64,000 nt of DNA, taken from assembly GCA_040769125.1 (NCBI GenBank), contig JAXGLO010000001.1, positions 656,069 through 720,068 of the forward strand, read 5' to 3'. Position numbers and translations under genes: made by a program. The DNA comes from Thermoleophilia bacterium (lineage in GTDB: Bacteria; Actinomycetota; Thermoleophilia; UBA2241). Shown one piece after another: positions 1 through 64,000 of the stretch. The notes under the pieces were generated by a model, which did no database searches, was not told where the DNA came from, and saw only the letters and a program-made list of their open reading frames with translations. Numbering within the stretch: the first letter of the stretch is position 1; the number at the start of each line of letters is the position of its first letter.

Positions 1-263
1 ACGTCAACGAGCTGCTGGCGCGGATCAGGGTGCATCTCGGAGAGTCGGGGCCGCCGAAGAGCACTGTTCCCAATCCCATGACAAGGAGGGAGCTCGAAGT
101 GCTCAAGCTCCTCGCCAGCGGGAAGACCTACAAGCAGGTCGCGAGCGCGCTCGACCTTTCACAGAGCACCGTGCGCAATCACCTGCACAACGTGTACACC
201 AAGCTGATGGTGGTGGACCGCGCCCAGGCGGTGATCGTCAGCCGCGAGAACGGCTGGATCTAG
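1..263 (+). CDS. LuxR/GerE-type HTH domain, C-terminal part of a response-regulator-like protein (5' end outside window)
   Basis: The frame is open from the window edge (VNELLARIRVHLGE...). TRRELEVLKLLASGKTYKQVASALDLSQSTVRNHLHNVYTKL is a classic LuxR/GerE helix-turn-helix. Stop at 261-263. Confidence 0.75.
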   Translation, partial: VNELLARIRVHLGESGPPKSTVPNPMTRRELEVLKLLASGKTYKQVASALDLSQSTVRNHLHNVYTKLMVVDRAQAVIVSRENGWI

Positions 264-273
264 CGCGCGAAGT

Positions 274-537
274 TCACGAGACGGCGAACGGCATGTCGTT
301 GATCGACCATGCCACCGAGACGTCGCGTCGCTCTTTGCGACGTCGCTCGCCGAGCGGCCCCGGCCCGGTGACCGGGCCCTGCCGCCGGCGCTCCCCGAAC
401 CGCCTGTCGACCACCACCTTGACGTCGTCACGCCCGGTGAAGCGCTCCGTGAGACGATTGTAGAAGAAGTCCTTCAGCGGGCGAGGCACCACGACGATCT
501 GCGTTGGGGCACTCTGTGAAGGCTCGTTCATGGTCAC
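274..537 (-). CDS. hypothetical small Arg-rich protein (87 aa)
   Basis: Intact ATG ORF. The N-terminal half (IVVVPRPLKDFFYNRLTERFTGRDDVKVVVDRRFGERRR) reads like real protein rather than off-frame noise. No family recognised. Confidence 0.35.
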   Translation of the reverse strand: MTMNEPSQSAPTQIVVVPRPLKDFFYNRLTERFTGRDDVKVVVDRRFGERRRQGPVTGPGPLGERRRKERRDVSVAWSINDMPFAVS

Positions 538-626
538 CTCCTCGATTGTCTTACGTTATCACCCCAGGTCTCGTGGCATTCGGCGCGGACGGGCAGATCT
601 CCTTGAACAGGCTCGAAATGGGCGGA

Positions 627-2303
627 TCAGCCGTCGTCAGCGGGGACGACGCCGGCCTTCGCTTCCTGCGACGGCTCCCCTGAGGCGCCGGCCACCTCTG
701 CCGCCCCGTCGTGCGCATCGCGCCAGCGGAGCAGCAGGGCGCACAGCCCACCGGTCACGGCGAAGGCCGCACCGACCAGGAAGGCGGTGTTGATCGCCTG
801 CGTGAACCACTCCTTGAAGAAGCGCGCTACGAGCCCGGCGGCGTCCGGCGGCACGTCCGGGCCGCCCAGCGCCGCCCCCATCTGCATGCCGCCCTCCGAG
901 AGGCCGGCGACGACCTTGTCCTTGGCCGCCTGCGGCATGCCGGGGATCGCGCGGATGCCGTTGACGATGTTGGCGGTAACGCGGTTCTGCATTACCGCAC
1001 CGAGGCTCGCGATGCCGAGCAGGCTCCCCACTTGGCGCATCGTCGAGAGGACGCCGGAGGCGTTGCCTACGCGGTCACGAGGCGCCGCTGCCATGACGAC
1101 TGTCGTGATGGGGGCCGTGGCGAGGCCGATGCCCGTGCCCGCGACCAGGAAGGGGAAGATCAAGGCCGAGCTGGGCGTGTCGGGGCGAAGCTCATCGTGC
1201 CACGGTGTCAGCCCTGCCATCCAGGCGATGCCGAAGGCCAGGCAGAGCATGCCAGCGGCGACGATCCAGCGGCCTCCGAAGCGGTCGCTGAGGCGCCCGG
1301 CGAGCGGAGCCGCGATCATGATCACGAGCGACATGGGGCTCATCACGAGGCCCGCCCGCAGGGCGCTGTAGCCGAGCACGGTCTGCAGGAAGATCGGGAC
1401 GGTGAAGAAGACTCCCATCATGGCGGCGCTCAGGAGGAGCCCGGTGGCGTTGCCGGCCGCGAAGTCGATGCTGCGGAACAGGGAGAAGTCGATGAGCGGT
1501 TGGCGCACACGGCTCTCGCGCACGGCGAAGAGCACGAAGGCGACGCCGGCCGCGACGAAGAGCCCGATGATGGTCGCGGAGGTCCAGCCGAGCTTCTGGC
1601 CCTCGACGAGGGCGAACGTCAGGCAGAACAACGCGGCCGAGACGAGGCCCACGCCGGGGAGATCGAGCGACTCGACGGCCGTGGGGTTTCTGCTCTCGGG
1701 AATGATGCGCAGGGCGAGCAGCACGCCGATGGCTCCGATGGGGATGTTGATGAGGAAGATCCAGCGCCAGCTGGCGGCGTCGACGATCAGTCCTCCGAGG
1801 GTGGGGCCGATCGCCGTTGCGAGGCCAGCGACGCCGCCCCAGATGCCCATGGCGGCGCCGCGCCTCTCGAGCGGGAAGACGGCGGGGATGATGCTCAGCG
1901 TGGCCGGCATCATCGCGGCGCCGGCGATCCCCTGGACGATGCGGAAGGCGATCAGCCAGCCGGCACTCGGCGCGAGGCCGCAGGCGAGCGAGGCGACTGT
2001 GAACAGCACCATGCCCCAGACGAACAGCCGCCGCCGTCCGTAGAGGTCGCCGAAACGGCCGAGCGTTACGAGCAGCACTGCGAAGGAGAGCACGTAGCTG
2101 TTCATCACCCACTCGATGCCGCTGAGGTCGGTGTTGAACGCGGCCATGATGCGGGGGAGAGCCACATTCACGATGGTGCCGTCGAGCAGGATCATGAAGA
2201 GGCCGAGGCAGAGTACGGCGAGGATCGCCCAAGGGCTGCGGTCTGTCGGGGTGACCGTGGGCGCGGGGGCGGGCGGTCGAGCTGTGCCGTGCGCGGGCGT
2301 CAT
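627..2303 (-). CDS. MFS transporter, DHA2 (EmrB/QacA-like, ~14 TM) drug/H+ antiporter family
   Basis: Hydrophobic throughout. MFS motif A-like LGRFGDLYGRRRLF follows TM2, and the N-terminus LAVLCLGLFMILLDGTIVNVALPRI is typical of DHA2. The ATG overlaps the marR stop (ATGA at 2300-2303). Confidence 0.85.
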   Translation of the reverse strand: MTPAHGTARPPAPAPTVTPTDRSPWAILAVLCLGLFMILLDGTIVNVALPRIMAAFNTDLSGIEWVMNSYVLSFAVLLVTLGRFGDLYGRRRLFVWGMVLFTVASLACGLAPSAGWLIAFRIVQGIAGAAMMPATLSIIPAVFPLERRGAAMGIWGGVAGLATAIGPTLGGLIVDAASWRWIFLINIPIGAIGVLLALRIIPESRNPTAVESLDLPGVGLVSAALFCLTFALVEGQKLGWTSATIIGLFVAAGVAFVLFAVRESRVRQPLIDFSLFRSIDFAAGNATGLLLSAAMMGVFFTVPIFLQTVLGYSALRAGLVMSPMSLVIMIAAPLAGRLSDRFGGRWIVAAGMLCLAFGIAWMAGLTPWHDELRPDTPSSALIFPFLVAGTGIGLATAPITTVVMAAAPRDRVGNASGVLSTMRQVGSLLGIASLGAVMQNRVTANIVNGIRAIPGMPQAAKDKVVAGLSEGGMQMGAALGGPDVPPDAAGLVARFFKEWFTQAINTAFLVGAAFAVTGGLCALLLRWRDAHDGAAEVAGASGEPSQEAKAGVVPADDG

Positions 2304-2782
2304 GTGGTCGGCCTGTCTCTGAACTCGGCGATGAGCGCGCGGAGGAAGGCGACCAGGCCGTCGGGGTCGACCGCCGGGTGGCGCGAGTAGACGGCGGCGA
2401 AGAGCTTGCGCCAGTGCTCGAAAAGCCTCTCGGCGTACGCCGAAGCCTGGCCGGCGAGCCTGACGCGCACCACGCGCCGGTCGCTCTCGTCGGGCTCGCG
2501 CTGCACGATGCCCCGGGCGACGAGGCGCGCCACGAGCTCGGTGGCCGCGGCGCGCCCGATGCCGAGCCCGGCGGCCAGCCCGCTCATGGTGGCGGAGCCG
2601 TGGTGAGCGAGGTATACGACGGCCCTTCTCTGGCTGCCGGTCAGTTCCTCGCCGGCCGGCAGAAGCCCGGCGCGTCCGTGCGGAATCGCCTCGTAGAGCG
2701 TTACGGCGAGCTCGGGCAGGAGCTGCGCGAGCTGCGCCGTGGTCTCGTGCGTCGGTATCGCTGTGTTCGTCCGCGTTGTCAT
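2300..2782 (-). CDS. MarR-family transcriptional regulator
   Basis: Winged-HTH signature LTGSQRRAVVYLAHHGSATMSGLAAGLGIGRAAATELVARLVARGIVQREPDESDRRVVRVRL. Translationally coupled to the downstream MFS gene. Confidence 0.85.
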   Translation of the reverse strand: MTTRTNTAIPTHETTAQLAQLLPELAVTLYEAIPHGRAGLLPAGEELTGSQRRAVVYLAHHGSATMSGLAAGLGIGRAAATELVARLVARGIVQREPDESDRRVVRVRLAGQASAYAERLFEHWRKLFAAVYSRHPAVDPDGLVAFLRALIAEFRDRPTT

Positions 2783-2793
2783 GCGGCCGCGAT

Positions 2794-2832
2794 TATACTT
2801 CGATATTCGAACAATTCAAATAACGTAGTATA
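2794..2832. promoter_or_regulatory. AT-rich palindromic operator/promoter region between divergent marR and PHP-phosphatase genes
   Basis: Perfect palindrome TTCGATATTCGAA (2799-2811) is nested in a larger imperfect inverted repeat, TATACTTCG (2794-2802) / CGTAGTATA (2824-2832). This is a striking low-GC island in a GC-rich genome, directly upstream of marR. Confidence 0.45.
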
Positions 2833-2888
2833 TCGGTGCGTCGACTACCAGGGGCGGCCCGTTCGCAGTGTAAGCTTGACAGCGGAAC

Positions 2889-3695
2889 TTGCCCATGATC
2901 GCCGACTATCACATCCACACACCTCTCTGCGGGCACGCGGAAGGGGAGCCGCGCCGGTATATCGAGCGCGCTCTCGAGCTCGGCATGACCGAGATGGGCT
3001 TCTCCGACCATCTGCCCATGGTCGTCGGCTGGAAGCCGGGGTACTCCATGCGCCGCAGCGAGCTCGACGGCTATGTCACGCTGGTGCGGTCACTCGCCGG
3101 CGAGTACGCACCCGCCATCAGGATCCTGCTGGGGATCGAGGCCGACTACTTCCCTGCGGCGGAGGCCGAGATCGCAGCTCTGCTGGCCGACTACCCGTTC
3201 GACTACGTCATCGGCTCGGTGCACTTCCTCGGCGACGGTTTCGCCTACGATCACTCCGACAACCGCGGCCGCTACGAGGATCTGGGCGTCGACCGCATCT
3301 ACCTCGAGGCGTACGAGCTCGTGGCCGCCGCCGCCGGCAGCGGCCTCTTCGACGTCATCGGGCACTTCGACCTCCCCAAGAAGTTCGGCCACCGGCCGGC
3401 GGACGCAGAGCGCGTCGCGGCCGCCGCGGGCGCCGCGCTCCAGGCGGTCAAGCGGGCGGGCGCGGCCATCGAGCTCAACACTGCCGGGTGGCGCAAGCCG
3501 GTCGGCGAAGCCTACCCGGCGCTCGATCTTCTGACCGAGGCCGCCGGCCTCGACATCCCGCTCACTTTCGGCTCGGACGCGCACCGCCCCGAGGAGGTAG
3601 GCGACGGCTTCGGGCGAGCCATCGATCTCGCTCGCGAGGCCGGGTACGGCGCCACGCTGCGGCTGTCCACACGGCGGCCGGAGCGCCTGTCGTGA
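2889..3695 (+). CDS. PHP-family phosphoesterase, histidinol-phosphatase (HisJ/HisK)-like
   Basis: N-terminal DYHIHTPLCGHAEGEP metal-binding motif, internal SVHF, C-terminal GSDAH; ~268 aa, typical of the HisJ family. Confidence 0.8.
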   Translation: MPMIADYHIHTPLCGHAEGEPRRYIERALELGMTEMGFSDHLPMVVGWKPGYSMRRSELDGYVTLVRSLAGEYAPAIRILLGIEADYFPAAEAEIAALLADYPFDYVIGSVHFLGDGFAYDHSDNRGRYEDLGVDRIYLEAYELVAAAAGSGLFDVIGHFDLPKKFGHRPADAERVAAAAGAALQAVKRAGAAIELNTAGWRKPVGEAYPALDLLTEAAGLDIPLTFGSDAHRPEEVGDGFGRAIDLAREAGYGATLRLSTRRPERLS

Positions 3696-4582
3696 GTATC
3701 GTGGGCCGCCGTCTCCTAGCGATCCACAATCCGCATTCCTCGGGCGGCAGCTTCCGGCGCGACGTGCCCCTCATCGTCGCGGCGCTGCGAGGACTCGGCT
3801 ACGAGGTGGAGGAGCGCGAGACGGACGCTGTCGGTGAGGCTACGCGTCTCGCGGCGGAGGGCGTCCGCGACGGATTCGACGTCGTCTGCGCGATCGGCGG
3901 AGACGGCACCGTCAATGAGACGCTCAACGGCCTCGCCGGCAGCGAGACGCCGCTGGCGATCATCCCCACCGGCACCGTCAACGTCCTGGCGATGGAGCTG
4001 GGTATCCCGCTCGAGCCGCCCGACGCCGTGAAGGCCCTGGCGGACGCTTCGCTCTCCTGGATCGACCTCGGCCTCATCGGCGATCGCTACTTCGGCCTCA
4101 TGGCCGGCATCGGCATGGACGCTGCCGTTGTGGCCTCGGTGAAGCCGGCCATGAAGAAGGCGCTCAGGGAGGTCGCGTTCGCCGTCCAGGGGTTGACGAC
4201 CTATCTCACGCAGGAGGAGCCGCGCATCCGCGTGACCACCGCGGAGCGGACGGTCGAGGGGTACTTCGCCGTGTTCGGCAACGCCTCGAACTACGCCGGA
4301 GGCTTCAGCATCACGCCGCGCGCCGACATGCGCGACGGCCTGCTCGACGTCTGTGTGCTCAAGGACAAGTCGCTACTCACGACCATCTCATACTGGACGG
4401 CTGCACTGGCTCACGCTCATCTCAAGCACCCCAAGGTGGAGTACTTTCGCACCGAGTCCGCGGATGTCGCCACCGTGGAATCCGGCAAGGAAGTGCTTGT
4501 GCAGACCGACGGCGAACTCGCCGGCAAGCTGCCGCTCAGATGCTGTGTGGTGCCGCGCGCTCTCCGCGTGCTGGTGCCGTAG
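3692..4582 (+). CDS. diacylglycerol/lipid kinase family protein (YegS/BmrU-like)
   Basis: GTG at 3692 overlaps the upstream stop (GTGA). Contains the AIGGDGTVNETLNGL catalytic-domain motif. The upstream part of the 734-aa ORF is Arg-rich read-through. Confidence 0.8.
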   Translation: MSIVGRRLLAIHNPHSSGGSFRRDVPLIVAALRGLGYEVEERETDAVGEATRLAAEGVRDGFDVVCAIGGDGTVNETLNGLAGSETPLAIIPTGTVNVLAMELGIPLEPPDAVKALADASLSWIDLGLIGDRYFGLMAGIGMDAAVVASVKPAMKKALREVAFAVQGLTTYLTQEEPRIRVTTAERTVEGYFAVFGNASNYAGGFSITPRADMRDGLLDVCVLKDKSLLTTISYWTAALAHAHLKHPKVEYFRTESADVATVESGKEVLVQTDGELAGKLPLRCCVVPRALRVLVP

Positions 4583-4590
4583 CGCAGCCG

Positions 4591-5193
4591 TCAGTCCGCC
4601 TGAAGGCCCATCATCCGGGCGAGGGCGCGCAGGCTCTCTACGTAGGTTTTCTGGGTCTTGGCGTCGTGCGCGGCGATCTCTTCGGGCGTGGCGACGGGGA
4701 CGATCTTGAAGGCCGGGTTGTCGAAGATGTGGAGCTCGAGCGACTCTCCCTGTTCGTAGGGCCGGTGATTGAACATCTTGCTGAGCAGGTGCTCCGCGGT
4801 CTGTTCGCCGATCGCCAGCACGTAATGCGGGGTCGTGATGGCGATCTCCTGGGAGAGGAAGGGATAGCAGGCGTCCAGCTCGGCGGTCGTGGCGCTGCGG
4901 GTGTCGTGGCCGCTTCGCGGCACGCACTTCATGAGTGTAGTGACGTAGACGAGTTCCGCGCTCGTTTTGAGGGCCGGCATGTAGTCGGCCAGCGCCTGGA
5001 CGACGGTGCTGCCGGCCGGCTTCGCCGCCTGTTCGTCTTCAAGGCTGGGGTGGAGGGAGACGACCATGAGCGTGCAGTGCGGGTGGCCTTCCCCGGGGAC
5101 GGCGCGGAGCCGGCAGGCGGTGAGATCTGCGCACTGCCTGCATTCGCCGATGCTCCGCGCCAGCCTGTCGAGCTGCTCGAGCGCATCTTCCAT
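4591..5193 (-). CDS. uracil-DNA glycosylase superfamily protein, divergent (family 4/5-like fold)
   Basis: N-terminal CRQCADLTAC followed by VPGEGHPHCTLMVVSLHPSLEDE resembles the family-4 Cys cluster plus motif A, but the GEAPG and C-terminal HPS motifs are degenerate. Confidence 0.5.
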   Translation of the reverse strand: MEDALEQLDRLARSIGECRQCADLTACRLRAVPGEGHPHCTLMVVSLHPSLEDEQAAKPAGSTVVQALADYMPALKTSAELVYVTTLMKCVPRSGHDTRSATTAELDACYPFLSQEIAITTPHYVLAIGEQTAEHLLSKMFNHRPYEQGESLELHIFDNPAFKIVPVATPEEIAAHDAKTQKTYVESLRALARMMGLQAD

Positions 5194-5243
5194 CTCGGTC
5201 CCTCCTGTCTCGGGGCCGGCTGCGAGGAGGCGCCGGCCGGTGC

Positions 5244-5585
5244 TCAGGCGCCGCTCGCGCCCGTTCGGTACTCACAGACGATCGCCGGTGGAGCGCCTGC
5301 CAGGACGAGCATGAGCTCGTCGTCAAACGGCGCCAGGACCACGTTGAGCTCGTCGAACTCGAAGGACATGTACTTCGCTCGCCGCTGGTGCAGCTCGCCG
5401 GCGAGGCGTGCTCCTATGTCGATGGCCCCGGCGACCTGCGCGGCGACCGCGTCGGCGTCGATGGAAGGATCGGCGTCGGCTGCAACCACGAACCCGTCGC
5501 ACGAGATGAGAAGGGCGGCCCGCATGCCGGGTATCGCCCGGTACGGGGCAAGCCTGGCGGCGAGCGCATCTGCGTGGTCGCTCAC
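5244..5585 (-). CDS. Roadblock/LC7 (MglB-like) domain protein
   Basis: 113 aa. IPGMRAALLISCDGFVVAA...AAQVAGAIDIGARLAGEL...MSFEFDELNVVLAPFDDELMLVLAG matches the Roadblock/LC7 pattern. The GTG start overlaps the upstream stop (GTGA at 5582-5585). Confidence 0.7.
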   Translation of the reverse strand: MSDHADALAARLAPYRAIPGMRAALLISCDGFVVAADADPSIDADAVAAQVAGAIDIGARLAGELHQRRAKYMSFEFDELNVVLAPFDDELMLVLAGAPPAIVCEYRTGASGA

Positions 5586-5947
5586 GGCGCCTCCAGTGCG
5601 GTCTCGAGTTGGGTACGTATGCTTGCGTCGAAGGCCGCGGCTGCGGGTTCGTCTCTGAAGACCCGCGTGAGCCCGTCACGCGAGCCGGCGAGCTCGCTGA
5701 GGAAGATGCTGCCGCGGGCGAGCGGTGTGCCGTCGCTGTCGGCAAGGGAGCCCTCAAGGGGCAGCCGGATGAGGACGTCGCCGCGGAGGAAGAGCTGGGT
5801 CACCTCACGACCTGAGAGCCTCACCCGCACGCGCACGGCGACTCCTGCGGGCACATGCTCGTTGCTGACGTCGATCTCCACATGGCGAAGACTAGCACGG
5901 CCTTGGGGAGTGGCAAGACGCGGCCCTTCGGAGGGCCGTCGCGTCAT
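5582..5947 (-). CDS. hypothetical protein (121 aa), coupled between the GGDEF-like and Roadblock genes
   Basis: ATG at 5947 overlaps the upstream stop (ATGA 5944-5947). The beta-rich sequence VEIDVSNEHVPAGVAVRVRVRLSGREVTQLFLRGDVLIRLPLEG is preceded by an RxxxR (RASLR). Everything upstream in the 547-aa ORF is Arg/Pro shadow sequence. Confidence 0.5.
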   Translation of the reverse strand: MTRRPSEGPRLATPQGRASLRHVEIDVSNEHVPAGVAVRVRVRLSGREVTQLFLRGDVLIRLPLEGSLADSDGTPLARGSIFLSELAGSRDGLTRVFRDEPAAAAFDASIRTQLETALEAP

Positions 5948-6969
5948 TGATTGACGGCCATGGCGGCCGCGGGTGTGGCCGCCAGGCGACCGGCTTCGCT
6001 TCGCGGCTTCGGGCGAGCGGCGGCGAGGAGCTCGGCGTCGCTGCCGGCCTCGGGGAAGGAGGCGACGCCGGTGGCCAGGGTGCGCGCGTGCGCCGCGGGG
6101 ATGACGTCGCCGACGTCGCCGGCGATCGCCGCGACGAGGGCGCTGGCTTCGTGGCGCGAGCGGCCGGGCAGAACGAGGACGAATGAGCCCGGCGCCACGT
6201 GGAAGACGCGATCGTCGTCGGAGAGACGGAGATCGATGTGGTGCGCGACGGTGCGGGCGAGCAGGTCGCCGTCGCGAGCGCTCCACGAGGCGGGCGTCAC
6301 GCGACGACGCGGGAGACGCAGAGTGGCGACGCTCAGCGTGCCGCCACGGGCGCGGGCCTGGTCGATCTCGCGCCTGAGCAGCTCGCGCAGCCGCCTGGCG
6401 GCCTGGATCTCTGTTGCGGGATCGCCGGCGGTCGCGCGCCGGCGCCCCGCGGGCCGGGTCTTCAGCCTGGTCGCGGCGATCCATCCGCCGCAGCACAGGA
6501 GCGTGATCTTGGCGATGGCTGCCGCGCGGCTGCCGGCGAGGCTCGGGTCGGCGATGGCCAGCACGACGATCAGCAGAACAGCCGGCGTGATGAGGTAGGG
6601 CCACTCGTCGCGCGGCGCCCCGGCGAGCTGACCCAGGGCCAGGATCGGAACGCCGCCCAGGAGCCAGCTTGTGGCGCCCCCCGACAAGGCGAGCACGCAG
6701 CCGAGGAGCAGCCAGTCGACGACGATGAACGAGTACGCGAGGTCGGGGCCGCGGGTGTGAGCCACCCTGACGGAGCCGACGCCGACGACCGCTGCAAGCA
6801 GGGCCGTGAAGGCCGCCGCCTGGTGGCCGGTGGCGAGGGCGATGAGGGCGAGCAGGGCGAAGAACGCCGTGCGGTAGCGGCCTCGGAGGACGGCCGGTGT
6901 GAGCCGCCCGCGACGCGGGCGGCTCAAGGTCGCGCCGTCCAGGGCAGGGCGTGAATGCAGGATACGCAC
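5944..6969 (-). CDS. integral membrane protein with C-terminal degenerate GGDEF-like domain
   Basis: About 5 predicted TM helices. The cytoplasmic part then aligns by eye to GGDEF domains (GDLLARTVAHHIDLRLSDDDRVFHVAPGSFVLVLPG...GVASFPEAGSDAELLAAA), but APGSF replaces GG(D/E)EF and the DxFKxxND metal site is absent. Confidence 0.5.
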   Translation of the reverse strand: MRILHSRPALDGATLSRPRRGRLTPAVLRGRYRTAFFALLALIALATGHQAAAFTALLAAVVGVGSVRVAHTRGPDLAYSFIVVDWLLLGCVLALSGGATSWLLGGVPILALGQLAGAPRDEWPYLITPAVLLIVVLAIADPSLAGSRAAAIAKITLLCCGGWIAATRLKTRPAGRRRATAGDPATEIQAARRLRELLRREIDQARARGGTLSVATLRLPRRRVTPASWSARDGDLLARTVAHHIDLRLSDDDRVFHVAPGSFVLVLPGRSRHEASALVAAIAGDVGDVIPAAHARTLATGVASFPEAGSDAELLAAARPKPRSEAGRLAATPAAAMAVNQ

Positions 6970-7084
6970 GGCATGAATGCGGCATTCGCGGTCGCCGGCG
7001 AGACTCCTTCGCTGCGACTGCGGCGCGTGCCGCCGTCTGCCGGGCGATGGCGGAGCTCCGGGCGTCGGCTATAATCGATGCCCC

Positions 7085-8875
7085 GTGGAACGAGCACTCC
7101 TCCTGTCCGGTAACGAGGCCATCGCTCACGGCGCCGTCCGCGCCGGGGCGCGCTTCGCGTGCGGCTACCCGGGCACTCCCTCCACCGAGATCGTGGAAAC
7201 GCTGGCCGCCGTCGGGGACATCCACGCCGAGTGGTGCATCAACGAGAAGGTCGCGCTGGAGACGGCGGTCGGGGCTTCACTGGCCGGTGTGCGCTCCCTC
7301 GTAACGATGAAGCACGTCGGCCTGAACGTCGCCGCCGACCCGTTCATGACGCTCGCCCTGACCGGCGTGAACGCCGGCCTCATTATCGTGAGCGCCGACG
7401 ACCCGGGTATGCACTCCTCCCAGAACGAACAGGACAACCGGATGTACGCGAAGTTCGCGAAGATCCCGATGCTCGAGCCGGCCGACAGCCAGGAGGCCTA
7501 CGAGTTCCTGGCCGAGGCATTCGCCCTCTCGGAGGAGTTCGACACGCCGGTGCTGCTGCGCACCACCACGAGGGTGTCTCACGGCCGTGGGCTGGTCACA
7601 CCGCGTGTTCCGATCGCCGTGGAGGAGCGCGCGTACGAGCAGGACATGAGCAAGTACGTCATGGTGCCGCAGAACGCCCGCGCCCGGAACCGCGTGCTTC
7701 TGCAGCGGCAGGAGGATCTCCGCCGCAGAGCCGAGGAGTCTCGGCTGAATGTCCTTGAGGCCGGCACGGCCGACGTCGGCATCATCGCCGCCGGTATCGC
7801 CTACACTTACGCGCGCGAGGCTTTTCCCGAGGCGTGGTTCCTCAAGCTCGGCATGTCCAACCCGCTGCCGTACGCGAAGGTCGCGCGCCTGTACCAGCAC
7901 GTCTCGCGGGTGGCGGTCGTAGAAGAGCTCGATCCGTTCATCGAGGAGCAGGTGCGGGCGCTCGGGCTGCCCGCCGTCGGCAAGGAGGTCATCCCCTCCG
8001 ACGGCGAGCTCAACCCGGACGTCGTCTTCCACGCGCTGGAGTCCTTCGTCGCGCGCAAGGCGCCGCGGCGGCGCCGGCCGGTCTTTCCCCCGGCGCCTCG
8101 GCTGGCGGAGCCACCGCAGCCCACGCCAGGTTTGCCGCTGCGCCCGCCGGTCCTCTGCCCGGGGTGCTCCCACCGCACCGTCTTCACGGCCTTGCGGCGG
8201 CACAAGCTGGCGCCGATGGGCGATATCGGCTGCTATACGCTGGGGGCGCTGCCTCCGCTCTCCCGGGTGGACACCTGCCTCTGCATGGGCGGATCCATCG
8301 GCATGATGGCGGGCTTCAACAAGGCGCTCGGGCGCAAGGCGGCCGCAGCCGTCATCGGCGACTCCACCTTCTTCCACTCCGGCATCACGTCGCTCATCGA
8401 CGCGCGCTACAACGGCGCCGAGGGCCTGGTCGTGGTGCTCGACAACCGCACCACGGCGATGACCGGCCACCAGGGCCATCCGGGCACAGGCGTCCGCGCC
8501 GACCACAGCCAAGGCCCGTCCGTCGACATCCAGCGGCTCTGCGAGGGGGTCGACGTGCGGTGCACGACAGTTCCGGCCGGCGAGTTCAAGGCGGTTGAAG
8601 CCGCGCTCAAGGCGGAGGTGGCGACGGCCGGGTTGGGCGTTATCGTGGCGGTGGGCCCGTGCGCGCTGACGAAGCCGCGCACCGGCGACTCGATCGTCGT
8701 TGACGAAGAGCGCTGCAACCTCTGTGGTCTGTGCCTGGCGATCGGCTGCCCGGCTCTGGTGCCGGGCGACGACGCGGTCGCCATCCTCGGATCCTGCACC
8801 TCCTGCGGGCTGTGCGTCGACGTGTGCCGCCGCGGCGCCTTGCGCATCGTGAGTCCCAGTGAGGGCGGAGAATGA
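7085..8875 (+). CDS. iorA: indolepyruvate:ferredoxin oxidoreductase, alpha subunit
   Basis: GTG at 7085 gives the N-terminus VERALLLSGNEAIAHGAVRAGARFACGYPGTPSTEI. Also has a TPP-binding GDSTFFHSG motif and a C-terminal 2x[4Fe-4S] (CNLCGLCLAIGCP...CTSCGLCVDVC). Confidence 0.85.
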   Translation: MERALLLSGNEAIAHGAVRAGARFACGYPGTPSTEIVETLAAVGDIHAEWCINEKVALETAVGASLAGVRSLVTMKHVGLNVAADPFMTLALTGVNAGLIIVSADDPGMHSSQNEQDNRMYAKFAKIPMLEPADSQEAYEFLAEAFALSEEFDTPVLLRTTTRVSHGRGLVTPRVPIAVEERAYEQDMSKYVMVPQNARARNRVLLQRQEDLRRRAEESRLNVLEAGTADVGIIAAGIAYTYAREAFPEAWFLKLGMSNPLPYAKVARLYQHVSRVAVVEELDPFIEEQVRALGLPAVGKEVIPSDGELNPDVVFHALESFVARKAPRRRRPVFPPAPRLAEPPQPTPGLPLRPPVLCPGCSHRTVFTALRRHKLAPMGDIGCYTLGALPPLSRVDTCLCMGGSIGMMAGFNKALGRKAAAAVIGDSTFFHSGITSLIDARYNGAEGLVVVLDNRTTAMTGHQGHPGTGVRADHSQGPSVDIQRLCEGVDVRCTTVPAGEFKAVEAALKAEVATAGLGVIVAVGPCALTKPRTGDSIVVDEERCNLCGLCLAIGCPALVPGDDAVAILGSCTSCGLCVDVCRRGALRIVSPSEGGE

Positions 8876-9465
8876 ACGGCACGACCACGGTGTCGCTGGT
8901 GGGCGTCGGCGGCCAGGGAATCCTGCTCGCCTCCCACATCCTGGCGGCCACCGCCGCCGCAGCCGGCTTCGACGTCAAGGTCAGCGAGGTCAAGGGCATG
9001 TCCCAGCGCGGCGGGAGCGTGCTCAGCACCGTGCGCTTCGGTCAGCGCGTCTGGTCGCCGGTGTTCGGGCGCGCGGACGTCGTGATCGCCACCGAGCTGC
9101 TCGAGGCGCGCCGCGGCCTGGATCTGCTCGTGCCGCGCGGCGCCCTCATCTGCGCTGCCACGACACGCATCCCCCCGGGCTCTGTGCTGCGCCGGGAGGA
9201 AGAGTACCCCGACGATCTCGCGTCGGCCGCGGCCGCTCGCGGGCAGCGCCTGATCGCCGTCGACGCCGAGAGCCTCGCGCGCGAGGCCGGCAATCCACGA
9301 ACCGTCAACGTTGCGCTGCTGGGCGCCGCCAGCGTCGTGCTCACGTTCTCCGAAGACGCCTGGCAGAGCGGCCTGGCTGCAGCGATTCCGGAACGACATC
9401 TCAAGGCCAACGAGCGGGCGTTCGCCCTCGGTCGCGACGCCGCCGGCCAGGGGGATACGCGATGA
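8872..9465 (+). CDS. iorB: indolepyruvate:ferredoxin oxidoreductase, beta subunit
   Basis: ATGA overlap with iorA. GVGGQGILLASHILA...KGMSQRGGSV is typical of the 2-oxoacid:Fd oxidoreductase gamma-type domain. Confidence 0.85.
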   Translation: MNGTTTVSLVGVGGQGILLASHILAATAAAAGFDVKVSEVKGMSQRGGSVLSTVRFGQRVWSPVFGRADVVIATELLEARRGLDLLVPRGALICAATTRIPPGSVLRREEEYPDDLASAAAARGQRLIAVDAESLAREAGNPRTVNVALLGAASVVLTFSEDAWQSGLAAAIPERHLKANERAFALGRDAAGQGDTR

Positions 9466-9875
9466 AGGTCACGCAGGTAACGGTCTTTCTCGAGCATCGC
9501 AGTGGGCGGCTTGCGGAGGTCGCCAGGCTTCTCGGCGCCGCCGGCATCAACATTCGCGGGTTCTCGACGACCGAGGCGGCCGAGTACGGCATCCTCCGCC
9601 TCATCGTCCCCGATCCGGAGCTGACGCGGCGCGTGCTGCACGACGCCGGTTTCGCGACCCAGCTCTCGTCGGTGATCTGCGTGCACGTTCCCGACAAGCC
9701 CGGAGGGCTTGCCCGCGTGCTCGACGAGCTCGCCGCTGTCGGCGTCTCGATCGAGTACCTGTACAGCATCTCTTTCGAGGTCATATGCTTCGCCGTCCAC
9801 GACATCGACCGGGCCGTCGAGTTGCTCTCGGGCACGGTCGACCTCTTCAGCGACGAGGAGGTCCGCGCCCTGTGA
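9462..9875 (+). CDS. ACT-domain (amino-acid-binding) protein
   Basis: ATGA overlap with iorB. Two ACT-like halves (VTVFLEHRSGRLAEVARLLGAAGINIRGF ... VHVPDKPGGLARVLDELAAVGVSIEYLY). Confidence 0.8.
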   Translation: MKVTQVTVFLEHRSGRLAEVARLLGAAGINIRGFSTTEAAEYGILRLIVPDPELTRRVLHDAGFATQLSSVICVHVPDKPGGLARVLDELAAVGVSIEYLYSISFEVICFAVHDIDRAVELLSGTVDLFSDEEVRAL

Positions 9876-11227
9876 GCCTGCTACACGCCTCGGAAGAGCA
9901 TCTGGCAGCGGACTGCGCCGGCGGCCTGCTCTGGCAGCCGGCGGCCGAGACGCTCGATCGTGAGCAACTCGTTGCGTTGCAGGCAGCCCGGCTGCGCGAG
10001 ACGCTGCAGAGCGTCTTCGACGACGTGCCGTGGTATCGCCGGAAGCTCATCGACGCTGGGGTCGTGCCGGGCGACGTCAAGACCATCGCCGACGCGGCCG
10101 AGCTTCCCTTCACGACGAAGATCGACCTCCGCGACAGTTACCCCTTCGGCCTGCTGGCGCGCGCGCGCGAGGATATCGTTCGAGTCCATGCCTCCTCCGG
10201 GACCACCGGCAACCCCACCACGGTCGCCTATACGCGGGGGGATGTCGAGCTCTGGGCCGACCTGATCGCCCGCACGCTGGCGGCCGGTGGCGTGAGGCCG
10301 GGAGACCTGCTGCAGAACGCGTACGGTTACGGTCTCTTCACCGGTGGACTCGGCCTGCACTACGGCGCCGAACGTCTCGGCTGCACGGTGGTGCCGATCT
10401 CCGGCGGCAACACGGAGCGGCAGCTCAAGATCATGCGCGACTTCGGCGCTACGGCGCTGAGCTGCACGCCCTCATACGCGATGTATCTGGGCGAAGCCGC
10501 GCGGGATCACGGTCTGCGCCCCGAGGATCTCCCTATCCGTGTGGGGTTCCACGGTGCGGAGCCCTGGACCAACGAGCTGCGCGTCCAGATCGAAGCCGCT
10601 CTCGGCATCGACGCCCTCGACATCTACGGCCTCTCCGAGATGGGCGGGCCGGGCGTCGCCTTCGAGTGCCTCTGCAAGGACGGCATGCACATCAACGAAG
10701 ATCACTATCTGGGGGAGATCGTCGATCCCGAGACGCTGCGCCCGGTGCCCGACGGACAGGTCGGCGAACTGGTATTCACCACGCTCTCACGGCAGGCCCA
10801 GCCGCTGATCCGCTATCGCACTCGTGATCTCTGCAGGCTGATCCACGAGCCCTGCGCCTGCGGTCGTTCCTCGGTGCGCATGTCCAAGACGCTCGGCCGC
10901 AGCGACGACATGCTGATCATCAGAGGCGTCAACGTCTTCCCCAGCCAGATCGAGGAGGTGCTGATGCGCATCCCCGAGATCGAGCCGCACTACCAGATAG
11001 TCGTCGATCGCCAGGGCTACCTCGACGTCATCGAGGCCTGGGTCGAGGTCGGCGAGGACGTCTTCGCCGAGACGATGGGGGATCTCGAGCGCTTCCAGCG
11101 CAAGGTCGAGGCCGAGATCTCCAACGTGCTCAACATCCACGTGGTCGTGAAGCTCAAGGAGCCCAAGTCGATCCAGCGCTCCGAGGGTAAGGCCGTGCGC
11201 GTGATCGACCGGCGCAAACCGCTCTAG
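9872..11227 (+). CDS. paaK: phenylacetate-CoA ligase family (arylacetate-CoA ligase)
   Basis: GTGA overlap with the ACT gene. AMP-binding motif HASSGTTGNPT, LPFTTKIDLRDSYPFG, and a PaaK-type C-terminus ...RSEGKAVRVIDRR. Confidence 0.85.
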   Translation: MSLLHASEEHLAADCAGGLLWQPAAETLDREQLVALQAARLRETLQSVFDDVPWYRRKLIDAGVVPGDVKTIADAAELPFTTKIDLRDSYPFGLLARAREDIVRVHASSGTTGNPTTVAYTRGDVELWADLIARTLAAGGVRPGDLLQNAYGYGLFTGGLGLHYGAERLGCTVVPISGGNTERQLKIMRDFGATALSCTPSYAMYLGEAARDHGLRPEDLPIRVGFHGAEPWTNELRVQIEAALGIDALDIYGLSEMGGPGVAFECLCKDGMHINEDHYLGEIVDPETLRPVPDGQVGELVFTTLSRQAQPLIRYRTRDLCRLIHEPCACGRSSVRMSKTLGRSDDMLIIRGVNVFPSQIEEVLMRIPEIEPHYQIVVDRQGYLDVIEAWVEVGEDVFAETMGDLERFQRKVEAEISNVLNIHVVVKLKEPKSIQRSEGKAVRVIDRRKPL

Positions 11228-11257
11228 GCTCGGGGGAGGGCTGTCGCCGAGGCGGCA

Positions 11258-11277
11258 GGCCTGCGGCTGGTCAGGCC
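11258..11277. terminator. weak stem-loop between convergent paaK and PBP genes
   Basis: GGCCTG-N8-CAGGCC, a 6-bp GC stem with no U-tract. Confidence 0.25.
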
Positions 11278-11281
11278 GTCG

Positions 11282-13576
11282 TCAGCTGAGGAGGCCGATG
11301 AGCCAGCGCCCGAGCGCGCCGGCGAGGCCCGTGGAGCCGTCGCCGGTGGCGGCCGCGCACCCGGGCAGATCCCGACGCTGCCACAGATCCTGATTTCGCC
11401 AGGTTGTCGCCGGCGCGGCGCTCTTCGTGGGCGTCGGCGTGGGTTTGGGCGTGGTCGGCGTGGGCGTCGGCGTGGGTTTGGGCGTGGTCGGCGTGGGCGT
11501 CGGCGTGGGCTTCACCGTCGGCCTGATGGTCTTGGTGTCTGTAGGCGTCGCAGTTGCCGTAGGCGAGGGCTTGGACGACGTCGAGGGCGATGGAGACGGC
11601 GACTTGCCGGAGAGCTTGCCCTTCCAGTTGCCGAAGGTCCAGGGGTGCTGCTTGAAGCTGGGATGAGGCCCGTCCCCGAGCACAGCGGCGAAGAACTTGG
11701 CCCACATCGGTGCGCAGTAGGTGCCGCCGTAGGCGCCGCTCATCGGCGAGTTCTTGTCTATGTCGCCCATCCACACAGCGGCGGCGAGGTTGGGCGTGTA
11801 GCCGCAGTACCACACGTCCCAGCCGTTCTCGGTGGTGCCGGTCTTGCCCGCGCGCGGGTACGGGAAGTACGCGCCTGTGGCGGAGCCGGTGCCCGGCGAC
11901 ACGGTGACGGTCTCCAGGATCTTGGTGACGGCCGATGCGGCGCCGGGGGGGATGGCGCGCTGCCCCTTCGTGCTGGGCTTCCAGTCGACGCGCCCGCTGG
12001 GGAGGACGACCTTCACGATCGCCTCGGGCTTGTGGCGGACGCCGCTGCCGGCCAGCGTTGCGTAGGCGTTGGCCATCTCCAGCGGGGTCACGCCCGAGGT
12101 ACCGAGGGTGACAGAGGGCACCGCGGCCAGCGAGCTGCTGATGCCCATCTTGTGTGCGGTGTCGACGGTGCTCTGCGGCCCGACGTCGACGGAGAGCTGG
12201 GCGTACACGACGTTGTCGGAGATCGTGGTCGCTGCGGCCACGCTCTCCATACCACCGGGGCCGTCGCCGTTCACGACCCACGGAGGTGCATATGAGCCCA
12301 TGGGGATGACGCAGGGGCTCTTGGAGGGGTAGTAGGTGGTGTAGGGGTTCATGCCGCGCAGGATCGCAGCGGTGAGCGTGAAGGGCTTCATGGAGGAGCC
12401 CGCCTGGCGCTTGGCCTGCCAGGCGAGGTTGAACTTCTGCTGCTTGTAGTCGAGGCCGCCGACCATCGTGCGGATATAGCCATTGCGGGGGTCGATGGCC
12501 ACCAGCGCCGCAGACGGCTTGAAGCCGAAGTTGAGCGGCCCGGTGGTCTCTTTGATGATCTCGATCGCCTTGCTCTGCCAGGCAAGGTCAAGCGACGTGT
12601 GCACTCGCAAGCCGCCCTCGAAGACCTGGCGGGAGCCGTAGTGCTTCGTGAGCACCCGGGTAACGTAGTCGGTGAAGTAGTCGGCCAGCGGGTTTGATGA
12701 GGCGGGCGGGTGCTTGTAGACGCGAACCTTCTTTCGCTTGGCCGCGTCGGCCTTCGCCTGCGTGATGTAGCCCTGGTCGGCCATGGCCTGAAGCACGAGG
12801 TCGCGGCGCTTCTTGGCTTCCGTGGAATCATTGGCGGGGTTGAAGGCTGAGGGCGCCTTGGGCAGCGCCGCCAGCAGCGCCGCCTGGGTGAGGTTGAGAT
12901 CCGAGACGTGCTTGTGGAAGAAAGTGCGCGCCGCGGCCTCGGCGCCGTACGCGTTGGCGCCGTAGAAGATGGTGTTGAGGTAGGCGGTGAGGATCTTGTC
13001 TTTCGACCAGCGATCCTCGAGTTGCCAGGCAAGGACGGCCTCGCGGATCTTGCGGGTGTACGTCTGCTCGTCGCCGACATAGGCGTTCTTCACGTACTGC
13101 GAGGTGATCGTGGAGCCGCCCTGCACGATGCCGCCGGCGCGGATGTTCTCGACGAAAGCGCGCACGACTCCCTGGAAGTCGACCCCGTGATGCGCGTAGA
13201 AGCGCTCATCCTCGATGGCCACCGTGGCCTGCTTGAGGACCTCCGGGATCCGGGCGCTGCTGACGAGCGTGCGGTTCTCGGCGCCGTGGAGCTCAGCAAT
13301 CTTCTTGTTGTGCCGGTCGTAGATGACCGTGTTCCTGGCCAGGGGATTGCGGGCCGACGTCTCGAGAGAGGGCAGATTGCGGGAGAGCGCGAACAGGGCG
13401 CCTGCGCCGACCCCGAGGGTCGCGACGACGAGCAGGGTCAGCACCGCGAGGACGAAGCGGAGCCAGCCGAGGCGCCGGCGCTTCTTGGCTTTCGCCTTGT
13501 CGCGGCGCTTGCGGCTGTGCCGCGCGGTGTCTTCGGCCGAGACGCTGTATCGGGTGTAGTCAGCCACGCTCGTCAT
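11282..13576 (-). CDS. class A penicillin-binding protein (bifunctional transglycosylase/transpeptidase) with Pro/Thr-rich C-terminal tail
   Basis: ATG at 13576 precedes a basic stretch plus TM anchor (LRFVLAVLTLLVVATLGVG). GT51 motifs EDERFYAHHGVD and RKIREA; transpeptidase motifs SSMKP, SDN and KTGT. The upstream 106 codons of the ORF are Arg-rich read-through. Confidence 0.85.
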   Translation of the reverse strand: MTSVADYTRYSVSAEDTARHSRKRRDKAKAKKRRRLGWLRFVLAVLTLLVVATLGVGAGALFALSRNLPSLETSARNPLARNTVIYDRHNKKIAELHGAENRTLVSSARIPEVLKQATVAIEDERFYAHHGVDFQGVVRAFVENIRAGGIVQGGSTITSQYVKNAYVGDEQTYTRKIREAVLAWQLEDRWSKDKILTAYLNTIFYGANAYGAEAAARTFFHKHVSDLNLTQAALLAALPKAPSAFNPANDSTEAKKRRDLVLQAMADQGYITQAKADAAKRKKVRVYKHPPASSNPLADYFTDYVTRVLTKHYGSRQVFEGGLRVHTSLDLAWQSKAIEIIKETTGPLNFGFKPSAALVAIDPRNGYIRTMVGGLDYKQQKFNLAWQAKRQAGSSMKPFTLTAAILRGMNPYTTYYPSKSPCVIPMGSYAPPWVVNGDGPGGMESVAAATTISDNVVYAQLSVDVGPQSTVDTAHKMGISSSLAAVPSVTLGTSGVTPLEMANAYATLAGSGVRHKPEAIVKVVLPSGRVDWKPSTKGQRAIPPGAASAVTKILETVTVSPGTGSATGAYFPYPRAGKTGTTENGWDVWYCGYTPNLAAAVWMGDIDKNSPMSGAYGGTYCAPMWAKFFAAVLGDGPHPSFKQHPWTFGNWKGKLSGKSPSPSPSTSSKPSPTATATPTDTKTIRPTVKPTPTPTPTTPKPTPTPTPTTPKPTPTPTKSAAPATTWRNQDLWQRRDLPGCAAATGDGSTGLAGALGRWLIGLLS
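11427..11513. repeat. 33-bp tandem repeat (about 2.6 copies) encoding the PTPTPTTPKPT linker of the PBP
   Basis: GTGGGCGTCGGCGTGGGTTTGGGCGTGGTCGGC at 11427-11459 is repeated exactly at 11460-11492, with a partial third copy. Confidence 0.75.
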
Positions 13577-13987
13577 TCTACAAGACTGTGGCGGCGCAGG
13601 TTTTCCGACCGTCTTACGCAGGCGCTCAGCCGCGGCTGCCGTCTCCCCCCTGCGCCGGCTCCTTCTTCGTCTGCGCCATGCGCGCCACGATGATCGACGC
13701 TTCGCAGAGGGTTGCGATCGGCAAGAGCATCGCGAGCTACGGGAAGGCGTCCGGTCCGGGCGCGATAACTGCAGGAAGCAGCGCTTCTCGTCAGGCGTGA
13801 AGACCGGGGTTCCCGGCGGGGAAGGGCGAAGAAGCTGCCGTAAAGCATAGTTGGCACCCGGGGCAGAGAGATGCCCTGCTCGGCGGCGTCCCACTCGGTT
13901 GCGTGCGTCTTGCGCGCTTTGCTACAGTACGGACGCCGCGGCTGCAGGCAGGCTGCAGTCCCGGATTCGGCGGATGCGGACCTCCAA

Positions 13988-14356
13988 GTGACGAACGCAC
14001 ACCTCATCAACTGGCTCTATGTGTGGCTCTTCATCGCGGCTGGCGGTGCGCTGGTGGTTCTCATCCTGCTTGTGTCCAAGGTGGTGAACCCCAGTCACCC
14101 CTCGGTGGAGAAGTTCTCCGCGTACGAATGCGGCATTCCGCCTGTGGGCAGCCCGTGGGCTCCGTTTGCCGTGCGGTACTTCGTCTTCGGCCTTCTCTTC
14201 CTCGTCTTCGACGTGGAGGCGGCCTTCCTGTTCCCGTGGGCGCTGGCGTTTCGCGGTCTCGGCACTGCCGGCTTCGTGGCGGCGCTCGTGTTCATTGCCG
14301 TGCTGGGGTTCGGTCTGCTGTACGTATGGCGTAAGGGGGCGCTCGAGTGGGCCTGA
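13988..14356 (+). CDS. nuoA: NADH-quinone oxidoreductase subunit A
   Basis: GTG at 13988. Three TM helices, with SAYECG and [23 protein letters not shown] signature. Confidence 0.85.
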
Positions 14357-14901
14357 GTGGCGCGACCGGGAAGCTCGCAGGGCTGCGATTCCCGAAGCTT
14401 GAGCATTTCCAGCAGTCCAACATCATCACCACTACGGCCGACCTCGTCTTCAGCTGGGCGCGCTCACACTCCGTGTTCCCCTTCACGTACGGCCTCGCCT
14501 GCTGCGCGATCGAGATGCTGAGTTCCGGCTTCGCCCGCTTCGACGTCTCCCGGTACGGAATGGAGGTGTTCCGGCCTTCGCCTCGTCAGTGCGATCTGAT
14601 GATCGTGGCGGGGACAGTCAGCGAGAAGATGGCGCCTGTGCTGGTGCGGCTCTACGAGCAGATGGCCGAGCCCAAATGGGTGATCAGCCTGGGCTCGTGC
14701 GCCAACAGCGGAGGGCCGTTCTACGACGGCTACGCGGTGGTCAACGGCGTCGACAAGCTGGTGCCCGTCGACGTGTACATCCCCGGCTGCCCGACGCGTC
14801 CCGAGGCGCTCTTTCAGGGGCTGCTCGAGCTTCAGGGCATAATCCAGCAGCACAAGTTCGTGGTCGAGAAGCCGTCCCCGACGCCGGCAGAGAAGGGCTA
14901 A
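14347..14901 (+). CDS. nuoB: NADH-quinone oxidoreductase subunit B
   Basis: [26 protein letters not shown] and IPGCPTRPE (N2 cluster ligands). Confidence 0.9.
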
Positions 14902-14904
14902 GGC

Positions 14905-15399
14905 GTGGCGCTCCAGATCGGCACTAACCCGCTTGCGCTCGACGCGCTTGTCGAGCTGCTCGTCACCGAGTTCGGCGGCGAGCTGCGCGATGTGCGCTCA
15001 CAGGAGCCCTGGACAGTCGTCGCGCGCTGCGAAGCCGCACAGCTGAAGGCCGTCGCGCGGCGCCTTCGCGAGCACGCCGAGGTCGGGTACGAGACGCTCA
15101 ACTTCATCGCCGGAGTCGACAGGGTCTCAAGCCTCGAGGCTGTCTATCACCTCTACTCGTGGAAGACCAATACCTACCTCGAGCTCCACGTCGAGCTGCC
15201 GCGCGAAGCCGCCGAGGTCGGCACCGTCACCGACGTATGGCCGGCGGCCGACTGGCATGAGCGGGAGGCGTGGGACATGCTTGGCATTCGCTTCGCCGGT
15301 CACCCCGACCTGCGCCGGATCCTTCTCAAGGACGACTTCGTCGGCCACCCGCTGCGCAAGGACTACGTCGATAGCGCCAGGAACCACCCGCATGTTTGA
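14905..15399 (+). CDS. nuoC: NADH-quinone oxidoreductase subunit C
   Basis: 164 aa. VWPAADWHEREAWDMLGIRFAGHPDLRRILL is the 30-kDa subunit signature. Confidence 0.9.
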   Translation: MALQIGTNPLALDALVELLVTEFGGELRDVRSQEPWTVVARCEAAQLKAVARRLREHAEVGYETLNFIAGVDRVSSLEAVYHLYSWKTNTYLELHVELPREAAEVGTVTDVWPAADWHEREAWDMLGIRFAGHPDLRRILLKDDFVGHPLRKDYVDSARNHPHV

Positions 15400-16606
15400 C
15401 CACTTCGCGACACCTGAGCCCGACGAGGCGCTCAAGCTCGCGTTGCGGCGCATCGAGGAGTCGAAGGATCGCGGCGAGGGCTCCGACCTCGAGGGCCTCG
15501 CCCTCAACGAGGTCGTGGTCAACATGGGGCCGCAGCACCCTTCCACGCACGGCGTTCTGCGCCTGCTGGTCACGCTGGACGGCGAGCTCGTCAAGGACGT
15601 CATCCCCGTCATCGGGTACCTGCACCGCTGCAAGGAGAAGCTGGCCGAGAAGCGCACCTACTACCAGTACATCCCGATCCTCGATCGCACCGAGTACGTC
15701 GCGGGCATTAACTGTGAATGGGCGTACGTGATGACGGTCGAGAAACTCGCCGGGATTACACCGACGCGGCGGGCGGAGTTCATCCGCGTCGCCACCGCCG
15801 AGCTCAACCGTATCGCCAGCCACCAGGTGGCGCTCGGCACCTTCACCGCCGACCTCTCCCCTCTGGGGACGGCCATGGCCTTCTATTCGTTCCGCGACCG
15901 CGAGCTGATCCTCGACCTCCTCGAGGAGGTTAGCGGCGGGCGCATGATGTTCAACTATTTCCGCTTCGGCGGCGTCCGCGACGACCTTCCCGACGGCTGG
16001 GTCGAGAAGTGCCGCGACCTCATGCGGCGGATGCCGAAGCTCATTGACGAGTACGAGGCGCTGCTCGACGACAACGCCACCTTCCTGCAACGCTGCGTGG
16101 GTAAAGGTGTCATCAGCCAGCAGGACGTCGTCGACTACGGCATCACCGGCCCCAACGCGCGCGCCTCGGGTGTCGCGCTGGATCTCCGCCGCACGCGGCC
16201 GTACTCCGTGTACCCGGAACTCGACTTCGCAGTCTGCACCGCCACCCACGGCGACATCTTCGACCGCTACAGAGTGCGTATCGACGAGATGCGTGAATCG
16301 GCCAAGATCGTCGAGCAGTGCCTCGACATGATGCCCGGCGGTCCGGTGCGCCTCGGCTCGCGGCGCGCGCCCTACGTCATCGCGCCGCCGCCCGGCGCCT
16401 GCTATGTCGGCCTGGAGAACCCCCGCGGCGAGTTCGGCACGTACATTGTGAGCGACGGGTCGCGGTATCCGTACCGGCTCAAGTTCCGCGACCCCTGCTT
16501 CTGCAACCTGCAGATCTTTCCCAAGCTCCTGCGTGGCAACAAGATCGCCGACGCGGTGGCCATCTCGGGGAGCATCGACCTGATTCTGGGAGGGATCGAC
16601 CGCTAG
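15392..16606 (+). CDS. nuoD: NADH-quinone oxidoreductase subunit D
   Basis: ATG at 15392 (8-nt overlap with nuoC). NMGPQHPSTHGVLRL, the 49-kDa signature, and C-terminus ISGSIDLILGGIDR. Confidence 0.9.
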   Translation: MFDHFATPEPDEALKLALRRIEESKDRGEGSDLEGLALNEVVVNMGPQHPSTHGVLRLLVTLDGELVKDVIPVIGYLHRCKEKLAEKRTYYQYIPILDRTEYVAGINCEWAYVMTVEKLAGITPTRRAEFIRVATAELNRIASHQVALGTFTADLSPLGTAMAFYSFRDRELILDLLEEVSGGRMMFNYFRFGGVRDDLPDGWVEKCRDLMRRMPKLIDEYEALLDDNATFLQRCVGKGVISQQDVVDYGITGPNARASGVALDLRRTRPYSVYPELDFAVCTATHGDIFDRYRVRIDEMRESAKIVEQCLDMMPGGPVRLGSRRAPYVIAPPPGACYVGLENPRGEFGTYIVSDGSRYPYRLKFRDPCFCNLQIFPKLLRGNKIADAVAISGSIDLILGGIDR

Positions 16607-17734
16607 ATGGATCTCATGGAGCTCATCCTCGGCGTACTTCGCGCCCTGCTCTTTGTGGTGATCGCCTACGCGGTGGTGTTCGTGGCGGCGCTCGTCAACA
16701 TCATCTTCGAACGTCGCGCTCTCGCGGTCATGCAGGATCGCCTCGGGCCCAACCGCACCGGGCCACAGGGTGTATTCCAGAGCGTCGCCGACGCCTTCAA
16801 GATGATTGGCAAGGAGGACTTCCGGCCGACGCTCGCCGACCCGTATCTCTTCACGCTGGCGCCGATTCTGGTCATGTTTGGCGCCGTTGCCATACAGGTC
16901 GTGCTCCCGTACACGGGCGGCCTCATGGCGACCGATCTCGACGTCGGAATCATCTTCATCGTCGCAATCTCCAGCTTCACGACGCTGGCCCTCCTGCTCG
17001 GCGGCTGGTCCTCGCGCAACAAGTGGTCACTGGTCGGGGCGCTTCGCGCCGCCGCTCAGATGATCTCTTACGAGGTGCCCATGATCCTCGGCCTGCTGGT
17101 CGTCGCCATGATCGTGGGCTCGCTCAGCCTCAAGGACGTCGTGGCCGCCCAGGCCGGTTACCAGTGGATCGCGTTCTACGCGCCCTTCACCTTCCTGCTC
17201 TTCTACATCCCGTCGATCGCCGAACTTAATCGCGGCCCGTTCGACCTTCCCGAATCCGAGTCCGAGCTCGTCGGCGGCTACGGCACCGAGTACTCAGGAA
17301 TGCGGTTCGGCATGTTCTTCCTCAACGAGTATGCGGGAATGACCATCATGTCGATGGTGGTCGTCACCTTGTTCTTCGGCGGCTGGCAAGGGCCGTGGGC
17401 GGACGCCGTGGTCTTCTGGGGCGTCTCCTGGATCGGCCTCCTGTGGTTCGTCCTCAAGGCGTACATCCTCGTTTTCACGCTGATCTGGGTCCGGCTCACG
17501 TTACAGCGCCTGCAGGCCGACCAGCTCATGGCCTTCGCCTGGAAGGTCCTCATCCCATTGGGCTTCCTCAACATCCTGGGGAGCGCCGCCGTCATTCTGT
17601 GGGCGCCTCACTGGAAGATCGCAATGGCCATCTTCAGCTGGGCCTCCCTGATCGCCTTCGTGGCCCTCTTCGACCCGATCCTCAAGTGGCGTCTGCGTAA
17701 GCAGCGCGAGCGCCTCCCGGTGGTGAACGCCTGA
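16607..17734 (+). CDS. nuoH: NADH-quinone oxidoreductase subunit H
   Basis: Starts immediately after the nuoD stop. ERRALAVMQDRLGPNRTGPQGVFQSVADAFK and AELNRGPFDLPESESELVGGY motifs. Confidence 0.9.
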   Translation: MDLMELILGVLRALLFVVIAYAVVFVAALVNIIFERRALAVMQDRLGPNRTGPQGVFQSVADAFKMIGKEDFRPTLADPYLFTLAPILVMFGAVAIQVVLPYTGGLMATDLDVGIIFIVAISSFTTLALLLGGWSSRNKWSLVGALRAAAQMISYEVPMILGLLVVAMIVGSLSLKDVVAAQAGYQWIAFYAPFTFLLFYIPSIAELNRGPFDLPESESELVGGYGTEYSGMRFGMFFLNEYAGMTIMSMVVVTLFFGGWQGPWADAVVFWGVSWIGLLWFVLKAYILVFTLIWVRLTLQRLQADQLMAFAWKVLIPLGFLNILGSAAVILWAPHWKIAMAIFSWASLIAFVALFDPILKWRLRKQRERLPVVNA

Positions 17735-18495
17735 TGCTCGGCATTATCAAAGCGATGTGCACGACGCTGAGTCATCTGCCCAAGAAGAAGACCACCGTGC
17801 AGTACCCTGAGCAGCGCGAGCTCCTGCCTGAGCGCAGTCGCGGCCTCATCCGGATGGTCGTCGACCCGGAGACTGGTGAGCCGCGGTGCCGCGCGTGCAC
17901 GGTCTGCGAGACCACCTGCCCTGCGCAGGTGATCCGGGTCAACTACGAGAGCACGTACGATCTCCCGGCCCCCAACGCGGCGCGCATCGCCGAGGTGCGT
18001 CTGGCCGTGCAGCCTGACGTCGATCTCACGCTGCTCCAGCCGGTGATCGACGACCAGCGTGAGCACGGCAAGGAGATCATCGCCGTGCTGCAGAATGTGC
18101 AAGACGTTTACGGCTATCTGCCGCGGGCTGCGCTGCAGGAGGTCGCCCTCCAGACCGGCACGCCGCTCTCGCAGATCTACGGCGTCTCCAGCTTCTACAA
18201 CCAGTTCCGGCTGTCGCCCATCGGCAAGCGCCTCATCGATGTGTGTCACGGTACGGCCTGCCACGTCGCCGGGGCGCCGCAGATCACTGAGGCTCTCGAA
18301 GAGGAGCTGGGCATCGCCGACGGCAAGACGACCAGCGACAGGGAGTTCACGCTGAGCTCCGTGGTGTGCATGGGCGCGTGCTCGCAGGCGCCCGTCATGC
18401 GTATCGGCGACCAGACCTTCGGCAATCTCACCCCCGACAAGACACGCAGGATCATCCGCGACCTCATGACGCAGGTCGGGGCCAAGAAGGGGTGA
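17734..18495 (+). CDS. fusion protein: NuoI N-terminal half (single CxxCxxCxxxCP motif) + NuoE-type thioredoxin-like [2Fe-2S] domain
   Basis: aa 1-70 (MLGIIKAMCTTLSHLPKKKTTVQYPEQRELLPERSRGLIRMVVDPETGEPRCRACTVCETTCPAQVIRV) align with the NuoI N-terminus through its first ferredoxin motif. aa ~115-245 are NuoE-like (VCHGTAC...CMGACSQAP, i.e. Cx4C...Cx3C). TGATG overlap with nuoH. Confidence 0.8.
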   Translation: MLGIIKAMCTTLSHLPKKKTTVQYPEQRELLPERSRGLIRMVVDPETGEPRCRACTVCETTCPAQVIRVNYESTYDLPAPNAARIAEVRLAVQPDVDLTLLQPVIDDQREHGKEIIAVLQNVQDVYGYLPRAALQEVALQTGTPLSQIYGVSSFYNQFRLSPIGKRLIDVCHGTACHVAGAPQITEALEEELGIADGKTTSDREFTLSSVVCMGACSQAPVMRIGDQTFGNLTPDKTRRIIRDLMTQVGAKKG

Positions 18496-18506
18496 CGCGA
18501 AACCAT

Positions 18507-20417
18507 ATGACCGACGATCTCACCAGGAACACGGCCCAGAGCGGCGGCGAGCAGGCCGCCGAGGCGCGCAACGTCAAGGTCTCGCAGGCCGCCGACGGCC
18601 GCTTGCGCGTGAGCGTGTGCGCCGGCACGGCCTGCGTGTTCGCGGGGTCGATGGCCGTCCACGACGCCTTCGTCGAGGAGGTCGAGGCGGCGGGGCTCAA
18701 AGACCGGGTCGAGGTCTCGATCATCGGCTGCCACGGCCTCTGCACGCAGAGCCCCGTGGTCGTCGCCTCGGACGACGTGTTCTACGGCAAGGTCAAGCTT
18801 AAGGACGTCAAGGCGATTGTCGGCGAGCATCTGGTGGACGGCGCCCCGGTCGAGAGGCTCATCTACAAGGATCCCGCGACCGGCGAGGCCGTGCGCGACT
18901 GGCACGAGATCGGGTTCTACCGTGAGCAGACACGTATCGCCCTGCGCAACGTGGGCATCGTCAACCCCGAGAGCATCGACGATGCGCTGGCGCGCGGCAG
19001 CTACGAAGCGGCGCGTACGGCGCTTACGACGATGACGCCGGACGAGATCATCGAGCTGGTGGAAGCGTCCGGCATCCGTGGGCGCGGTGGCGCCGGGTTC
19101 CCCACCGGCGCCAAGTGGCGGGTCGCGCGACAGTCCTCGGGGGACGAGAAGTACGTCATCTGCAACGGCGACGAGGGCGACCCCGGCGCGTTCATGGACG
19201 CCTCCATCATGGACGGCGATCCGCACGCCGTGCTCGAGGGCATGCTGATCGCCGGCTTCGCGATCGGCGCACACGAGGGCTACATCTTCGTGCGCGCCGA
19301 GTACCCCCTGGCGGTCAGGCGCCTCAGAGCGGCGATCGCCGCCGCCGAGGAGCGCGGGTATCTCGGCGACGATATCTTCGGCTCCGGCTGGCGGTTCCGC
19401 GTTCATCTCAAGCTCGGCGCGGGCGCCTTCGTCTGTGGCGAGGAGACCGCGCTCATCGCCTCGATCGAGGGCCGGCGGGGCACGCCGCGCGTGCGGCCGC
19501 CATACCCCGCCGTCTCCGGCCTCGGCGGCAAGCCGACCAGCATCAACAACGTCGAGACTCTAGCGAACATCCCGTGGATCGTCACGCACGGAGCCGAGGC
19601 GTACAGCGAGCTCGGCTGTGATGCCAGTTGCGGCACCAAGGCCTTCTCGCTGGCCGGCAAGATCGTCAACGGCGGTCTCGCTGAGGTTCCCATGGGCTCA
19701 ACCCTGCGCCACCTCATCTTCGAGGTCGGCGGCGGCGTCAAGGACGGCAGGGAGTTCAAGGCCGTCCAGCTCGGCGGCCCTTCGGGCGGTTGTCTGCCCG
19801 CGGCCCTGCTCGACACGGCGATCGACTACGAGAGTCTGGCCGCCACCGGCGCCATCGTCGGGTCGGGCGGCATGGTGGTCATGGACGACCAGACCTGTAT
19901 GGTCGACCTCGCACGGTTCTTCCTGCATTTCACGCAGAAGGAAAGCTGCGGCAAGTGCGTCCCCTGCCGTCTTGGCACGAAGCGCATGCTCGAGATCCTC
20001 GACCGCATCTGTGCTGGTCAGGGCTGCGAAGGCGACATCGAGATCCTCGAGGAGCTTGCCCACTCCATCATCGAAGGCTCGCTGTGTGCTCTGGGTGGCA
20101 CGGCGCCCAACCCCGTGCTCACGACGATCAGGTACTTCCGCGACGAATACGAGGCGCATATCCGCGAGAAGCGCTGCCCCGCTGGCGCGTGCAAGGCGCT
20201 CATCACCTACTACATCGATCCGGAGGCCTGCACCGGTTGCACCTTGTGCGTCAAGAAGTGCCCCAGTCAGGCGATCACCGGCGAGAAGAAGCAGCCGCAC
20301 GTCATCGACGCGGCGGGCTGTATCAAGTGCGATACGTGCCGTCAGGTGTGCAAGTTCGACGCCGTCAAGGTGCGCTCGGGCATCCCGCAGGCGGCCGGCG
20401 TGGACGGGGAGGGGTGA
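18507..20417 (+). CDS. nuoF: NuoF/HydB-type flavoprotein (FMN, NADH site, N3 cluster) with extra N-terminal [2Fe-2S] and C-terminal 2x[4Fe-4S] domains
   Basis: N-terminal VCAGTAC...GCHGLCTQSP; GRGGAGFPTGAKW (FMN); ICNGDEGDPGAF (NADH); ESCGKCVPCR...SLCALG (N3). C-terminal CTGCTLCVKKCP and CIKCDTCRQVC. Confidence 0.85.
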   Translation: MTDDLTRNTAQSGGEQAAEARNVKVSQAADGRLRVSVCAGTACVFAGSMAVHDAFVEEVEAAGLKDRVEVSIIGCHGLCTQSPVVVASDDVFYGKVKLKDVKAIVGEHLVDGAPVERLIYKDPATGEAVRDWHEIGFYREQTRIALRNVGIVNPESIDDALARGSYEAARTALTTMTPDEIIELVEASGIRGRGGAGFPTGAKWRVARQSSGDEKYVICNGDEGDPGAFMDASIMDGDPHAVLEGMLIAGFAIGAHEGYIFVRAEYPLAVRRLRAAIAAAEERGYLGDDIFGSGWRFRVHLKLGAGAFVCGEETALIASIEGRRGTPRVRPPYPAVSGLGGKPTSINNVETLANIPWIVTHGAEAYSELGCDASCGTKAFSLAGKIVNGGLAEVPMGSTLRHLIFEVGGGVKDGREFKAVQLGGPSGGCLPAALLDTAIDYESLAATGAIVGSGGMVVMDDQTCMVDLARFFLHFTQKESCGKCVPCRLGTKRMLEILDRICAGQGCEGDIEILEELAHSIIEGSLCALGGTAPNPVLTTIRYFRDEYEAHIREKRCPAGACKALITYYIDPEACTGCTLCVKKCPSQAITGEKKQPHVIDAAGCIKCDTCRQVCKFDAVKVRSGIPQAAGVDGEG

Positions 20418-20423
20418 TGTAGC

Positions 20424-22898
20424 GTGGCGACGACCGCTGACGACGTCATGCGCGCTCAGGCTCAGCGCCCCGACCAGATCACGCTGACCATCGACGGCCA
20501 CGAGGTCCGCTGCGACCGCGGCGAGACGATCCTGGAGGCGGCGCGGCGCGTGGGCGTCTACATCCCCACGCTCTGCCACGAGCCGCGCCTGCCGGCCACT
20601 GCCGCCTGCCGCGTCTGCCTCGTGGAGGTGGAGGGCGCCCGCAAGACGGTTCCCAGCTGCTCCACGGCCGCCGCTGAGGGCATGGTCGTGCACACGCAGA
20701 CCGAGAAGGTCCGCGCCATGCGCCGCCTCTACCTCGAGCTCCTGCTCAGCGACCACAGCTCCTTCTGCACGCCACCCTGTCGCGACGCCTGCCCCACGCA
20801 CATCAAGATCCCACAGTTCCTGGATCTGATCGCGCACGGCGACTACAGGAACGGCGTTCGCAAGCTGCGTGAGGATCTGCCCTTCCCGTCCGTTCTGGGA
20901 CGCGTCTGCCCGCGGCCCTGCGAGAGTTCCTGTCGCCGGGATCTCGCCGACAACCCCATCTCGATCTGCTGGCTGCATCGCTTCATGGGCGACCAGTGCC
21001 TCGATGAGCAGCAGGACGGCGAGCTGCTGCTGCCTGTCGATCCCAAACCTGAGAGCGGCAAGCGCATCGCCATCGTCGGCGGCGGCCCCGCCGGCCTCTC
21101 CGCCGCCTTCTACTCCCGGCTCGAGGGCCACGCGGTCAAGATCTTCGAGGCGCAGGCCAAGCCCGGCGGTATGCTGCGCTACGGCATTCCCAGCTATCGC
21201 ATGCCTCGCGAGGTGCTCGACAAGGAGCTGAACATCCTCTGGCGCATGGGCGTCGAGCTCCAGACAGACGTACGCCTCGGCGTCGACTTCCAGCTCGGCG
21301 ATCTTCGCGACGAGTACGACGCCGTATTCCTCGCCCTGGGCGCCTTCAACTCGAACGAAATGAAGATCCCCGGCGAGGACGCCGACGGCGTCGTCACCGC
21401 CATCGATTTCCTCGGCGACCTCGAGCGCGACGGCACCGTCCACGTCGGCAACAAGGTCACCGTCATCGGCGGCGGCTTCACCGCCATGGACGCCTGCCGC
21501 ACCGCCGTGCGCCTCGGTGCAGAAGAGGTCACCTGTCTCTACCGGCGCTCGCGCAAGGAGATGCCCGCCCACTACACCGAGGTCGACGAGGCCGAGGAGG
21601 AGGGCGTCAAGCTGGAGCTGCTGGTGGCGCCGGTGCGCATCATGGTCGAAGGCAACAAGGTTGCCGGCATCGAGATGCAGCGCATGGAGCTCGGCGAGCC
21701 CGACGCCTCCGGCCGCCGTCGCCCCGTGCCCGTCGAGGGGTCGGAGTTCGTCATCGAGTGCGACCAGGTTGTCGCTGCCATCGGCCAGTATCCCAAACTC
21801 GACGGCACCAGCGAGGAGCAAGGCATCAAGCGCACTCGCTGGCGCACGATCGAGGTCGACGACTGGACGCTGCAGACCGCCGACCCCAAGGTCTTCGCCG
21901 GCGGCGACGTCGTGCTCGGCGCGCAGACCGTCGTCCAGGCGATCGCCCAGGGCAAGAAGGCCGCCTGGAGCATCGACGCCTTCTTGCGCGGCGCCGACAT
22001 GAAGGATGTCTCCCGGCAGCTCGCCGAGCTCAAGGCGTCGCCGTTCCTGGCCGCGCTTTCTCAGAAGGACGACCTCGACCCGCGTATCGCACGCCTCGCC
22101 GAGATCCCGCCGGTGTTCATCGACATGACTACCGACGTTACGCATCCAGCGCCGCCGGCTGAGATGCCCAGGCTCACGCCCGACGAACGCAAGACCAACT
22201 TCGAGCAGATCGAGTTCGGGCTCCACGAGGACGTTGCGGTGAACGCCGCCAAGCTCTGCCTGCAGTGTCACTGCCCGGCCAACGGCTCGTGCGAGCTGCA
22301 GAAGCTCGGCATCGAATACGAGGTCTTCGAGAACCGGTTCCACGGCGGCGAGACGCACGACTACCCCGCCGACTTCCGCCACGATTTCGTCATGCGCGAG
22401 CCCAACCGCTGCATCAACTGCGGTCGCTGCGTCGAGGTCTGCCGGCAGGAGATCGGGGCGAGCTGCTACGACTTCATGGGCCGCGGTTTCGACGCCATCG
22501 TCTCGACTCCCGACAACCTCCCGCTGCACATGGTCGGCTGCATCTCCTGTGGCAAGTGTGCCGAGACATGCCCCACCGGTGCGATCACCACCAACCCGCG
22601 GCTGCTCATCCGCTACGATCTCGACGAGAGCCGCTGCATCTTCTGCGGCGACTGCGTCGAGGCGTGCCCCTACGATGCGCTGGAGCAGACGAGCTACTTC
22701 GAGCTGGCCAGCTATAGTCGCACGGATCTGGTGCAGGAGTCGCTGTACGTACGCGAGCCACGCCCCGCCGATGGCCTCGGGGAGACGGTGCCCGACCAGG
22801 CGCCTCATACCCGCGACAGCCAGCGCGGCCGCGGCTGGGTCTGGACTCCCATCAAGGACGAGCCCGTAGTGCTCGACGACTCGGAGGGGGGCGCCTGA
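20424..22898 (+). CDS. multidomain protein: NuoG/HydA-type [2Fe-2S] + GltD/NfnB-like FAD/NAD(P)H oxidoreductase + NuoG/HydA-type [4Fe-4S] domains + NuoI C-terminal half
   Basis: aa 18-100: plant-type [2Fe-2S] (LCH..ACRVC..PSCS). aa ~105-525: GltD-like (FCTPPCRDACPTHIKIPQF, VCPRPCESSC, IVGGGPAGL, VIGGGFTAMD...LYRRS). aa 610-722: CLQCHCPANGSCELQ, CINCGRCVEVC and CISCGKCAETCPTGAI. aa 725-775: LIRYDLDESRCIFCGDCVEACPYDALEQTSYFELASYSRTDL, which is the NuoI second motif plus the NuoI C-terminal signature. Confidence 0.8.
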   Translation: MATTADDVMRAQAQRPDQITLTIDGHEVRCDRGETILEAARRVGVYIPTLCHEPRLPATAACRVCLVEVEGARKTVPSCSTAAAEGMVVHTQTEKVRAMRRLYLELLLSDHSSFCTPPCRDACPTHIKIPQFLDLIAHGDYRNGVRKLREDLPFPSVLGRVCPRPCESSCRRDLADNPISICWLHRFMGDQCLDEQQDGELLLPVDPKPESGKRIAIVGGGPAGLSAAFYSRLEGHAVKIFEAQAKPGGMLRYGIPSYRMPREVLDKELNILWRMGVELQTDVRLGVDFQLGDLRDEYDAVFLALGAFNSNEMKIPGEDADGVVTAIDFLGDLERDGTVHVGNKVTVIGGGFTAMDACRTAVRLGAEEVTCLYRRSRKEMPAHYTEVDEAEEEGVKLELLVAPVRIMVEGNKVAGIEMQRMELGEPDASGRRRPVPVEGSEFVIECDQVVAAIGQYPKLDGTSEEQGIKRTRWRTIEVDDWTLQTADPKVFAGGDVVLGAQTVVQAIAQGKKAAWSIDAFLRGADMKDVSRQLAELKASPFLAALSQKDDLDPRIARLAEIPPVFIDMTTDVTHPAPPAEMPRLTPDERKTNFEQIEFGLHEDVAVNAAKLCLQCHCPANGSCELQKLGIEYEVFENRFHGGETHDYPADFRHDFVMREPNRCINCGRCVEVCRQEIGASCYDFMGRGFDAIVSTPDNLPLHMVGCISCGKCAETCPTGAITTNPRLLIRYDLDESRCIFCGDCVEACPYDALEQTSYFELASYSRTDLVQESLYVREPRPADGLGETVPDQAPHTRDSQRGRGWVWTPIKDEPVVLDDSEGGA

Positions 22899-23410
22899 TG
22901 CCTGGTGGCGACTTCCACCCCTGGCTGTTCGTAATGGTTGCGGCGTGGGTCCTCATCTGCGGGCTCGGCGTCGTGCTCTTCAGAAACATCGTGTACTCTG
23001 CCGTCGCGATGGTGTTCTGCTTCCTCGGCATTGCCTTCGCCTACGCCCTGCTCAATTCGGCGCTTCTGGCGATCGTGCAGATCCTCGTCTACGTCGGCGC
23101 CATCTCGGTGGTGATCATCTTCGCGATCATGCTCACTGAAAAGCGGAAGGGCGGCTTCGACCTGTTCTTCAACCGCCAGACGGTGGTAGCGGCGCTTGTC
23201 GCGATCGCCGGCGCCGTCGCGCTTGCCGTGGCGGTCGGCGGCGCCGGGCTCGGCGCTGTGGTTCCCAAGGCGTTCAACCCCGGGGTGCGGCGGCTCTCCC
23301 AGATCCTGTTCGACCGCTTTGTCTTCCCGTTCGAGCTGGTGTCGCTGGTTCTGGTAGCCGCCATGGTTGGCGCCATCGTTCTCTCGCTCAAGAAGGAGGA
23401 GCGGCCGTGA
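22898..23410 (+). CDS. nuoJ: NADH-quinone oxidoreductase subunit J
   Basis: TGATG overlap with the preceding gene. 5 TM; LLAIVQILVYVGAISVVIIFAIML signature. Confidence 0.85.
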   Translation: MPGGDFHPWLFVMVAAWVLICGLGVVLFRNIVYSAVAMVFCFLGIAFAYALLNSALLAIVQILVYVGAISVVIIFAIMLTEKRKGGFDLFFNRQTVVAALVAIAGAVALAVAVGGAGLGAVVPKAFNPGVRRLSQILFDRFVFPFELVSLVLVAAMVGAIVLSLKKEERP

Positions 23411-23715
23411 GCGCCCTCTCGTGGTGGCTTGTTCTGGCGTCTCTGCTCTTCTGCATCGGCGCCTTCGGCGTGCTTTCGAGGCGCAACATCATCCAGGTGG
23501 TGATGAGCCTCGAGGTGATGCTCAACGCCGTCAACCTGGCGCTCGTGGCGATCGCCAACTTCCGCGGCGGCTCCGAGGGCGCCGGCACGCTCTTCTCGTT
23601 GTTCATCATCGCCGTGGCGGCCGCCGAGGTCGCCGTGGGTCTCGCCATCATCATCGCCAACTATCGCAATAAGCGGACCGTCCAGGTGGATCGGTTCGAC
23701 GAGCTCAAGGGCTAG
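23407..23715 (+). CDS. nuoK: NADH-quinone oxidoreductase subunit K
   Basis: 102 aa, 3 TM; SLEVMLNAVNLALVA...AVAAAEVAVGLAII. Confidence 0.9.
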   Translation: MSALSWWLVLASLLFCIGAFGVLSRRNIIQVVMSLEVMLNAVNLALVAIANFRGGSEGAGTLFSLFIIAVAAAEVAVGLAIIIANYRNKRTVQVDRFDELKG

Positions 23716-23727
23716 GCAGGAGCGCGC

Positions 23728-25665
23728 GTGGAAGCAGCAGTACAGCAGATCGTGGTGGAGGGTACGCAGTCCCTGAAGGCTGCGGTAGCGCTGATCCCAC
23801 TGCTGCCGCTGGCCGGATTCCTGCTCACCCTGCTCTTCGGCAAGCGGATGGGCGAGCGGGCGCACGTGCTGCCCGTGGCTCTCGTCACCGCCACGGCCGC
23901 CCTCTCGGTGTACGTCTTCGTGTGGGCCTTCCGGCACCCTGGGGAGGCGTTCGTCTGGGACGCGTTCTCCTGGATCGTCGCCGGTGGTTACTCGGTGCAG
24001 TGGGGCTTTCTCGTCGACCCGCTCACCGGCATCATGCTGCTGGTCGTCGGCCTTATCGGCATGCTGGTGCACTATTACTCGATCGGCTACATGAAGGGCG
24101 ACGGCGGCTACTACCGCTTCTTCGCCTATCTCAACCTCTTCATGTTCGCGATGTTCATGCTCATCCTCGCGGACAACTACCTGCTGCTCTTCCTCGGCTG
24201 GGAGGGCGTCGGCCTCTGCTCGTACCTGCTCATCGCGTTCTGGTTCCGCAAGAAGAGCGCGAGCCAGGCCGGCAAGAAGGCGTTCCTGGTCAACCGTGTA
24301 GGCGATTTCGGTTTCCTGCTGGCGATGTTCCTCATCTTCGTCACGACCGGCACGCTGCAGTTCACGGGCGTCTTCGACAAGGCTGAGATGATCGGATCGG
24401 GCACGCTCCTCTGTATCTGTCTGCTGCTCTTCACCGGTGCGGTCGGCAAGAGCGCCCAGTTCCCGCTGCACGTGTGGCTGCCCGATGCCATGGAGGGTCC
24501 CACGCCGGTCAGCGCCCTCATTCACGCCGCCACGATGGTCAACGCCGGCGTCTACATGGTGGCGCGCTCGTATCCGCTGTACATCAACGCGGAGACGGCG
24601 ATGCTCGTGGTCATGGCCGTCGGCGCCTTCACCGCGATCTACTCGGCCTACATCGCGATCACCCAGAACGACATCAAGAAGGTGATCGCCTACTCGACCA
24701 TCTCGTCACTGGGATTCATGTTCCTTGCGCTCGGCGCGGGGGCGTGGACGGCCGGCATCTTCTACCTCTTCGTGCACGGCTTCTTCAAGGGCCTCCTCTT
24801 CCTGTGCTCCGGCTCGGTGATCCATGCTGTGGGCGGCGAGCAGGACATGCGGCGGATGGGAGGGCTGCACACGCGTATCCCGATCACCTTCTGGACGATG
24901 CTCATCGGCGCGATCGCGCTCATCGGCGTCTTCCCGTTCGCGGGCTTCTGGGCCAAGGACGAAATCCTGGGCGGCGCCTTCATGGGCGGCTACTACGTGG
25001 TTTGGGCAGTCGGCATCGTCACAGCCTTCCTCACGGCGATCTTCGCCTTCCGCATGATCTTCCTCACCTTCTTCGGCGAGTGCCGGGCGCCCGCCGAGGT
25101 CCAGAGCCACATCCACGAGTCGCCATGGGTCATGACCCTGCCGCTCGTGCTGCTGGCTATCCCTTCTGTGGCTGCGGGCGTCCTCGTCGGCTGGCCGCCG
25201 GAGTCCGGCTGGATCCACTCGTTCCTGGCGCCCGTGTTCTTCGACGCCAAGCATCACGAGTTCAGCTGGCTCGGCGTCGGCGGCGGCCTCATGGTTCTCT
25301 CGGTGGCCGTCGCGCTGCTGGGCGTCTACGTCGCCTACGTGATGTACATGCGTCGTACGGAGCTGCCTGGCCAGCTTGCGCAGCGCTTCCCGGCGGCCTA
25401 CAGGGCTTCGCTGAACAAGCTGTACATGGATGAGGCGTACGAGGTCGTGCCGATCCGCAGCACGATCGGCCTCGCCACCTGGCTGTGGAAGTTCTTCGAC
25501 GTCCGCGTCATCGACGGTGCGGTCAACGGTGTGGCCCGGCTGTGGGGCGGCTTCGGTGCGCGTCTGCGCCCGCTGCAGACTGGGCAGGTGCAGAACTACG
25601 CGCTCTCGATCTTCGCCGGCATGGTCATCCTGGTCGTCGTCCTCGCCTGGATCTGGGGGGCCTGA
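23728..25665 (+). CDS. nuoL: NADH-quinone oxidoreductase subunit L
   Basis: 645 aa antiporter-like subunit. GWEGVGLCSYLLIAFW, KSAQFPLHVWLPDAMEGPTPVSALIHAATMV. Confidence 0.9.
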   Translation: MEAAVQQIVVEGTQSLKAAVALIPLLPLAGFLLTLLFGKRMGERAHVLPVALVTATAALSVYVFVWAFRHPGEAFVWDAFSWIVAGGYSVQWGFLVDPLTGIMLLVVGLIGMLVHYYSIGYMKGDGGYYRFFAYLNLFMFAMFMLILADNYLLLFLGWEGVGLCSYLLIAFWFRKKSASQAGKKAFLVNRVGDFGFLLAMFLIFVTTGTLQFTGVFDKAEMIGSGTLLCICLLLFTGAVGKSAQFPLHVWLPDAMEGPTPVSALIHAATMVNAGVYMVARSYPLYINAETAMLVVMAVGAFTAIYSAYIAITQNDIKKVIAYSTISSLGFMFLALGAGAWTAGIFYLFVHGFFKGLLFLCSGSVIHAVGGEQDMRRMGGLHTRIPITFWTMLIGAIALIGVFPFAGFWAKDEILGGAFMGGYYVVWAVGIVTAFLTAIFAFRMIFLTFFGECRAPAEVQSHIHESPWVMTLPLVLLAIPSVAAGVLVGWPPESGWIHSFLAPVFFDAKHHEFSWLGVGGGLMVLSVAVALLGVYVAYVMYMRRTELPGQLAQRFPAAYRASLNKLYMDEAYEVVPIRSTIGLATWLWKFFDVRVIDGAVNGVARLWGGFGARLRPLQTGQVQNYALSIFAGMVILVVVLAWIWGA

Positions 25666-25666
25666 C

Positions 25667-27256
25667 ATGAGCTGGAGCACGCAGGTGGGCTTCCCGATCC
25701 TCTCCACCATAACGTTCATACCGCTGCTGGGCGTGGCTCTTATCTTGCTCGTCGGCCGCGGCCGCCCGCAGGTGTACAAGGTCATTTCGCTGGCCGTGAC
25801 CCTCGGCGCCTTCGCGCTGGCTCTCTGGATGATGCTGGCCTTCGACACGGCCGCGCGCGGCATGCAGTTCGTCGAGGACGTCGTGTGGATCCGCGCCTTC
25901 AACATCCACTACGGCATGGGCGTCGACGGCATCGCTGCCCTTCTGCTTTTCCTCACCACGCTGCTCGGCGTGATCGTCATTGTGGGGAGCTGGAACTACG
26001 TCAAGGACCGCGAGATGGGCTTCTTCATCTCGCTCCTCCTGCTGCAGGTCGGCATGTCGGGCGTGTTCTGCGCCACCGATCTCTTCCTCTTCTACGTGTT
26101 CTGGGAGGCCATGCTGGTGCCGATGTACTTCATCATCGGCATCTGGGGCGGCCCGCGGCGCATCTACGCCGCCATCAAGTTCTTCCTGTTCACGCTGATC
26201 GGCAGCCTGCTCATGCTCGTCGCGATCATCGCCGTTGTGCTCTACGTCAAGGGCAACGCTGTGGGGGGCATCACCTTCGACATTCAGGCCCTGAGCGACC
26301 AGGTCTACCCGTACGGCCTGCAGTTCTGGGCCTTCCTCGCGTTCTTCGTCGCCTTCGCCATCAAGGTGCCCATGTTCCCGGTGCACACCTGGTTGCCGGA
26401 CGCCCACGTGGAGGCGCCCACGGCAGGCTCGGTGGTCCTCGCCGGCGTTCTGCTCAAGATGGGCGGCTACGGTATTCTGCGCTTCTGCCTGCCGTTCTTC
26501 CCGGACGCGGCGGTAGCCTTCATTCCTTTCGCCGTCGTGCTCTCGGTGATCGCCATCGTCTACGGCGCTCTGGTCTCGCTGATGCAGAAGGACCTCAAGA
26601 AGCTGGTCGCGTACTCGAGTGTGAGCCACATGGGCTTCGTGACTGTCGGTATCTTCGCCTCCATCGCCGTGGCCGGCAACGCTGCAGGCATGGAGGGGGC
26701 CATCATCGTGATGTTCAGCCACGGCCTGCTCACCGGCGCCCTCTTCCTCCTGGTGGGATACCTTTACGAGCGCACGCGCACACGCCAGATCGCGGACATG
26801 AGTATGCTGGCCACGCCGTTGCCCGTGCTCGCTGGGTTCCTCCTGTTCTTCGTGCTGGGCTCGCTGGGGCTGCCGGGGCTGAGCGGCTTCGTCGGCGAGT
26901 TCCTCAGCCTGCTCGGGCTCTTCGCCTACTCGCACTGGCTGGCGGTCGTGGCCGCCACCGGCGTCATCCTGGCCGCCTGCTACCTGCTCTGGATGTTCCA
27001 GCGCACGATGTTCAACGATCGCGGCGACGCCGCCGTCAAGCCGGCGCTCACCATGCCCGATCTCAGCGTTCGTGAGATCGCCACGCTCCTGCCGCTCGTG
27101 GCGCTCGCGGTCTGGGTGGGCGTGTACCCCAACACCTTCCTCGAGTTCCTGCACGTGCCCGTACAGGAGATCCTCGACCAGGTGACGCCGTCGCTGCAGA
27201 CTGCGCAGGGCGGCGGGCTGGCGCAGCTCGTCGAGTTCACGAGGGGGTTGTTCTAG
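25667..27256 (+). CDS. nuoM: NADH-quinone oxidoreductase subunit M
   Basis: ATG at 25667, just after the nuoL stop. FWEAMLVPMYFIIGIWGG, KVPMFPVHTWLPDAHVEAPTAGSVVLAGVLLKMGGYG. Confidence 0.9.
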   Translation: MSWSTQVGFPILSTITFIPLLGVALILLVGRGRPQVYKVISLAVTLGAFALALWMMLAFDTAARGMQFVEDVVWIRAFNIHYGMGVDGIAALLLFLTTLLGVIVIVGSWNYVKDREMGFFISLLLLQVGMSGVFCATDLFLFYVFWEAMLVPMYFIIGIWGGPRRIYAAIKFFLFTLIGSLLMLVAIIAVVLYVKGNAVGGITFDIQALSDQVYPYGLQFWAFLAFFVAFAIKVPMFPVHTWLPDAHVEAPTAGSVVLAGVLLKMGGYGILRFCLPFFPDAAVAFIPFAVVLSVIAIVYGALVSLMQKDLKKLVAYSSVSHMGFVTVGIFASIAVAGNAAGMEGAIIVMFSHGLLTGALFLLVGYLYERTRTRQIADMSMLATPLPVLAGFLLFFVLGSLGLPGLSGFVGEFLSLLGLFAYSHWLAVVAATGVILAACYLLWMFQRTMFNDRGDAAVKPALTMPDLSVREIATLLPLVALAVWVGVYPNTFLEFLHVPVQEILDQVTPSLQTAQGGGLAQLVEFTRGLF

Positions 27257-28759
27257 ATGGGCGCCAACAACGCCGTCGTCATCATTCTGCCGGCCCTCGT
27301 CGTGGTGGCCGCAGCCATTCTGGTCTTCGCCGTCGACATGTTCATTTCGCGCAAGACGCCGTTGGCCTGGGTTGCCGGCGGCGGGCTCGCCGTTGCTATC
27401 GGCGTGGCGCTGGGCCAGTGGGTGACTTTCGGCGAGGGCCTCGCCTTCGACCGCCGTGGCCCGGAGACCGGCTTCGCCGACATGGTTTCGCTCGACACCT
27501 ACGCGCTGTACGCTACCGTGCTCTTCTGCCTGGTGGGCATCGCCACCATCATGCTGTCGGACGCCTATCTGGCGCGGCGCAAGGCCGCGCGCGGCGAGTT
27601 TTACGGCCTGCTGCTGCTCATCACCACGGGCATGATCGCCATGGCGCAGAGCACCGACATCATCGCCTTCTTTGTCTCGTTCGAGCTGGTGTCGCTGCCC
27701 ACGTACGTACTCGCCGGCTACATCTGGCGCGACGAGCGCTCCGGTGAGGCGTCGATTAAATACTTCGTCAACGGCGCCTTCGCCTCGGCGATCCTCGCTT
27801 TCGGCCTGGCGCTCGCCTATGGTGCCACCGGCCAGACGAGCTACGCCGGCATCGCCCGGGGCATCTCGGCTATCGACGGCGGCGACGCTCAGGCCATGGT
27901 GGTCGCCGCGTTCGTGCTCATCGTCACCGGCTTCGGCTTCAAAGTGAGCGCCGTGCCGTTCCACAGCTGGGCGCCGGACGTCTACGAGGGCGCCCCCACG
28001 CCGGTCACCGCCTTCATGTCGGTGGGCGTCAAGGCGGCGGCTTTCATGGGCTTCGCCAAGCTCTTCGTCATGGCGGCGCAGCCGCAGTCGCAGACCTGGG
28101 TCGACGCCATGATCGTTCTGGCCGTGCTCACCATGGTCGTGGGGAACGTGCTGGCCCTGCCGCAGCAGAACCTCAAGAGAATGCTCGCCTATTCCAGCAT
28201 CGGCCACGCCGGCTACCTTCTGCTGGGGCTCATCGCCGCCGGCACGACCGGCGACGGGGCAGGCGTGGGCGCCGTCCTGTTCTATCTGGCGGTCTACGCC
28301 TTCATGAACCTTGGCGCCTTCGGCGTGCTCATCTGGATCCGCAGCCGCCGCGCCTACCGGTACACGCTCGGTGAGGTCGGCGGCCTCGCGCGCACCATGC
28401 CGTGGGCGGCGATCCTGATGGCGCTGCTGATGGTGTCGCTCGCGGGCATCCCGCCGACCGCCGGGTTCTGGGGCAAGTTCTACCTCTTCACCGCCGTTGT
28501 GCACGCCGATTTCACGTGGCTGGCCATCCTCGCCGTCGTGATGAGTGCCGTGTCGGCGTACTACTATCTGCGCGTCGTGTGGTACATGTTCTTCCGCGAG
28601 GCACCGGAGGGCCAGGAGGTTCACCCGGAGCCGGATTCGTCGCAGGTGGGCGTCGCCGCCGCCGTCGGCATCGCGGCGCTGGCCGTGATGGCCGTCGGCG
28701 TCTTCCCGCAACAGCTTCTCGAAGCCGCCCAGGGCGCTCTGCGCCTCTTCGGCGGCTGA
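27257..28759 (+). CDS. nuoN: NADH-quinone oxidoreductase subunit N
   Basis: Starts at the nuoM stop. FELVSLPTYVLAG, FKVSAVPFHSWAPDVYEGAPTPVTAFMSVG. Confidence 0.9.
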   Translation: MGANNAVVIILPALVVVAAAILVFAVDMFISRKTPLAWVAGGGLAVAIGVALGQWVTFGEGLAFDRRGPETGFADMVSLDTYALYATVLFCLVGIATIMLSDAYLARRKAARGEFYGLLLLITTGMIAMAQSTDIIAFFVSFELVSLPTYVLAGYIWRDERSGEASIKYFVNGAFASAILAFGLALAYGATGQTSYAGIARGISAIDGGDAQAMVVAAFVLIVTGFGFKVSAVPFHSWAPDVYEGAPTPVTAFMSVGVKAAAFMGFAKLFVMAAQPQSQTWVDAMIVLAVLTMVVGNVLALPQQNLKRMLAYSSIGHAGYLLLGLIAAGTTGDGAGVGAVLFYLAVYAFMNLGAFGVLIWIRSRRAYRYTLGEVGGLARTMPWAAILMALLMVSLAGIPPTAGFWGKFYLFTAVVHADFTWLAILAVVMSAVSAYYYLRVVWYMFFREAPEGQEVHPEPDSSQVGVAAAVGIAALAVMAVGVFPQQLLEAAQGALRLFGG

Positions 28760-28799
28760 CGCTGCTGCGCGCGAGCGGCGCTCAGGAGACCCGCGGGCC

Positions 28800-29573
28800 A
28801 TGAACATCCTCTTCGTCGGCGATGTCTTCGGCCGACCCGGACGGGAGGCGCTGCTGAGCTGGCTGCCCGGCTTCACGGAGGAACGCGAGGTCGGCTTCGT
28901 CATCGTCAACGGTGAGAATGCGGCCAACGGCGCCGGCATCACGTCGCGGATCGCGCTGAGGCTGCTGGACGCCGGCGTAGACGTGATTACCACCGGCAAC
29001 CATGTCTGGCGGCAGAAGGAGGTGTACTCCTTCCTGTGCACCGACGAGCGCATCGTGCGGCCGGCGAACTACCCGCCTGGTGCGCCGGGGCGCGGCCTCA
29101 CGGTTCTCCCGGCTGCGGACGGCAGACCGGTCGCCGTGATCAACCTCGCCGGCGAGCTCTTCCTGCAGACCGGGCTCTCGCCCTTCCGCATCGTCGACCG
29201 CCTCGTCGAGGAGGCGGCCGCTCAGGCCGAGGTGATCGTCGTCGACCTTCACGCCGAGGCGACCTCCGAGAAGGTCGCCATGGGCCACTACCTCGACGGG
29301 CGCGTGACGGCCGTGCTGGGCACGCACACGCACGTCCAGACCTCGGACGCGCGCGTGCTCAAAGGCGGCACGGCCTACATGACCGACGTGGGCATGGCCG
29401 GCCCGCTCGATTCGGTGATCGGTGTGCGCACAGAGGTCATTATCCGGCGCTTCCTCACCGAGATGCCCGTCCTCTTCGAGGTGGGCGAGGCGCCGGTACG
29501 GCTCAACGCTGCGCTGATCTCCGAGGAGGGCGGCCGCGCCGTCTCGATCGAGGCGGTCGACACGGTCGTCTGA
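28800..29573 (+). CDS. YmdB-like metallophosphoesterase (2',3'-cyclic-nucleotide phosphodiesterase family)
   Basis: MNILFVGDVFGRPGREAL...VIVNGENAANGAGIT...TTGNHVW...DLHAEATSEK...GTHTHVQT, the calcineurin-like YmdB pattern. Confidence 0.8.
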   Translation: MNILFVGDVFGRPGREALLSWLPGFTEEREVGFVIVNGENAANGAGITSRIALRLLDAGVDVITTGNHVWRQKEVYSFLCTDERIVRPANYPPGAPGRGLTVLPAADGRPVAVINLAGELFLQTGLSPFRIVDRLVEEAAAQAEVIVVDLHAEATSEKVAMGHYLDGRVTAVLGTHTHVQTSDARVLKGGTAYMTDVGMAGPLDSVIGVRTEVIIRRFLTEMPVLFEVGEAPVRLNAALISEEGGRAVSIEAVDTVV

Positions 29574-29636
29574 CCGGCTGCCGGCGCTGATCGGTCATCC
29601 GACCGGCGGCCGGCTCTGATCGGTCATCTGACCGGC
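29564..29636. repeat. 29-bp-period direct repeat (about 2.5 copies) in the convergent intergenic region
   Basis: GGTCGTCTGACCGGC (29564-29578, spans the ymdB stop), CTGATCGGTCATCCGACCGGC (29587-29607) and CTGATCGGTCATCTGACCGGC (29616-29636). Confidence 0.6.
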
Positions 29637-29649
29637 CGCTAGCTCTGGT

Positions 29650-30669
29650 TTACGCGGTCCAGCGGTAACAGGCTTCGCCGACCGCTCGGCAGGCCCACGG
29701 GGGCAGGCTGCGGATGATCCAGCGGGACCGGCTGCCGATCCGCAGGCCGCTCTCCTTGAGCGCGCGGTCACCGATGTGCGTGTAGACGAGAGGGCTCTCC
29801 ACGGCGCCCATGCGCGTCTTGAAGGTTCTCAGCCCGTCCGCGCCGTGGTCGGTGCGCCCGAGGTCGTAGAGGCGGTACCCCTGGCGGCAGGCATTGACCA
29901 TGACCTGCCAGTGCATGAGATGGCTTGCCCCGGTATCCCGGCGGTCAGGGTCGGATGCCTGGTACTTCGCCACGATTGTGCCGCCGTTGACCAGATAGAC
30001 TCCCGCCGCCAGGGCCTCGCCGTCCAGGGACGCCGTGACGACGAAGCCGTGTCCGGCGGCGATGAGGCGATCGCGGAGGAGGTCGAAGAAGCGGCGCGGC
30101 TGGACCGGCACACCGAGCCGGCGTCTGGTCAGGGTGTGGAGCCGGTAGAAGGTCGTCATGTCGCTCGGATCTCCGCGTCTGACTTGCACTCCGGCACGAT
30201 CAGCCTGGTTGCGGTGCTGCCGGAAGTTCCTGTGAGGGCGCAGATTCGCCACATCGCGCGGCAGCACGACCGAGTGGCAGTAGCCCACCTCGATGGGGTG
30301 CACACCGGGGGCAGGAGGGAGGCCGTGCCGGATCAGAAGCTCGGGATCGCCGTCGGCGCGGACGTACTGGAGAAGGGCCCTGGCGACCTGGCCGAGGTCG
30401 ACGTCTGGGCGTGCCAGCACGGGGCAGGAGTCAGAGAACGGAAGGGAGACCAGCCGTGGGCGGGCCAGCGGGAGGCGAACCGCAACCGTGGGGACTCCGG
30501 CCAGGAGCTCACCGTCGGTGTCGCAGAGCGCCAGAACGAACGCCTCGAAGCGGTAACAGTCGGCCAGCAGTCTGGCCCACTCGGGGAGGTGGAACGGCGT
30601 GGCTTCAGGGTGCGACGAGGTGAATTCGCACCATCTGGAGTCTTCTAACGGTAGTCTCGATACCTTCAC
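29650..30669 (-). CDS. FemAB-related / GNAT-fold acyltransferase (BioF2-like), paralog 1
   Basis: GTG at 30669 gives a 339-aa product collinear with the paralog at 37202-38227 (shared FHLP.WA...CYRF.AF, FYRLHTLTRRR.GVPVQPRRFFDLL, ...YRWTA). The two-lobed FemAB-like layout is of the kind seen in exopolysaccharide loci. Confidence 0.65.
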   Translation of the reverse strand: MKVSRLPLEDSRWCEFTSSHPEATPFHLPEWARLLADCYRFEAFVLALCDTDGELLAGVPTVAVRLPLARPRLVSLPFSDSCPVLARPDVDLGQVARALLQYVRADGDPELLIRHGLPPAPGVHPIEVGYCHSVVLPRDVANLRPHRNFRQHRNQADRAGVQVRRGDPSDMTTFYRLHTLTRRRLGVPVQPRRFFDLLRDRLIAAGHGFVVTASLDGEALAAGVYLVNGGTIVAKYQASDPDRRDTGASHLMHWQVMVNACRQGYRLYDLGRTDHGADGLRTFKTRMGAVESPLVYTHIGDRALKESGLRIGSRSRWIIRSLPPWACRAVGEACYRWTA

Positions 30670-30670
30670 A

Positions 30671-31996
30671 TTAGCCTCGGTCAACCGTGCCCTGCGTGCC
30701 CTCTGATTCCCACCCCATCGCTTCGACAGGTGGATGTAAAGGCCTGTTGGCGAAGTCACTCGTCTGCCGACGCAGGCGGCGAAGCTTGCGCTTGATGAGC
30801 CCCTTCACGGGCTGAAACTGCTCCACCAGGGAGCTGACCGCCGGCATCCAGTCGTCGGCGGAGAACACCGCCCAGTCCTTCTCGCCGGTCAGCGACCGCG
30901 CCCACTGCGGGAACGTCAGCTCGCCGCGGCTGCGGTAGGTGAGAAAGGCGCGCGCGTCACGCTGGAAGTCGATCCACGAGACGCCGGCGCGGTAGCCGTG
31001 CTGGGCCTGCACCGGGATCTCCAGCGCGTCGCAGTAGGCGATGTGGGGGATGTCGATGCCGCAGCGGGCGCCCAGAGAGTCCCACATGCCGAGGCGCGCG
31101 TTGAGCTCGATCAGCTTGTATTCTCCGTCGCGCGAGTCCTTCTTGAACTCGACTCCTCCCAGGCCCTGGTAGCGACACCCCGACAGGAGCTTCAGGCTGA
31201 TCTCCTCCAGAGCGGGGTCGTGGGCGCTCTTCACGTAGGAGGCCGAGCCGAAGCCGACCGGCAGGATCCGGTGCTTCACCCCCGCGAACGTCGCCAGCGG
31301 CTCGGAGTTTCTGTTCAGGTAAAAGCAGAAATATAGGAGGCGCTCGTCTTCGCCGGGGATGATCTCCTCGAAGATCATGCGGGGGTCGTGGACGGCGATC
31401 CGCTGGTAGGTCTTGAGCAGCTCCTGCGCGTCTGCGCAGACAGCGACCTTGGGGGCGCCGCCCAGGGGGTTGGTCTGCAGCATCCCCCTGATCTCCGGGT
31501 TGAGCCATGATGGGCTGAAGACGGGCTTGATGATCACAGGGTAGGGCAGCTCATCGGCGATGCGCTCCGCCTCGGCGAGGCTGGCGACGGAGTACATCTG
31601 CGGAGCCGGAATGCCGTGCTTCTCCGCCATTCTGTGCAGCCCGTCCTTGGTGAGCAGGCTGGTTATCGTGTGGTGATCGGGCATGACGAAGGAGTAGTGC
31701 TCCTGCAGCTCCTCGCGGTGCTTCGAGCAGAGCAGGACGGCGTCGTCGCTGACCGCGAACAGCACCGACCTGCGGCCCAGTCGCCGCCCGAGGGACATGA
31801 GGATCCGCAGCCGGTTGCTGTCGCTCATGTCGCCGCCGGGGAGGGGGCATGGGGCTACATAGCGCGACGCCATGCCGATCGCCCAGGGGTCCGCGTCGAT
31901 TCCGTAGACGGGGATACCGCGCCTGCCGAGAGAACGGGCGACGCCGAGGGACGCCGGCCGCTCCGCCGGGATGACCACCGCCGGCGCCGGCGTCAC
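30671..31996 (-). CDS. ATP-grasp domain protein (predicted carboxylate-amine ligase)
   Basis: LPYPVIIKP, IFEEIIPGEDERL, and GLGGVEFKKDSRDGEYKLIELNARLG (ATP-grasp Mg/ATP site). Confidence 0.75.
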   Translation of the reverse strand: MTPAPAVVIPAERPASLGVARSLGRRGIPVYGIDADPWAIGMASRYVAPCPLPGGDMSDSNRLRILMSLGRRLGRRSVLFAVSDDAVLLCSKHREELQEHYSFVMPDHHTITSLLTKDGLHRMAEKHGIPAPQMYSVASLAEAERIADELPYPVIIKPVFSPSWLNPEIRGMLQTNPLGGAPKVAVCADAQELLKTYQRIAVHDPRMIFEEIIPGEDERLLYFCFYLNRNSEPLATFAGVKHRILPVGFGSASYVKSAHDPALEEISLKLLSGCRYQGLGGVEFKKDSRDGEYKLIELNARLGMWDSLGARCGIDIPHIAYCDALEIPVQAQHGYRAGVSWIDFQRDARAFLTYRSRGELTFPQWARSLTGEKDWAVFSADDWMPAVSSLVEQFQPVKGLIKRKLRRLRRQTSDFANRPLHPPVEAMGWESEGTQGTVDRG

Positions 31997-32026
31997 GGCC
32001 GGGCCTCCCGGCGCGAGTGTGCAGCT

Positions 32027-33475
32027 TCAGGGCGCATCGAGAACCTTCTTCCAGCCCTCGTGAGGCTCGAAGCGGGTCACCGGCATCCGCGCGAGTTCCG
32101 CCATGGAGGCGGATCGTCCGTTGACCACCGCCGTTGCGTTGTGCAGGTCGTGAGTCAGCAGCGGATACCGATCCAGACGGGCCGACTCGCGAACCATGGG
32201 GATTCGCTCGGGATTGTATCCCATGAGCAGCGCGTTAACGTGATCGGCTGCGGACAGGTCGTCGCTCAGCGTCAGGATCCCGCCGTGAATGGCTGAACTG
32301 TGGTACGGGCCTTCGCCCTCGCCGCCGATGATGCCGTCCGTGAGGACGAGATGTGTGCGCTGCGGGGACTCATGCAGCGTGCCCGCCGCGTCGGCGTAGA
32401 CGGCGGCCCGCGCCACATCCACGCCCATGCGCCATGTCGTGTCGTTCCCGTGCCAGGCGCCTTCGACGACCGGAGTCCAGCGGCGGATGAGGCGCCGGAA
32501 CACCTTGTAGGCCGCCCGCAGGGCGCTCCCCAGGGGCGTATCCGGCGTCGTCCGCTGGACGCGCTCGTGCAGCCTGGAGGCCAGGCCGGCCAAGGTGGTG
32601 TTGCCGTCGGCCGGATACTCGTCGCCGCCGACGGCGGGCGAGCCGTAGCGATGATGGGGGAGGGAGTCTTTGTGTCCGACGGTCCCCACCATGCTCTTGA
32701 TGGCACAGGTGATCCCCGTCTTCTCATGCGTCTTGAGCTTGGCCGTGCTGACGATGGCGTCCGCCTCGAGAATGTGGCGGTTGATCACGTATCCGTGGCG
32801 CCCCGGCGAGTGGAACAGGTCCATCCGGCGGGGATCGTAGTTCATGACGCGGTAGCGCTTGGGCTCGCCGCCGTCCTGCTCCGCGAACAGGCTGTCGCGG
32901 TCGAGGCGAACGTGGACGCCATCGCCTTCATCACGCCGTTCGACGCTCTTGATCGAGCCGAGGGTAGTGGCTTTGGTGACCAGGAGGCGCAGGTCGCGCT
33001 CCATGACTGGCGCGCCGACTCGCCGGTAGAAGTCGAGGATCTCCCGCGTCTTCGTGTCGCGGATGACGGCGTCCCAGTCGCAGAACTGGATCGGCGCGTT
33101 GCCGATGCTCACGCTCCCTTTCTCGCCGACGGCGATGAGGATGTAGTCGGTGAGCGCCCGGACCACGGATCCGTGCGAGCATCTCGAACGGAAGTCGTCC
33201 ACGGTCTCGTCGGGCCGCCGCTCCTGCATGAAGTTGCACAGGAGGAAAACCCGCGCACCCGGTCGAATGAAGGCCCCCAGCGGGTTCCACTGGGGAGTGT
33301 CCAGGTGCGCCTGGTCGAGCCCGGCCTGGGCGAAGATGTCGCGAACGGCCCTGTACACCGGGTTGGGCCGGCGGGCGACGTGCTCGAATCTGTACTCCGG
33401 GAAGCGCTCGTCCGGTGAGAAGGACTCTGCGGCGTCGGGATACCGTATGTCGGGATCGATGAGGACGGAGATCAT
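32027..33475 (-). CDS. DUF362-domain protein
   Basis: ATG at 33475 overlaps the upstream stop (ATGA). Central AIVSTAKLKTHEKTGITCAIKSMVGTV matches the conserved DUF362 K-x-H/KN-G core. No ferredoxin Cys motifs seen. Confidence 0.6.
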   Translation of the reverse strand: MISVLIDPDIRYPDAAESFSPDERFPEYRFEHVARRPNPVYRAVRDIFAQAGLDQAHLDTPQWNPLGAFIRPGARVFLLCNFMQERRPDETVDDFRSRCSHGSVVRALTDYILIAVGEKGSVSIGNAPIQFCDWDAVIRDTKTREILDFYRRVGAPVMERDLRLLVTKATTLGSIKSVERRDEGDGVHVRLDRDSLFAEQDGGEPKRYRVMNYDPRRMDLFHSPGRHGYVINRHILEADAIVSTAKLKTHEKTGITCAIKSMVGTVGHKDSLPHHRYGSPAVGGDEYPADGNTTLAGLASRLHERVQRTTPDTPLGSALRAAYKVFRRLIRRWTPVVEGAWHGNDTTWRMGVDVARAAVYADAAGTLHESPQRTHLVLTDGIIGGEGEGPYHSSAIHGGILTLSDDLSAADHVNALLMGYNPERIPMVRESARLDRYPLLTHDLHNATAVVNGRSASMAELARMPVTRFEPHEGWKKVLDAP

Positions 33476-34581
33476 GCTGTCGTCTTTCGAGATGTGGCGG
33501 AGCTTCTGGCGAGATCGAGCCGGGAGGCCGCCCGTTCCCACAGCGTCCGATTGATCAGCGCAGCGCTCATCAACCGGTAGGCGCAGGGCATGAGCACCAG
33601 GTCGTAGGCTCCGGCGTAGCATACAACGTTCAGCCCGAACCCCCGCTTGAACTGGTAAACGCCCCACAGGCCGTCGTGTCGCTCCGGGGCCCCGTGCGGC
33701 TGGTCGCTCGCCGCCGGCCTCACTTCATCAGGGATGCCCCACATGTCGTAGGTCTCGCAGCCGTGCGACTTGGCCCACTCGATGGCCCGCCAGACCAGCA
33801 GATAATTGGGATGGAGCCCCGGGGTGGTGACGGAACCTCCGTGGAACTCGGCCGCGTGACGGCCGAAGCGATAGACGGTCCGTGCGGCGATCAGCCGCTC
33901 TTCGTGGTAGGCGAGCAGAAGCGCGCAATGGTCGCCTGGAGAGAACGCATCCCATTCGGCTTCATAGTACTGGGGAGAGCGGTTGGCGAAACCCTCTCTG
34001 GCGGCCGTTCGACGCATGAGATCGTAGAAGGCCGGCAGGTCACTCGCGTGCCCGAGGCGAACCGTGATGCCCTCCTTCTCGGCGCGGCGGATGTACTGGC
34101 GCGTCTTCTTCCGCATGCGTCTGAGGAGGTCGTCCGTCGGCGGCGAGATATCGAGCACCAGGGTGGTCCTGGGCTGGTTTGTGATCCGGCTCGGCCGGTA
34201 GCGGTGCCGGCGCATCAGGGCGACCACCTGTGGCTCGCGCTGGACCGCCGGCTCGATCTTGAGGAAGATCGCCCGGTTGGCTCGCGCGACCCTCTCCAGC
34301 TCCGGAAAAAGCCTGGAGGCCGCCTCTTCTTCGAGCCAGCGGCCGATCGGGCCCCTCGGCACATACGCCAGCGAGAGCCCCGTGGGGAGTCGCTTGGTCA
34401 GGAGCTGCGCGCCCGCGACAAGGGAGCCTTCGTCCTCGACGCCGACGCGATGGGAGGTCCAGCCCAGCCGCTTCTTGAAGGATCCCCACTCGATCGACTG
34501 GGTCAGGGAGAACGATCCCTCCCGTGACACCAGATCCTGCCATTCTGCCGTGCGGTCGTCGCCGAGGACGCACGCCTTCAT
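33472..34581 (-). CDS. FemAB-family peptidyl/aminoacyl transferase-like protein
   Basis: ATG at 34581 overlaps the GT4 stop (ATGA). FSLTQSIEWGSFKKRLGW, KKTRQYIRRAEKEGITV, HPNYLLVWRAIEWAKSHGCETYDMWGI and GVYQFKRGFG are FemX/FemAB-type motifs. Confidence 0.7.
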   Translation of the reverse strand: MKACVLGDDRTAEWQDLVSREGSFSLTQSIEWGSFKKRLGWTSHRVGVEDEGSLVAGAQLLTKRLPTGLSLAYVPRGPIGRWLEEEAASRLFPELERVARANRAIFLKIEPAVQREPQVVALMRRHRYRPSRITNQPRTTLVLDISPPTDDLLRRMRKKTRQYIRRAEKEGITVRLGHASDLPAFYDLMRRTAAREGFANRSPQYYEAEWDAFSPGDHCALLLAYHEERLIAARTVYRFGRHAAEFHGGSVTTPGLHPNYLLVWRAIEWAKSHGCETYDMWGIPDEVRPAASDQPHGAPERHDGLWGVYQFKRGFGLNVVCYAGAYDLVLMPCAYRLMSAALINRTLWERAASRLDLARSSATSRKTTA

Positions 34582-35831
34582 CGATCCGTGGTGCCGTGCG
34601 GTTGCTTGCGCCACGCGCCTCGCCCGGCCAGGGCCCGCCTGTAGGCAGCCAGGAGGTTTGGAACCTGGCTCTCCCAGCGCAAGCCGGGCATGCGGCGCGC
34701 CGCCTCGGCGCGCATCCTGGCGCGCAGGTCTTCGTCGGTGAGGACGTCTCTGAGGCGTGCGGCGAAGCCCTCGACGTCGCCCGAGTCGGCGTAGACGGCC
34801 GCCTCGCCCGCGGAGAACCGGGTCTCCGGCAGGTCGAAGGCGACGACGGGCGTGCCGGAGGACATGTACTCCATGACCTTGATGAAGGTCGAGCGGTCGT
34901 TGAGCGGGCTCGACGTCTCAGGGCACACGCACGCGTCGGCGGTCACCAGATAGCGCGAGAGCAGCTCGTCGTCCTCGATCCAGCCGGCGAAGTCCACGAA
35001 CTCTTCAATACCCAGCTCCGTGGCCCGGCGCTTCAGGTCCTCCACGGCGCTGCCGTCGCCGACGAGGGCGAATGTGGCGTCGCGGAAGCCGCGCTTGTGG
35101 ACGAGGGAATGGATGACGTCGAGCAGTACGTCAACGCGGTCCTGCTCGCCCATGACGCCCATATAGACGACCAGGAGCGGTCGACCGGCCTTCAGCGCCG
35201 GGTCGGGCGTGACGGGCAGCGGCCAGTCCTCGCGGGGGCCGTTGCGGACGACGAAGACCCTGTCGGCGGCGACATTCCCTCGCGTCAAGGCGATCCGGCG
35301 GTACGATTCGTTGCTCGCTATCACAGCATCGGCCAGGCGGTACGACAGGCGCTCCGACCAGCGCAGCGCCGACATGATCAGGCCTGAGTCGCGACCGTAC
35401 AGGGATGAGTAGAGCTCTGGCGACAGGTCGTGCTGATCGAAGATGAAGCGCTTGCCTGCGAGCTTGAAAGGCCAAACGATCAGGAAGAAGAGATCCGGGG
35501 GGTTGCAGGCCTGGACGACGTCGAATCCGGGGGAACGCACCAGCCGGATCATGAGCCGCAGGGTCTTGACGAGCGCCTCGATGTACTCGAGCACCTGTGC
35601 AGTGGCCCCGCCGGAATCGAAGGGCGAGCGGCGGGCACGGAATCGCTCCACCAGGACGCCGTTGATGATGTCGCGCGGAGGACTGTCTCCGGTCGCCGGG
35701 CAGATGATGCCGACCTCGAAGCCGTTCGCCAGCAGCGACTCCGCCTCTGCGAGGACGCGGCGATCGCCCGGCACGGGGGAGTTCTCTACGAGGATGAGCG
35801 CCCGCGGGCGTCGTCCTTTCCTGTTGCTCAT
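34578..35831 (-). CDS. glycosyltransferase family 4 (GT-B)
   Basis: ATG at 35831, 417 aa. ALILVENSPVPGDRRV, and a C-terminal GT1/GT4 core ...FVDFAGWIEDDELLSRYLVTADACVCPE...KVMEYMSSGTPVVAFD. The rest of the 890-aa ORF is shadow sequence. Confidence 0.85.
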   Translation of the reverse strand: MSNRKGRRPRALILVENSPVPGDRRVLAEAESLLANGFEVGIICPATGDSPPRDIINGVLVERFRARRSPFDSGGATAQVLEYIEALVKTLRLMIRLVRSPGFDVVQACNPPDLFFLIVWPFKLAGKRFIFDQHDLSPELYSSLYGRDSGLIMSALRWSERLSYRLADAVIASNESYRRIALTRGNVAADRVFVVRNGPREDWPLPVTPDPALKAGRPLLVVYMGVMGEQDRVDVLLDVIHSLVHKRGFRDATFALVGDGSAVEDLKRRATELGIEEFVDFAGWIEDDELLSRYLVTADACVCPETSSPLNDRSTFIKVMEYMSSGTPVVAFDLPETRFSAGEAAVYADSGDVEGFAARLRDVLTDEDLRARMRAEAARRMPGLRWESQVPNLLAAYRRALAGRGAWRKQPHGTTDR

Positions 35832-36044
35832 GATATGTCGCACTGCCGCCTTTCCTCTGTCTCTGCTTGTCGGCGTACACGGCGTGTTCCTTGATGCCTG
35901 CCGACTGCGGCGCGGCTCAATAGTACCCGTAATGTCGCCCTTCTGGCACGCGTGCGCCTTGAGATAAACTCTGCGGGTGCGCGGTGAATGTTGGACGGCG
36001 CGCTGCTCGATGGGGAGCGCGCCGATGCGAGGGGGTGAGGTGCA

Positions 36045-37220
36045 GTGCGGATGCAGGCAGACGGGCTCCTGGCGCCAGATGCTCTCGCCCGGCTGCTGGG
36101 CGTGCAGGCGTTCGCTTCGGAGGCGATTGCGGAGGCGGCACACGCGGCCGGCGCCGTGCTGCCGGAGGCAGCTCAGGAGGCGCTGGCCGAGTCGGGCCTC
36201 GAGGGCTTGGCTGCCGCGGTTCTTCTCGAAGGCCAGTTCGGGAGCGGGCACTTCACCTTGTCGCCCGTGCGGCGCCTGTACTACTGCGTCAGGCCTCTGC
36301 TGCCGGCCGCGGCCCGCGCCCTCCTGCGGCGCGGCGTCGTGAGCCGGGGCGCCGCGGAAGGCTCCCTTCGCTGGCCGGTGGAGGACAGGTTCGTCGCGTT
36401 CGTCGAGCAGGTGCGTGCGGCGTTGCAAGCCTCGGAGTCGGGAGTCGCTCTTCCCTGGTGGCCCTCCGGTCACGGCTTCGCCGCGGTGCTCACCCACGAT
36501 GTGGAGGGGCCGTTCGGGCTCTCGCATCTGCAGGAGGTGCTCGCCCTGGAGCGCGCCCGCGGGCTTCGCTCCTCGATCTCCCTCGTCGGCGACATCTACA
36601 CGGTGCCCGATTCGCTGCTTCGGGAGCTCGAGCAGGACGGCTTTGAGGTCGCTCTGCACGGCTGGCGGCACGACGGCCGGCTCTTCCTCTCGCGGGCGCG
36701 GTTCGAGGCGCGACTGCCGCACATGAACCGGCGGCTGCGCCAATGGGGCGCCGTCGGGTTCAGATCGCCGATGACGCATCGCAATCCCCTGTGGATGCAA
36801 GGTATCGAGATGGAATGGGACTCGTCGTTCTTCGACACCGATCCGTTCGAGCCCATGCCGGGCGGGGTCATGAGCATCTGGCCCTTCGTGATGGGGCGGT
36901 TCGTGGAGCTGCCCTATACGCTCCCCCAGGACCACACGCTCATCGAGACGCTCGGGGAGACGAGCCCGCGGATATGGGTCGAGAAGCTCGACTACATCGC
37001 GGCTCACCAGGGCATGGCTCTCGTCAACACCCATCCGGACTACCTCTGCCGCGGCGGGAGGCTGGCGCTGTACGAGGAGTTCCTCGACGAGCTGGTAGGT
37101 CGTCCGGGCTGCTGGCACGCTCTGCCGCGCGATGTGGCGGCATGGACGTCGGCTCGTTGGAGCGGCGTCCCAGACGACTCGGCGACGCCGGAGGGTCGCC
37201 CTCAGGCCGTCCAGCGGTAG
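36045..37220 (+). CDS. polysaccharide deacetylase-like (CE4-type) protein with Ala-rich N-terminal extension
   Basis: AAVLTHDVEGPFG ... VALHGWRHD ... FRSP pattern resembles NodB/CE4 deacetylases of exopolysaccharide loci. Start uncertain (GTG 36045 or ATG 36051). Confidence 0.6.
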   Translation: MRMQADGLLAPDALARLLGVQAFASEAIAEAAHAAGAVLPEAAQEALAESGLEGLAAAVLLEGQFGSGHFTLSPVRRLYYCVRPLLPAAARALLRRGVVSRGAAEGSLRWPVEDRFVAFVEQVRAALQASESGVALPWWPSGHGFAAVLTHDVEGPFGLSHLQEVLALERARGLRSSISLVGDIYTVPDSLLRELEQDGFEVALHGWRHDGRLFLSRARFEARLPHMNRRLRQWGAVGFRSPMTHRNPLWMQGIEMEWDSSFFDTDPFEPMPGGVMSIWPFVMGRFVELPYTLPQDHTLIETLGETSPRIWVEKLDYIAAHQGMALVNTHPDYLCRGGRLALYEEFLDELVGRPGCWHALPRDVAAWTSARWSGVPDDSATPEGRPQAVQR

Positions 37221-38227
37221 AGAGCCTCGCCGAGCGCACGGGTGACCCACACGGGCGAGCGGCGGATGATCCGGCGGGCCAGCCCGTGGAGAGTTCGGTC
37301 TGCATGCGTGTCGGGAGGCGTGCGGGAGACGTGGGTGTAGACCAGGGGGGTCTCCGCGGCGCCCCAGGACGACTTGTAGAGGCGCAGGCCGTCGGCATCA
37401 GGGTCGCTGCGCCCCAGATCGAGCGTGTGGTAGCCCTTCTCGCAGCCGGCCACCATCGTCTCCCAATCGATGAGGTAGCCGGCTCTCTTGTCTGGAAGAC
37501 GAGGGTCCGAGCCCAGGTACTTGGCCACGAGCATCCCGTTGTGGATCAGATAGACCCCCGCCGCAAGAACCGCGCCGTCGGCGACGGCGGTCGCGATGAA
37601 GCCGTGGCCGGGAGTCAGCAAGCGAGCCAGGAGAAGGTCGAAGAAGCGGCGCGGTTGCACGGGAACCCCATGCCGCCTCCTGGTGAGCGTGTGGAGGCGG
37701 TAGAAGGTCGCGACATCCTGTGCGCTGCTGCCCAGCACTACCTGCACGCCGTTGCGGATCGCCCGGTTGCGGTAGTTCCGATGCCCCTTATTGGGGCGCA
37801 GGTCGGCGGGATCCTGCGGGAGCGCCAGCGTGTGCAGGTAGCCGACCGACTCGGCGTGGCGATGGAGGCCGGCGGGGAGCGCCGCACGAACCTCGAGCTC
37901 GCGCACCGGCTCCGTCAGCACGTGCTCAGCGAAGGCGGCGAACGCCTCCTCCGGCGCTACGTCGGCGCGAATCAGCGGCGCGCAGGAGTCGGTGAACGGC
38001 AGCGAGATCCAGCGCCGGGCGCCTCGCAGCGACCGTACCGCTACGACCGGGAGGCCGGCGAGGATCTCGCCGTCGCCGTCCTGAGCGGTGAGCGCGAACG
38101 CGTGGAAGCGATAGCACTCGGCGATCATCGCGGCCCAGGCCGGCAGGTGGAACGGGCCGGCGTCCGGATGCGTGCTCGTGAACTCCGCCCAGCGCGGGTC
38201 GTCGATCTGTACCGCCGCGACTTTCAT
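37202..38227 (-). CDS. FemAB-related / GNAT-fold acyltransferase (BioF2-like), paralog 2
   Basis: 341 aa, collinear with 29650-30669. Its 3' end overlaps the convergent deacetylase gene by 19 nt. Confidence 0.65.
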   Translation of the reverse strand: MKVAAVQIDDPRWAEFTSTHPDAGPFHLPAWAAMIAECYRFHAFALTAQDGDGEILAGLPVVAVRSLRGARRWISLPFTDSCAPLIRADVAPEEAFAAFAEHVLTEPVRELEVRAALPAGLHRHAESVGYLHTLALPQDPADLRPNKGHRNYRNRAIRNGVQVVLGSSAQDVATFYRLHTLTRRRHGVPVQPRRFFDLLLARLLTPGHGFIATAVADGAVLAAGVYLIHNGMLVAKYLGSDPRLPDKRAGYLIDWETMVAGCEKGYHTLDLGRSDPDADGLRLYKSSWGAAETPLVYTHVSRTPPDTHADRTLHGLARRIIRRSPVWVTRALGEALYRWTA

Positions 38228-38513
38228 CGGACTGGCGTGGCCTTTCGTCGGTCACGTGCAGGCGCTGTGGGCCGCTGCCCACCGCGTCACGGCCCCGAGC
38301 CTCGGGGCGGGCACGCGCTGGTCGTAGATACCATAGCACTGCCGCGGCCTGTTGCGGTGCCGGTTGCGTGGGGTAAGCTTGGCACGGCAACGGAGGCTCG
38401 GCATCGGCTGGGGGCGGCCGGTTTGGAGGTACGCTTATGGGTGGAGCGCCTGCTTCGGACCTGACGGCCGTGTGCGCTCATCCTGCCGTGTTCACGCGCG
38501 TCGACTGCGGGCG

Positions 38514-39539
38514 ATGAATACCGGCGTCTTCCTTCGCAGGCGGACCCTCTTTCTGGTGTGGGCAGCCGCGAGCGACGGGAGCAGCCGCAGCCGGCACCTG
38601 GCGCAGGAGCTCGGCATCCGCGAGCTGCACCACGTGAGCGTGCTGCGCGGCGCCCCCACCTGGGCGGCTCCTTTCCGCTACGCTCTGCAGGGGCTGCGAA
38701 CGCTCGGTCTGCTGAGCCGCAAGAGGCCCGGGCTGGTGATCGTGCAGAGCCCGCCCAGCCACGCCGTCCTCTTCGTGCGGCTGTACTGCCGGATCACCGG
38801 CGCCGGGTACGTCGTCGACGCCCACAGCGATGCCTTCCAGAGGCGCGTCTGGTTCAAGCCGTCCTGGCTGCATGATCCGGCGGTCAGAGACGCTCTCGTG
38901 ACGCTGGTGCACGTTGATTCCTTCCAGTCGCTGGTAGAGGCGCGCGGTGGGCGGGCGCTCGTGCTGAGGGATCCCATCGGAAGCTACGAGTGGGACGACT
39001 ACCCGCTGAAGGACGGCTTCAACATCGCCGTCGTCAACCGGTTTGCTCCGGACGAGCCCATCGAGCAGGTGCTGCGCGCGGCCGCGCGTATGCCTTCCGT
39101 GCGGTTCCATGTGACCGGAGATCCCGAGAAGGCGCCGCCGGGCCTGCTGGCGCGGGCGCCGAAGAATGTCACGTTCACGGGCTTCCTGCCGAGCCGGCAG
39201 TACTACGGCTTGCTCAGGTCGAGCCAGGCGGTGATGGCCCTCACCACCCGCGATCACACCTTCCAGTGCGGGGCCAACGAAGCGCTGTCCCTGGAGAAGC
39301 CGGTGATCACCTCGGCCTGGCAGACGCTCAGGGACTACTTCCCCAGAGGCGCGGTCTTCGTGGACAACTCCGAGGATGGCATCCTCGAGGGCGTGTGCGA
39401 GATGGTGTCGAGGCACGAGGCCTGCGAAGGCGAGATCCGCGAGCTGCGCCGGTCGCAGCGCGTCGACTGGGAGAATCGGGTCGATGAGCTGGCGGAGATC
39501 GTTGAGGCGGGCGAGCCTGCGCCCAGACGCGTGACGTGA
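38514..39539 (+). CDS. glycosyltransferase (GT-B fold, GT4-like)
   Basis: ATG at 38514, 341 aa. C-terminal half VRFHVTGDPEK...VTFTGFLPSRQYYGLLRSSQAVMALT...GANEALSLEKPVITS resembles the GT-B nucleotide-sugar binding domain. Confidence 0.55.
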   Translation: MNTGVFLRRRTLFLVWAAASDGSSRSRHLAQELGIRELHHVSVLRGAPTWAAPFRYALQGLRTLGLLSRKRPGLVIVQSPPSHAVLFVRLYCRITGAGYVVDAHSDAFQRRVWFKPSWLHDPAVRDALVTLVHVDSFQSLVEARGGRALVLRDPIGSYEWDDYPLKDGFNIAVVNRFAPDEPIEQVLRAAARMPSVRFHVTGDPEKAPPGLLARAPKNVTFTGFLPSRQYYGLLRSSQAVMALTTRDHTFQCGANEALSLEKPVITSAWQTLRDYFPRGAVFVDNSEDGILEGVCEMVSRHEACEGEIRELRRSQRVDWENRVDELAEIVEAGEPAPRRVT

Positions 39540-39643
39540 GCGGCTCTGCTCCGTGGCGACGCCCAACGCTTGGGGCGTGAGGGCGGTATCGGCCTTCGCT
39601 CGGAGCGGCCATGGCGTAAGCTGCTGGGCCTCCGGAGGCCGAA

Positions 39644-41101
39644 CTAGGCGAAAGGAGCTGGCTCCCCTCGCGTGAGCGCTGCCTGATCGCGCTCCTGCCG
39701 TTCGCGCAGCAGCTTCGCCGCCGCCTCCGACACGCCCATGACGAAAGCGAGGACGGCGACACTGTCCATCGTGTTCAGGCGAGGCGACGTGATCGAGTTG
39801 ACGAGCAGCGCGACGAACATGGCGCGTCCGCCGAAGACGATCCCGTAGAGCCAGGGATCGTCGCGCGGCAGCTGGCTCCGCTCCTTCATCCAGGGCACCA
39901 GATAGGCGACCGCCATCCAGATAAACAGGGCCAACCCGACGATCCCCAGGCGCTGCAGGAACCAGTAGTAGTTGTTGTGGATGTAGGTCTTGAGGAACGG
40001 GGTCACGCCGTAGTGCGACCAGTCGAACAGGTACTCTGTGCCGAGGCCGTTGCCGAAGACGGGCTTTTCGGCGATCTGTCGTTTGACGATGCGGTTCTCG
40101 AGGAGACGGTACTCGACATTGATGTCTCCCGCTGCAGTGATCGCCATGGCGCGCGAGACCACCGAGTCGAAGACCGCCGGGCTCATGATGGCCAGGCCAA
40201 CCCCCAGGACGACGGTGATGACGAGCCCGCCCGCGACGAGCTGAATGCGCTCGCGCACGCGCAGCACGAGAAGGAGGTACATGAGCCCCACCGCGAACGC
40301 GATCCAGTTGCCGCGCACGAACGAGAGTACCAGCCCAAGCAGCGCCACGAAGAGCAGGAGCCAGAGCCAGGCTGGCCGGCGGCGGCCGGCCGGCCAGACC
40401 ACCACGAAGGTTGCGACCAGGATCGGCCCGATGAGGAAGATCATGTCGGCGGTGGGGAACCGGCTCACTCCCGCCTCGACGTAGCCGATGGCGCCTCCTC
40501 TGCCCAAGGCGGAGTAGAGCGCGCCGAAGGCGAACGCGACCACCATGCATACCGCCAGCAGGCGCTGGAATGAGAGGATCGTCCGCCGGTCGGTGACGAA
40601 CATCACGGCGAAGAAGAACATGGCGTAATACACGAGCGAGCGGATATCCTGCAGGATGAGCTTGGGGTCGTTGCCGCTCATGTAGCCGATGCCCGCCGCT
40701 GCCACCATCCAGCCGAGAAAAAGCAGTGTCGGCAGGGCGACGGGAGACGCCACCATGCGCGGGCGTCTCCCGGAGAGCGTTACCACGACCATGCTCATGA
40801 GCAGCAGCGCAAGCGCAACATCGATGATGTAGATGCCGCCTCCGCCTATGGGGACACGGTACCGAAGGGCTATGTCGCCGGGCACGGCGATGTCGACGCT
40901 GAGAAGCACTGCGCCGAGCAGCAGCGTCCCGCGGTATGTGCCCACGATGGTCGCCAGGAACGCACACACGCCGACGAAGGCGATTAGCGCGATGCCTAGC
41001 AGCGGCGATCGCACGGCGACGGCGATCGCCACCAGGCCGACGGCGACGACCATGGCCCAGAACCGGCGATCGCGGTGCCGGCCCACGGCTTCGGATCTCA
41101 T
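39644..41101 (-). CDS. O-antigen ligase/polymerase-like (Wzy-type) multi-pass membrane protein
   Basis: ATG at 41101 overlaps the GT2 stop (ATGA). At least 10 hydrophobic segments with a larger loop region; located between GT and flippase genes. Confidence 0.65.
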   Translation of the reverse strand: MRSEAVGRHRDRRFWAMVVAVGLVAIAVAVRSPLLGIALIAFVGVCAFLATIVGTYRGTLLLGAVLLSVDIAVPGDIALRYRVPIGGGGIYIIDVALALLLMSMVVVTLSGRRPRMVASPVALPTLLFLGWMVAAAGIGYMSGNDPKLILQDIRSLVYYAMFFFAVMFVTDRRTILSFQRLLAVCMVVAFAFGALYSALGRGGAIGYVEAGVSRFPTADMIFLIGPILVATFVVVWPAGRRRPAWLWLLLFVALLGLVLSFVRGNWIAFAVGLMYLLLVLRVRERIQLVAGGLVITVVLGVGLAIMSPAVFDSVVSRAMAITAAGDINVEYRLLENRIVKRQIAEKPVFGNGLGTEYLFDWSHYGVTPFLKTYIHNNYYWFLQRLGIVGLALFIWMAVAYLVPWMKERSQLPRDDPWLYGIVFGGRAMFVALLVNSITSPRLNTMDSVAVLAFVMGVSEAAAKLLRERQERDQAALTRGEPAPFA

Positions 41102-41985
41102 CGCAGCATCTGGGCGAGGACGACAGGTGCGGGGCCTCGTCTGCCAGCCACACCGTGGTAGAGGCCGGCGCTCACGGCCAGCGCCACACGCGCCGCGGCC
41201 GACACCGAACGGCATTTGAGAAACTGGCGGGCGCCCCAGTTGACCGCGGCGGCGAACGACATGCCGAAGGAGCCCCAGCGTCGCGCGAGGAGCAGGCGAT
41301 TGCGTGTCATGTAGTAGATGGCACGCGGAGAGAAGGTGCGGCGGCCGTGCTCATACCTGGCGTCGTGCACTGCGCGTGCCGACGGCACAAGCATGGTGCG
41401 CCAGCCGGCCGCCTGCGCACGCAGGCTCCAGTCGACGTCCTCGAAGTACATGAAGAGGCTGTCGTCCAGCGGCCCACATTCTTCGACGAACTCCCGCCGT
41501 ACGAGCCACGCGCAGCCCGTGATGAACGGCACCTCGTGCGGAGCGCCCTGAGCGGGCTGGGGGCGATGCGTGACCTGCAGGGTGCGGCGCGCGAGATCGC
41601 CCCCGGCGTACCAGAACCCCGGCCTGTCGCGATGTGCGATCACGGGGCTCAGGATGCCGGCGCGCGGATCGGCCGCGCCGGCGGCCAGAAGCTCCGACAG
41701 GCAGGTGCGCTCGGGGTCCGCATCGTTGTTGACGAACCACACCCACGCGGCGCCGGCGGCGAGTGCTCGTTGCGTGCCGAGCACGCAGGCTCCCCCGAAT
41801 CCGAGGTTGCTGCCGGGCCTCACCACCTCGACCTCCTCCTCGCTGAACGGGGGGAGGTTGCCCTGGTTGTCGACCACGAGGACGGTCTCGGGGCGCGTTG
41901 AGCCGGCGAGAATGCCGGCGACTGCGCGCCGCGTGACACCCGGATCGCCGTAGTGGGCGACGACCACCCACACGCTCATGCCCAC
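41098..41985 (-). CDS. glycosyltransferase family 2
   Basis: VWVVVAHYGDPGVTRRAV...VLVVDNQG...GFGGAC...FVNNDA...GCAWLVRREFVEECGPLDDSLFMYFEDVDWSLR, typical GT-A/GT2 DxD and ED motifs. Confidence 0.8.
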   Translation of the reverse strand: MGMSVWVVVAHYGDPGVTRRAVAGILAGSTRPETVLVVDNQGNLPPFSEEEVEVVRPGSNLGFGGACVLGTQRALAAGAAWVWFVNNDADPERTCLSELLAAGAADPRAGILSPVIAHRDRPGFWYAGGDLARRTLQVTHRPQPAQGAPHEVPFITGCAWLVRREFVEECGPLDDSLFMYFEDVDWSLRAQAAGWRTMLVPSARAVHDARYEHGRRTFSPRAIYYMTRNRLLLARRWGSFGMSFAAAVNWGARQFLKCRSVSAAARVALAVSAGLYHGVAGRRGPAPVVLAQMLR

Positions 41986-42279
41986 CGCCCTCTCACACCG
42001 CGTTGAGAACCTCGCTGCTGAGCCCTCGCCCGCGCCTTGGGGGCGCAGGTCGAACCGCCTCTGGGCTCGCGAACACGAAGTCAGCTAGGATTCAGTCTAG
42101 CATGATGCATGCCCGCGACATGGGGGAGTCGTCGCCCGTCCGCCGGGATCCGGTGCAGCAGCAGCATGGTGTCAGAGCCGCTGTCGGAGGGCGCCGGCCG
42201 AAGCGGGCGCCCGCCCGTGACTCCGCCGGGCGCTGGAGCCCCACGTTTCGTCGCCATCCCACTCGAGTGATGGGCTGAG

Positions 42280-43830
42280 ATGCGTGAAGACAACCTCACC
42301 GCAGAGACGATTCACGGCCTCAAGTGGAGCTACCTCTCCGCCGTCGCCGTCTTCGTCCTGCAGTTGGTGGTTACCGCCGTGCTCGCCCGTCTGCTCACCC
42401 CGAGCGCCTTCGGCGTGGTGGCCATGGCCCTGGTTCTGCTGCGCTTCGCCCAGTACTTCGCGCAAATGGGCGCCGGCCAGGCCGTCGTGCAGAAGCCCGA
42501 GCTGAGCGCGAGCGACATGCGTACGGCGTTCACGTCCTCGGCGCTGATCGGCCTGGCTTTCTGCATCCTCTTCGTCGTCCTGGCGCCGCTGGCAGGCGTG
42601 CTCTTCCCTCAAACACCCGGAGTCGTTTCGGTAACGCGGGTGATGTCGCTCGTCCTGTTTGCAGGCGGCCTCACGGCGGCCACGCACGGTCTGCTGCGCC
42701 GTCGCTTCGCCTTCCGCGCTATTGCGCTCACCGAGATCGGGTCGTACCTGTTCGGCTATGCGGCGGTCGGCATCGTGCTGGCTTTCCTGGGGTTTGGCGC
42801 GTGGAGCCTGGTGGCGGCATCGCTGGGGCAGGCCGTGCTGATGGTCGTCGCTTTCCTGCTGTTCTGCCGGAGAGACATCGGCCTGGGCATGAACGCCGAC
42901 TCGTTCAGGGCCATCTTCTCCTTCGGGGGGCGTGTGTCGCTCATCGGTTTCGCGGAGTTCATGGGCAGCAACCTCGATACGCTCTGGTCGGGCCATTATC
43001 TGGGCTCCCGCGCCACCGGCCTGTATACCAGGGCCACCAGCATCGCGACCGTACCGCTGCAGCTGCTGGTGACGAGCTTCTCTCGTGTGCTCCTGCCGGG
43101 CTACAGCCGTATTCAGTTCGAACGTGAGCGGCTGCGGTCGCTGTATCTCGCCACCCTCACGGTGGTCGCCGCGATCATCATGCCCATCGCGTGGGGTGTG
43201 GCTGGAGCGGCGTACGAGGTCGTCGGCACGTTGCTCGGAGCGCAGTGGAGCGCTGCGGTGCCGGCGCTCGCCGTTCTGTCTCTGGCTGCGCCGTTCACTC
43301 TGCTCACGCATTTCGGAGCGATGCTCTGTGAGGCAACTGCGACGTTGAACGTGAAGATCCTGATCTCGGTCTGCCGCATCGCCTGGCTGGTCGTATTACT
43401 TATCGTCCTGTCTCGATTCGGCATCGTCGGCATCGCAGTAGCGTTTGCGGTATCCGAAGGGCTCACGAACCTGGCGTATGTCCCTGTGATGAAGAAGCTC
43501 CTGACGGTCGGGGTCGGCGACATCATACGGTCACACCTGATAGGCCTGATTGCGGGTTGCGTCACGGGTGGCGCGCTCCTCGGTCTTCACGTCGTCCTGA
43601 CGCGGGGTGGATGGGGCGCGCCGGTCACCCTCGCTGTACAGATGTGCCTGGGAGCCCTCATTCTGCTTCTCACCGTCACCAGAGCCCGAGGTGGCCTGGT
43701 GTGGAGGGAGATCCGTTCACGGCTTGATGCGGCTGGGTACGGCGCTGGGAACACCGGCATGCCCGCGCGCCTCTTCCGCATGATCGACGCAGTAGCTCAG
43801 GCGCGTCTGTGGCGCTCGCCGTCCCACTGA
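42280..43830 (+). CDS. Wzx-type polysaccharide flippase (MOP superfamily)
   Basis: 516 aa, ~14 TM. N-terminus GLKWSYLSAVAVFVLQLVVTAVLARLLTPSAFGVVAMA is typical of the Polysacc_synt family. Confidence 0.8.
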   Translation: MREDNLTAETIHGLKWSYLSAVAVFVLQLVVTAVLARLLTPSAFGVVAMALVLLRFAQYFAQMGAGQAVVQKPELSASDMRTAFTSSALIGLAFCILFVVLAPLAGVLFPQTPGVVSVTRVMSLVLFAGGLTAATHGLLRRRFAFRAIALTEIGSYLFGYAAVGIVLAFLGFGAWSLVAASLGQAVLMVVAFLLFCRRDIGLGMNADSFRAIFSFGGRVSLIGFAEFMGSNLDTLWSGHYLGSRATGLYTRATSIATVPLQLLVTSFSRVLLPGYSRIQFERERLRSLYLATLTVVAAIIMPIAWGVAGAAYEVVGTLLGAQWSAAVPALAVLSLAAPFTLLTHFGAMLCEATATLNVKILISVCRIAWLVVLLIVLSRFGIVGIAVAFAVSEGLTNLAYVPVMKKLLTVGVGDIIRSHLIGLIAGCVTGGALLGLHVVLTRGGWGAPVTLAVQMCLGALILLLTVTRARGGLVWREIRSRLDAAGYGAGNTGMPARLFRMIDAVAQARLWRSPSH

Positions 43831-43971
43831 GTCCTGCCACTCGGCCGGCGCCAGGTCGTTCGGCCGGATCTGGCGCGTCCGGCAGTGTCAGCGCACGGAG
43901 CGAGTGGCGGCATGGACTCCCGGGGTACGCAGGTGATGGCGCCCTGCTGCCAGCCGCGGCACGACGGCGTC

Positions 43972-44565
43972 TCAGACCTCGAGATCGCGAACACGTTTAG
44001 CCGGGTTGCCCGCGTAGAGGCCGTCCGCGTCGCAGTCATGGACCACAACGCTGCCGGCGGCCACGACGCACCCTCCGTGCACGGTCACTCCGGGGAGCAG
44101 AATGGAGTTCGCACCGATCCAGCATCCATCTTCGACAACCACTGGGGCTCCGCGCACGGCGCCGGCTCTGCAGTTGTGCTCTCCGATGTCGTGAGACGAC
44201 GTGCACAGCAGAACGCCCATCCCGAGCGAACAGTCGGCGCCGATGTGAATGGCGGCCGTATTGTCGAAGAAGCAACCGATGTTGATGAATGTGCGAGGTC
44301 CGATGTGAATGTCGGTGCCCCCAAAGAAACAGCGTGGATAGATGCGGCATGTCGTGTCTACGTCGAGGCCGAAGGCGCGCAGCAGGAGCGCGCGCAACTT
44401 CGGGGGCAACAGCTCGTCTGAGCAGAGCCGATTGAGGCCACTGTCTCTCAAGATGCGTCGAGCCTCGGTCTTCAGTCTCTCACGCGTGTCGGCGTACTTG
44501 TCTCGGCAGAGAGGCCCGAAGCAGCTGACTCTGGCCCGCTCGTGCGCTCGCCCACTCATTCGCAT
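43972..44565 (-). CDS. hexapeptide-repeat (LbH) O-acetyltransferase
   Basis: Imperfect hexapeptide repeats (IHIGPRTFINIGCFFDNTAAIHIGADCSLGMGVLL...DGCWIGANSILLPGVTVHGGCVVAAGSVV), typical of the maltose/galactoside acetyltransferase family. Confidence 0.8.
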   Translation of the reverse strand: MRMSGRAHERARVSCFGPLCRDKYADTRERLKTEARRILRDSGLNRLCSDELLPPKLRALLLRAFGLDVDTTCRIYPRCFFGGTDIHIGPRTFINIGCFFDNTAAIHIGADCSLGMGVLLCTSSHDIGEHNCRAGAVRGAPVVVEDGCWIGANSILLPGVTVHGGCVVAAGSVVVHDCDADGLYAGNPAKRVRDLEV

Positions 44566-44745
44566 ACTCCTCTCCGCCGATCAACGTCCTCTCGAAGCGC
44601 TGGGCCGGTATGCGGCCCTGAGGTAGCGTCTAATCACGCTTGGGCCCGCTGAGTCAAGCGGCGGGCCGGGTCTCCGGGAGGAGCGACTACCGTTGCGCGA
44701 CGGGCGGGTTAGAGGGAGGGGCTGGCTCTGTGGGCAGCGTTTCTC

Positions 44746-44788
44746 GCAGCGAGGGCGGGGAGTGCCTCGCACTCCCCGCCCTCGCTGC
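44746..44788. terminator. perfect 20-bp GC-rich hairpin downstream of the beta-helix protein gene
   Basis: GCAGCGAGGGCGGGGAGTGC (44746-44765), loop CTC, GCACTCCCCGCCCTCGCTGC (44769-44788). It lies ~45 nt 3' of the minus-strand stop at 44834. No clear U-tract on the minus strand; a T-rich run (TGGTTGGTTGAT) follows on the plus strand. Confidence 0.5.
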
Positions 44789-44833
44789 TGGTTGGTTGAT
44801 ATGTCGGCCGATCGGTGGTCTGCCGTCAGCCGA

Positions 44834-47035
44834 TCACTGGGAGGCCCCGATGGTGGGCGCGTACGTGGGGTTACCTGCGCCGATGAGAGGGCTGCCCGGC
44901 TTGGGGCGGAAGTCCGCCTCCAGGCCGTAGTTGGTGGCCGCGCTCACGTCAGGGTTGACGAAGATGTCGGCGGCCTTCAGGCGGGTGGCGAAGGTGCGGC
45001 CCAGCGAGTTGGCTCCTTCACCTGAATAGACGCTGCTGGTTCCGCCCTCCCAGTTGTTCCACAGGAAGGCGTTGTGGTTGGCGCTGATGGTCCCGCCGCT
45101 GTAGCCCCGGTGCGACAGGAAGATGTTGTTGTACGCGTTGAGGCTGGTGACGTGGTGCAGCTCCGGGAAGTTGGAGAAGAACGTGTTGTTGATGAGCGTT
45201 ATGTTCAGCTTGCTGCCGTTGGTGCAGCCGGTCGCGGTGGGATGCGTGTTCGCAGCTACACCCGTGAGGAAGAGCGAGTTCCTTACGGTGACCTCACAGG
45301 TCGAGCCGTCGGAGACGGTGCCGAACATGATGCCCATGGTCGGGCCGGGGGTATTCTCGGCTCCACCGGGCTTCCACGAGCCCAGCGTGCAGTTCTCCAC
45401 CAGGAGCCCGGTGCACTTGGTCCACATCTGGATGCAGTCGGCGTGCTGGTACGCGAAGCCGTTGTGCGACCAGATGTCGTAGATACGCGTGTTCCTGATG
45501 ACGTTGGACCTGCTGTTGTTCGTCCAGACGCCGTCGCCGTTCTGGGTTGCCGGGTTCTGGTAGTCCGATGCAGTGACGCCGCGCAGGGTGCAGTTCTCGA
45601 CGGTCCAGTGGTCGCCGACCGTGTCGATGCCGACCTCGCCTGCCCACTTGCTGACGGTGGTGTCCCTGACGGTCGTGTACGACGGACCGAGCTTGTCGTT
45701 CGATGAACCGATGCCGCCCTGGCGCGGGGCGTTGATAGTGCAGCCCTCGATAGTGTTGTGGGTCTTGCCGGCGGCGATGGTGATGCCGGTGCCGCGGACG
45801 AGATCGTGGATGTACAGGTTCTTCAGCGTGTTGTAGTTGCCGGCCACCTGCACCTGCCCGACCGTCCTCTGGTTGTCGGTGATCGTCGACGAGCCGGGCG
45901 TGACCTCGAAGCCGTCCAGGACGGTGTAGCTGGAGTTGATGACGAACGCCTGCGAGACGACGACGCGGCCGTTAGCGATGAACTCCGTGGTGTTCGAGGC
46001 GGTGCCGCCGGCTGTGGACGGGATGGTGACGCGCTCGTTGTACGTGCCGGCCGCCACGGACACGGTCTGGCCGGGGGTGACGCTGCTGGCGGCCTTCTGG
46101 ATGGTCCGCCACGGGCGGGTGGCGGAGCCGTTGTTGGTGTCACTGCCGGTCTTGGCGACGTAGCGGTCTGCCTGGGGCGCCTCCGGCTCCGCCGGCTCTG
46201 TCGGAGTCGGCTCGGGAGTCTCGGTGTCCGTCGGAGTAGGAGTCGGAGTCGGCGTTTCGCTGGGCTCCTCCGTCGGCTCGGTGTCCGTCGGGGTGGGAGT
46301 TGGCGTTTCGCTGGGCTCCTCGTCCGGCACGTCGGAGTCGGCGTACACGGCCACCTCACTGATGGCTGCCGTGGCGCCCACGACTCGCTCCCCGAGCACC
46401 CGGATCCGCACGTAACGAGCAGTCGTCGAGAAGGCATCCGTGTTCGGGCCCTTGAGCAGGTTGTCGCTCCTGTCCGCAGCCGTCGAGAACGTCACGCCGT
46501 CCAGGCTGGTCTCGATCTGATAGCGGTACGCGCGCTTATCGCCGTTGTACCAGGACGTCTTGACGCCGGTGAGGTCCGTCTCCTCGCCCAGGTCGACCAT
46601 CCACCACTGGGGATAGGCCTTCGAGCCGGCCGCCCAGCGCGTGATCGGCTTACCGTCGTTGCCCGCGGGGGGTTCGTAGCTCTTCCTGGAGCTGCTTGCC
46701 GTGGCCGTGAGGCCGGCAGGCAGCGCGGCGCCGCTGGTGATGGCGGTGTTGATGGAGGTGCTCGGGGAGACGCGACGCAGGATGACGGCCTTCCGGACGC
46801 GCTTGATGACCCTGTAGCGGAAGGCGCCGCGTGCCTGGACGTAGCGGTGCTGCTTCCGCACCATAAGCTTCTTGCCGTGGCCCCTGACCATGTCGTAGGT
46901 TCTGCTGCGCTTGACGATCCGGTAGCGCTGCGACTTGTACTGAGCGGCTGTCGCGATAGAGGAAGAGACGAGAAGCGCGGCCAGCGCTGCGATCAGGAGT
47001 GCGCCGAGAAAACCGATCTTGCTCTTCTTCATCAC
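44834..47035 (-). CDS. secreted protein: signal peptide, basic repeat region, F5/8 type C (discoidin) domain, Pro/Thr/Glu linker, right-handed beta-helix (pectate-lyase-like) domain
   Basis: MMKKSKIGFLGALLIAALAALLVSSSIATA signal. YPQWWMVDLGEETDLTGVKTSWYNGDKRAYRYQIETSLDGVTFS (discoidin). RYVAKTGSDTNNGSATRPWRTIQKAA plus repetitive N/G/T-rich beta-helix turns. Confidence 0.7.
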   Translation of the reverse strand: MMKKSKIGFLGALLIAALAALLVSSSIATAAQYKSQRYRIVKRSRTYDMVRGHGKKLMVRKQHRYVQARGAFRYRVIKRVRKAVILRRVSPSTSINTAITSGAALPAGLTATASSSRKSYEPPAGNDGKPITRWAAGSKAYPQWWMVDLGEETDLTGVKTSWYNGDKRAYRYQIETSLDGVTFSTAADRSDNLLKGPNTDAFSTTARYVRIRVLGERVVGATAAISEVAVYADSDVPDEEPSETPTPTPTDTEPTEEPSETPTPTPTPTDTETPEPTPTEPAEPEAPQADRYVAKTGSDTNNGSATRPWRTIQKAASSVTPGQTVSVAAGTYNERVTIPSTAGGTASNTTEFIANGRVVVSQAFVINSSYTVLDGFEVTPGSSTITDNQRTVGQVQVAGNYNTLKNLYIHDLVRGTGITIAAGKTHNTIEGCTINAPRQGGIGSSNDKLGPSYTTVRDTTVSKWAGEVGIDTVGDHWTVENCTLRGVTASDYQNPATQNGDGVWTNNSRSNVIRNTRIYDIWSHNGFAYQHADCIQMWTKCTGLLVENCTLGSWKPGGAENTPGPTMGIMFGTVSDGSTCEVTVRNSLFLTGVAANTHPTATGCTNGSKLNITLINNTFFSNFPELHHVTSLNAYNNIFLSHRGYSGGTISANHNAFLWNNWEGGTSSVYSGEGANSLGRTFATRLKAADIFVNPDVSAATNYGLEADFRPKPGSPLIGAGNPTYAPTIGASQ
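46220..46321. repeat. about 51-57-bp tandem duplication encoding the EEPSETPTPTPTDTEP linker
   Basis: CTCGGTGTCCGTCGG...GGCGTTTCGCTGGGCTCCTC occurs at 46220-46270 and again from 46277, with a 6-nt indel. Confidence 0.6.
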
Positions 47036-47215
47036 CGTGATTCCTCCAAATCAGCGAGTGGGAACTACGGCGACGCGGACGACTGCGTGAGAGTGCGAGA
47101 GTCTCTGTCGCATCGACGCGACCCACTGGTTTTGCGTTGGAAAGCCGATGAGCAGTCGTCACTGCTCAGGAGGAGGAATCGGTCCTGACCTCGTGATTCT
47201 TAAGCCCTACGGGCG

Positions 47216-47240
47216 GTTGTCTATAGTCAAGTCAGACAAC
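47216..47240. promoter_or_regulatory. inverted repeat GTTGTCT-N11-AGACAAC in an AT-rich intergenic island
   Basis: Arms at 47216-47222 and 47234-47240. Shares the GTTGTC/GACAAC half-sites with the repeat at 49122-49141. Confidence 0.3.
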
Positions 47241-47390
47241 TAAGGGAGGCTGATCCGGGCCGGTGAGAACGGGTGGCCGGGCGTTCCGGCCGCAAGCCGC
47301 CTGCGGGGGCTTCAGCTACTGCGGCTGGGTAGGAGGCGGGGTGCTGCCAGTGAGTGCTGCGGGGGCGTGCAGGCGGGGGCGTGCAGGCGG

Positions 47391-47407
47391 GGGCGGCTCA
47401 GCCGCCC
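47391..47407 (-). terminator. stem-loop immediately 3' of the BY-kinase gene
   Basis: GGGCGGC-TCA-GCCGCCC begins 7 nt after the stop at 47414-47416. It is preceded by a direct repeat GGGGGCGTGCAGGC x2 (47361-47388). No U-tract. Confidence 0.35.
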
Positions 47408-47413
47408 GGAGGA

Positions 47414-49033
47414 TCACTCAGAGGCGTAGTGGTATCCGCCTCTGGCGGTCGTGGGCACGCCGGTGACGACCAGGCCGAGGGCTCGGGTCGGCGTGCGCGT
47501 GAAGAAGTCGTCCACGCGCTTGACCGTGTCGGCCGTCGTGTCCTTGAGGTGAAGCACAACAAGCAGGCCGTCGACCCAGGGCGCCATCGCCGTCGCGTCG
47601 CCGACGGCGAACATCGGCGGCGCGTCTACGAGGACGTAGTCGGCCTTCTCCCCGAGCTCGCTCAGGATCCTGCCGAATTGTCTGGACCCGACGATCTCCC
47701 CGGGATTCGGGGGCACCGCTCCTGAGGTGAGCAGAAGGAGCTTGAGTCCTCGAGGCGCATCGTGCTCGTCGACTGCGCCGGAGGACTTGGACTTGCCCGC
47801 GCCGGCCCGCGCCTGAGACTCGGCCGCGGCGGTGGCCCTCACCCGCGAAGACATCGAGGCCACGGGCATCCGCGTGCGACCGCCGAGGGTGATCGTCTGC
47901 GTGGCATCGGCCAGGGTGGCGGCGCCTGCGACGACATCGGTGACGCCGCGTGTGTTGCTGAGCTGGAAGAAGCGATGCAGCGACGGCCGCCGCAGGTCGC
48001 CGTCGACCACGGCGACGCGCCTGCCCGTTCGGAGCAGCGCGACGGCCAGGTTGGCGATCGTCGTCGACTTGCCCTGGCTGGGCGCCGGGCTCGACACCAC
48101 AATTACCTTCACGTCGCCGTTGAAGTTGATGAAGTCGACGTTGGCGCGCAGGAAGCGGTAGGCTTCGGCGTGTGGGCTGCGCGGTTCGTCCAGCACGACC
48201 ACCTTGGTCGTGTTGTGTTCGTGGCGGCGGAGCTCGGGGATTTCGGCGACGATGGGCAGGCTGGTGTGCTCGGTGATCTCCTTCGAGCTGTGGAGCCTGA
48301 CGTCGAGGGAGTCGCGCAGAAATGCGATGCCGAGGCCGAACATGAGGCCGGCCGCCACGGCGAGGGCTGTGTTGCGCATTGGCTGGGGGCTGGAGGGCGC
48401 GAGGGGTGGCTGCGCCGCCTCGCCCATCCTCAGGCCGCCGCTCACCAGGGGCTTCAGTACCTCGAGCTGACCGCGCCGCTCGACGAGCGTTGCGTGCTCG
48501 GTGCTGCCGGGCCTGGCCAGACGCACCTGCTCGGTGATCTGGTCGATGGCTTCGTCCAGTGACTTCTGCAGGCTCTCCTGGTACCACAGCAGGAACTGGT
48601 TCGCGAATGCATTGGCGACTGCGGCGGCTTCATCAGGCGACGGCTGCACGGCGGTCACGTTGATGACGTTCGCGGCGGGGTCGGCCTCGGCGGTGACATC
48701 CTCCATCAGCGTGGTCGCCTGCCCGGACCAGTTGATCTCCTCGGCGACGCGTTCTGCGATCTCGCGCGTTACCACGAAGCTAGCCAGAGTCTGCAGCTCT
48801 CGCTCGTCCGGGTCGGAGAGCCCGAGGTTGGTGCCCACTGCAACGCTGACCGATGGGGACTGGGACTGAGCTATCACTCTCGCCGTCGCAGAGTAGCGCG
48901 TAGGCTGCAGGAGGCTGACGGCCAGTACGACGGCCGGGATGATGACCATGGATCCGAGAATGAACCACCGGTGCCGCCGAAGGATCTTGACGTAGTGGTG
49001 CAGGCCTTCTGCAGGCTGTCCGTGGTCGGTCAA
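47414..49033 (-). CDS. polysaccharide co-polymerase (Wzz) fused to BY-type tyrosine autokinase
   Basis: N-terminal Wzz-like region with two TM segments (WFILGSMVIIPAVVLAV; ALAVAAGLMFGLGIAFL). Walker A SSPAPSQGKSTT, A' VVDGDLRRP, B YVLVDAPP. Short C-terminal GGYHYASE. Confidence 0.85.
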   Translation of the reverse strand: MTDHGQPAEGLHHYVKILRRHRWFILGSMVIIPAVVLAVSLLQPTRYSATARVIAQSQSPSVSVAVGTNLGLSDPDERELQTLASFVVTREIAERVAEEINWSGQATTLMEDVTAEADPAANVINVTAVQPSPDEAAAVANAFANQFLLWYQESLQKSLDEAIDQITEQVRLARPGSTEHATLVERRGQLEVLKPLVSGGLRMGEAAQPPLAPSSPQPMRNTALAVAAGLMFGLGIAFLRDSLDVRLHSSKEITEHTSLPIVAEIPELRRHEHNTTKVVVLDEPRSPHAEAYRFLRANVDFINFNGDVKVIVVSSPAPSQGKSTTIANLAVALLRTGRRVAVVDGDLRRPSLHRFFQLSNTRGVTDVVAGAATLADATQTITLGGRTRMPVASMSSRVRATAAAESQARAGAGKSKSSGAVDEHDAPRGLKLLLLTSGAVPPNPGEIVGSRQFGRILSELGEKADYVLVDAPPMFAVGDATAMAPWVDGLLVVLHLKDTTADTVKRVDDFFTRTPTRALGLVVTGVPTTARGGYHYASE

Positions 49034-49121
49034 GGCGCTCGCCCTTTCGTCGCAACGCGATTGCGGGCCGATTATAGCGCAGGGGTCATCGGCATCGGGG
49101 CGATTGCCTGCGAGGGCGCAT

Positions 49122-49141
49122 CGTTGTCATAACAGACAACG
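49122..49141. promoter_or_regulatory. inverted repeat CGTTGTC-N6-GACAACG in the divergent BY-kinase/degT intergenic region
   Basis: CGTTGTCATAACAGACAACG, a perfect 7-bp-arm palindrome in a low-GC patch. Further TTGTC/TTGTG-type half-sites follow (CTTGTCG 49142-49148, GTTGTGA ~49214). Confidence 0.3.
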
Positions 49142-49354
49142 CTTGTCGCTGGTCGCGAAGACGAGTGTTGCCGACGGCTCATCGTGATGGGACGTGTCTT
49201 CGACGATATCGCCGTTGTGACGTTTGTGCCGTGATGAGATTCGCAGGACAATGAGATGCTATGCCTGCGCGCCGCCTGGGTGTTCGCCCGTTACGGCGTG
49301 TGATCCTGAGGGAGGGCGAGACGTGAGTGATCTCGGTAAAGCGACGAGGCTACC

Positions 49355-50497
49355 ATGAGCGCTCCGGTAAACCGTAGCGACGACCTGGTTGCCATGCGGG
49401 TGCCGTTCGTTGACCTGAAGCACCAGGCCACGGAGCTGCAGGCGGAGTACGACGCCGCTTTTCGCTCGGTGGTCGAGCGGGCCGCCTACACCATGGGGCC
49501 CGAGCTGGCGCAGTTCGAAGAGGCTTTTGCGGCGTTCTGCGGCTGTGAGCACGCCATCGGCGTGAGCTCGGGCACCGATGCCGTGAAGCTGGCGCTGCTG
49601 GCCGCAGGAGTGCGGCGGGGCGACGACGTCATCGTGCCGGCCAATACGTTCATAGCCACGGCGGAGGCCGTCAGCCACATCGGTGCGACGCCGGTGTTCG
49701 TCGACTGCGTCGAAAGCACCGGCCTCCTGGACGTCGGCGCTGTCGCCGCCGCGGTCACGCCGCGCACGACGGCCGTGATCCCGGTGCACCTGTACGGTCA
49801 GATCGTTGACATGGATGAGCTTGCGCGCGTGGCGTCCAGGCACGGGCTCGCCATCGTGGAGGACGCGTGTCAGGCGCACGGCGCTACGTACAAAGGCAAG
49901 CCGGCCGGCTCGTTCGGCGCGACCGCCGCCTTCAGCTTCTACCCCGGCAAGAACCTCGGGGCCCTCGGCGACGGTGGCGCCGTTACGACCAACGAGGCGG
50001 CGGCCGCCGACATGGTGCGGCTGTACCGCAATCACGGCCAGGAAGACAAGTTCACGCATCGCGTGATCGGCTACTGCGACCGCCTGCACAACCTGCAGGC
50101 CGCATTGCTCCTCGTCAAGCTGTCGCGCCTCCCGGCATGGAATGCCGCTCGACGTGCTGCAGCTCGCGACTACGATGCGGCGCTGTCGGGAACACACGGG
50201 GTGAGCCTCACCGAAGTGAGTGAGGCGGTCGAGGCGGTCTACCATCTGTACGTCGTTGCGGTGGAAGACAGAGACGGGGTGCGTGAGCGGTTGGCACAGC
50301 GAGGCGTCGATTCCGGGATCCACTACCCCGTGCCGCTGCACGTGCAGCCGGCCTACGGGGAGCTGGGGTATTCCTTGGGCGATTTCCCGGTTGCAGAGCG
50401 CAGGGCGCAGCGCATCCTCTCGCTGCCGATGTTCCCCGAGATCACCCGCGAGCAGCGCGACTACGTGGTCACCTGCCTGACCCAGGCGCTCGCCTAG
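49355..50497 (+). CDS. DegT/DnrJ/EryC1/StrS-family PLP-dependent sugar aminotransferase
   Basis: VPFVDLKHQ, GVSSGTDAVKLAL, and FSFYPGKNLGALGDGGAV (PLP-lysine motif). Confidence 0.9.
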   Translation: MSAPVNRSDDLVAMRVPFVDLKHQATELQAEYDAAFRSVVERAAYTMGPELAQFEEAFAAFCGCEHAIGVSSGTDAVKLALLAAGVRRGDDVIVPANTFIATAEAVSHIGATPVFVDCVESTGLLDVGAVAAAVTPRTTAVIPVHLYGQIVDMDELARVASRHGLAIVEDACQAHGATYKGKPAGSFGATAAFSFYPGKNLGALGDGGAVTTNEAAAADMVRLYRNHGQEDKFTHRVIGYCDRLHNLQAALLLVKLSRLPAWNAARRAAARDYDAALSGTHGVSLTEVSEAVEAVYHLYVVAVEDRDGVRERLAQRGVDSGIHYPVPLHVQPAYGELGYSLGDFPVAERRAQRILSLPMFPEITREQRDYVVTCLTQALA

Positions 50498-50525
50498 CTT
50501 CGGGCGTGAGGGAGAGGATACGAGT

Positions 50526-52052
50526 ATGACGCCGACGCGGGCACCAGTTGTCGAGGAGGGGGCGCTCGAGCCCAAGGCCTCCCATTTGCATCTGGTCGCG
50601 GCCGATCATGGGGTCGCGTCACGAGCCGCGGCGCGGCTTCGCCCTGGCCTCTGGTTCCTCTTCATGGATGTCTGCCTGGGGCTGATCGCGTACGGTCTGG
50701 CGCTCACCATCCGCGGTGAGGTCGTCGGCGCCACGGATTCCGTGCTGCTCAATCCCAGCTGGTCCACGGCGGTGCCGCTGGCGATCACATTCCTCGTCTT
50801 CTCCGTGCTCGGCCTCTACGAGCGGGAGCTGCTTGCCCTGCGCGCCCTGCACGTCCTCACGCTGGCGAAGGCCATGCTGTGGGCGGCGGCGCTCAGCGGG
50901 CTGGCCATCTACCTGCTGCATCTGCCGATCGGCGTTCAGTCCCGGTTCACGGTGGTGGTCACGTTCGCGATGTTCTTCGTGTTCGGGGTCATCATGCGCA
51001 CGTTCGTGCTCTCACGTGTTCTGGGCCGGCGGTTTCGGCGCGATATGAACCAGACGCTTGTGATCGGCTGGCCCTACCGTACCGAGCCGTTGCGAGAGCG
51101 ACTCACCATGCTCAAGGGGTTTAACCGTGTCGTTCTCGTCGACGGCGGCCGGGAGCCTCGCGTGGACGAGTGCGTCGTCGAGCATCTGCGGCGCCGCACC
51201 GACGACGGCCGGCCGGTGTACGGCTCGGTTTTCATCGACGCCGGGAGCCTGACGCAGACGCAGACCATGGATCTGGTTGATATCGGGCAGCGTCACGGCG
51301 CGATCGTGTACGTTGTCTCCAACAGGCTCCGTGCGCTCGCCGGGCGACGCCTCCTGATCGATCTGTTCGAGGCTCCGGTGGTGCGTATGCGTCGTCCGTC
51401 GCACGGGCGCGGGCGGGCGCTGCACAAGCGCGCCTTCGACATCGTCGGGGCGGCCGGCGCGCTGGTGCTGCTCTCCCCGGTGATTCTGGTCCTGGCCGTG
51501 GCGATCAAGGTGTCGTCGCGCGGGCCGGTCTTCTACTCGCAGGAGCGCGTCGGCCTCGGCGGCAGGACGTTCCGCTTCTACAAGTTCCGCAGCATGCGCG
51601 ACGGTGTCGATGCGTCCGCCCACTACGCCTACATGCAGGCGTTGATCAACGGCCAGGCGGAGACCAGGACGCAGCTCGTCGAGGGCGAGGAGGAAGAGGT
51701 CTTCAAGCTGGTCGACGACCCTCGCATCACGACCGTCGGCCGCTACCTGCGGCGCTACTCTCTCGATGAGATCCCGCAGCTCTGGAACGTCCTCATCGGC
51801 GACATGAGCCTGGTTGGCCCTCGTCCTCCGCTCGCGTATGAGGTGGCAGCCTACCGGCCCTGGCATCGCCGTCGCCTGGACGTGAAGCCTGGCGTCACCG
51901 GCGTGTGGCAGGTGGATGGTCGTAGCAAGGTGAGCTTCGACGACATGGTGTTCCAGGATATTCTGTACGAGAGCACACGCGACATCTTTGTGGACGCCTC
52001 GCTCTGTCTGCGCACCGTGCCGGCGGCCCTGCTGGGGCGCGGAGCCGGATGA
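50526..52052 (+). CDS. polyprenyl-phosphate glycosyl-1-phosphate (priming) sugar transferase, WbaP/EpsL-type
   Basis: N-terminal TM region, then the bacterial sugar-transferase domain KRAFDIVGAAGALVLLSPVILVLAVAIKVSSRGPVFYSQERVG...YKFRSM...DEIPQLWNVLIGDMSLVGPRPP. Confidence 0.85.
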   Translation: MTPTRAPVVEEGALEPKASHLHLVAADHGVASRAAARLRPGLWFLFMDVCLGLIAYGLALTIRGEVVGATDSVLLNPSWSTAVPLAITFLVFSVLGLYERELLALRALHVLTLAKAMLWAAALSGLAIYLLHLPIGVQSRFTVVVTFAMFFVFGVIMRTFVLSRVLGRRFRRDMNQTLVIGWPYRTEPLRERLTMLKGFNRVVLVDGGREPRVDECVVEHLRRRTDDGRPVYGSVFIDAGSLTQTQTMDLVDIGQRHGAIVYVVSNRLRALAGRRLLIDLFEAPVVRMRRPSHGRGRALHKRAFDIVGAAGALVLLSPVILVLAVAIKVSSRGPVFYSQERVGLGGRTFRFYKFRSMRDGVDASAHYAYMQALINGQAETRTQLVEGEEEEVFKLVDDPRITTVGRYLRRYSLDEIPQLWNVLIGDMSLVGPRPPLAYEVAAYRPWHRRRLDVKPGVTGVWQVDGRSKVSFDDMVFQDILYESTRDIFVDASLCLRTVPAALLGRGAG

Positions 52053-53134
52053 GCGAGTCTTCTGGAGGAATCATGACCAACGTGGCGATCATCGGGCACG
52101 GCTACTGGGGCCCCAACCTGCTCCGCAACTACATGGATCTGCCCGACGCAACGGTCAAGTGGGTGTGCGACCTGCGTCCGGAGGCGCTCGACAAGGTCCG
52201 CCAGCGCAATCCGTCGCAGGCAGTCACCACGAGCTACGATGAGGTCCTCGCGGACGATGCCGTCGACGCGGTGGTGATCGCCACTCCGATCTCGACGCAT
52301 TTCACGCTGGCGCGGGACGCCCTTCTGGCCGGCAAGCACGTCTTCGTCGAGAAGCCCATGACTAGCTCCACCGCAGACGCGGAGGAGCTGGTGGAGCTGG
52401 CCCGCGAGACCGGGCTTACGCTCATGGTCGGCCACACGTTCGTCTTCAGCCCGCCGGTGCGCAAGCTCGGTGAACTCATCCACACCGGCGACCTGGGCGA
52501 CATCCACTTCATCACGTCTTCGCGGGTCAACCTGGGGCTTCACCAGAAGGACGTGAGCGTCGTCTGGGACCTCGCGACCCACGATCTCTCGATTCTGTAC
52601 TACTGGCTCGGAGAGGCCGCCTCCAGCGTCTACGTCACGGGTCGCGGGTGCATCGTGCCGGAGATCCCTGATGTGGCTTTCCTGAACCTGAGCTTCCCGT
52701 CGGGGGTGGTCGCCAACATCGACATCGCCTGGCTCTCGCCGGTCAAGCTGCGCCGGACGGTGGTCGTCGGCAGCCGGCGCATGGCGCTGTACGACGACAC
52801 CGAGAGCGTGGAGAAGGTCAAGGTGTTCGACCACGGTGTCGACTACAGGGAGCCGGAGACGTACGGCGAGTTCCACCTCTCCTACCGCACCGGCGACATC
52901 GTCGCTCCGAAGCTCGATGCGATCGAGCCGCTGAGCGCGGAGGCGAAGCATTTCATCGAGTGCGTCACCACCGGCAGGCGCCCGATCACCGACGGAGTCG
53001 CAGGCCTTCAGGTCGTGGCCTCGCTGGAGGCGGCCGAGCGGTCGCTTCACAACGGGGGCGGTGTGCAACCCATCGACCAGCCGATAGCGCAGAGCGCCTG
53101 CGGCGAGGCGGGTCGCGAGGCGGGGAACTCTTGA
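52049..53134 (+). CDS. Gfo/Idh/MocA-family NAD(P)-dependent sugar oxidoreductase
   Basis: ATGA overlap with the priming transferase gene. [12 protein letters not shown] Rossmann motif and VFVEKPM. Confidence 0.85.
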
Positions 53135-53826
53135 CTGTAGTGCCTGACCTGCCGTCACGCGACGAGCCCCAGGCGCGTGTCGCGCCAAATGTTGCGCTCG
53201 GCGACGGATGCGATCTGCAGGGGCCGTGCGTCGTCGGCAAGGCGCCGCGAGGCGCCGGGGAGGGCGAGCGGCCGCTCGTGATCGGCGCCGGGGCGGTTAT
53301 CAGGCCGTTCACGACGATCTATGCGGGGAGCACCATCGGCGCCCGTCTGCAGACTGGTCAGGGCGCGAGCATTCGTGAGGACAACGTGCTGGGCGACGAC
53401 GTGAGCATCGGCACCAACGCCGTCCTCGAGTTCGGCAACCGGCTCGGCAGCCGCATCCGCATCCACAGCGGCTGCTTCCTCGAACTGGTCACCATCGAAG
53501 ACGACGTCTTTGTCGGCCCCAACGTCGTCTTCACCGACGACCCGCACCCCATGGGGTGTCCGCGCTACCAGGAGTGCAAGGGAGGCGCGGTGGTGCGCCG
53601 CCTTTCGCGGATCGGCGCCAATGCGACTATTCTGCCCGGCGTCGAGATCGGCGAAGGGGCCCTCGTGGGCGCCGGGGCCGTCGTCGTCCGCGATGTCCCC
53701 GCCGGAGCAGTCGTGGCCGGCAACCCCGCGCGGGTCATCAAGCGGGTCGCCGATCTCACCTGCCCGCCGGGCTGGTTTGAGCGCCCCTACGTCTGGCCGC
53801 CGTACCAGCAGGAGGAGAGAGGCTAG
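53131..53826 (+). CDS. hexapeptide-repeat N-acetyltransferase (WbpD/WlbB-like)
   Basis: A TTG at 53131 (overlapping the upstream stop) or GTG at 53140 are the possible starts. LbH repeats [49 protein letters not shown]...[25 protein letters not shown]. Confidence 0.8.
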
Positions 53827-55114
53827 CGCTGTCGCAGTCCACGAAGCGCGGCGCCCGCTGCTCCTTCGTGATCTCCCACAGCCGCCACAACGTCGCCGCG
53901 AAGAAGGCGACGAGCAGCGTGTTGCGGGCGATGGTGGGCACCAGCGAGAACCACCGCATCTCGAGCAGGCTCCAGTAGAGCCTGGGGAACTCCACCTGGG
54001 TGAGAAGCAGCGTGAAACCGCCGAGCACGGCGAGCAGGCGGTCGCGGGCGGCCACGAGCACCCAGGCCGGGAGAATCCAGATGAAGTACTGCGGCGAGAG
54101 CACCTTTCCGAACGTCATCAGCGCCAGGATGAGCGCGAGCACGGCGATGGCCTGATCGGGCAGGTTGGCGCGCAGGTGCTCGCGGCCGCGCCAGATGAGC
54201 GCGTAGATGCCGAAGACGGCGAGCAGCATGAGCCCGCCGGAGATGTCGGCGAGGAAGCCCACGCCGGGCGCCGCCAGGTAGTGGGAGCCGTGGCTATGGC
54301 CCCACGTCGCCCAGCCGGCGCCGAGCAGCTGGCCGAGGAGCAGAGGCGTGCCGAGCACGCTCTCGATCTGCAGCGGCCGCCCAAGGTAGTACTCGAAGAC
54401 GTACCAGATGCCGCCCGGTGAGGAGAGCAGGTAGGGCACGAAGGGGGCGGCGGCCGCCGCCGCGAAGGCGACGGCCGGCCAGAGCCAGCGTCGCGGCGGC
54501 CCGGCGAGGACGAACACGAGCGGCAGAAGCGCCGCCGGCGTGAGCTTGAGGGCAAAGCCCAGACCCAGCACGAAGGCGGCCGCCGTGTACCAGCGGCCCG
54601 CCAGGCAGAGCAGGAAGCCGGCCAGCACGAGGGCGACGACTGCATCGTAGCGATTGGCGATGATCGCTCCGGTGAGCGCGACGGCGATGGGGAAGAGGAC
54701 GGCGGCGAAGTAGGCTCGTTCGCCGCGCGGCCAGAAGCGGCAGGCGATGATCGTCGTGACGGCCGCCGTGAGCAGCGTGACGATGCCCATGCTGATGCTG
54801 AACCAGCGCATGTACGCGGTGAGGTCGTCGGTGTGCCCGGGGATGCGGAAGACGGGCACGGCGAGGGGCGGGTACTCCACCCGGAAGGCCTCGCTGAAGG
54901 GCCGCTCGCCGGCGGCGATGCGCGCCGCGTACGAGTGGTACACGGGGATGTCGCTGATCTCGTGGAAGTCGTACCAGAGGTTGGGCAGCAGGAAGACCAG
55001 GACGATCGCCGTGAGCCCGAGGGTAGCGGCGAGGGCGACGGCGAGGCTGACCCTGGATGCTGCCGAGCCCTCGGCGGTGTCAGCCGCTTCTCTGGCCGTG
55101 CCGGCGGTGTTCAT
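53756..55114 (-). CDS. DUF2029/GT87-like GT-C fold membrane glycosyltransferase
   Basis: ATG at 55114 overlaps the gtrA-like stop (ATGA). [35 protein letters not shown] is the characteristic DUF2029 N-terminal loop. More than 10 TM segments. Confidence 0.65.
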
Positions 55115-55554
55115 TCCGGGTCCGGAGTCGCCGTCGACGCGTGGCGGAAGCTCCACAGCTTGTTGAGCACGAAGTTGATGGGCATCACGCTGGCGATGGC
55201 GATGAGCTGGCTCACGCCGGGGGCGAGCCGCAGCCCGTGGCGAACGAGCGTGAAGACGGCGAGGTTGGCGAGATAGGCGATAACGCTGACCGTGAAGAAC
55301 CTGGGCAGCTCACGCAGCACGGACCCGCTGGAGCGGAAGGTCCAGCGGCGATTGAGGTAGTAGTTGCTGAGCACCGAGATGAGGAAGCCGAGGCCGTTGG
55401 CCAGGTACTCGGCGGTGTGAGGCGTGCGCCCGGCGACGGCGCCCCAGAGCACCAGCGTGAGGGAGAAGACAGCTAAGTTGACGAGGACACCGCTTCCGCC
55501 CACGCAGCAGAATTTGATGAACTGGATAATGTTGCGTCTGAGGTGGCTGTTCAC
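55111..55554 (-). CDS. GtrA-family membrane protein
   Basis: 147 aa, 4 TM. IIQFIKFCCVGGSGVLVNLAVF ... NYYLNRRWTFR ... NFVLNKLWSFR are GtrA signatures. Confidence 0.8.
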   Translation of the reverse strand: MNSHLRRNIIQFIKFCCVGGSGVLVNLAVFSLTLVLWGAVAGRTPHTAEYLANGLGFLISVLSNYYLNRRWTFRSSGSVLRELPRFFTVSVIAYLANLAVFTLVRHGLRLAPGVSQLIAIASVMPINFVLNKLWSFRHASTATPDPE

Positions 55555-55744
55555 CGATCACCGGTCGGGAGGGAGGGCGGCTGCGCGGCGACGCAGCGTT
55601 GCGCGCAGCCCGCAGACTGCCCGGTATGATACGTGACGGTGCGCGTCTCAGAAACCTGGCAGTGAGGCCGTGAACCGGTGAGGGTGGGCGCCACCCGGGG
55701 CGCTCGCGCCGGTCGGCACGCGCCCGGGCGCGTGCACGCACGTC

Positions 55745-55753
55745 TGGTAGAAT
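55745..55753 (+). promoter_or_regulatory. candidate extended -10 promoter element for ileS
   Basis: TGGTAGAAT (TGn + TAGAAT) lies 36 nt upstream of the ileS GTG. No good -35. Confidence 0.35.
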
Positions 55754-55789
55754 CCTCGATCGGCCCTGCCCCCTCGGAAAGCGAGTCAC

Positions 55790-58700
55790 GTGAGCGACAA
55801 GCAGCCCCGGTTCCAGGAAGTCTCATCCCGCGTCGACTTCCCGGCGCTGGACGCCCGCATCCTCGCCTTCTGGAAGGAACAGCGCATCTTCGCGAAGAGC
55901 CTCGAGGGCAGAGACGACGCCCCCGTCTTCGTCTTCTACGAAGGGCCGCCCACGGCCAACGGCCGCCCGGGCTCGCACCACGTCGTCTCGCGCATCTTCA
56001 AGGATCTCTTCCCGCGCTACAAGACGATGCGCGGCTACCGTGTGCCGCGCAAGGCCGGCTGGGACACGCACGGGCTGCCCGTGGAGCTCGAGATCGAACG
56101 CCGCCTGGGCATCGACGGCAAAAAGCAGATCGAGGACTACGGCATCGCCGCGTTCAACGCTCTCTGCAAGGAGAGCGTGCTCAGCTATCTCGAGGAGTGG
56201 GACCGCTTCACCGAGCGCATCGGATTCTGGGTCGACCTCGACGACGCCTACTACACCTTCACCAACGGCTACATCGAGACGGTGTGGTGGCTGCTGCGCC
56301 AGATCTGGGACAAGGGCCTGCTGTACGAGGGTTTCAAGGTCGTACCGTACTGCCCGCGCTGCGGCACGGCGATCAGCAGCCACGAGGTGGCGCAGGGCTA
56401 CAAGGAGGTCACGGAGGACTCGATCTACGTGCGCTTCCCGCTGCGCCCGGAGTCGGCGGCGCGCCTCGGCATGCCGGAGAGCGCGCCGGTCTCGCTGGCC
56501 GTCTGGACCACGACGCCGTGGACGCTCATCAGCAACGTCGCCGCCGCGGTTCACCCCGAGGTCGCCTACGCCGTCGTCGAGAGCCGCGGCGAGCGCTTCG
56601 TGCTGGCCCGTGGCCTCGTCGAGAAGGTCCTCGGCAAGCAGGCCGTGGTCGAGCGCGAGCTCAGCGGCGCCGAGCTCCTCGGCCTCGAGTACGAGCCGCC
56701 GTACAACTTCATGACGCCCGAGAAGCGGGCGCACTTCGTCATCGGCGGCGACTTCGTCACGACCGGCGACGGCACCGGCATCGTGCACATCGCCCCCGCC
56801 TTCGGCGAGGACGACATGCGGGTGGGCATGGAGAACGACCTTCCGGTGGTCAACGCCGTCGACACCGAGGGGCGCTTCATCGCCGAGGTCACGCCGTGGG
56901 CCGGGCGCTTCGTCAAAGACGCCGACCCGGCCATTACCGAGGATCTCAAGGCTCGCGGACTGCTCCTCGGCGTCGAGCCCTACAAGCACAGCTATCCCTT
57001 CTGCTGGCGCTGCGACACGGCGCTGCTCTACTACAGCAAAGCCACCTGGTACGTGCGCACCACGGCCATCAAGGACGAGCTCATCAGGGCCAACGACGCC
57101 GTGGTCTGGCACCCCGAGCACATCAAGGAGGGGCGCTTCGGCGAGTGGCTGGCCAACAACGTCGACTGGGCCCTGAGCCGCGACCGCTACTGGGGCACGC
57201 CGCTGCCCGTGTGGCGCTGCGAGGAAGGCCACCTGCACTGCCTCGGCTCGGTGGCCGAGCTGCACGAGATGGCGGTTGGGCTGGTGCCGGACGATCTCGA
57301 TCTGCACCGGCCGTACGTCGACGACGTCGTCCTCGCCTGCCCCGAGTGCGGTGGCGAGATGCGCCGTGTGGAGGAGGTCATCGACGCCTGGTTCGACTCG
57401 GGCGCGATGCCCTTCGCGCAGTGGCACTACCCCTTCGAGCACGAAGAGACGTTCCGCGAGCGCTTCCCGGCCGACTTCATCGCCGAGGCCATCGACCAGA
57501 CCCGCGGCTGGTTCTACAGCCTGCTCGCCGTGGCCACGCTCGTGGAGGGGCACAGCTCCTACAAGCGCGTCCTCTGCCTGGGGCACATCCTCGACGCCGA
57601 GGGTCAGAAGATGAGCAAGAGCCGCGGCAACGTGGTGGAGCCCTACGACATCCTCGACCGCCAGGGCGCCGACGCCTTCCGCTGGTTCATGTTCTCGAGC
57701 CAGCAGCCGTGGAGCCCGCGCCGCTTCAGCGCCGACATGGTCGACGAGGTGGTGCGTAAGTTCCTGCTCACGCTCTGGAACACCTACAGCTTCTTCACGG
57801 TCTACGCCAACATCGATCGCTTTGACCCGCTGGGCGAGCCGGTGCCGCTCGAAGAGCGGCCCCTGCTCGACCGCTGGCTGGTCGGCGAGCTCCACGCTCT
57901 CGTGCGCGACGTCACCGACGGGCTCGAGGCCTACGACGCTACCGGCACCTGTCGCGCGATCCAGCAGTTCGTCGACGATCTCAGCAACTGGTATGTGCGC
58001 CGCAGTCGCCGCCGCTTCTGGAAGAGCGAGAACGACAGCGACAAGCTGGCCGCCTATCACACGCTGTACGAGGCGCTTGTGACGGTCGTCAAGCTGCTCG
58101 CGCCGTTCACGCCGTTCGTCGCCGAGGAGCTCTACCAGAACCTCGTGCGACGTGTCGATGCGTCGGCGCCGGAGAGCGTGCATCTCTCCGCCTGGCCGCC
58201 TGCCGACACTCATGCCATCGACCTCGGCGTGTCCTCAGATATGGCGGCGGCACGGCGCATCGTCGAGATGGGTCGCGCCGCGCGCAACGCTGCCGCGGTC
58301 AAGGTGCGCCAGCCGCTGGCCGAGGTGGTTGTAGCGCTGCCCGAGGCCGAGGCCCGCGCCGTCGATCGTCTGCGCGACATCGTCCTCGACGAGCTCAACG
58401 TCAAGGATCTGCGCGCGGTGGGCGATGGCGGCGAGCTCGTCTCGTACGTGGTCAAGCCCAACCTGCGCGTGCTCGGTCCGAGGCTCGGCAAGCGGCTTGG
58501 CGCGCTGCAGGCCGCCCTCAGGGAGGCCGACGGCGCCGCCCTCGTCGCCGAGCTCTCGCGGGAGGGCGCGGTGAGCCTGGTGCTGGACGGCGACGAGCTG
58601 CGTCTCGCGGAGGACGATCTCCTCATCTCGACGGGCTCGCCGGACGGCTACCAGGTGGAGAGCGACGCCGGCCGTGTCGTGGCGCTGCGGACGGAGGTCG

Positions 58701-58996
58701 ACGAGGCTCTTCGCGAGGAGGGCGTGGCCCGCGAGCTCGTGCACGCGGTTCAGCTGGCGCGCAAAGCCGCCGATCTCCGTATCGAGGACACGATCAGCCT
58801 GACGCTAGAGGTGCCCGCCGAGATGCGACGGCTGGTAGAGCGCTTCCGCACCACGATCGCGGCCGAGACGCTAGCTCGCGAGTTCACGGTGGGCGCGGTG
58901 AGCGGCGATTACCGCACCGTTGCCCGTGTCGAAGGGCACGAGGTCGGCATCGGGCTGAGCGCGACGGGTACGATCTTCACCGCCTCGCACCGCTGA
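55790..58996 (+). CDS. ileS: isoleucine-tRNA ligase (actinobacterial/type 2-like)
   Basis: FYEGPPTANGRPGSHHV (HIGH region), CP1 editing domain, QKMSKSRGN (KMSKS); 1068 aa. Confidence 0.95.
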   Translation: MSDKQPRFQEVSSRVDFPALDARILAFWKEQRIFAKSLEGRDDAPVFVFYEGPPTANGRPGSHHVVSRIFKDLFPRYKTMRGYRVPRKAGWDTHGLPVELEIERRLGIDGKKQIEDYGIAAFNALCKESVLSYLEEWDRFTERIGFWVDLDDAYYTFTNGYIETVWWLLRQIWDKGLLYEGFKVVPYCPRCGTAISSHEVAQGYKEVTEDSIYVRFPLRPESAARLGMPESAPVSLAVWTTTPWTLISNVAAAVHPEVAYAVVESRGERFVLARGLVEKVLGKQAVVERELSGAELLGLEYEPPYNFMTPEKRAHFVIGGDFVTTGDGTGIVHIAPAFGEDDMRVGMENDLPVVNAVDTEGRFIAEVTPWAGRFVKDADPAITEDLKARGLLLGVEPYKHSYPFCWRCDTALLYYSKATWYVRTTAIKDELIRANDAVVWHPEHIKEGRFGEWLANNVDWALSRDRYWGTPLPVWRCEEGHLHCLGSVAELHEMAVGLVPDDLDLHRPYVDDVVLACPECGGEMRRVEEVIDAWFDSGAMPFAQWHYPFEHEETFRERFPADFIAEAIDQTRGWFYSLLAVATLVEGHSSYKRVLCLGHILDAEGQKMSKSRGNVVEPYDILDRQGADAFRWFMFSSQQPWSPRRFSADMVDEVVRKFLLTLWNTYSFFTVYANIDRFDPLGEPVPLEERPLLDRWLVGELHALVRDVTDGLEAYDATGTCRAIQQFVDDLSNWYVRRSRRRFWKSENDSDKLAAYHTLYEALVTVVKLLAPFTPFVAEELYQNLVRRVDASAPESVHLSAWPPADTHAIDLGVSSDMAAARRIVEMGRAARNAAAVKVRQPLAEVVVALPEAEARAVDRLRDIVLDELNVKDLRAVGDGGELVSYVVKPNLRVLGPRLGKRLGALQAALREADGAALVAELSREGAVSLVLDGDELRLAEDDLLISTGSPDGYQVESDAGRVVALRTEVDEALREEGVARELVHAVQLARKAADLRIEDTISLTLEVPAEMRRLVERFRTTIAAETLAREFTVGAVSGDYRTVARVEGHEVGIGLSATGTIFTASHR

Positions 58997-59238
58997 CCGC
59001 GGCGGGTGGTCCGATGGGCGCCGCGACGAACAGAGGCATCGTCATGGATCTGCGCGACCTCGCTCATCGCCGGCATTTCCGCGAAGACGGGCTCGTGGAT
59101 CAGGCCGAGGCTGCGGGGCTCTGGAGTCGCTTCCTGCCGACCTGCAGGAACGGCTCGACACGGTCTTCGCCGACCGTCTCGTAACGTTGAGCTGCGAGGT
59201 GGCCGGGGTGCTCGTCGAGCGCTTCTAGAGCGCCGGCT

Positions 59239-59553
59239 TCAGCCCAGGAAGGTCGCGAGCTCCTCGGCTAGCTTGGCCTTCGGCATGGCGCCGACGACGC
59301 GCTGCTTCACCTGGCCGTCCTCGAACGCGAGGATGGTGGGGATGTTCATGACGCTGAACTGCTGCGCCACCGCCGGGGACTCGTCGACGTTGAGCTTGAG
59401 GAACTTGACGGCCGGGTACTCGCTCTCCATCTCCTCGAGCACGGGGCCGATCATGCGGCAGGGCCCGCACCACTCGGCCCAGAAGTCGACGATGACCTTG
59501 CCCGGCTGCTTGACGACTGCGGCGTCGAAATTGTCCTGGGAGACTGCTTCCAC
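59239..59553 (-). CDS. trxA: thioredoxin
   Basis: GTG at 59553 with AGGAGG 6 nt upstream. 104 aa; FWAEWCGPCRM active site. Confidence 0.9.
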   Translation of the reverse strand: MEAVSQDNFDAAVVKQPGKVIVDFWAEWCGPCRMIGPVLEEMESEYPAVKFLKLNVDESPAVAQQFSVMNIPTILAFEDGQVKQRVVGAMPKAKLAEELATFLG

Positions 59554-59579
59554 GTGGCCCCTCCTGGGAGAGTCGGTTG

Positions 59580-60599
59580 TCAGGCGGGCGCGGCGGAGCT
59601 GCCGCCGGCCGCGCCCCCGGCGCCGGACGCCGGGCACTCGAGCGTATCGAGGTAGTGGACGGTCTGCATGGCGGCGAGGGCGCCCTCGCCCACGGCCATG
59701 GCGATCTGCTTAAGCGGGTTGGCGCGCGCGTCGCCACAGGCGAAGACGCCACGTTGGCTGGTGCACAGCAGTTCGTCGGTGACGATGTAGCCGTGCTCGT
59801 CGATATCGACCGTGCCCCGCAGCCAGGCGGTGTTGGGATCCTGGCCGATGTAGATGAAGACGCCGTTGACGGGCAGGGTGCGCATCTCGCCGGTCTTGAC
59901 GTTCTCGACCTCGAGCGCCTGCACCACCTGCTCGCCGTCGATGCGCCGCGGCACGGAGTCCCAGACGAACTCCATCCTGGGGTTGGCGAAGGCGCGCTCC
60001 TGGGCGATAGGGGCCGCACGGAGCTGGTCGCGGCGGTGCACAAGGTAGACTTTCTCGGCGAACTTGGTGAGGTACATGGCCTCCTCGACCGCGGAATCGC
60101 CGCCGCCGATGACGGCGACGGTGCGGCCGCGGTAGAGGGCACCGTCGCAGGTGGCGCACCAGCTCACGCCCCGGCCGATGAACTCGGCCTCGCCGGGAAT
60201 GCCCGAGCGCCGGGGGTTGACTCCGGGCGCGAGGATGACCGCAGAGGCGTGCACGGCGCCCTGGTCGGTGACGACGCTCCAGGAGCCGTCTGGCCGCGCG
60301 GCGAGCGACGCGACGGTCTGGATCTCGCGCAGCTCGGCGCCGAACTCGAGGGCCTGGGCCTTCATTCTCTCCGCGAGGTCGAAGCCCGAGATGCCCCCGG
60401 GGAAGCCGGGGTAGTTCTCGATCAGCTCGGTGAGAGCGACCTGGCCGCCGGCCATGTTGCGCTCGAGGATGACGGTCTTGAGGCGGCTGCGACTGGCGTA
60501 GATGCCGGCCGTAAGCCCCGCCGGGCCGGCGCCGACGACGACGACGTCGTGCACGGCTGCGTCCTGATCAGGCACAGTGGAATCCTTGTCCGGAGTCAT
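59580..60599 (-). CDS. trxB: thioredoxin-disulfide reductase
   Basis: VVGAGPAGLTAGIY (FAD), CATCDG redox-active disulfide, GGGDSAVEEA (NADPH). Gly/Ala-rich C-terminal tail. Confidence 0.9.
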   Translation of the reverse strand: MTPDKDSTVPDQDAAVHDVVVVGAGPAGLTAGIYASRSRLKTVILERNMAGGQVALTELIENYPGFPGGISGFDLAERMKAQALEFGAELREIQTVASLAARPDGSWSVVTDQGAVHASAVILAPGVNPRRSGIPGEAEFIGRGVSWCATCDGALYRGRTVAVIGGGDSAVEEAMYLTKFAEKVYLVHRRDQLRAAPIAQERAFANPRMEFVWDSVPRRIDGEQVVQALEVENVKTGEMRTLPVNGVFIYIGQDPNTAWLRGTVDIDEHGYIVTDELLCTSQRGVFACGDARANPLKQIAMAVGEGALAAMQTVHYLDTLECPASGAGGAAGGSSAAPA

Positions 60600-60625
60600 T
60601 GCGGCGACAGTATACCCAGCGGCAG

Positions 60626-61645
60626 CTAGAGAAGACCGCGGCGCACGAGTTCCTCGGCGATCTGGACCGCGTTGAGGGCTGCACCCTTGCGCAGGTTGTC
60701 GCTCACGACCCAGAGGTCGAGGCCGTTGGTCACCGTATGGTCCTCGCGGATGCGGCCGACGTAGACCGGATCCTTGCCCTCCGCGTCGAGGGGGAGCGGG
60801 TAGGAGAGGTTGGCGACGTCGTCGACGATCGTGACTCCAGGGGCCGCTGCGAGCAGCTCACGGGCCTCGGCGGCGGTGATCTTGCGCCGCGTCTGCACGT
60901 TGATCGCCTCGCTGTGGGCGCCGAACACCGGTACGCGCACGCAGGTGGCTGAGACCTTGACGCTGTCGTCGGCGAAGATCTTCTTGGTCTCGTCGATCAT
61001 CTTCTGCTCCTCCTTGGTGTAGCCGCTGGGGAGGAAGCTGTCGATGTGCGGGAGCACGTTGAAGGCGATCTGGTGTGGGTAGAACTGCAACTCTACGGGC
61101 TCGCCGGCGGCCCACTGGCGGGTCTGCGCCTCAAGGGCCGCGATAGCGCTCTGGCCGCTGCCGGAGACGGCCTGGTAGGTGCTCACGACGATGCGCTCGA
61201 TGCCGGCCGCGTCGTGCAGCGGCTTGAGGGCCACGACCATCTGGATGGTGGAGCAGTTGGGCGTGGCGATGAGCCCCTTGTGGGCGTCGAGATGATCGGC
61301 GTTGACCTCCGGCACGACCAGCGGCACGCCCGGCTCCATGCGGAAGACACTCGACTTGTCGATGACCGTGGCGCCGGCGGCAACGGCGGCGTGTGCGAAC
61401 TCCTTGCTCACGGAGCCGCCGGCGGCGGAGAAGACGAGGTCAGCGCCGGCGAACGAGTCGGCGCCAAGCTCCCGCACCTCGATCTCGGCGCCGCGGAACG
61501 GCAGCCGGCGGCCGGCGGAGCGGCTGCTGGCCAGGAGCCGCAGCTCGCCGACCGGGAAGTCACGCTCCTCGAGGATACTGCGGACGGTGCCGCCGACAAC
61601 GCCGGTGGCGCCGGCGATGGTGACGGTGAGATCGCGGGCGGCCAT
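60626..61645 (-). CDS. asd: aspartate-semialdehyde dehydrogenase
   Basis: IAGATGVVG Rossmann motif, active-site PNCSTIQM, and C-terminus LRKGAALNAVQIAE. Confidence 0.9.
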   Translation of the reverse strand: MAARDLTVTIAGATGVVGGTVRSILEERDFPVGELRLLASSRSAGRRLPFRGAEIEVRELGADSFAGADLVFSAAGGSVSKEFAHAAVAAGATVIDKSSVFRMEPGVPLVVPEVNADHLDAHKGLIATPNCSTIQMVVALKPLHDAAGIERIVVSTYQAVSGSGQSAIAALEAQTRQWAAGEPVELQFYPHQIAFNVLPHIDSFLPSGYTKEEQKMIDETKKIFADDSVKVSATCVRVPVFGAHSEAINVQTRRKITAAEARELLAAAPGVTIVDDVANLSYPLPLDAEGKDPVYVGRIREDHTVTNGLDLWVVSDNLRKGAALNAVQIAEELVRRGLL

Positions 61646-62895
61646 CAGGAACCCCTCACGGCGGCGGTGTGGGTAATGCTGTCCTCGCCGAGCTCAAAGG
61701 CGGCGTGCAGGGCGCGCACGGCCTCTTCGGCGCGGCTCTTCTCGATCACGATCGAGATCTTGATCGGCGAGGTGCTGATCATGTCGAGGTTGATGCCGAG
61801 GTCGGCCAGAGTGGTGAACATCTTGGCGGCCACGCCCGGGTTGGTGCGCATGCCGATGCCGATGACGCTGATCTTGGCGATGTTCTCGTTGCTCGAGTAC
61901 CCCTTGGCTCCAAGCTTGTCGACGATCACCTGCAGGGCGCGGTCGGCCGCCAGGCTGTCCTCGATCGGGATCGTGCATGAGATATCCGTGAAGCCGGCCT
62001 CGCTGGTGTTCTGGATGATCATGTCGATGTTGACGTTCGCCTTGGCCATCTGGCTGAAGATGAGTGCTGCGACGCCGGGCTGGTCGGGTACCCCGCGCAC
62101 CGTCACCTTGGCCTCGTCGGTGGTGTAGGCGACGGCTCTGATGATCGGGCTCTCCATGACTTCATCTTCCTCTCTCACCCAGGTGCCCTCGGCCTCTGTG
62201 AAACTGGAGCGCACGTGGATCGGGATGTTGTACTTGCGTGCGTACTCGACTGCTCGCGGCGCCAGGACCATGGCGCCGGCGGCCGCCATGTCGAGCATCT
62301 CGTCGTAGGTGATCGCGTTGATCTTGCGGGCGCTGGCCACGAGGTTTGGGTTCACGGTGTAGACGCCGTCGACGTCCGTGTAGATCTCGCAGACGTCGGC
62401 GTTGAGGGCTTGAGCGAGGGCCACCGCCGTGGTGTCGGAGCCGCCGCGGCCGAGCGTGGTGATGTTGTTCTGTGTCGAGACGCCCTGGAAGCCGGCGACG
62501 AGCACGATCCGACCCTCGTCCATCTCCTTCTGCACGCGGTCGGGGTGAATCTCCATGATGCGTGCCTTGGTATGGACCGTGTCGGTGACGATGCCGGCCT
62601 GCGAGCCGGCGAAGCTTACGGCTTCATAGCCGAGGCGGTCGATGGCCATGGCCAGCAGAGCGCAGCTGATGCGCTCTCCTGCGGAGAGGAGCATGTCCAT
62701 CTCGCGCTCGGGGGGGTTGGGCGTTATCTCGCGAGCGAGCGCCAGGAGTTCGTCGGTGGTGTCGCCTCGCGCCGAGACGACCGCGCAGACGCTGTTTCCC
62801 TGCTCGAACGTCGCGACGATGCGGCGCGCGACGTTGGCGATACGGGTGGCGTCGGCGACCGACGTGCCACCGTATTTCTGGACGACGACTGACAA
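61645..62895 (-). CDS. lysC: aspartate kinase (with tandem C-terminal ACT domains)
   Basis: TTG start at 62895 with GGAGG upstream. [29 protein letters not shown] overlap with asd. Confidence 0.9.
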
Positions 62896-63008
62896 GGCTG
62901 AACCTCCGGGAAAAGACGGCTAATCAGTCTACCAAACGGGTGAGGCCGCGTCGCCGTGCGAGCGATGCTGCACCCGGGCCTGCGGGCCGCCTCACGGCGG
63001 CTGCCTCC

Positions 63009-63740
63009 TCAGGCGCTGGGCTTAGGCGCGATCCTTGCGAGCGAGCGCTTGTGCTTGCTGTCGGCGCGCAGGGCATCGACGCGCGCCTTGACGGCCGGCG
63101 AGGCCGAGCCGCTCAGGAGATAGGCGTCGAGCTCCTGGTAGGTGAGGCCCATCTCGTTCTCGTCGGTCTGGCCGGTGAAGAGGCCGGCCGAGGGCTCCTT
63201 GTCGATGATGCGCGCCGGCACGCCCAGCTCGTGGGCGAGAGCGCGCACCTGGGTCTTGACGAGGGCGCCGAGGGGCAGGAGGTCGGCGCCGCCGTCACCG
63301 TGCTTGGTGAAGTAGCCGATCGTCCGCTCGCTGCGATTGCTGGTGCCGATCACGCGGTAGCCGCGCTCGTTGGCGAACGCGTAGAGAGCCGTCATGCGCA
63401 GGCGCGGCTTGAGGTTGGTAGTGACATGCCGCGACTTGGGCATCTGAGGGCTGCAGGCGGTGAGCTGCTCGAGGAGCAGGTCGTAGACGGGCCCAAGGTC
63501 GATGGTCGCGGTCGGGACGCCGAAGAGCCTCGCCACGAGCGCGGCGTCCTCGGCGTCGCGAGGGTCGCTGTGGCAGGGCATGATGACGCCCAGCGCACGG
63601 CCGGGGAGCGCCCGCGTCACGAGCCCGGCGACCACGGCGGAGTCGATGCCGCCGGAGAGGCCGAAGACGGCGCCTGTACCGCCGCTTGTGCCGATCTCGG
63701 CGCGGAGCCAGTCGATGAGATGTTGGGCGAGCTTTGCCAC
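63009..63740 (-). CDS. nadE: ammonia-dependent NAD+ synthetase
   Basis: 243 aa. The GLSGGIDSAVV PP-loop motif and overall NadE layout. Confidence 0.85.
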   Translation of the reverse strand: MAKLAQHLIDWLRAEIGTSGGTGAVFGLSGGIDSAVVAGLVTRALPGRALGVIMPCHSDPRDAEDAALVARLFGVPTATIDLGPVYDLLLEQLTACSPQMPKSRHVTTNLKPRLRMTALYAFANERGYRVIGTSNRSERTIGYFTKHGDGGADLLPLGALVKTQVRALAHELGVPARIIDKEPSAGLFTGQTDENEMGLTYQELDAYLLSGSASPAVKARVDALRADSKHKRSLARIAPKPSA

Positions 63741-63839
63741 GCGGCTCCCTTTCGGACTTCACTAGTGTAACGAAGGAGAGAGGCGGGCGCCTCCCGACGC
63801 CCGCCTCTCGAACCCGCTCGGGATCTGCGGAGGCGCTCC

Positions 63840-64000
63840 TAGAGGACCGGCAGGTACCGTTTGAGCTCGTAGTCGGTGACTTGCTCGCGATACTCGTACC
63901 ACTCGTTGAGCTTATTGGTCACGAAGCGCTCGAAGACGTGGTCACCGAGCGTGCGGCGTACGAGTTCGCTCTTCTGCGTCTCGGTGATCGCCTCGTAGAG
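63840..64000 (-). CDS. glnA: glutamine synthetase type I, C-terminal fragment (5' part outside window)
   Basis: My own translation of the minus strand gives ...LYEAITETQKSELVRRTLGDHVFERFVTNKLNEWYEYREQVTDYELKRYLPVL*, matching the conserved GlnA C-terminus. The frame is open to the window edge. Confidence 0.65.

Follow-up and report, generated by a model that had tools for sequence, protein, structure and literature searches.

Complex I carrying a BfuABC head (Nuo-Bfu) has been published as a prediction, e.g. for Geobacter sulfurreducens, and is reported from Deferribacteres, Proteobacteria, Planctomycetes and Nitrospirae, not from Actinobacteria (Schut et al. 2022, PMC9304861). Like the operon described here, Nuo-Bfu and the NUO-2 of Nitrospina and Kuenenia (PMC3578206) combine a complex I core with a HydB-type NuoF that bears extra N- and C-terminal Fe-S domains; Nuo-Bfu also shares Bfu genes in the middle of a nuo cluster and menaquinone as the proposed acceptor. 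Soluble relatives of such heads have been solved as NfnABC/StnABC, from C. saccharolyticus (9bov), S. ovata (8oh5) and an archaeon (9n5u), and their electron paths have been described for Stn (PMC10482914) and Csac NfnABC (PMC11829005).

Gene order and conservation of the operon

Positions 13988-28759 of the window (the whole 64-kb stretch of DNA that was analysed) hold a genuine, conserved respiratory complex I operon of an uncultured member of the Thermoleophilia. The ORF listing together with Pfam identifies 13 co-directional, closely packed genes on the + strand (Table 1) in the order nuoA-B-C-D-H-[NuoI(N)::E-like]-[F-like]-[2Fe2S-GltD-FeS::NuoI(C)]-J-K-L-M-N, which agrees with the order given in the preliminary description. 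Direct reading also recovers the junctions that it listed around ORF1-3: TGATG stop/start sequences at 17732-17736 and 22896-22900, 11 nt between the ORF1 stop (18493-18495) and the ORF2 ATG at 18507, and 6 nt between the ORF2 stop (20415-20417) and the ORF3 GTG at 20424. All junctions within the operon are overlaps of 1 nt or 4-10 nt, or else short gaps. The GTG at 13988 is plausibly the preferred start of nuoA, and a longer alternative ORF from 13871 would run into a divergent PBP gene; the most likely starts of nuoD and nuoM are the ATGs at 15392, overlapping nuoC by 8 nt, and at 25667. By motif reading, NuoB retains the ligands of cluster N2 (tandem Cys52/53 of GLACCAIEM, Cys118 and Cys148), and NuoD the quinone-site His and Tyr (QHPSTHG and the conserved Tyr of DRTEY). 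A scan of the operon revealed no internal promoter-like site, and its 12 weak terminator-like matches are not clearly above the 7.5 ± 2.7 expected from shuffled sequence.

Table 1. Genes and domains of the operon (window positions)
Feature	Position	Strand	Basis
nuoA	13988-14356	+	PF00507, E = 6.6e-35
nuoB	14347-14901	+	PF01058
nuoC	14905-15399	+	PF00329, E = 2e-41
nuoD	15392-16606	+	PF00346, E = 1.4e-91
nuoH	16607-17734	+	PF00146, E = 1.6e-108
ORF1 (253 aa)	17734-18495	+	Pfam: weak Fer4 51-72; PF01257 NuoE-type 2Fe-2S 104-244
NuoI N-terminal half (ORF1 residues 1-74)	17734-17955	+	TIGR01971; NDUFS8/NuoI PDB matches residues 4-75
BfuC/NuoE-type thioredoxin-like [2Fe-2S] domain (ORF1 residues 94-253)	18013-18495	+	PF01257, E = 1e-46
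ORF2 (636 aa), BfuB (HydB/NfnB/StnB-type NuoF)	18507-20417	+	Pfam: PF01257-like N-terminus, PF01512 + PF10589 NuoF core, C-terminal 2x[4Fe-4S]; full-length PDB matches
ORF3 (824 aa)	20424-22898	+	Fer2_4 18-93; Fer4_20 115-195; Pyr_redox_2 214-510; Fer4 motifs 655-754
BfuA of Nfn-Bfu type (ORF3 residues 1-725)	20424-22598	+	Pfam, PDB matches
NuoI C-terminal half (ORF3 residues 726-824)	22599-22898	+	TIGR01971; joined-halves alignment
nuoJ	22898-23410	+	PF00499
nuoK	23407-23715	+	PF00420
nuoL	23728-25665	+	PF00361, PF00662
nuoM	25667-27256	+	PF00361
nuoN	27257-28759	+	PF00361

The operon is present in 56 species-representative genomes, nearly all of them Thermoleophilia MAGs; the full operon is colinear in 36, and 18 are colinear up to a contig end. 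The preliminary description had named a chimeric assembly as what would overturn it, and an artefact of assembly or gene calling behind the apparent fusions was considered. Since all these independent species-level genomes, which come from different projects and assemblers, share the in-frame fusions and the gene order, misassembly is excluded. More than 120 full-length ORF1 homologues are present in metagenomes, GC content and GC3 are uniform over the junctions, and nothing was found in favour of an artefact, which was rejected as having virtually no chance of being correct.

Upstream of the operon lie an IorA-like gene and a PaaK-like gene. Elsewhere, a pyruvate:ferredoxin oxidoreductase (POR) operon contains a paralogous cassette in which the ferredoxin is split in the same way. 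Class 2 loci (e.g. L055) are a POR-linked Nfn-Bfu cassette, and fhs/folD adjoin a BfuBC pair at a sister locus.

The divided NuoI and the module between its halves

Profile-HMM annotation of ORF1-3 found two NuoI halves along with Bfu-type domains, bearing out the division of nuoI that had been proposed earlier. Against the NCBIfam model TIGR01971 (NuoI, 121 positions), ORF1 residues 8-74 match model positions 2-66 and ORF3 residues 726-772 match positions 71-117; the two parts are complementary and cleanly split between ORF1 and ORF3. When joined in silico, the halves align colinearly with NDUFS8/NuoI chains across both CxxCxxCxxxCP motifs (E = 7e-20); an AlphaFold2 model of the joined pair, built from the one sequence without an alignment, was unusable (pLDDT 33). 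The N-terminal half contains the N-terminal helix, a YPE...LPERSRG motif and the first CxxCxxCxxxCP (Cys52/55/58/62; 98-100% conserved in 52 homologues), and the C-terminal half contains the second (Cys738/741/744/748; 100% conserved among homologues), a FELASYSR helix and a conserved GWxWxP tail. The eight NuoI cluster cysteines (8/8) are invariant in 25 sequences from four families, and their conservation inside class 1 is 98-100%.

Soluble Nfn-Bfu enzymes exist (8oh5, 9bov), as do "headless" ferredoxin-dependent NDH-1 complexes (PMC13040438), and the locus might be read as two enzymes, a soluble transhydrogenase encoded inside a headless nuo operon, with the NuoI-like ends as non-functional remnants. 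However, a headless complex I still requires NuoI, and no further ferredoxin-type CxxCxxCxxxC motif fit for an intact nuoI is present in the operon or in the whole window. The strong constraint on both halves across the four families, the retention of the NuoI-specific N-terminal region and C-terminal helix, and the loss of the formate-dehydrogenase-like (Fdh-like) domain that tetramerises the soluble enzymes (PMC10482914) also argue against such a reading, which we consider very improbable.

Judged by sequence, ORF1-3 are not orthologous to NuoEFG; among solved structures they are closest to NfnABC/StnABC, electron-bifurcating transhydrogenases known as "Nfn-Bfu". In ORF1, a [2Fe-2S] domain (ligands Cys171/176/212/216) is fused in frame to the NuoI N-half, and this Bfu part has NfnC 9bov_C, StnA 8oh5_A and NfnC 9n5u_C as its best PDB matches. 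ORF2 has a thioredoxin-like 4-Cys domain at its N-terminus (~32-120); the FMN/NADH core, which holds the N3/B1 cluster, spans ~147-556, and a 2x[4Fe-4S] ferredoxin domain follows at the C-terminus (~557-620). The NfnABC/StnABC B subunit has the same extras. The full-length matches of ORF2 to HydB/NfnB/StnB chains (7t2r_B, 9bov_B, 7q4v_B and 8oh5_B) score E = 1e-237 to 1e-231, as against 1e-115 for Nqo1. The domain order of ORF3 is identical to that of NfnA/StnC to residue ~743: a [2Fe-2S] domain (18-93), an inserted GltD/NfnB-like domain with 2x[4Fe-4S] and FAD and NADPH sites (115-523), a CxxCxCx5C cluster (612-623) and a 2x[4Fe-4S] domain (663-716), with essentially all ligand cysteines invariant in 31 homologues. 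ORF3 matches NfnA 9bov_A across residues 20-743 with E = 1.3e-190, StnC 8oh5_C with 1.7e-164 and 9n5u_A with 3e-159; matches to NuoG/75-kDa chains reach about 1e-21 to 1e-26. Beyond this region, the Fdh-like C-terminal domain of NfnA/StnC has been exchanged for NuoI(C).

ORF1-3 are far nearer NfnABC/StnABC/HydABC than NuoE/F/G, which supports the suggestion in the preliminary description of an 11-subunit core with a foreign flavin/FeS module. In place of its "E/F/G-type" label, the genes are better named BfuC, BfuB and BfuA of Nfn-Bfu (Stn) type. Likewise, the G(N)::GltD::I(C) that it assigned to ORF3 did not arise as a fresh fusion, the succession of 2Fe-2S, inserted GltD and NuoG-like FeS domains being the pre-existing StnC/NfnA architecture.

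A predicted complex and its electron path

The products of the operon probably form one membrane complex: a complex I core of the 11-subunit type (NuoA, B, C, D, H, I, J, K, L, M, N) with an Nfn-Bfu head spliced into its NuoI. NuoI would be built from two polypeptides, its N-half heading ORF1 (BfuC/NuoE-like) and its C-half ending ORF3 (BfuA-like). Where a ferredoxin fold binds 2x[4Fe-4S], either cluster is held by three cysteines of one motif plus a fourth supplied by the second motif; therefore, N6a and N6b would each be ligated across the ORF1/ORF3 interface, which would clamp the head onto the Q-module. By homology with the solved structures of NfnABC/StnABC and complex I, NADPH would hand a hydride to the FAD of ORF3's GltD domain and NADH one to the FMN of ORF2, and the electrons would converge in the BfuA cluster chain (A7-A6-A3-A2-A1, B1). 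Exit would occur via the A4 side branch to the reconstituted NuoI clusters, then to N2 (NuoB) and menaquinone at the NuoD/NuoH site, driving proton pumping by NuoL/M/N. The most likely function is that of a proton-pumping NADH/NADPH (possibly also ferredoxin):menaquinone oxidoreductase.

A role for ferredoxin is suggested because none of the Bfu-specific elements is missing from ORF2: both the 4-Cys domain at its N-terminus and, at its C-terminus, the 2x[4Fe-4S] domain for ferredoxin docking are retained. Electrons are probably exchanged with ferredoxin as well; NADH and reduced ferredoxin could be confurcated to quinone, or the reaction could run in reverse. Split NuoI also occurs with differently arranged GltD modules in two other lineages (GC 49% and 59%). 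Since one related lineage (L085/L086) keeps the split NuoI and GltD while its NuoF is a plain 468-aa protein that lacks the Bfu extras, ferredoxin coupling is not universal to split-NuoI complexes, and it may be absent here too. In L081, GltD takes the place of the BfuB C-terminal ferredoxin domain, and GltD is the sole constant addition across the variants. These observations, together with potentials that make menaquinone reduction exergonic from all donors (Table 1 of PMC9304861), favour a plain dual-donor dehydrogenase, in which NADH (FMN) and NADPH (FAD) reduce menaquinone with no ferredoxin, bifurcation or confurcation, and the ORF2 extras are structural leftovers. We regard this as possible but doubtful: the ORF2 ligand cysteines, including the four of the N-terminal domain and the eight of the ferredoxin domain at the C-terminus, are all 97-100% conserved over 36 Thermoleophilia-family species, which points to a retained function of the extras.

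Complex I is reversible, and the proton-motive force might instead push menaquinol electrons uphill to NADP+, NAD+ and/or ferredoxin, with the NADPH site supplying biosynthetic reductant directly. A comparable role has been proposed for the Bfu-type NUO-2 (PMC3578206). Yet the IorA-like and PaaK-like genes, the POR-linked cassettes and fhs/folD beside the BfuBC pair point to a metabolism of fermentative or acetogen-like kind that produces ferredoxin, in which disposal of reductant is a more obvious need than its generation, and no quinol-generating lithotrophic system is seen within the window. Reverse operation is therefore judged unlikely.

Comparison with known systems

Several known systems share parts of this design. 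In the 11-subunit headless NDH-1 of cyanobacteria, chloroplasts and many anaerobes, the same 11 core families occur without canonical NuoEFG orthologues; there, NdhI/NuoI is intact and receives electrons from ferredoxin via small accessory subunits, whereas in the Thermoleophilia operon NuoI is covalently merged with a large flavin/FeS head. Thermotoga and some proteobacteria have Mbx-like operons in which, likewise, a complex-I-like membrane module is accompanied by a GltD-type NAD(P)H flavoprotein where NuoI would be, but the module is of Mbx/Mrp type without a quinone site, and GltD is said to replace NuoI; there is no NuoI divided around three inserted genes (Degli Esposti 2015, PMC4758237). 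Mbh-Bfu and Por-Bfu, predicted in Dehalococcoides (PMC9304861) and compared here by description, have Bfu genes within complex-I-related membrane hydrogenase genes or beside POR genes; Mbh-Bfu has one subunit with an extra flavin site, and Por-Bfu resembles the class 2 loci. Their partner is a hydrogenase or POR, not a quinone-reducing complex I, and no split ferredoxin/NuoI-like subunit is reported for them.

NfnABC/StnABC are soluble tetramers joined via an inactive Fdh-like domain in their A subunit, where NuoI(C) is found here; in addition, ORF1 carries an N-terminal NuoI(N), and a nuo operon surrounds ORF1-3. In those enzymes the A4/A5 side branch leads nowhere, and in HydABC (A4) it is the route to the H-cluster; here it would become the outlet to quinone. 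Finally, the preliminary description recognised no described complex I class in this arrangement. The concept of Nuo-Bfu had already been predicted in 2022 (PMC9304861), but in that type the 14 subunits are separate, the genes keep the canonical position, NuoI is intact, and BfuA is NuoG-like, with a molybdopterin-like domain and without a GltD/NADPH site. The Thermoleophilia head instead lies between nuoH and nuoJ within a split NuoI, and its BfuA is of Nfn type without the Fdh-like domain. What is new relative to predicted Nuo-Bfu is the GltD domain, the gene position and the split NuoI, and no description of this arrangement was found in the literature searched.

A complex I operon with a divided NuoI

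The operon consists of 13 genes, all on the + strand. ORF listing and Pfam place NuoA, B, C, D, and H first, followed by three multi-domain redox proteins (ORF1-3) and then by NuoJ, K, L, M, and N. A TGATG is shared at both the nuoH/ORF1 and the ORF3/nuoJ boundaries, 11 nt separate the ORF1 stop (18495) from the ORF2 ATG (18507), and the ORF3 GTG (20424) follows the ORF2 stop (20417) after 6 nt. At the other junctions, neighboring genes overlap by 4-10 nt or stand 0-12 nt apart when the most plausible starts are used for nuoD (15392) and nuoM (25667). For nuoA, GTG 13988 is preferred as the start because the longest ORF (13871) overlaps the start region of a divergent penicillin-binding protein gene. 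Overall GC and third-position GC both stay even along the entire operon. A promoter/terminator scan of 13-30 kb gave no promoter-like site inside the operon and only weak terminator-like matches, not clearly more numerous (12) than in shuffled sequences (7.5 ± 2.7); the scan is consistent with one operon and is otherwise uninformative. Elsewhere in the window lies a large cell-envelope polysaccharide cluster, unrelated to this operon, with genes for GT4 glycosyltransferases, a Wzy-like O-antigen ligase, a Wzx-type flippase, a DegT aminotransferase, a sugar transferase, and a tyrosine-kinase-like P-loop ATPase.

Features of the window and of homologous loci (L0xx) in other genomes
Sequence	Feature	Coordinates	Strand	Description
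Window	IorA-like gene	6977-8875		indolepyruvate/2-oxoacid:ferredoxin oxidoreductase alpha-like; POR_N + TPP_enzyme_C; C-terminal 4-Cys motif at ~8795
Window	PaaK-like gene	9311-11227		phenylacetate-CoA-ligase-like; AMP-binding_C_2
Window	penicillin-binding protein gene	11282-13894	-	class A (transglycosylase + transpeptidase); divergent to nuoA
Window	nuo operon	13988-28759	+	nuoA-B-C-D-H-ORF1-ORF2-ORF3-J-K-L-M-N
Window	ORF1	17734-18495	+	NuoI(N)::E-like/BfuC; 253 aa
Window	ORF2	18507-20417	+	BfuB
Window	ORF3	20424-22898	+	BfuA + NuoI(C); 824 aa
Window	ORF3 tail motif	~22790-22870	+	residues ~790-815
Window	polysaccharide cluster	~34500-53200		
L055	class 2 cassette	7712-15752		porG-porD-porA-[half-ferredoxin::BfuC]-BfuB-[Fer2-GltD-FeS-half-ferredoxin::PorB]
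L056, L057, L061-L063, L065, L067, L070, L072, L076, L077, L079, L080	class 2 cassettes			
L058	BfuC+BfuB pair	8123-12383		
L064	BfuC+BfuB pair	6176-12495		
L081	split-NuoI cluster (P0123)	359-11571		GC 49%; nuoH-[I(N)::E]-[Trx-NuoF::GltD, 1048 aa]-[NuoG-N FeS::I(C), 265 aa]-J-K-L-M-N
L085	split-NuoI cluster	4693-12917		GC 59%; A-B-C-D-H-[I(N)::E, 271 aa]-[NuoF, 468 aa]-[Fer2-GltD-FeS-I(C), 799 aa], cluster end
L086	split-NuoI cluster	3414-11638		GC 59%; order as L085

All 11 core families of complex I are encoded: A, B, C, D, H, J, K, L, M, and N are recognized by Pfam, and I is present as two complementary halves. NuoB contains the N2 motif GLACCAIEM, with its tandem Cys, together with Cys118 and Cys148, and NuoD contains QHPSTHG and an aligned Tyr in DRTEY. 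This His and Tyr are presumably the equivalents of T. thermophilus Nqo4 His38 and Tyr87. They match the quinone-ligating His/Tyr of known enzymes, not NiFe ligands, and the predicted core is a quinone-type complex I. Three antiporter-like subunits (NuoL, M, and N) accompany it, and redox-driven proton translocation is a putative activity.

The N-terminus of ORF1 is typical of NuoI, with ...TVQYPEQRELLPERSRG... and CRACTVCETTCP, and the C-terminal end of ORF3 (...RYDLDESRCIFCGDCVEACPYDALEQTSYFELASYSRTDLV...) is the second half of NuoI. In the NCBIfam NuoI model TIGR01971 (121 positions), ORF1 residues 8-74 match positions 2-66 and ORF3 residues 726-772 match positions 71-117; the matches are complementary and do not overlap. 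When joined in silico, the halves are colinear with NDUFS8/NuoI chains of solved complex I over both Cys motifs (E = 7e-20), and ORF1 on its own covers only the first half of these chains. These three independent tests are concordant: at the sequence level, NuoI is split. Motif 1 (ORF1) and motif 2 (ORF3) are ~4.7 kb apart, with ORF2 between them, and do not reside on a single polypeptide. An intact nuoI hidden in another frame was considered and rejected: a search of all frames of the 64-kb window found CxxCxxCxxxC motifs only in ORF1-3 and in the upstream IorA-like protein, and no other candidate motif for an intact nuoI. The junctions and the split nuoI of the preliminary description were, respectively, all found on reading the sequence and borne out by the TIGR01971 halves and the joined-half alignment. 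Two [4Fe-4S] clusters would apparently be ligated across two polypeptides, each of which is fused to a different head subunit. A single-sequence AlphaFold2 model of the joined halves was unusable (pLDDT 32.6). Past NuoI(C), the ORF3 tail contains the sequence VPHVxDxxxGxGWxWxPxKDDP, which is conserved in Thermoleophilia homologues and possibly touches either ORF1 or the membrane arm.

The inserted cassette

Comparison with solved structures indicates that ORF1-3 are not NuoE/F/G orthologues. The best solved relatives of ORF2, over its full length, are the bifurcating-enzyme subunits HydB (7t2r_B/7q4v_B), NfnB (9bov_B), and StnB (8oh5_B), with E = 1e-237 to 1e-231 versus about 1e-115 for complex I Nqo1. 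Included in the match are a thioredoxin-like 4-Cys domain at the N-terminus and a 2x[4Fe-4S] domain at the C-terminus, features that set bifurcating enzymes apart from NuoF. ORF2 also has intact GRGGAGFPTG and NGDEGDPGAF motifs. ORF1 residues 94-245 align with NfnC/StnA/HydC. ORF2 and ORF1 together carry the BfuB extras and the [2Fe-2S] NuoE-like BfuC that define the Bfu family (PMC9304861).

ORF3 residues 20-743 are colinear with NfnA of C. saccharolyticus (9bov_A, E = 1.3e-190), and ORF3 also aligns with StnC of S. ovata (8oh5_C, E = 1.7e-164) and archaeal NfnA (9n5u_A, 3e-159). The alignment to NfnA/StnC stops at about residue 743-748 of 824, and the rest is NuoI(C). Similarity to NuoG is confined to the N-terminal ~100 residues (E about 1e-21 to 1e-26), and neither Pfam nor structure-chain alignments detect a molybdopterin-like domain in ORF3. 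Pfam assigns Fer2_4, Fer4_20, and Pyr_redox_2, and a GltD/NfnB-like FAD-NADPH domain follows the N-terminal [2Fe-2S]. Both Rossmann motifs are present in this domain, as is YRRS, which from general knowledge of GltD/NfnB we take to be an NADPH signature.

StnC consists of a [2Fe-2S] domain (1-101), an inserted GltD (102-565), NuoG-like clusters, and an inactive FdhF-like domain (683-1172) (PMC10482914). ORF3 has this architecture with the FdhF-like domain exchanged for NuoI(C); thus, the module is an Nfn-Bfu (Stn-type) cassette, which has gained NuoI(N) at the N-terminus of BfuC and NuoI(C) at the C-terminus of BfuA. Profile-HMM annotation of the three ORFs, proposed in the preliminary description, found E/F-type, GltD, and split-NuoI domains. 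The earlier reading of the locus is supported with refinements, the inserted genes being of Nfn-Bfu type rather than NuoE/F/G orthologues.

Conservation and relatives

Public metagenomes contain more than 120 full-length homologues of ORF1 at 63-79% identity, the 79% match coming from a Thermoleophilia MAG, which suggests that the window belongs to that class. Scanning one genome per species gave 80 loci, which were then searched by tblastn using every protein of the window as a query. Of the 80, 56 have the NuoI(N)::E fusion with an identity of at least 60%. In 36 of these 56 the genes run colinearly and without a gap as A-B-C-D-H-[I(N)::E]-[F]-[Fer2-GltD-FeS-I(C)]-J-K-L-M-N; another 18 are interrupted by contig ends and are colinear up to there, and the remaining 2 were flagged solely from the nuoN query cross-matching nuoL at a contig end. 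The synteny sought by the preliminary description is thus found in related genomes and MAGs. Misassembly or a frameshift artefact was rejected as an explanation of the operon, since the same operon recurs across independent species loci. Nearly all carriers are MAGs labelled Thermoleophilia or Actinomycetota, with isolate names indicating peat/bog, lake sediment, anaerobic bioreactors, and Danish soils.

All predicted cluster ligands are conserved among these homologues: in ORF1, Cys52/55/58/62 and Cys171/176/212/216; in ORF2, Cys38/43/75/79, Cys481/484/487/527, and eight C-terminal Cys; and in ORF3, all motifs, including Cys738/741/744/748. In eight loci from a soil MAG project (isolates "MFD"; L009, L012, L023, L032, L050, L051, L059, and L060), genes are in multiple tblastn segments. 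These look like assembly frameshift errors rather than real pseudogenes, and the conservation counts leave such loci out wherever a frame was broken.

Fourteen loci of the same bacterial class carry a paralogous cassette without nuo genes (class 2). In L055 it lies in a 2-oxoacid:ferredoxin oxidoreductase operon, and the remaining class 2 loci, where their ORF3-like frame is intact, encode the same ~1020-1058-aa BfuA-like fusion and the N-terminal half-ferredoxin. When joined, the class 2 halves form a colinear 2x[4Fe-4S] domain, as in the complex I version. The cassette possibly encodes a "Por-Bfu"-type pyruvate/2-oxoacid:NAD(P)+ enzyme that has an additional site for NADPH. The joined halves match NuoI chains at E = 5e-12 to 1e-8 and polyferredoxins better, making a derivation of these half-ferredoxins from NuoI suggestive only.

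Among 1.84 billion representative proteins searched, two more families proved to have a NuoI(N)::NuoE fusion, both less than 50% identical to that of the window. One (P0123) belongs to an unrelated lineage, in which GltD is fused at the C-terminus of the NuoF-like subunit rather than inserted in the NuoG-like one, with the same NuoI split. The other (P0153/P0270, on L082/L085/L086) belongs to a lineage that also includes L083. The NuoF of L085/L086 is plain, without the Bfu-type extra domains, and the cluster stops after the ORF3-like gene, so nuoJKLMN must be elsewhere. In an alignment of the joined halves of all four families, eight Cys and both Pro are invariant. Because the same split occurs in several lineages, a split NuoI around an NADH module with GltD is a recurrent design; some split-NuoI versions have the Bfu extras and others lack them. 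A short half-ferredoxin::NuoE protein (P0206) is also present on a short contig.

Two genomes that carry the split-NuoI operon contain a third BfuC+BfuB pair (L058 and L064), 62-73% identical to ORF2 and without BfuA. It lies directly downstream of C1-metabolism genes, identified from N-terminal sequences only as FolD-like in both and formate-tetrahydrofolate ligase-like in L064.

Proposed function and comparison with known systems

In C. saccharolyticus NfnABC, the electron path is FAD-A7-A6-A3-A2-A1-[B1-FMN-C1]-B3-B4, with A4 and A5 as a side branch (PMC11829005). The corresponding C1/C2 branch of Stn has been termed a non-functional remnant (PMC10482914), and Type 1 Bfu enzymes, FeFe-Bfu among them, are proposed to use the A4 branch as the link between their catalytic (third-substrate) domain and the core formed by BfuBC (PMC9304861). 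In ORF3 the A4-bearing ferredoxin domain ends with ...CPTGAI, and the first Cys of NuoI(C) follows 17 residues later. Given this spacing, the outlet would run from A4 to N6a/N6b of the split NuoI, then to N2 and menaquinone. Hydride would enter at two sites, from NADH at the FMN of ORF2 and from NADPH at the FAD of the ORF3 GltD domain. Such are the assembly and function that we infer for the complex.

The reaction proposed for Nuo-Bfu is NADH + reduced ferredoxin -> menaquinone (PMC9304861). The strict conservation of the Bfu-specific domains in ORF2 suggests ferredoxin as a third partner here as well. A simple dual-donor reading, with NADH and NADPH as donors and without ferredoxin, is a substantial alternative, favored by the plain NuoF of L085/L086; this variant shows that ferredoxin coupling is not obligatory for the split-NuoI design. 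With ferredoxin as the third partner, it is conceivable, albeit doubtful, that the complex is a membrane-bound, proton-pumping "respiratory Nfn", in which Bfu bifurcation/confurcation is geared to the complex I pump, joining NADH, NADPH, ferredoxin, and menaquinone, and the split ferredoxin acts as a "clasp". If so, the split 2x[4Fe-4S] ferredoxin would be a portable clasp that plugs an E/F/GltD cassette into different partner enzymes, complex I (class 1) or pyruvate:ferredoxin oxidoreductase (class 2), through two Fe-S clusters shared by two polypeptides.

Upstream of the operon, the IorA-like and PaaK-like genes suggest a ferredoxin-reducing aromatic amino-acid fermentation. These genes, the POR cassette of L055, and the BfuBC pair next to fhs/folD fit a metabolism that is rich in ferredoxin and probably anaerobic.

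Usual descriptions of complex I give it a single donor site, for NADH at FMN, and a NuoI in one piece, and we know of no NADPH entry site on a quinone-reducing, proton-pumping complex I. The split-NuoI family would add a conserved one. It also illustrates modular evolution, as the same cassette and a split ferredoxin occur in a POR operon and two other lineages shuffle GltD around the same split. In addition, "NuoE", the automated name of ORF1, comes from the only model above cut-off, and ORF3 falls just under family cut-offs; therefore, these genomes would be scored as lacking nuoI and their complex I as incomplete. A missed NuoI would bias metabolic reconstruction of Thermoleophilia that are widespread in soil, peat, sediment, and digesters.

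In canonical 14-subunit complex I, NuoEFG lies between nuoD and nuoH and NuoG has a molybdopterin-like domain, whereas here the module lies between nuoH and nuoJ and ORF3 lacks such a domain. ORF3 also lacks the C-terminal Fdh-like (molybdopterin-fold) domain of BfuA in Nfn-Bfu/Stn, which are soluble tetramers. Schut et al. (2022), who defined the Bfu family, predicted Nuo-Bfu, Mbh-Bfu, Por-Bfu, and Nfn-Bfu (PMC9304861), and the present family provides abundant, concrete sequences for probing their prediction of Bfu modules coupled to complex I. The published Nuo-Bfu has 14 separate subunits (A-N), with BfuABC in place of NuoEFG, an intact NuoI, a BfuA with A1-A5, and no NADP site; its hosts are Deferribacteres, Proteobacteria, Planctomycetes, and Nitrospirae (PMC9304861). 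In contrast, the present operon has 13 genes, a split NuoI, and a GltD, and the A5/Fdh-like domain is absent. Actinobacteria do not appear in the text of that paper, nor Thermoleophilia or related names in its supplement, and it is the single paper given by a literature search for the term "Nuo-Bfu". Degli Esposti (2015) described Mbx-like operons with a GltD-related protein in the place of NuoI (PMC4758237). The literature searches, which covered freely accessible papers, turned up neither a divided NuoI nor a quinone-reducing complex I with GltD. The nearest analogue in layout is Mbh-Bfu, in which Bfu genes are sandwiched by hydrogenase genes and one subunit has an extra flavin site (PMC9304861), although a split subunit is not reported for it. 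The locus is a combination of complex I with a Bfu-type head, a concept already known; undescribed in the literature searched are an Nfn-type head that has an NADPH site in a GltD domain, the placement of this head between nuoH and nuoJ, and a NuoI encoded in two fusion proteins.

Follow-up and report, generated by a model that had tools for sequence, protein, structure and literature searches.

The bifurcating transhydrogenases NfnABC and StnABC (9bov, 8oh5, 9n5u; PMC11829005, PMC10482914) are the best solved-structure relatives of three redox subunits encoded in the window, the 64,000-nt stretch of Thermoleophilia DNA analyzed here. Cluster A7, next to the FAD, has a lysine as its fourth ligand in solved NfnA, and replacement of this lysine in the Sporomusa enzyme lowers bifurcating activity by ~50% (to Arg) or ~100% (to Cys) (PMC11829005). 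The A2-A4-A5 clusters are described in the NfnABC structure paper as a dead-end remnant branch (PMC11829005). Subunits of this Bfu type have also been proposed for a respiratory enzyme. Nuo-Bfu, as described by Schut et al. (2022, PMC9304861), is a proposed 14-subunit complex I (subunits A–N) of Geobacter, Deferribacteres, Planctomycetes, and Nitrospirae with Bfu-type NuoEFG, the BfuABC genes lying mid-cluster. Neither NuoI nor Actinobacteria occurs in the text of that paper, and its passages on Nuo-Bfu make no mention of a GltD/NADPH domain. Thermotoga and proteobacteria have Mbx-like operons in which the place of NuoI is taken by a GltD-like flavoprotein (Degli Esposti 2015, PMC4758237).

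Complex I-like enzymes with 11 subunits are encoded in the order nuoABCDHIJKLMN and have no N-module; in 14-subunit operons, the NADH module is found between nuoD and nuoH. NuoI (Nqo9, TYKY, or NDUFS8, with clusters N6a and N6b) is a 2x[4Fe-4S] ferredoxin, a fold in which each cluster takes a cysteine from the other motif. We know of no natural precedent for a cluster-sharing fold of this kind built from two polypeptides, and our literature searches on split or fused NuoI, Nuo-Bfu, gltD with nuo, and complex I in Thermoleophilia returned no prior description of a split NuoI.

Results

In this uncultured actinobacterium of the class Thermoleophilia, the complex I subunit NuoI is encoded in two parts, apparently through insertion of a three-gene NADH/NADPH-oxidizing module into its gene. 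The gene order of the window operon is nuoA-B-C-D-H-[I'::E]-F-[G::GltD::I'']-J-K-L-M-N, and removal of the cassette with rejoining of the two halves leaves nuoABCDHIJKLMN, the 11-subunit order. The Q-module and P-module set (NuoA, B, C, D, H, J, K, L, M, and N) is present as judged from ORFs, Pfam, and synteny, with nuoN inferred. All genes are on the + strand. The operon begins with nuoA (13871–14356), an ORF of uncertain start codon with syntenic tblastn matches in ~60 loci. The translation of nuoB (14347–14901), a gene also supported by synteny, shows motifs that we take to be the ligands of cluster N2. Downstream of nuoC (14905–15399; ORF and synteny), nuoD (15392–16606) has orthologues that are 76–87% identical and carries the motifs GPQHPSTHG and DRTEY, which presumably mark the quinone site; inspection of its translation by eye reveals no [NiFe] Cys motifs. 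Before the insertion lies nuoH (16607–17734; Pfam NADHdh, E 1.6e-108) and after it nuoJ (22898–23410; Pfam Oxidored_q3), followed by nuoK (23407–23715), nuoL (23728–25665), and nuoM (25667–27256), each assigned from its ORF and synteny. The likely nuoN (27257–28759) is a 500-aa ORF that comes immediately after nuoM and has gene-like GC3, and NuoL/M-like matches follow nuoM in related loci. Ferredoxin-linked IorAB-like genes are located just upstream of the operon.

The position of NuoI is kept. The first half, I', begins at the nuoH stop and the second, I'', finishes at the nuoJ start, with a TGATG overlap at both junctions. The halves lie ~4.6 kb apart, every locus of sufficient length has both at this distance, and the 64,000-nt window contains no other NuoI-like ORF. 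This nuoA–N order, with I'::E and G::GltD::I'' and with I' and I'' at the same junctions, is identical in ~68 independently assembled Thermoleophilia species genomes. Split-NuoI Thermoleophilia are widespread in soil, peat, and sediment.

The ORF at 17734–18495 encodes a 253-aa protein, which we call I'E. The original prediction described it as a NuoI N-terminal half, containing a single ferredoxin motif, fused to a NuoE-type [2Fe-2S] domain, and its coordinates and motifs are right. The NuoI N-half (residues 1–72, nt 17734–17949) comprises an N-terminal helix region, YPEQRELLPERSRG, and the first motif, C52-C55-C58-C62-P63, contained in CRACTVCETTCP (residues 52–63, nt 17887–17922). Residues 8–74 match positions 2–66 of 121 in the NCBIfam NuoI profile TIGR01971 (E 7e-15), and residues 4–75 match TYKY/NDUFS8 chains (E 5e-9; TYKY 40–110). 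A linker (residues 73–104, nt 17950–18045, S.Y.LP..N.AR...) is conserved in the I'E orthologue alignment; this segment of ~30 aa has no family match in Pfam or NCBIfam profile searches. The thioredoxin-like [2Fe-2S] domain of NuoE/BfuC follows (nt 18046–18495) and is complete, residues 104–244 matching Pfam 2Fe-2S_thioredx (PF01257) at positions 4–144 of 145 (158.7 bits, E 1e-46). The NuoE equivalog cut-off is passed (NF005722, 146.2 vs 141 bits), the C-x4-C...C-x3-C feature of NuoE/HoxE/BfuC is present, and the best solved relatives of the domain are NfnC (9bov_C) and StnA (8oh5_A). The Cys map of I'E (residues 52, 55, 58, 62, 171, 176, 212, and 216) holds one ferredoxin motif, and the second NuoI motif is indeed absent from the 253-aa protein. 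Full-length orthologues of 252–253 aa are found in >120 sequence clusters (metagenomes from JGI, ENA, NCBI, and Logan), and across their alignment the N-half is the best-conserved part, with all four Cys and Pro63 invariant. I'E is named "NAD(P)H-dependent oxidoreductase subunit E" in one NCBI record, and its orthologues are named "NADH-quinone oxidoreductase subunit E" at JGI.

The second cassette gene (18507–20417) encodes a BfuB-type NuoF, referred to as F, in which Pfam identifies an N-terminal thioredoxin-like [2Fe-2S] domain, an FMN/NADH site, an N3-type cluster, and a C-terminal 2x[4Fe-4S] domain. Over its full length F is colinear with HydB (7t2r_B), NfnB (9bov_B), and StnB (8oh5_B) (E ~1e-231 to 1e-237), residues 32–620 aligning with residues 5–594 of 597 in 7t2r_B. 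Together, F and E contain the whole Bfu core (BfuB with thioredoxin-like domain, FMN site, and B3/B4, plus BfuC).

The third cassette gene (20424–22898) encodes an 824-aa protein, G, in which the missing half of NuoI had been predicted to form the C terminus. The NfnA/StnC-like part of G (nt 20424–22580), identified from Pfam and NCBIfam and from matches to 9bov_A, 8oh5_C, and 9n5u_A, consists of a [2Fe-2S] domain (residues 18–93), a Fer4_20 and GltD FAD/NADPH domain (residues 115–523), an all-Cys site (C612/C615/C617/C623), and a NuoG/HydA-type 2x[4Fe-4S] domain (C663..C673 and C706..C716), the last two read from the Cys map. Residues 20–743 match residues 5–697 of NfnA 9bov_A (E 1e-190), and both the FAD motif GGGPAG and the NADPH motif GGGFTAMD...YRRSRKEMPA are kept. 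At the position of the A7 ligand, His185 of G aligns with Csac Lys-170, and histidine is found here in 66 of the 67 loci in which the position was aligned. Because this ligand is His rather than Lys, redox tuning may differ from that of Nfn. The A4 motif then runs straight into the NuoI C-half (residues 720–775, nt 22581–22748), which carries a third, orphan CxxCxxCxxxCP motif (C738-C741-C744-C748-P749) and the FELAS segment. Residues 726–772 match TIGR01971 positions 71–117 (E 8.5e-17), which places the missing half where it was expected, and the motif Cys and Pro are invariant in the G orthologue alignment. The remaining tail (nt 22749–22898), over which the rejoined chimera described below aligns with Mycobacterium smegmatis NuoI, ends in a stop that overlaps the nuoJ start.

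The two halves are homologous to NuoI, tile its profile exactly (positions 2–66 and 71–117 of 121), and are conserved and syntenic. The two CxxCxxCxxxCP motifs of NuoI are thus spread over I'E and G rather than contained in one polypeptide, and neither half reaches the TIGR01971 cut-off of 113.05 bits (54.6 for the N-half and 60.9 for the C-half), although their scores sum to ~115 bits over profile positions 2–117. An in silico NuoI chimera was assembled from residues 1–72 of I'E and residues 720–824 of G. It aligns with TYKY 8b9z_I (residues 40–158) in a single ungapped alignment of 87 bits (E 1e-23), compared with 39 bits for the N-half alone, and it matches residues 7–132 of 2fug_9 and residues 8–174 of 180 in M. 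smegmatis NuoI 8e9g_I, nearly the whole length. The spacing between the two motifs is exactly kept upon joining. Profile and chimera alignments therefore both show the N-terminal 70 aa of I'E to be homologous to NuoI, and the profile E-values together with conservation across genomes rule out chance resemblance. When submitted to AlphaFold2 as a single sequence, the chimera gave a pLDDT of 33.9; G596–824 joined to I'E1–107, with alignment rows of G only, gave 39.0. Both values are too low for a usable model. I'E and the G fragment misalign when mixed in MAFFT, the two ferredoxin motifs attracting each other.

An origin of the N-half from a PorD-type or generic ferredoxin was considered and rejected: the NuoI models score E 7e-15 compared with 0.007 for PorD, and an intact porD stands beside the split domain in a soluble paralogue linked to pyruvate oxidoreductase (Por) that carries the same split ferredoxin. 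One further locus, L081, is a frameshifted copy of the Por-linked type.

Across loci, the N-half holds 66–82% identity to the window, whereas the E domain fused to it drops to 53%. The two identities do not move together (Spearman −0.33), whereas E identity follows that of F (0.86) and G (0.75). Locus L056 has NuoI halves nearer to those of the window (82 and 84%) than any other locus, and its membrane subunits also rank among the nearest (74–85%), yet its E and G core are the most divergent (53 and 56%) and its F stands at 61%. All eight motif Cys and both Pro are invariant across >120 clusters and three distant lineages. Two of the distant lineages, L080 and L082, share the NuoI split and also have a GltD domain, in a different arrangement. 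The NuoF of L082 is a plain 468-aa protein that lacks B3/B4; in L080, a C-terminal 2x[4Fe-4S] domain (B3/B4) was not detected in F, and Fer4_20 and GltD follow the NADH_4Fe-4S region instead.

Discussion

We consider it likely that the operon encodes a complex I in which a split NuoI reassembles, and that the predicted enzyme is most likely a dual-donor NADH/NADPH:menaquinone oxidoreductase. An NAD(P)H-dehydrogenase cassette would have been inserted into an operon of 11-subunit order, in the nuoI loop between the CxxCxxCxxxCP motifs. The NuoI N-half would thereby have become the N terminus of the first cassette protein, NuoE/BfuC, and the C-half the C terminus of the last, NfnA/StnC-like protein, in place of the molybdopterin domain that persists as a vestige in soluble NfnA. 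We infer that the halves re-associate as one 2x[4Fe-4S] NuoI fold, in which C52, C55, and C58 would bind one cluster with C748, and C738, C741, and C744 the other with C62; this fold would tether the NAD(P)H module to NuoB, NuoD, and NuoH. Electrons from NADPH would enter at the FAD of the GltD domain and pass through clusters A7-A6-A3-A2, and those from NADH, after entry at the FMN of the BfuB-type NuoF, would take the route B1, A1, A2. The two streams could then exit by the A2-A4 branch through the split-NuoI clusters to N2 and menaquinone, whose reduction would drive proton pumping by NuoL, NuoM, and NuoN. If both streams do reach menaquinone, the enzyme is most likely a dual-donor, proton-pumping oxidoreductase, and it could most likely also equilibrate the NADH and NADPH pools. 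Donor specificity and the direction of electron flow are in this scheme read solely from motifs.

We consider it extremely improbable that nuoI was simply broken by a frameshift, a misassembly, or a chimeric contig, and we found nothing in favor of this explanation. The identical architecture recurs in the ~68 independently assembled genomes, which come from many studies, and in JGI, ENA, NCBI, and Logan metagenomes; the frames are open with gene-like GC3 of 0.87–0.90, and the junctions are translationally coupled. A frameshift separating nuoI from nuoE, raised in the original prediction as a possible refutation, is excluded by this conserved gene order and by the >120 full-length clusters. 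It is also very unlikely that the halves do not pair, with the N-piece no more than a vestige or a peptide for docking to the membrane or to NuoH, and the orphan motif of G binding a cluster with other ligands. Support for pairing itself comes from sequence, the AlphaFold2 models, with pLDDT values of 34 and 39, being uninformative. Against a non-pairing account stand the four Cys and Pro of each orphan motif, which are invariant across clusters and lineages, the better conservation of the N-half than of the E domain to which it is fused, and the exactly preserved inter-motif spacing, in a fold that requires a Cys from the other motif for each cluster.

A more serious contender, although still an unlikely one, is that, with the same architecture, this complex I carries out genuine flavin-based bifurcation or confurcation. 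In the former case, electrons from NAD(P)H would go both downhill to menaquinone and uphill to ferredoxin; in the latter, NAD(P)H and reduced ferredoxin would jointly reduce menaquinone, as Schut et al. (2022, PMC9304861) propose in their description of Nuo-Bfu. The full Bfu core kept in the Thermoleophilia F hints at ferredoxin as a substrate: every Bfu-specific domain (thioredoxin-like [2Fe-2S], B3/B4) is retained, and F is colinear with the proven bifurcating HydB, NfnB, and StnB. The IorAB-like genes upstream are likewise ferredoxin-linked. Yet L082 combines split NuoI and GltD with its plain NuoF, and in the L080 F no B3/B4 domain was detected, Fer4_20 and GltD following the NADH_4Fe-4S region instead, which argues that the common denominator is electron transfer from NAD(P)H to quinone rather than obligate bifurcation. 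Furthermore, the A7 ligand is His and not the Lys on which the activity of the Sporomusa enzyme depends (PMC11829005). The dual-donor oxidoreductase remains our preferred reading.

Comparison with known systems sets out what is shared and what is not. The joined halves have in common with NuoI/Nqo9/TYKY the YPE...R.RG segment, both motifs and their spacing, and FEL(A), and the split NuoI has in addition an actinobacterial-type NuoI C-tail and the nuoH–nuoJ position. Unlike NuoI/TYKY, the fold is distributed over two polypeptides encoded ~4.6 kb apart, each half fused to another redox protein. Beyond the original prediction, the inserted genes are closest to the bifurcating transhydrogenases NfnABC/StnABC of the Bfu family, making the module one of this type with a GltD NADPH domain and not an ordinary NuoEFG. 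NfnA and G have the same domain order up to cluster A4 ([2Fe-2S], GltD/NfnL FAD-NADPH, FeS domains), and the full Bfu architecture is common to NfnB/StnB and F. The differences lie in the C-terminal pterin-less Fdh-like domain of NfnA (cluster A5), which is replaced by the NuoI C-half in G (solved NfnA-type chains have 963–1178 aa, whereas G ends at residue 824), and in the C subunit, whose window version carries the NuoI N-half, unlike NfnC. Nfn and Stn are soluble, whereas the cassette genes form part of a nuo operon, and the complex is therefore predicted to be membrane-bound and quinone-linked. As in Nuo-Bfu by its published description (PMC9304861), a Bfu-type NADH module would sit on a proton-pumping, menaquinone-reducing complex I. 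The window operon matches the 11-subunit enzymes in order once the cassette is set aside; its NAD(P)H module lies within nuoI and not in the nuoD–nuoH interval. The Mbx-like operons likewise couple a GltD-type NAD(P)H site to a membrane module resembling complex I, but there GltD replaces NuoI, whereas here NuoI is kept, in split form, and GltD is within a NuoG/NfnA-like subunit beside NuoE and NuoF.

A bolder possibility, which we think improbable at present, is a membrane-bound Nfn coupled to the proton motive force, a single enzyme that connects the menaquinone pool with NADH, NADPH, and ferredoxin. To build it, an 11-subunit complex would have recruited its N-module independently by insertion of an operon into a gene. 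The downhill step from NAD(P)H to menaquinone might then drive ferredoxin reduction, as in a quinone-dependent bifurcating complex I, or the enzyme might run in reverse and make NADPH or reduced ferredoxin from the membrane potential.

Because I'E and its orthologues are named as subunit E and both halves score below the NuoI cut-off, this complex I may be recorded as lacking NuoI in automated reconstructions. That the split ferredoxin has traveled with the cassette to a pyruvate-oxidoreductase context suggests a reusable electrical connector. If the prediction holds, Thermoleophilia would have a respiratory complex I that includes its own NADPH site, and the A2-A4 branch, a dead end in the solved Nfn structures, would gain a function. 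The reassembled NuoI would be a natural two-polypeptide, cluster-sharing 2x[4Fe-4S] fold, born of a three-gene cassette inserted into one gene. Insertion within nuoI is relevant to the long debate over how complex I arose from modules and looks like a second, independent route by which an 11-subunit complex I may gain an NAD(P)H-oxidizing module.

Results

The nuo genes form a tight operon on the plus strand, running from nuoA (13871–14356) through nuoB (14347–14901), nuoC (14905–15399), nuoD (15392–16606) and nuoH (16607–17734) to the 253-residue I′E (17734–18495), the 636-residue NuoF-like F (18507–20417) and the 824-residue G (20424–22898), and on through nuoJ (22898–23410), nuoK (23407–23715), nuoL (23728–25665), nuoM (25667–27256) and a probable nuoN (27257–28759). 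A TGATG overlap is found at both the nuoH/I′E and the G/nuoJ junctions.

The cysteine pattern originally described for I′E, C52/55/58/62 (CRACTVCETTCP, nt 17887–17922) and C171/176/212/216, matches the translation exactly. The proposed NuoI-like N terminus is borne out by residues 8–74, which cover positions 2–66 of the 121 in the NCBIfam NuoI model TIGR01971 (E 7e-15). The NuoE-type domain is likewise complete: residues 104–244 cover positions 4–144 of 145 of the Pfam NuoE domain (E 1e-46), and the protein scores above the curated cut-off of the NuoE equivalog model. The absent half of NuoI lies, as was also proposed, at the C terminus of G, where residues 726–772, containing the last of three CxxCxxCxxxC motifs (C738–C748), correspond to TIGR01971 positions 71–117 (E 8.5e-17). 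The two pieces thus tile the NuoI model almost exactly, and no further NuoI-like sequence is present within the 64-kb window.

To compare the halves with solved structures, residues 1–72 of I′E and 720–824 of G were joined in silico. The chimera aligns with mitochondrial TYKY/NDUFS8 (8b9z_I 40–158) in one ungapped stretch (87 bits, E 1e-23), whereas the N-terminal half without its partner scores 39 bits; with Mycobacterium smegmatis NuoI (8e9g_I 8–174 of 180) the match is near end-to-end and includes the C-terminal tail. The ungapped alignment places the break within the inter-motif loop, with the usual spacing of the motifs kept. AlphaFold2 models of the joined halves were of low confidence (pLDDT 34 and 39) and uninformative on pairing.

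The top 120 clusters of a protein search are full-length 252–253-residue orthologues of I′E (63–79% identity), in which the four cysteines of the first motif and Pro63 are invariant and the NuoI half is the best-conserved region. A scan of species-representative genomes returned 241 relatives; the 79 loci shown come almost entirely from uncultured Thermoleophilia or other Actinomycetota metagenome-assembled genomes, whose sources are soils, peat (palsa, bog and fen), lake sediment and anaerobic reactors. By tblastn mapping, the order nuoA-B-C-D-H-[I′E]-F-[G]-J-K-L-M-N recurs in about 68 of the 79, and in every contig of sufficient length some 4.6 kb separate the two NuoI halves. With full-length orthologues in at least 120 clusters and this operon order kept, the predicted fusion is not the product of a frameshift, and an artefactual split is ruled out. 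These data show the homology of both halves with NuoI, their tiling, and their synteny and conservation.

The cassette that sits inside nuoI (the E domain, F and the G core) differs, by its matches, from canonical NuoEFG. F has the full architecture of the electron-bifurcating Bfu family, with an N-terminal thioredoxin-like [2Fe-2S] domain, an FMN site and a C-terminal 2x[4Fe-4S] domain, and aligns colinearly with HydB, NfnB and StnB, all chains of bifurcating enzymes (E ~1e-231 to 1e-237). The nearest solved relatives of the E domain are NfnC and StnA. Residues 20–743 of G match Caldicellulosiruptor NfnA (9bov_A, E 1e-190), and G also matches StnC (8oh5_C) and archaeal NfnA (9n5u_A); the NfnA/StnC-type match takes in the GltD-like FAD/NADPH insertion, whose nucleotide motifs are present.

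In solved NfnABC, electrons pass along FAD-A7-A6-A3-A2-A1-[B1-FMN-C1]-B3-B4, and the branch A2-A4-A5, which leads to a pterin-less Fdh-like domain, is described as a dead end and probably vestigial (PMC11829005). G differs from solved NfnA in having no Fdh-like domain; the second ferredoxin motif of its NuoG/HydA-type domain (CISCGKCAETCPTGAIT) passes straight into the NuoI C-terminal half (TNPRLLIRYDLDESRCIFCGDCVEACP). The dead end of NfnA is therefore now fused to the subunit that, in complex I, feeds cluster N2.

Identity to the window was compared by domain over 27 complete loci. E-domain identity correlates with that of F (Spearman 0.86) and the G core (0.75), whereas the N-terminal NuoI half and the E domain to which it is fused give –0.33. 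The locus of AnMBR.bin539 (L056) has the closest NuoI halves of all (82 and 84%) and membrane subunits among the closest (74–85%), but the most divergent E domain (53%) and G core (56%), with F at 61%. The NuoI halves thus follow another evolutionary pattern than the domains covalently attached to them. In L056 they go with the Nuo core, and the mosaic of identities across the operon suggests an exchange of the inner cassette, delimited by the NuoI halves.

Very few fused clusters remain at the 50% identity level in an all-against-all search of representatives. Two of them represent rare and distant lineages that share the NuoI split. In L080 (359–11571, ~50% GC), nuoH is followed by a 251-residue I′E, a 1048-residue protein with GltD fused to the NuoF C terminus, a 265-residue protein joining the NuoG N-terminal clusters to the NuoI C-terminal half, and nuoJKLMN. 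L082 (27–6415; L083 is the same) has nuoD, nuoH, a 271-residue I′E, a plain 468-residue NuoF without the extra Bfu domains, and a G::GltD::NuoI C-half protein. Across lineages the constant elements are the split NuoI and the GltD domain, and the Bfu-specific parts can be dispensed with.

A soluble paralogue (44–49% identity) adjoins pyruvate:ferredoxin oxidoreductase genes in some of the same Thermoleophilia genomes (L069–L072, L074, L077–L079). At L070 (7712–15752) the order is porG, an intact porD, porA, [ferredoxin-half::BfuC], BfuB and [BfuA::GltD::ferredoxin-half::PorB]. The best matches of its half-motif are still NuoI models, and its split NuoI-like ferredoxin domain apparently connects an Nfn-type module to PorB.

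Discussion

In 2x[4Fe-4S] ferredoxin folds, each cluster is held by three cysteines of one motif plus one cysteine of the other. We predict that the two halves re-form a single such domain, one of whose clusters would have C52/55/58 and C748 as ligands and the other C738/741/744 and C62. The predicted donors are NADPH, entering via the FAD of the GltD domain, and NADH, via the FMN on F; both would feed A2-A4-N6a/N6b-N2-menaquinone, and electron flow to menaquinone would power proton pumping.

Ferredoxin may also take part, by bifurcation or confurcation, as has been proposed for Nuo-Bfu (PMC9304861). An obligatory role is, however, disfavored by the plain NuoF of L082 and by the loss of the A7 lysine ligand. 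This non-cysteine ligand, Lys-170 of Csac NfnA, is reported to be conserved in all Bfu members (PMC11829005); it aligns with His185 of G (20976–20978), and 66 of the 67 related loci that aligned at this residue have His, while L080 has Glu.

A candidate gene set just upstream of the operon, across a divergently oriented penicillin-binding protein gene, fits an anaerobic, ferredoxin-using host. It comprises, on the plus strand within 6977–11227, a 632-residue IorA-like gene (POR_N and TPP_enzyme_C), a possible IorB (8872–9465) assigned by position only, and a PaaK-like AMP-binding ligase, third of the three; together they would encode arylpyruvate fermentation with reduction of ferredoxin. The intervening 870-residue ORF (11282–13894, minus strand), a putative class A penicillin-binding protein judging by eye from its translation, has a long repetitive Pro/Thr/Lys-rich C-terminal tail (PTPTPTPTTPKPTPTPTPTTPKPTPTPT). 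Elsewhere, the gene for a 733-residue protein that combines an F5/8 type C (discoidin) domain with a beta-helix (44834–47035, minus strand) has an unusually low GC at first codon positions (0.53; the other likely genes listed have 0.57–0.76) and may therefore have been acquired horizontally.

The nearest described system, compared here through its published description, is Nuo-Bfu, which has 14 subunits (A–N) with the BfuABC genes mid-cluster (Schut 2022, PMC9304861). That article does not mention NuoI or Actinobacteria, and its passages on Nuo-Bfu do not mention a GltD domain. No description of a split NuoI was found in the literature searched. Without its cassette, the operon in the window has the 11-subunit order nuoABCDHIJKLMN, which suggests that the N-module was recruited independently.

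The presence of the split ferredoxin in the Por-linked paralogue shows that it moves with the cassette and suggests that it is a connector. Among public records, one I′E orthologue at NCBI (P0272) is named "NAD(P)H-dependent oxidoreductase subunit E", whereas JGI calls others "NADH-quinone oxidoreductase subunit E". For C-terminal fragments of G, the names given are formate dehydrogenase, ferredoxin or NuoI. Because the NuoI half of I′E goes unrecognised in public annotation, with its orthologues called only "subunit E", genomes that carry the split NuoI may look as if they had no nuoI.

Follow-up and report, generated by a model that had tools for sequence, protein, structure and literature searches.

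A bifurcation-type electron-input module lies inside a split nuoI gene in complex I operons of uncultured Thermoleophilia

Introduction

What feeds electrons into a complex I whose NuoI is divided between two separately encoded polypeptides, and how is the input device attached? The question is raised by an operon in a 64,000-nt stretch of DNA (the window, i.e., the whole stretch analysed here) from a Thermoleophilia bacterium (UBA2241; GCA_040769125.1, contig JAXGLO010000001.1, positions 656,069 to 720,068). A first-pass annotation had described one gene in the window as a chimera, with NuoG/HydA-type FeS domains interrupted by a GltD-like flavoenzyme and followed by the C-terminal half of NuoI. 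It had proposed a membrane complex I that takes electrons from NADPH as well as NADH, or that couples NADH, NADPH and ferredoxin chemistry to quinone reduction. We found no description of this way of attaching an electron-input module in the searchable literature.

Results

A three-gene insert in the nuo operon

The operon contains 13 genes, all on the + strand, in the order nuoA-B-C-D-H-[I(N)::E]-F-[G'::I(C)]-J-K-L-M-N. All 13 are intact and translationally coupled. nuoA (13871..14356, given as the longest ORF) matched Pfam Oxidored_q4 (E = 6.6e-35); its real start is probably later, judging from homologues of ~122 aa. nuoB (14347..14901; Pfam Oxidored_q6; NCBIfam NuoB, 234.7 bits, cut-off 116) encodes the carrier of cluster N2, and inspection revealed the tandem-Cys N2 motif GLACCAIEM. 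nuoC (14905..15399) matched Pfam Complex1_30kDa and scored over the cut-off of TIGR01961. The start of nuoD (15392..16606; Pfam Complex1_49kDa; NF004739, 440.7 bits, cut-off 360) was set at the ATG at 15392 by analogy with 404-aa homologues. NuoD has the quinone-site motifs HPSTHG and LDRTEYV, including the quinone-site His and Tyr. nuoH (16607..17734; Pfam NADHdh, E = 1.6e-108; NF004741, over its cut-off) directly follows nuoD, with no nuoEFG between them.

The distal part consists of nuoJ (22898..23410; Pfam Oxidored_q3), nuoK (23407..23715; Pfam Oxidored_q2), nuoL (23728..25665), nuoM (25430..27256, given as the longest ORF; real start probably near 25670) and nuoN (27257..28759). nuoL was identified by self and paralogue tblastn, with Proton_antipo_N and Proton_antipo_M found in a homologous locus; nuoM and nuoN were identified by gene calls in a homologous locus and tblastn. 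A 2-oxoacid:ferredoxin oxidoreductase is also encoded in the window.

Three genes lie between nuoH and nuoJ. This insert is flanked on both sides by TGATG overlaps, one joining the nuoH stop to the start of the next gene and the other joining the stop of the third inserted gene to the nuoJ start. Taking the insert out restores nuoI between nuoH and nuoJ, in the 11-subunit-type order A-B-C-D-H-I-J-K-L-M-N.

NuoI in two pieces

We found that the NuoI sequence is divided between the first and third proteins of the insert. The N-half is aa 1-74 of the 253-aa first protein (17734..17955, +) and matched positions 2-66 of the 121-position model TIGR01971 (57.3 bits). The C-half, with an actinobacterial-type NuoI tail, is aa 725-~814 of the 824-aa third protein (22596..22865, +) and matched positions 72-117 (49.3 bits). 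When joined in silico, the two gave one continuous match to positions 2-117, at 109.2 bits. This score corresponds to the sum of the two halves and is just under the cut-off of 113.05. The joined halves also gave single-stretch alignments with TYKY/NuoI in the PDB (83.6 bits).

The first-pass annotation had placed the C-half at aa 725-775, which is indeed nt 22596-22748. It was right that the piece is specific to NuoI, but the NuoI-derived part is longer, as the M. smegmatis NuoI tail (8e9g_I) aligns with its end to ~aa 814. The 11 best NCBIfam matches of the C-half alone were all NuoI, NdhI, HycF or HyfH models (TIGR01971, 49 bits), and generic ferredoxin families scored ≤27 bits. Against the PDB, single-stretch NuoI/TYKY alignments scored ~50 bits and polyferredoxins ≤19 bits per repeat. 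The earlier proposal of covalent links between the module and each half of NuoI also stood, but the N-half belongs to the NuoE-like protein, whose gene (17734-18495) lies two genes upstream.

Each cluster of a 2x[4Fe-4S] ferredoxin fold is bound by three Cys of one motif and the fourth Cys of the other. Because each cluster draws Cys from both motifs, the NuoI halves must pair in trans, and we infer that they do so here. The CxxCxxCxxxCP motif of the N-half (C52, C55, C58, C62, P63) is invariant in 50 sequences, and that of the C-half (C738, C741, C744, C748, P749) is invariant in 46. Across these 46-50 distinct homologues, whose overall identity is 58-82%, none of the eight Cys or two Pro varies, and many NuoI-specific positions other than the ligands are likewise invariant across ~50 distinct sequences.

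We did not find an intact nuoI in the operon or the 64-kb window by ORF analysis and tblastn. Another nuo operon of canonical make-up, or an unbroken nuoI, may lie elsewhere in the genome, and both NuoI halves, when folded alone by AF2, had pLDDT <50 and were predicted to be disordered. These observations might indicate that the NuoI pieces are dead remnants, that the insert encodes a soluble Nfn/Stn-like transhydrogenase, and that the membrane genes use some other NuoI or specify a defunct complex. We consider this very unlikely. The NuoI ligands, NuoI-specific residues and protein lengths are constant (~50 sequences; 250-253 aa for I(N)::E across at least 120 clusters), and 13 of 13 genes are intact and coupled. 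Furthermore, the insert lacks the Fdh-like domain that mediates tetramerization and stability in soluble Stn and Nfn (PMC10482914).

The B and C subunits

The remainder of the first protein (17956..18495, +) is a linker and a NuoE/BfuC-like thioredoxin-fold [2Fe-2S] domain (Pfam 2Fe-2S_thioredx, E = 1e-46; AF2 pLDDT ~85-98). The ligands of its cluster C1 (C171, C176, C212, C216) are invariant, and the best PDB matches of the protein were 9bov_C, 8oh5_A and 9n5u_C.

The second protein (18507..20417, +; 636 aa) is a BfuB/HydB-type NuoF-like subunit by Pfam and PDB searches. Sites for FMN and NADH are present, together with cluster B1, a [2Fe-2S] cluster (B5) near the N-terminus and two [4Fe-4S] clusters (B3, B4) near the C-terminus. 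Full-length matches to HydB, NfnB and StnB reached 770-790 bits with all Cys aligned (7t2r_B, 792 bits; also 9bov_B and 8oh5_B), and matches to NuoF reached ~370-390 bits. All of its ligand Cys, including those of the BfuB-specific B3, B4 and B5, are invariant in 46 sequences. For each of the three module proteins, the best solved counterparts are in StnABC (8OH5) and NfnABC (9BOV, 9N5U), with HydABC also close, in agreement with the subunit set first proposed (NuoE-like, HydB/BfuB-type NuoF-like, and [2Fe-2S]-GltD-FeS).

The A subunit is of the NfnA/StnC type

The ORF of the 824-aa protein (20424..22898, +; GTG start) was exactly as first called, and domain and PDB searches identified an NfnA/StnC-type subunit with the NuoI C-half in place of the Fdh-like domain. 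Pfam and NCBIfam recovered the domain order and every quoted motif at its original position. The Pfam matches were Fer2_4 (aa 18-93), Fer4_20 (115-195), Pyr_redox_2 (214-510), Fer4_Nqo3 (655-722) and Fer4 (733-754). NCBIfam PRK12814 (Fer2+GltD+FeS) spanned aa 18-675 (E = 9e-196), in the whole protein positions 71-117 of TIGR01971 aligned with aa 726-772, and TIGR01973 matched only the NuoG-like N-terminal part (aa 21-115). As the first-pass annotation had also stated, the molybdopterin-like NuoG C-terminal domain was absent from the protein in the Pfam search.

The [2Fe-2S] domain (aa 18-100; 20475..20723, +) carries cluster A1, the N1b equivalent, with ligands C51, C62, C65 and C79 invariant in 46 sequences. 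The GltD/NfnL-like unit (aa ~111-560; 20754..22103, +), delimited by Fer4_20, Pyr_redox_2 and alignment with 9bov_A and 8oh5_C, has two [4Fe-4S] clusters (A6, A7), an FAD fold (GGGPAGL), an NADPH fold (GGGFTAMD) and LYRRSR. The HydA/NuoG-type [4Fe-4S] sites (aa 610-722; 22251..22589, +), found by Fer4_Nqo3 and alignment with NfnA and StnC, are A3 (C612, C615, C617, C623), A2 (C663-C673) and A4 (C706-C716), again with invariant Cys.

The best phmmer matches in the PDB were 9bov_A (E = 1.3e-190) and 8oh5_C (E = 1.7e-164), and the top Foldseek matches were 9bov_A, 8oh5_C and 9n5u_A. The NfnA-like body (aa 17-730) had AF2 pLDDT of ~85-98. Alignment with NfnA and StnC stops at ~aa 725-748, and the remaining 100 aa are NuoI-like. 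The domain order behind the word chimera is therefore real, but [2Fe-2S]-GltD-FeS is the known NfnA/StnC architecture and not a new chimera. Only the NuoI fusions and the location inside a nuo operon are new. Both fusion points sit at the former place of the lost Fdh-like domain. The closest relative (65% identity) occurs in the same genomes and is a Sec-containing Fdh fusion with A4 on the functional path.

The NADPH site is intact in most relatives

The window copy retains complete FAD and NADPH motifs. GGGPAGL, GGGFTAMDA and LYRRSRKEMPA are identical or nearly identical to those of NfnA and StnC, and R259 is the equivalent of StnC R239. The motifs match NADPH-using NfnA/StnC in ~39/46 relatives and in 12/12 paralogues. 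In ~7/46 relatives, forming one subclade, the NADPH Rossmann and YRR motifs have decayed. Given this loss, the core function that the family as a whole conserves is not NADPH use, and part of the clade can dispense with NADPH oxidation.

These results bear on a reading that keeps this architecture but denies NADPH a role as substrate in the living cell. The enzyme would be a Nuo-Bfu that co-oxidizes NADH and reduced ferredoxin and reduces menaquinone, and GltD would be mainly a structural or electron-storage relic of an Fdh-type ancestor. In the decayed subclade the FeS ligands, FAD fold, B3-B5 Cys and NuoI halves are all invariant, and Nuo-Bfu enzymes with such chemistry have been predicted (Schut et al. 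2022, PMC9304861). However, the motifs are NfnA/StnC-like in the window copy, most relatives and every paralogue. The GltD unit, ~450 aa with two clusters, is maintained by strong purifying selection and is modelled with pLDDT of 93-98. On balance we regard this reading as unlikely.

One feature sets the FAD-proximal [4Fe-4S] cluster apart. The position of StnC K170, its Lys ligand, is His185 here, invariant in 46 family members and 12 paralogues, and the properties of this cluster may differ as a result. Ile129 aligns with StnC C114.

The architecture recurs across Thermoleophilia

The operon is kept in ~65 species-level Thermoleophilia MAGs, and of 80 loci from GTDB species representatives, all that are long enough have this same gene order. 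We did not find the split-nuoI operon outside these MAGs in the genome and metagenome collections searched. The hosts are uncultured Thermoleophilia from soils, peat, sediments and digesters.

All sources are MAGs, and several long-read MAG loci had frameshift-like breaks in tblastn matches, as might be expected of an assembly or binning artefact or a sequencing-error pseudogene. Against this, GC content is uniform over the operon, and the same architecture came from dozens of independent MAGs, studies and platforms (JGI, ENA, NCBI, Logan), on contigs of up to 2 Mb. This recurrence across independent assemblies effectively refutes an artefact, to which we assign a negligible probability.

Public annotations give the proteins no labels beyond "NuoE", "FAD-dependent oxidoreductase" and "formate dehydrogenase major subunit". 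With such labels, automated metabolic reconstructions will score this complex I as lacking NuoG and NuoI.

Discussion

Proposed electron routes

The architecture is well supported, and from it we infer the substrates, the A4-to-N6 route and the direction of electron flow. We favor, with moderate confidence, the notion that an Nfn-type Bfu module was inserted in nuoI of an 11-subunit-type operon, and that NuoI re-forms and wires the substrates of the module to menaquinone and proton pumping. A three-gene NfnABC/StnABC-like module would have entered nuoI in the loop that separates its two cluster motifs. The insertion would have left the NuoI N-half on the N-terminus of the NuoE/BfuC-like subunit, and the C-half would have replaced the C-terminal Fdh-like domain of the A subunit. 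Pairing of the halves would rebuild NuoI with N6a and N6b and dock the module on NuoB, NuoD and NuoH.

By homology, either NADPH and NADH, or NADH, NADPH and ferredoxin, may be coupled to quinone reduction, much as first proposed. Electrons from NADH would pass through FMN, B1 and A1 to A2, and those from NADPH through FAD, A7, A6 and A3 to A2. From A2, both routes would continue through A4, N6a/N6b and N2 to menaquinone, with proton pumping. In soluble NfnA/StnC the A2-A4 branch leads nowhere; here it would become the exit to the membrane arm. The cluster that passes electrons to NuoI in canonical complex I is the His-ligated N5 (the A3 equivalent) and not one of the A4 type, and given this input the real geometry may differ from the proposed route. 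The conserved low-potential BfuB/BfuC clusters C1, B3, B4 and B5 suggest that reduced ferredoxin is a co-substrate. Ferredoxin is probably an input to menaquinone reduction beside NADH and NADPH.

Electrons might instead flow in reverse. The complex would then be a redox hub, a membrane-coupled Nfn, in which menaquinol and proton-motive force, or NADPH at the bifurcating site, yield reduced ferredoxin and NAD(P)H for biosynthesis while the membrane arm balances energy. Complex I is reversible in principle. The complete bifurcating BfuBC core, including the ferredoxin branch, is conserved, and similar reverse flow has been put forward for variants of complex I in Nitrospina and Kuenenia that carry additional FeS clusters (PMC3578206). 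However, the sequence gives no indication of direction. The peat, sediment, digester and soil habitats and the 2-oxoacid:ferredoxin oxidoreductase suggest that ferredoxin is made by catabolism and is not scarce. We judge reverse flow to be quite improbable.

More tentatively than the favored reading, the enzyme could be a four-substrate proton-pumping hub, in which a complete flavin-based bifurcating NfnABC core is hard-wired through rebuilt NuoI to the menaquinone site of complex I. Such a hub would let electrons move among the NADH, NADPH and ferredoxin pools and would link these pools, forwards or backwards, to quinone and the proton-motive force. An 11-subunit complex I would then have gained an N-module a second time, independently, with split-subunit complementation as the means of docking.

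The locus offers a natural case in which a core subunit of complex I is split and tethers an electron-input module covalently at two points. It bears on how complex I gained its NADH-oxidizing module from soluble hydrogenase, Fdh or Nfn-type enzymes, and it suggests a use for the A2-A4 branch, which is held to be a non-functional remnant in the solved Nfn/Stn structures. The predicted product is a respiratory enzyme that could feed NADPH, ferredoxin and NADH to menaquinone in widespread uncultured Thermoleophilia.

Comparison with known systems

The electron-bifurcating transhydrogenases NfnABC and StnABC (Nfn-Bfu) have the same three subunit types as the module described here. The A subunit shares their [2Fe-2S]-GltD(FAD/NADPH)-[4Fe-4S] layout (43-47% identity over ~710 residues; best fold match), the B subunit has FMN and B1-B5, the C subunit has C1, and the NADPH motif LYRRSR is kept, as is the Arg that corresponds to StnC R239. 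In contrast, the Fdh/NuoG-like C-terminal domain with A5 is lost and replaced by half of NuoI, the C subunit bears the other half N-terminally, and StnC Lys170, reported as strictly conserved, is replaced by His185 and StnC C114 by Ile129. NfnABC and StnABC are soluble tetramers of an ABC heterotrimer; the genes of the system here lie inside a nuo operon.

Nuo-Bfu has been predicted in Deferribacteres, Proteobacteria, Planctomycetes and Nitrospirae from a 14-subunit cluster (A-N) in which BfuABC stands in for NuoEFG, with oxidation of NADH and ferredoxin driving menaquinone reduction and proton pumping (PMC9304861). That report mentions neither a fused or split NuoI nor Actinobacteria. A Bfu-type B/C core within a nuo operon is common to both. 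Here, however, the host belongs to the Actinomycetota, the A subunit is Nfn-type (GltD insert, without A5) in place of a NuoG-type BfuA with A1-A5, and nuoI, a single gene in Nuo-Bfu, is split within an 11-subunit order plus insert (A-B-C-D-H-I'-E-F-G'-'I-J-K-L-M-N).

Canonical complex I (T. thermophilus; M. smegmatis, 8E9G) shares all membrane subunits, the NuoB N2 site, NuoC, the NuoD motifs and the full NuoI sequence, including the actinobacterial-type tail. It differs in having NuoI as one polypeptide and a molybdopterin-like NuoG domain, and in lacking the extra Bfu clusters of the NuoF seen here and the additional FAD/NADPH site.

The 11-subunit complex I-like enzymes, which have dedicated input modules (NDH-1, Fpo/FpoF), share the core order A-B-C-D-H-I-J-K-L-M-N and an alternative input device at the NuoI position. 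In the Mbx-like complex of Thermotoga, a GltD-like flavoprotein replaces NuoI (Degli Esposti 2015, PMC4758237), which is a precedent for linking NAD(P)H flavoproteins of the GltD type with membrane modules that resemble complex I. In contrast to these enzymes, the Thermoleophilia operon keeps NuoI but splits it, with a whole three-subunit bifurcation-type module covalently attached to both halves.

The 824-aa protein and the 253-aa protein each carry half of NuoI

We found that the open reading frame at 20424-22898 (+) encodes an 824-aa protein that ends in the C-terminal half of NuoI. The coordinates and length agree with those in the first-pass annotation. The gene has a GTG start with a GGAGG ~12 nt 5' of it, and its stop codon overlaps the nuoJ start as TGATG. 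Pfam and NCBIfam searches reproduced the domain order previously read from the translation: Fer2_4 (aa 18-93), Fer4_20 (aa 115-195), Pyr_redox_2 (aa 214-510), Fer4_Nqo3 (aa 655-722), and a final Fer4 motif (aa 733-754). PRK12814 (NCBIfam) covered aa 18-675 (E = 9e-196), and positions 71-117 (of 121) of the NuoI model TIGR01971 matched aa 726-772. These searches found no molybdopterin domain, also as claimed.

The tail had been assigned to NuoI rather than to a generic ferredoxin, and this assignment held. Searched alone, the C-terminal 102 aa had top matches only to NuoI, NdhI, HycF and HyfH models. The score was 49.3 bits on TIGR01971, compared to at most 27 bits for generic ferredoxin families. 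Against the PDB, the tail matched NuoI/TYKY at ~50 bits as a single stretch, and polyferredoxin repeats at no more than 19 bits each.

The N-terminal half of NuoI is in a separate gene. The ORF at 17734-18495, 5' of the NuoF-like gene, encodes a 253-aa protein in which aa 8-74 match TIGR01971 positions 2-66 and include the first CxxCxxCxxxCP motif of NuoI. The remainder is a NuoE-type thioredoxin-fold [2Fe-2S] domain. When aa 1-73 of this protein and aa 722-824 of the 824-aa protein were joined, they gave one unbroken TIGR01971 alignment (positions 2-117) scoring 109.2 bits, below the curated cut-off of 113.05. They also aligned without a break to NuoI structures from mitochondria and bacteria (9f5x_G, 83.6 bits), and the match to Mycobacterium smegmatis NuoI (8e9g_I) extended over the conserved C-terminal tail. 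Approximately 5 model positions are missing between the halves. Because the joined halves align to NuoI as one stretch, these alignments place the split between the two cluster motifs, in the loop that joins them.

The insert lies within a 13-gene nuo operon

Between the two fusion genes stands a gene (ATG at 18507) for a 636-aa NuoF-like protein with an N-terminal [2Fe-2S] domain and a C-terminal 2x[4Fe-4S] domain. The operon reads nuoA-B-C-D-H-[I(N)::E]-F-[G'::I(C)]-J-K-L-M-N, and both borders of the three-gene insert are 1-nt TGATG overlaps. GC content is even over the whole operon, which speaks against recent horizontal transfer of the insert. We found no further nuoI, nuoG or nuoE and no paralogue of the insert genes within the 64-kb window, and a promoter and terminator scan gave nothing informative within the operon.

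The F and 824-aa genes are in frame, with only TGA-TGT-AGC between them (20415-20426), an arrangement that might produce a read-through fusion. However, the two genes are out of frame with each other in the homologous locus L001. Programmed read-through seems unlikely because the frame relation is not conserved.

Two adjoining genes at 6977-9465 (+), 4.4 kb upstream of nuoA, resemble indolepyruvate/2-oxoacid:ferredoxin oxidoreductase. They encode a 632-aa POR_N and TPP_enzyme_C protein and a 197-aa protein of the POR gamma type, and might supply reduced ferredoxin locally.

The inserted proteins resemble bifurcating Nfn and Stn enzymes

The closest matches of all three inserted proteins were solved flavin-based bifurcating enzymes (the Bfu family). 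The first-pass annotation had likened the subunit set to StnABC, and PDB searches bore this out for each protein. The best matches of the 824-aa protein included NfnA of C. saccharolyticus (9bov_A; E = 1.3e-190, aa 20-743), StnC of S. ovata (8oh5_C; E = 1.7e-164) and NfnA of T. sibiricus (9n5u_A); matches to NfnL, GltD and DPD were far lower. The NuoE part of the 253-aa protein matched 9bov_C, 8oh5_A and 9n5u_C. The 636-aa protein matched HydB, NfnB and StnB from end to end (770-790 bits), whereas true NuoF matched over the core only (~370-390 bits).

An AlphaFold model of the 824-aa protein, made from a 66-sequence alignment (mean pLDDT 83.5), had high confidence over aa 17-730. In structure it was again closest to 9bov_A, 8oh5_C and 9n5u_A, with ~713 aligned columns. 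The FAD and NADPH folds described earlier are kept, together with LYRRSRKEMPA and R259 (equivalent to StnC R239). The enzyme of the window likely uses NADPH.

There are two differences from the known enzymes. In StnC, Lys K170, a ligand of the FAD-proximal cluster, is reported to be strictly conserved (PMC10482914); the 824-aa protein has His185 at this position. In addition, soluble Stn and Nfn enzymes have an Fdh-like domain that contains cluster A5 and mediates tetramerisation, and the 824-aa protein lacks this domain.

The split is conserved and a subclade has lost the NADPH signature

The best 120 database matches to the 824-aa protein were all full length (808-880 aa, 69-100% identity), and those with organism names came from Thermoleophilia or Actinobacteria MAGs. 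In an exhaustive library clustered at 50% identity, we found the fusion only in its own cluster and in one other representative that spans the tail (P0121, 65% identity). After P0121 the score fell from 1135 to 645 bits, onto StnC/NfnA/Fdh-type proteins without the tail (at most 49% identity). Many distant StnC/NfnA-like entries of similar length (~810-850 aa; P0126, P0147, P0162, P0180, P0195 and P0209) end in ...N(N/S)(I/V)DHCARL. These were rejected as fusion candidates, as they appear to be GltD-Fdh fusion proteins cut at a selenocysteine TGA.

Scanning 185,579 species-representative genomes yielded 105 relatives, and we retrieved 80 of them. Nearly all had titles naming Thermoleophilia, Actinomycetes or Actinomycetota, and their sources were soils, palsa and bog peat, lake sediment and anaerobic membrane bioreactors. 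Two short contigs with gene copies 77-82% identical are titled Deltaproteobacteria bacterium (L037) and Coriobacteriia bacterium (L080), probably through inconsistent binning or labelling rather than true occurrence outside Thermoleophilia.

Gene order was identical across the 13 genes in every locus with enough flanking sequence. The Cys ligands of clusters A1, A2, A3, A4, A6 and A7, His111 and His185, and C738, C741, C744, C748 and P749 of the NuoI C-half were invariant in the distinct 824-aa family members (46/46). The same was true of the Cys residues of B1, B3, B4 and B5 in the NuoF-like protein (46/46) and of C52, C55, C58, C62 and P63 in NuoI(N)::NuoE (50/50). Clustered at 90% identity, the latter fusion gives at least 120 groups, with an even length of 250-253 aa.

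We found that the NADPH fold and YRR motif are degenerate in a subclade (loci L056, L041, L038, L035/L036, L034, L001/L002/L082 and L070). In the region equivalent to aa 344-382, GGGFTAMDAC is changed to GDGFAAxEAC and LYRRSRKEMPA is degenerate. In the subclade the FAD fold is intact, and so are both NuoI halves and every FeS ligand. Since everything but the NADPH signature is kept, NADPH use is not the conserved core function of the family. The enzyme of these lineages would resemble Nuo-Bfu and act on NADH and ferredoxin.

A formate dehydrogenase fusion is the nearest relative

The protein most similar to the 824-aa protein is a ~65% identical paralogue in the same Thermoleophilia genomes (L043:9923-14191 (+); also L042, L044-L050, L058 and L068). 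In some genomes ~25 kb separates it from the nuo operon, as with L047 and L059, which share one contig. The paralogue shares His185 and the DACPTHIK signature and has the [2Fe-2S]-GltD-FeS order, followed after A4 by a molybdopterin formate dehydrogenase domain. It contains an in-frame TGA (IDHCART-TGA-HAPTVAG) that likely encodes selenocysteine (IDHCART-U-HAP). No NuoE or NuoF genes lie beside it, and it has the appearance of an NADPH-linked formate dehydrogenase/CO2 reductase in one polypeptide.

The simplest history would start with an 11-subunit-type operon (A-B-C-D-H-I-J-K-L-M-N), with the three-gene insert then entering the NuoI inter-motif loop. The A subunit of the insert would descend from the GltD-Fdh fusion of the lineage itself, its Fdh domain having been replaced by the NuoI C-half.

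Proposed mechanism

A 2x[4Fe-4S] ferredoxin fold binds each of its clusters through three Cys of one motif and the pre-Pro Cys of the other. Neither NuoI half can bind a complete cluster alone because the fourth Cys comes from the other motif, and the module has exactly two unpaired motifs, one per fusion protein. When the chains were folded singly with AlphaFold, both NuoI halves had pLDDT <50, in contrast to 80-98 for the adjoining domains modelled from the same alignments.

In NfnABC, electrons follow the path FAD-A7-A6-A3-A2-A1-[B1-FMN-C1]-B3-B4, A2-A4-A5 is a dead-end branch into the Fdh-like domain, and the NfnC N-terminal domain packs on that domain (PMC11829005). The NuoI C-half begins 21 residues past the last A4 Cys, and the N-half stands just ahead of the NfnC-like N-terminal domain, so both fusion points meet at the site left empty by the loss of the Fdh-like domain. 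We suggest that rebuilt NuoI (clusters N6a and N6b) fills this site and that the A2-A4 branch becomes the way out to N2 and menaquinone. FMN would be the entry point for NADH and FAD that for NADPH, with reduced ferredoxin probably entering via the conserved B3, B4 and C1 branch. NuoB and NuoD have canonical N2 and quinone-site motifs.

In canonical complex I, the His-ligated cluster N5 passes electrons to NuoI. N5 is equivalent to A3, which in NfnA feeds the GltD unit, so the actual geometry may differ from an exit through A4.

The C-terminus of NuoD (15392-16606; ...KFRDPCFCNLQ...) has two Cys in a DPCFC motif, at the position of DPCxxC in [NiFe]-hydrogenase large subunits. The motif could be left over from a hydrogenase ancestor, as has been described for 'ancestral' Nuo operons.

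Annotation and comparison with known systems

Public names of the 824-aa family (P0006, P0021, P0031, P0273 and others) include 'formate dehydrogenase major subunit', 'FAD-dependent oxidoreductase' and 'glutamate synthase beta subunit-like/formate hydrogenlyase subunit', and NuoI(N)::NuoE is named only 'NuoE'. Because the NuoI halves go unrecognised, automated pathway calls would score the complex I of these organisms as lacking NuoI and NuoG.

Our search of the full-text literature, with incomplete coverage, turned up neither a split NuoI nor an Nfn-type module located in a nuo operon or inside nuoI. Nuo-Bfu complexes, 14-subunit clusters with NuoEFG replaced by BfuABC, have been predicted in Deferribacteres, Proteobacteria, Planctomycetes and Nitrospirae, with no mention of NuoI fusions or Actinobacteria (Schut et al., PMC9304861). 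In Mbx-like operons of Thermotoga, NuoI is replaced by a GltD-like flavoprotein (Degli Esposti, PMC4758237). The proposed docking by split-subunit complementation thus appears to be undescribed, whereas complex I enzymes with other input modules, the kind to which this one belongs, are known.
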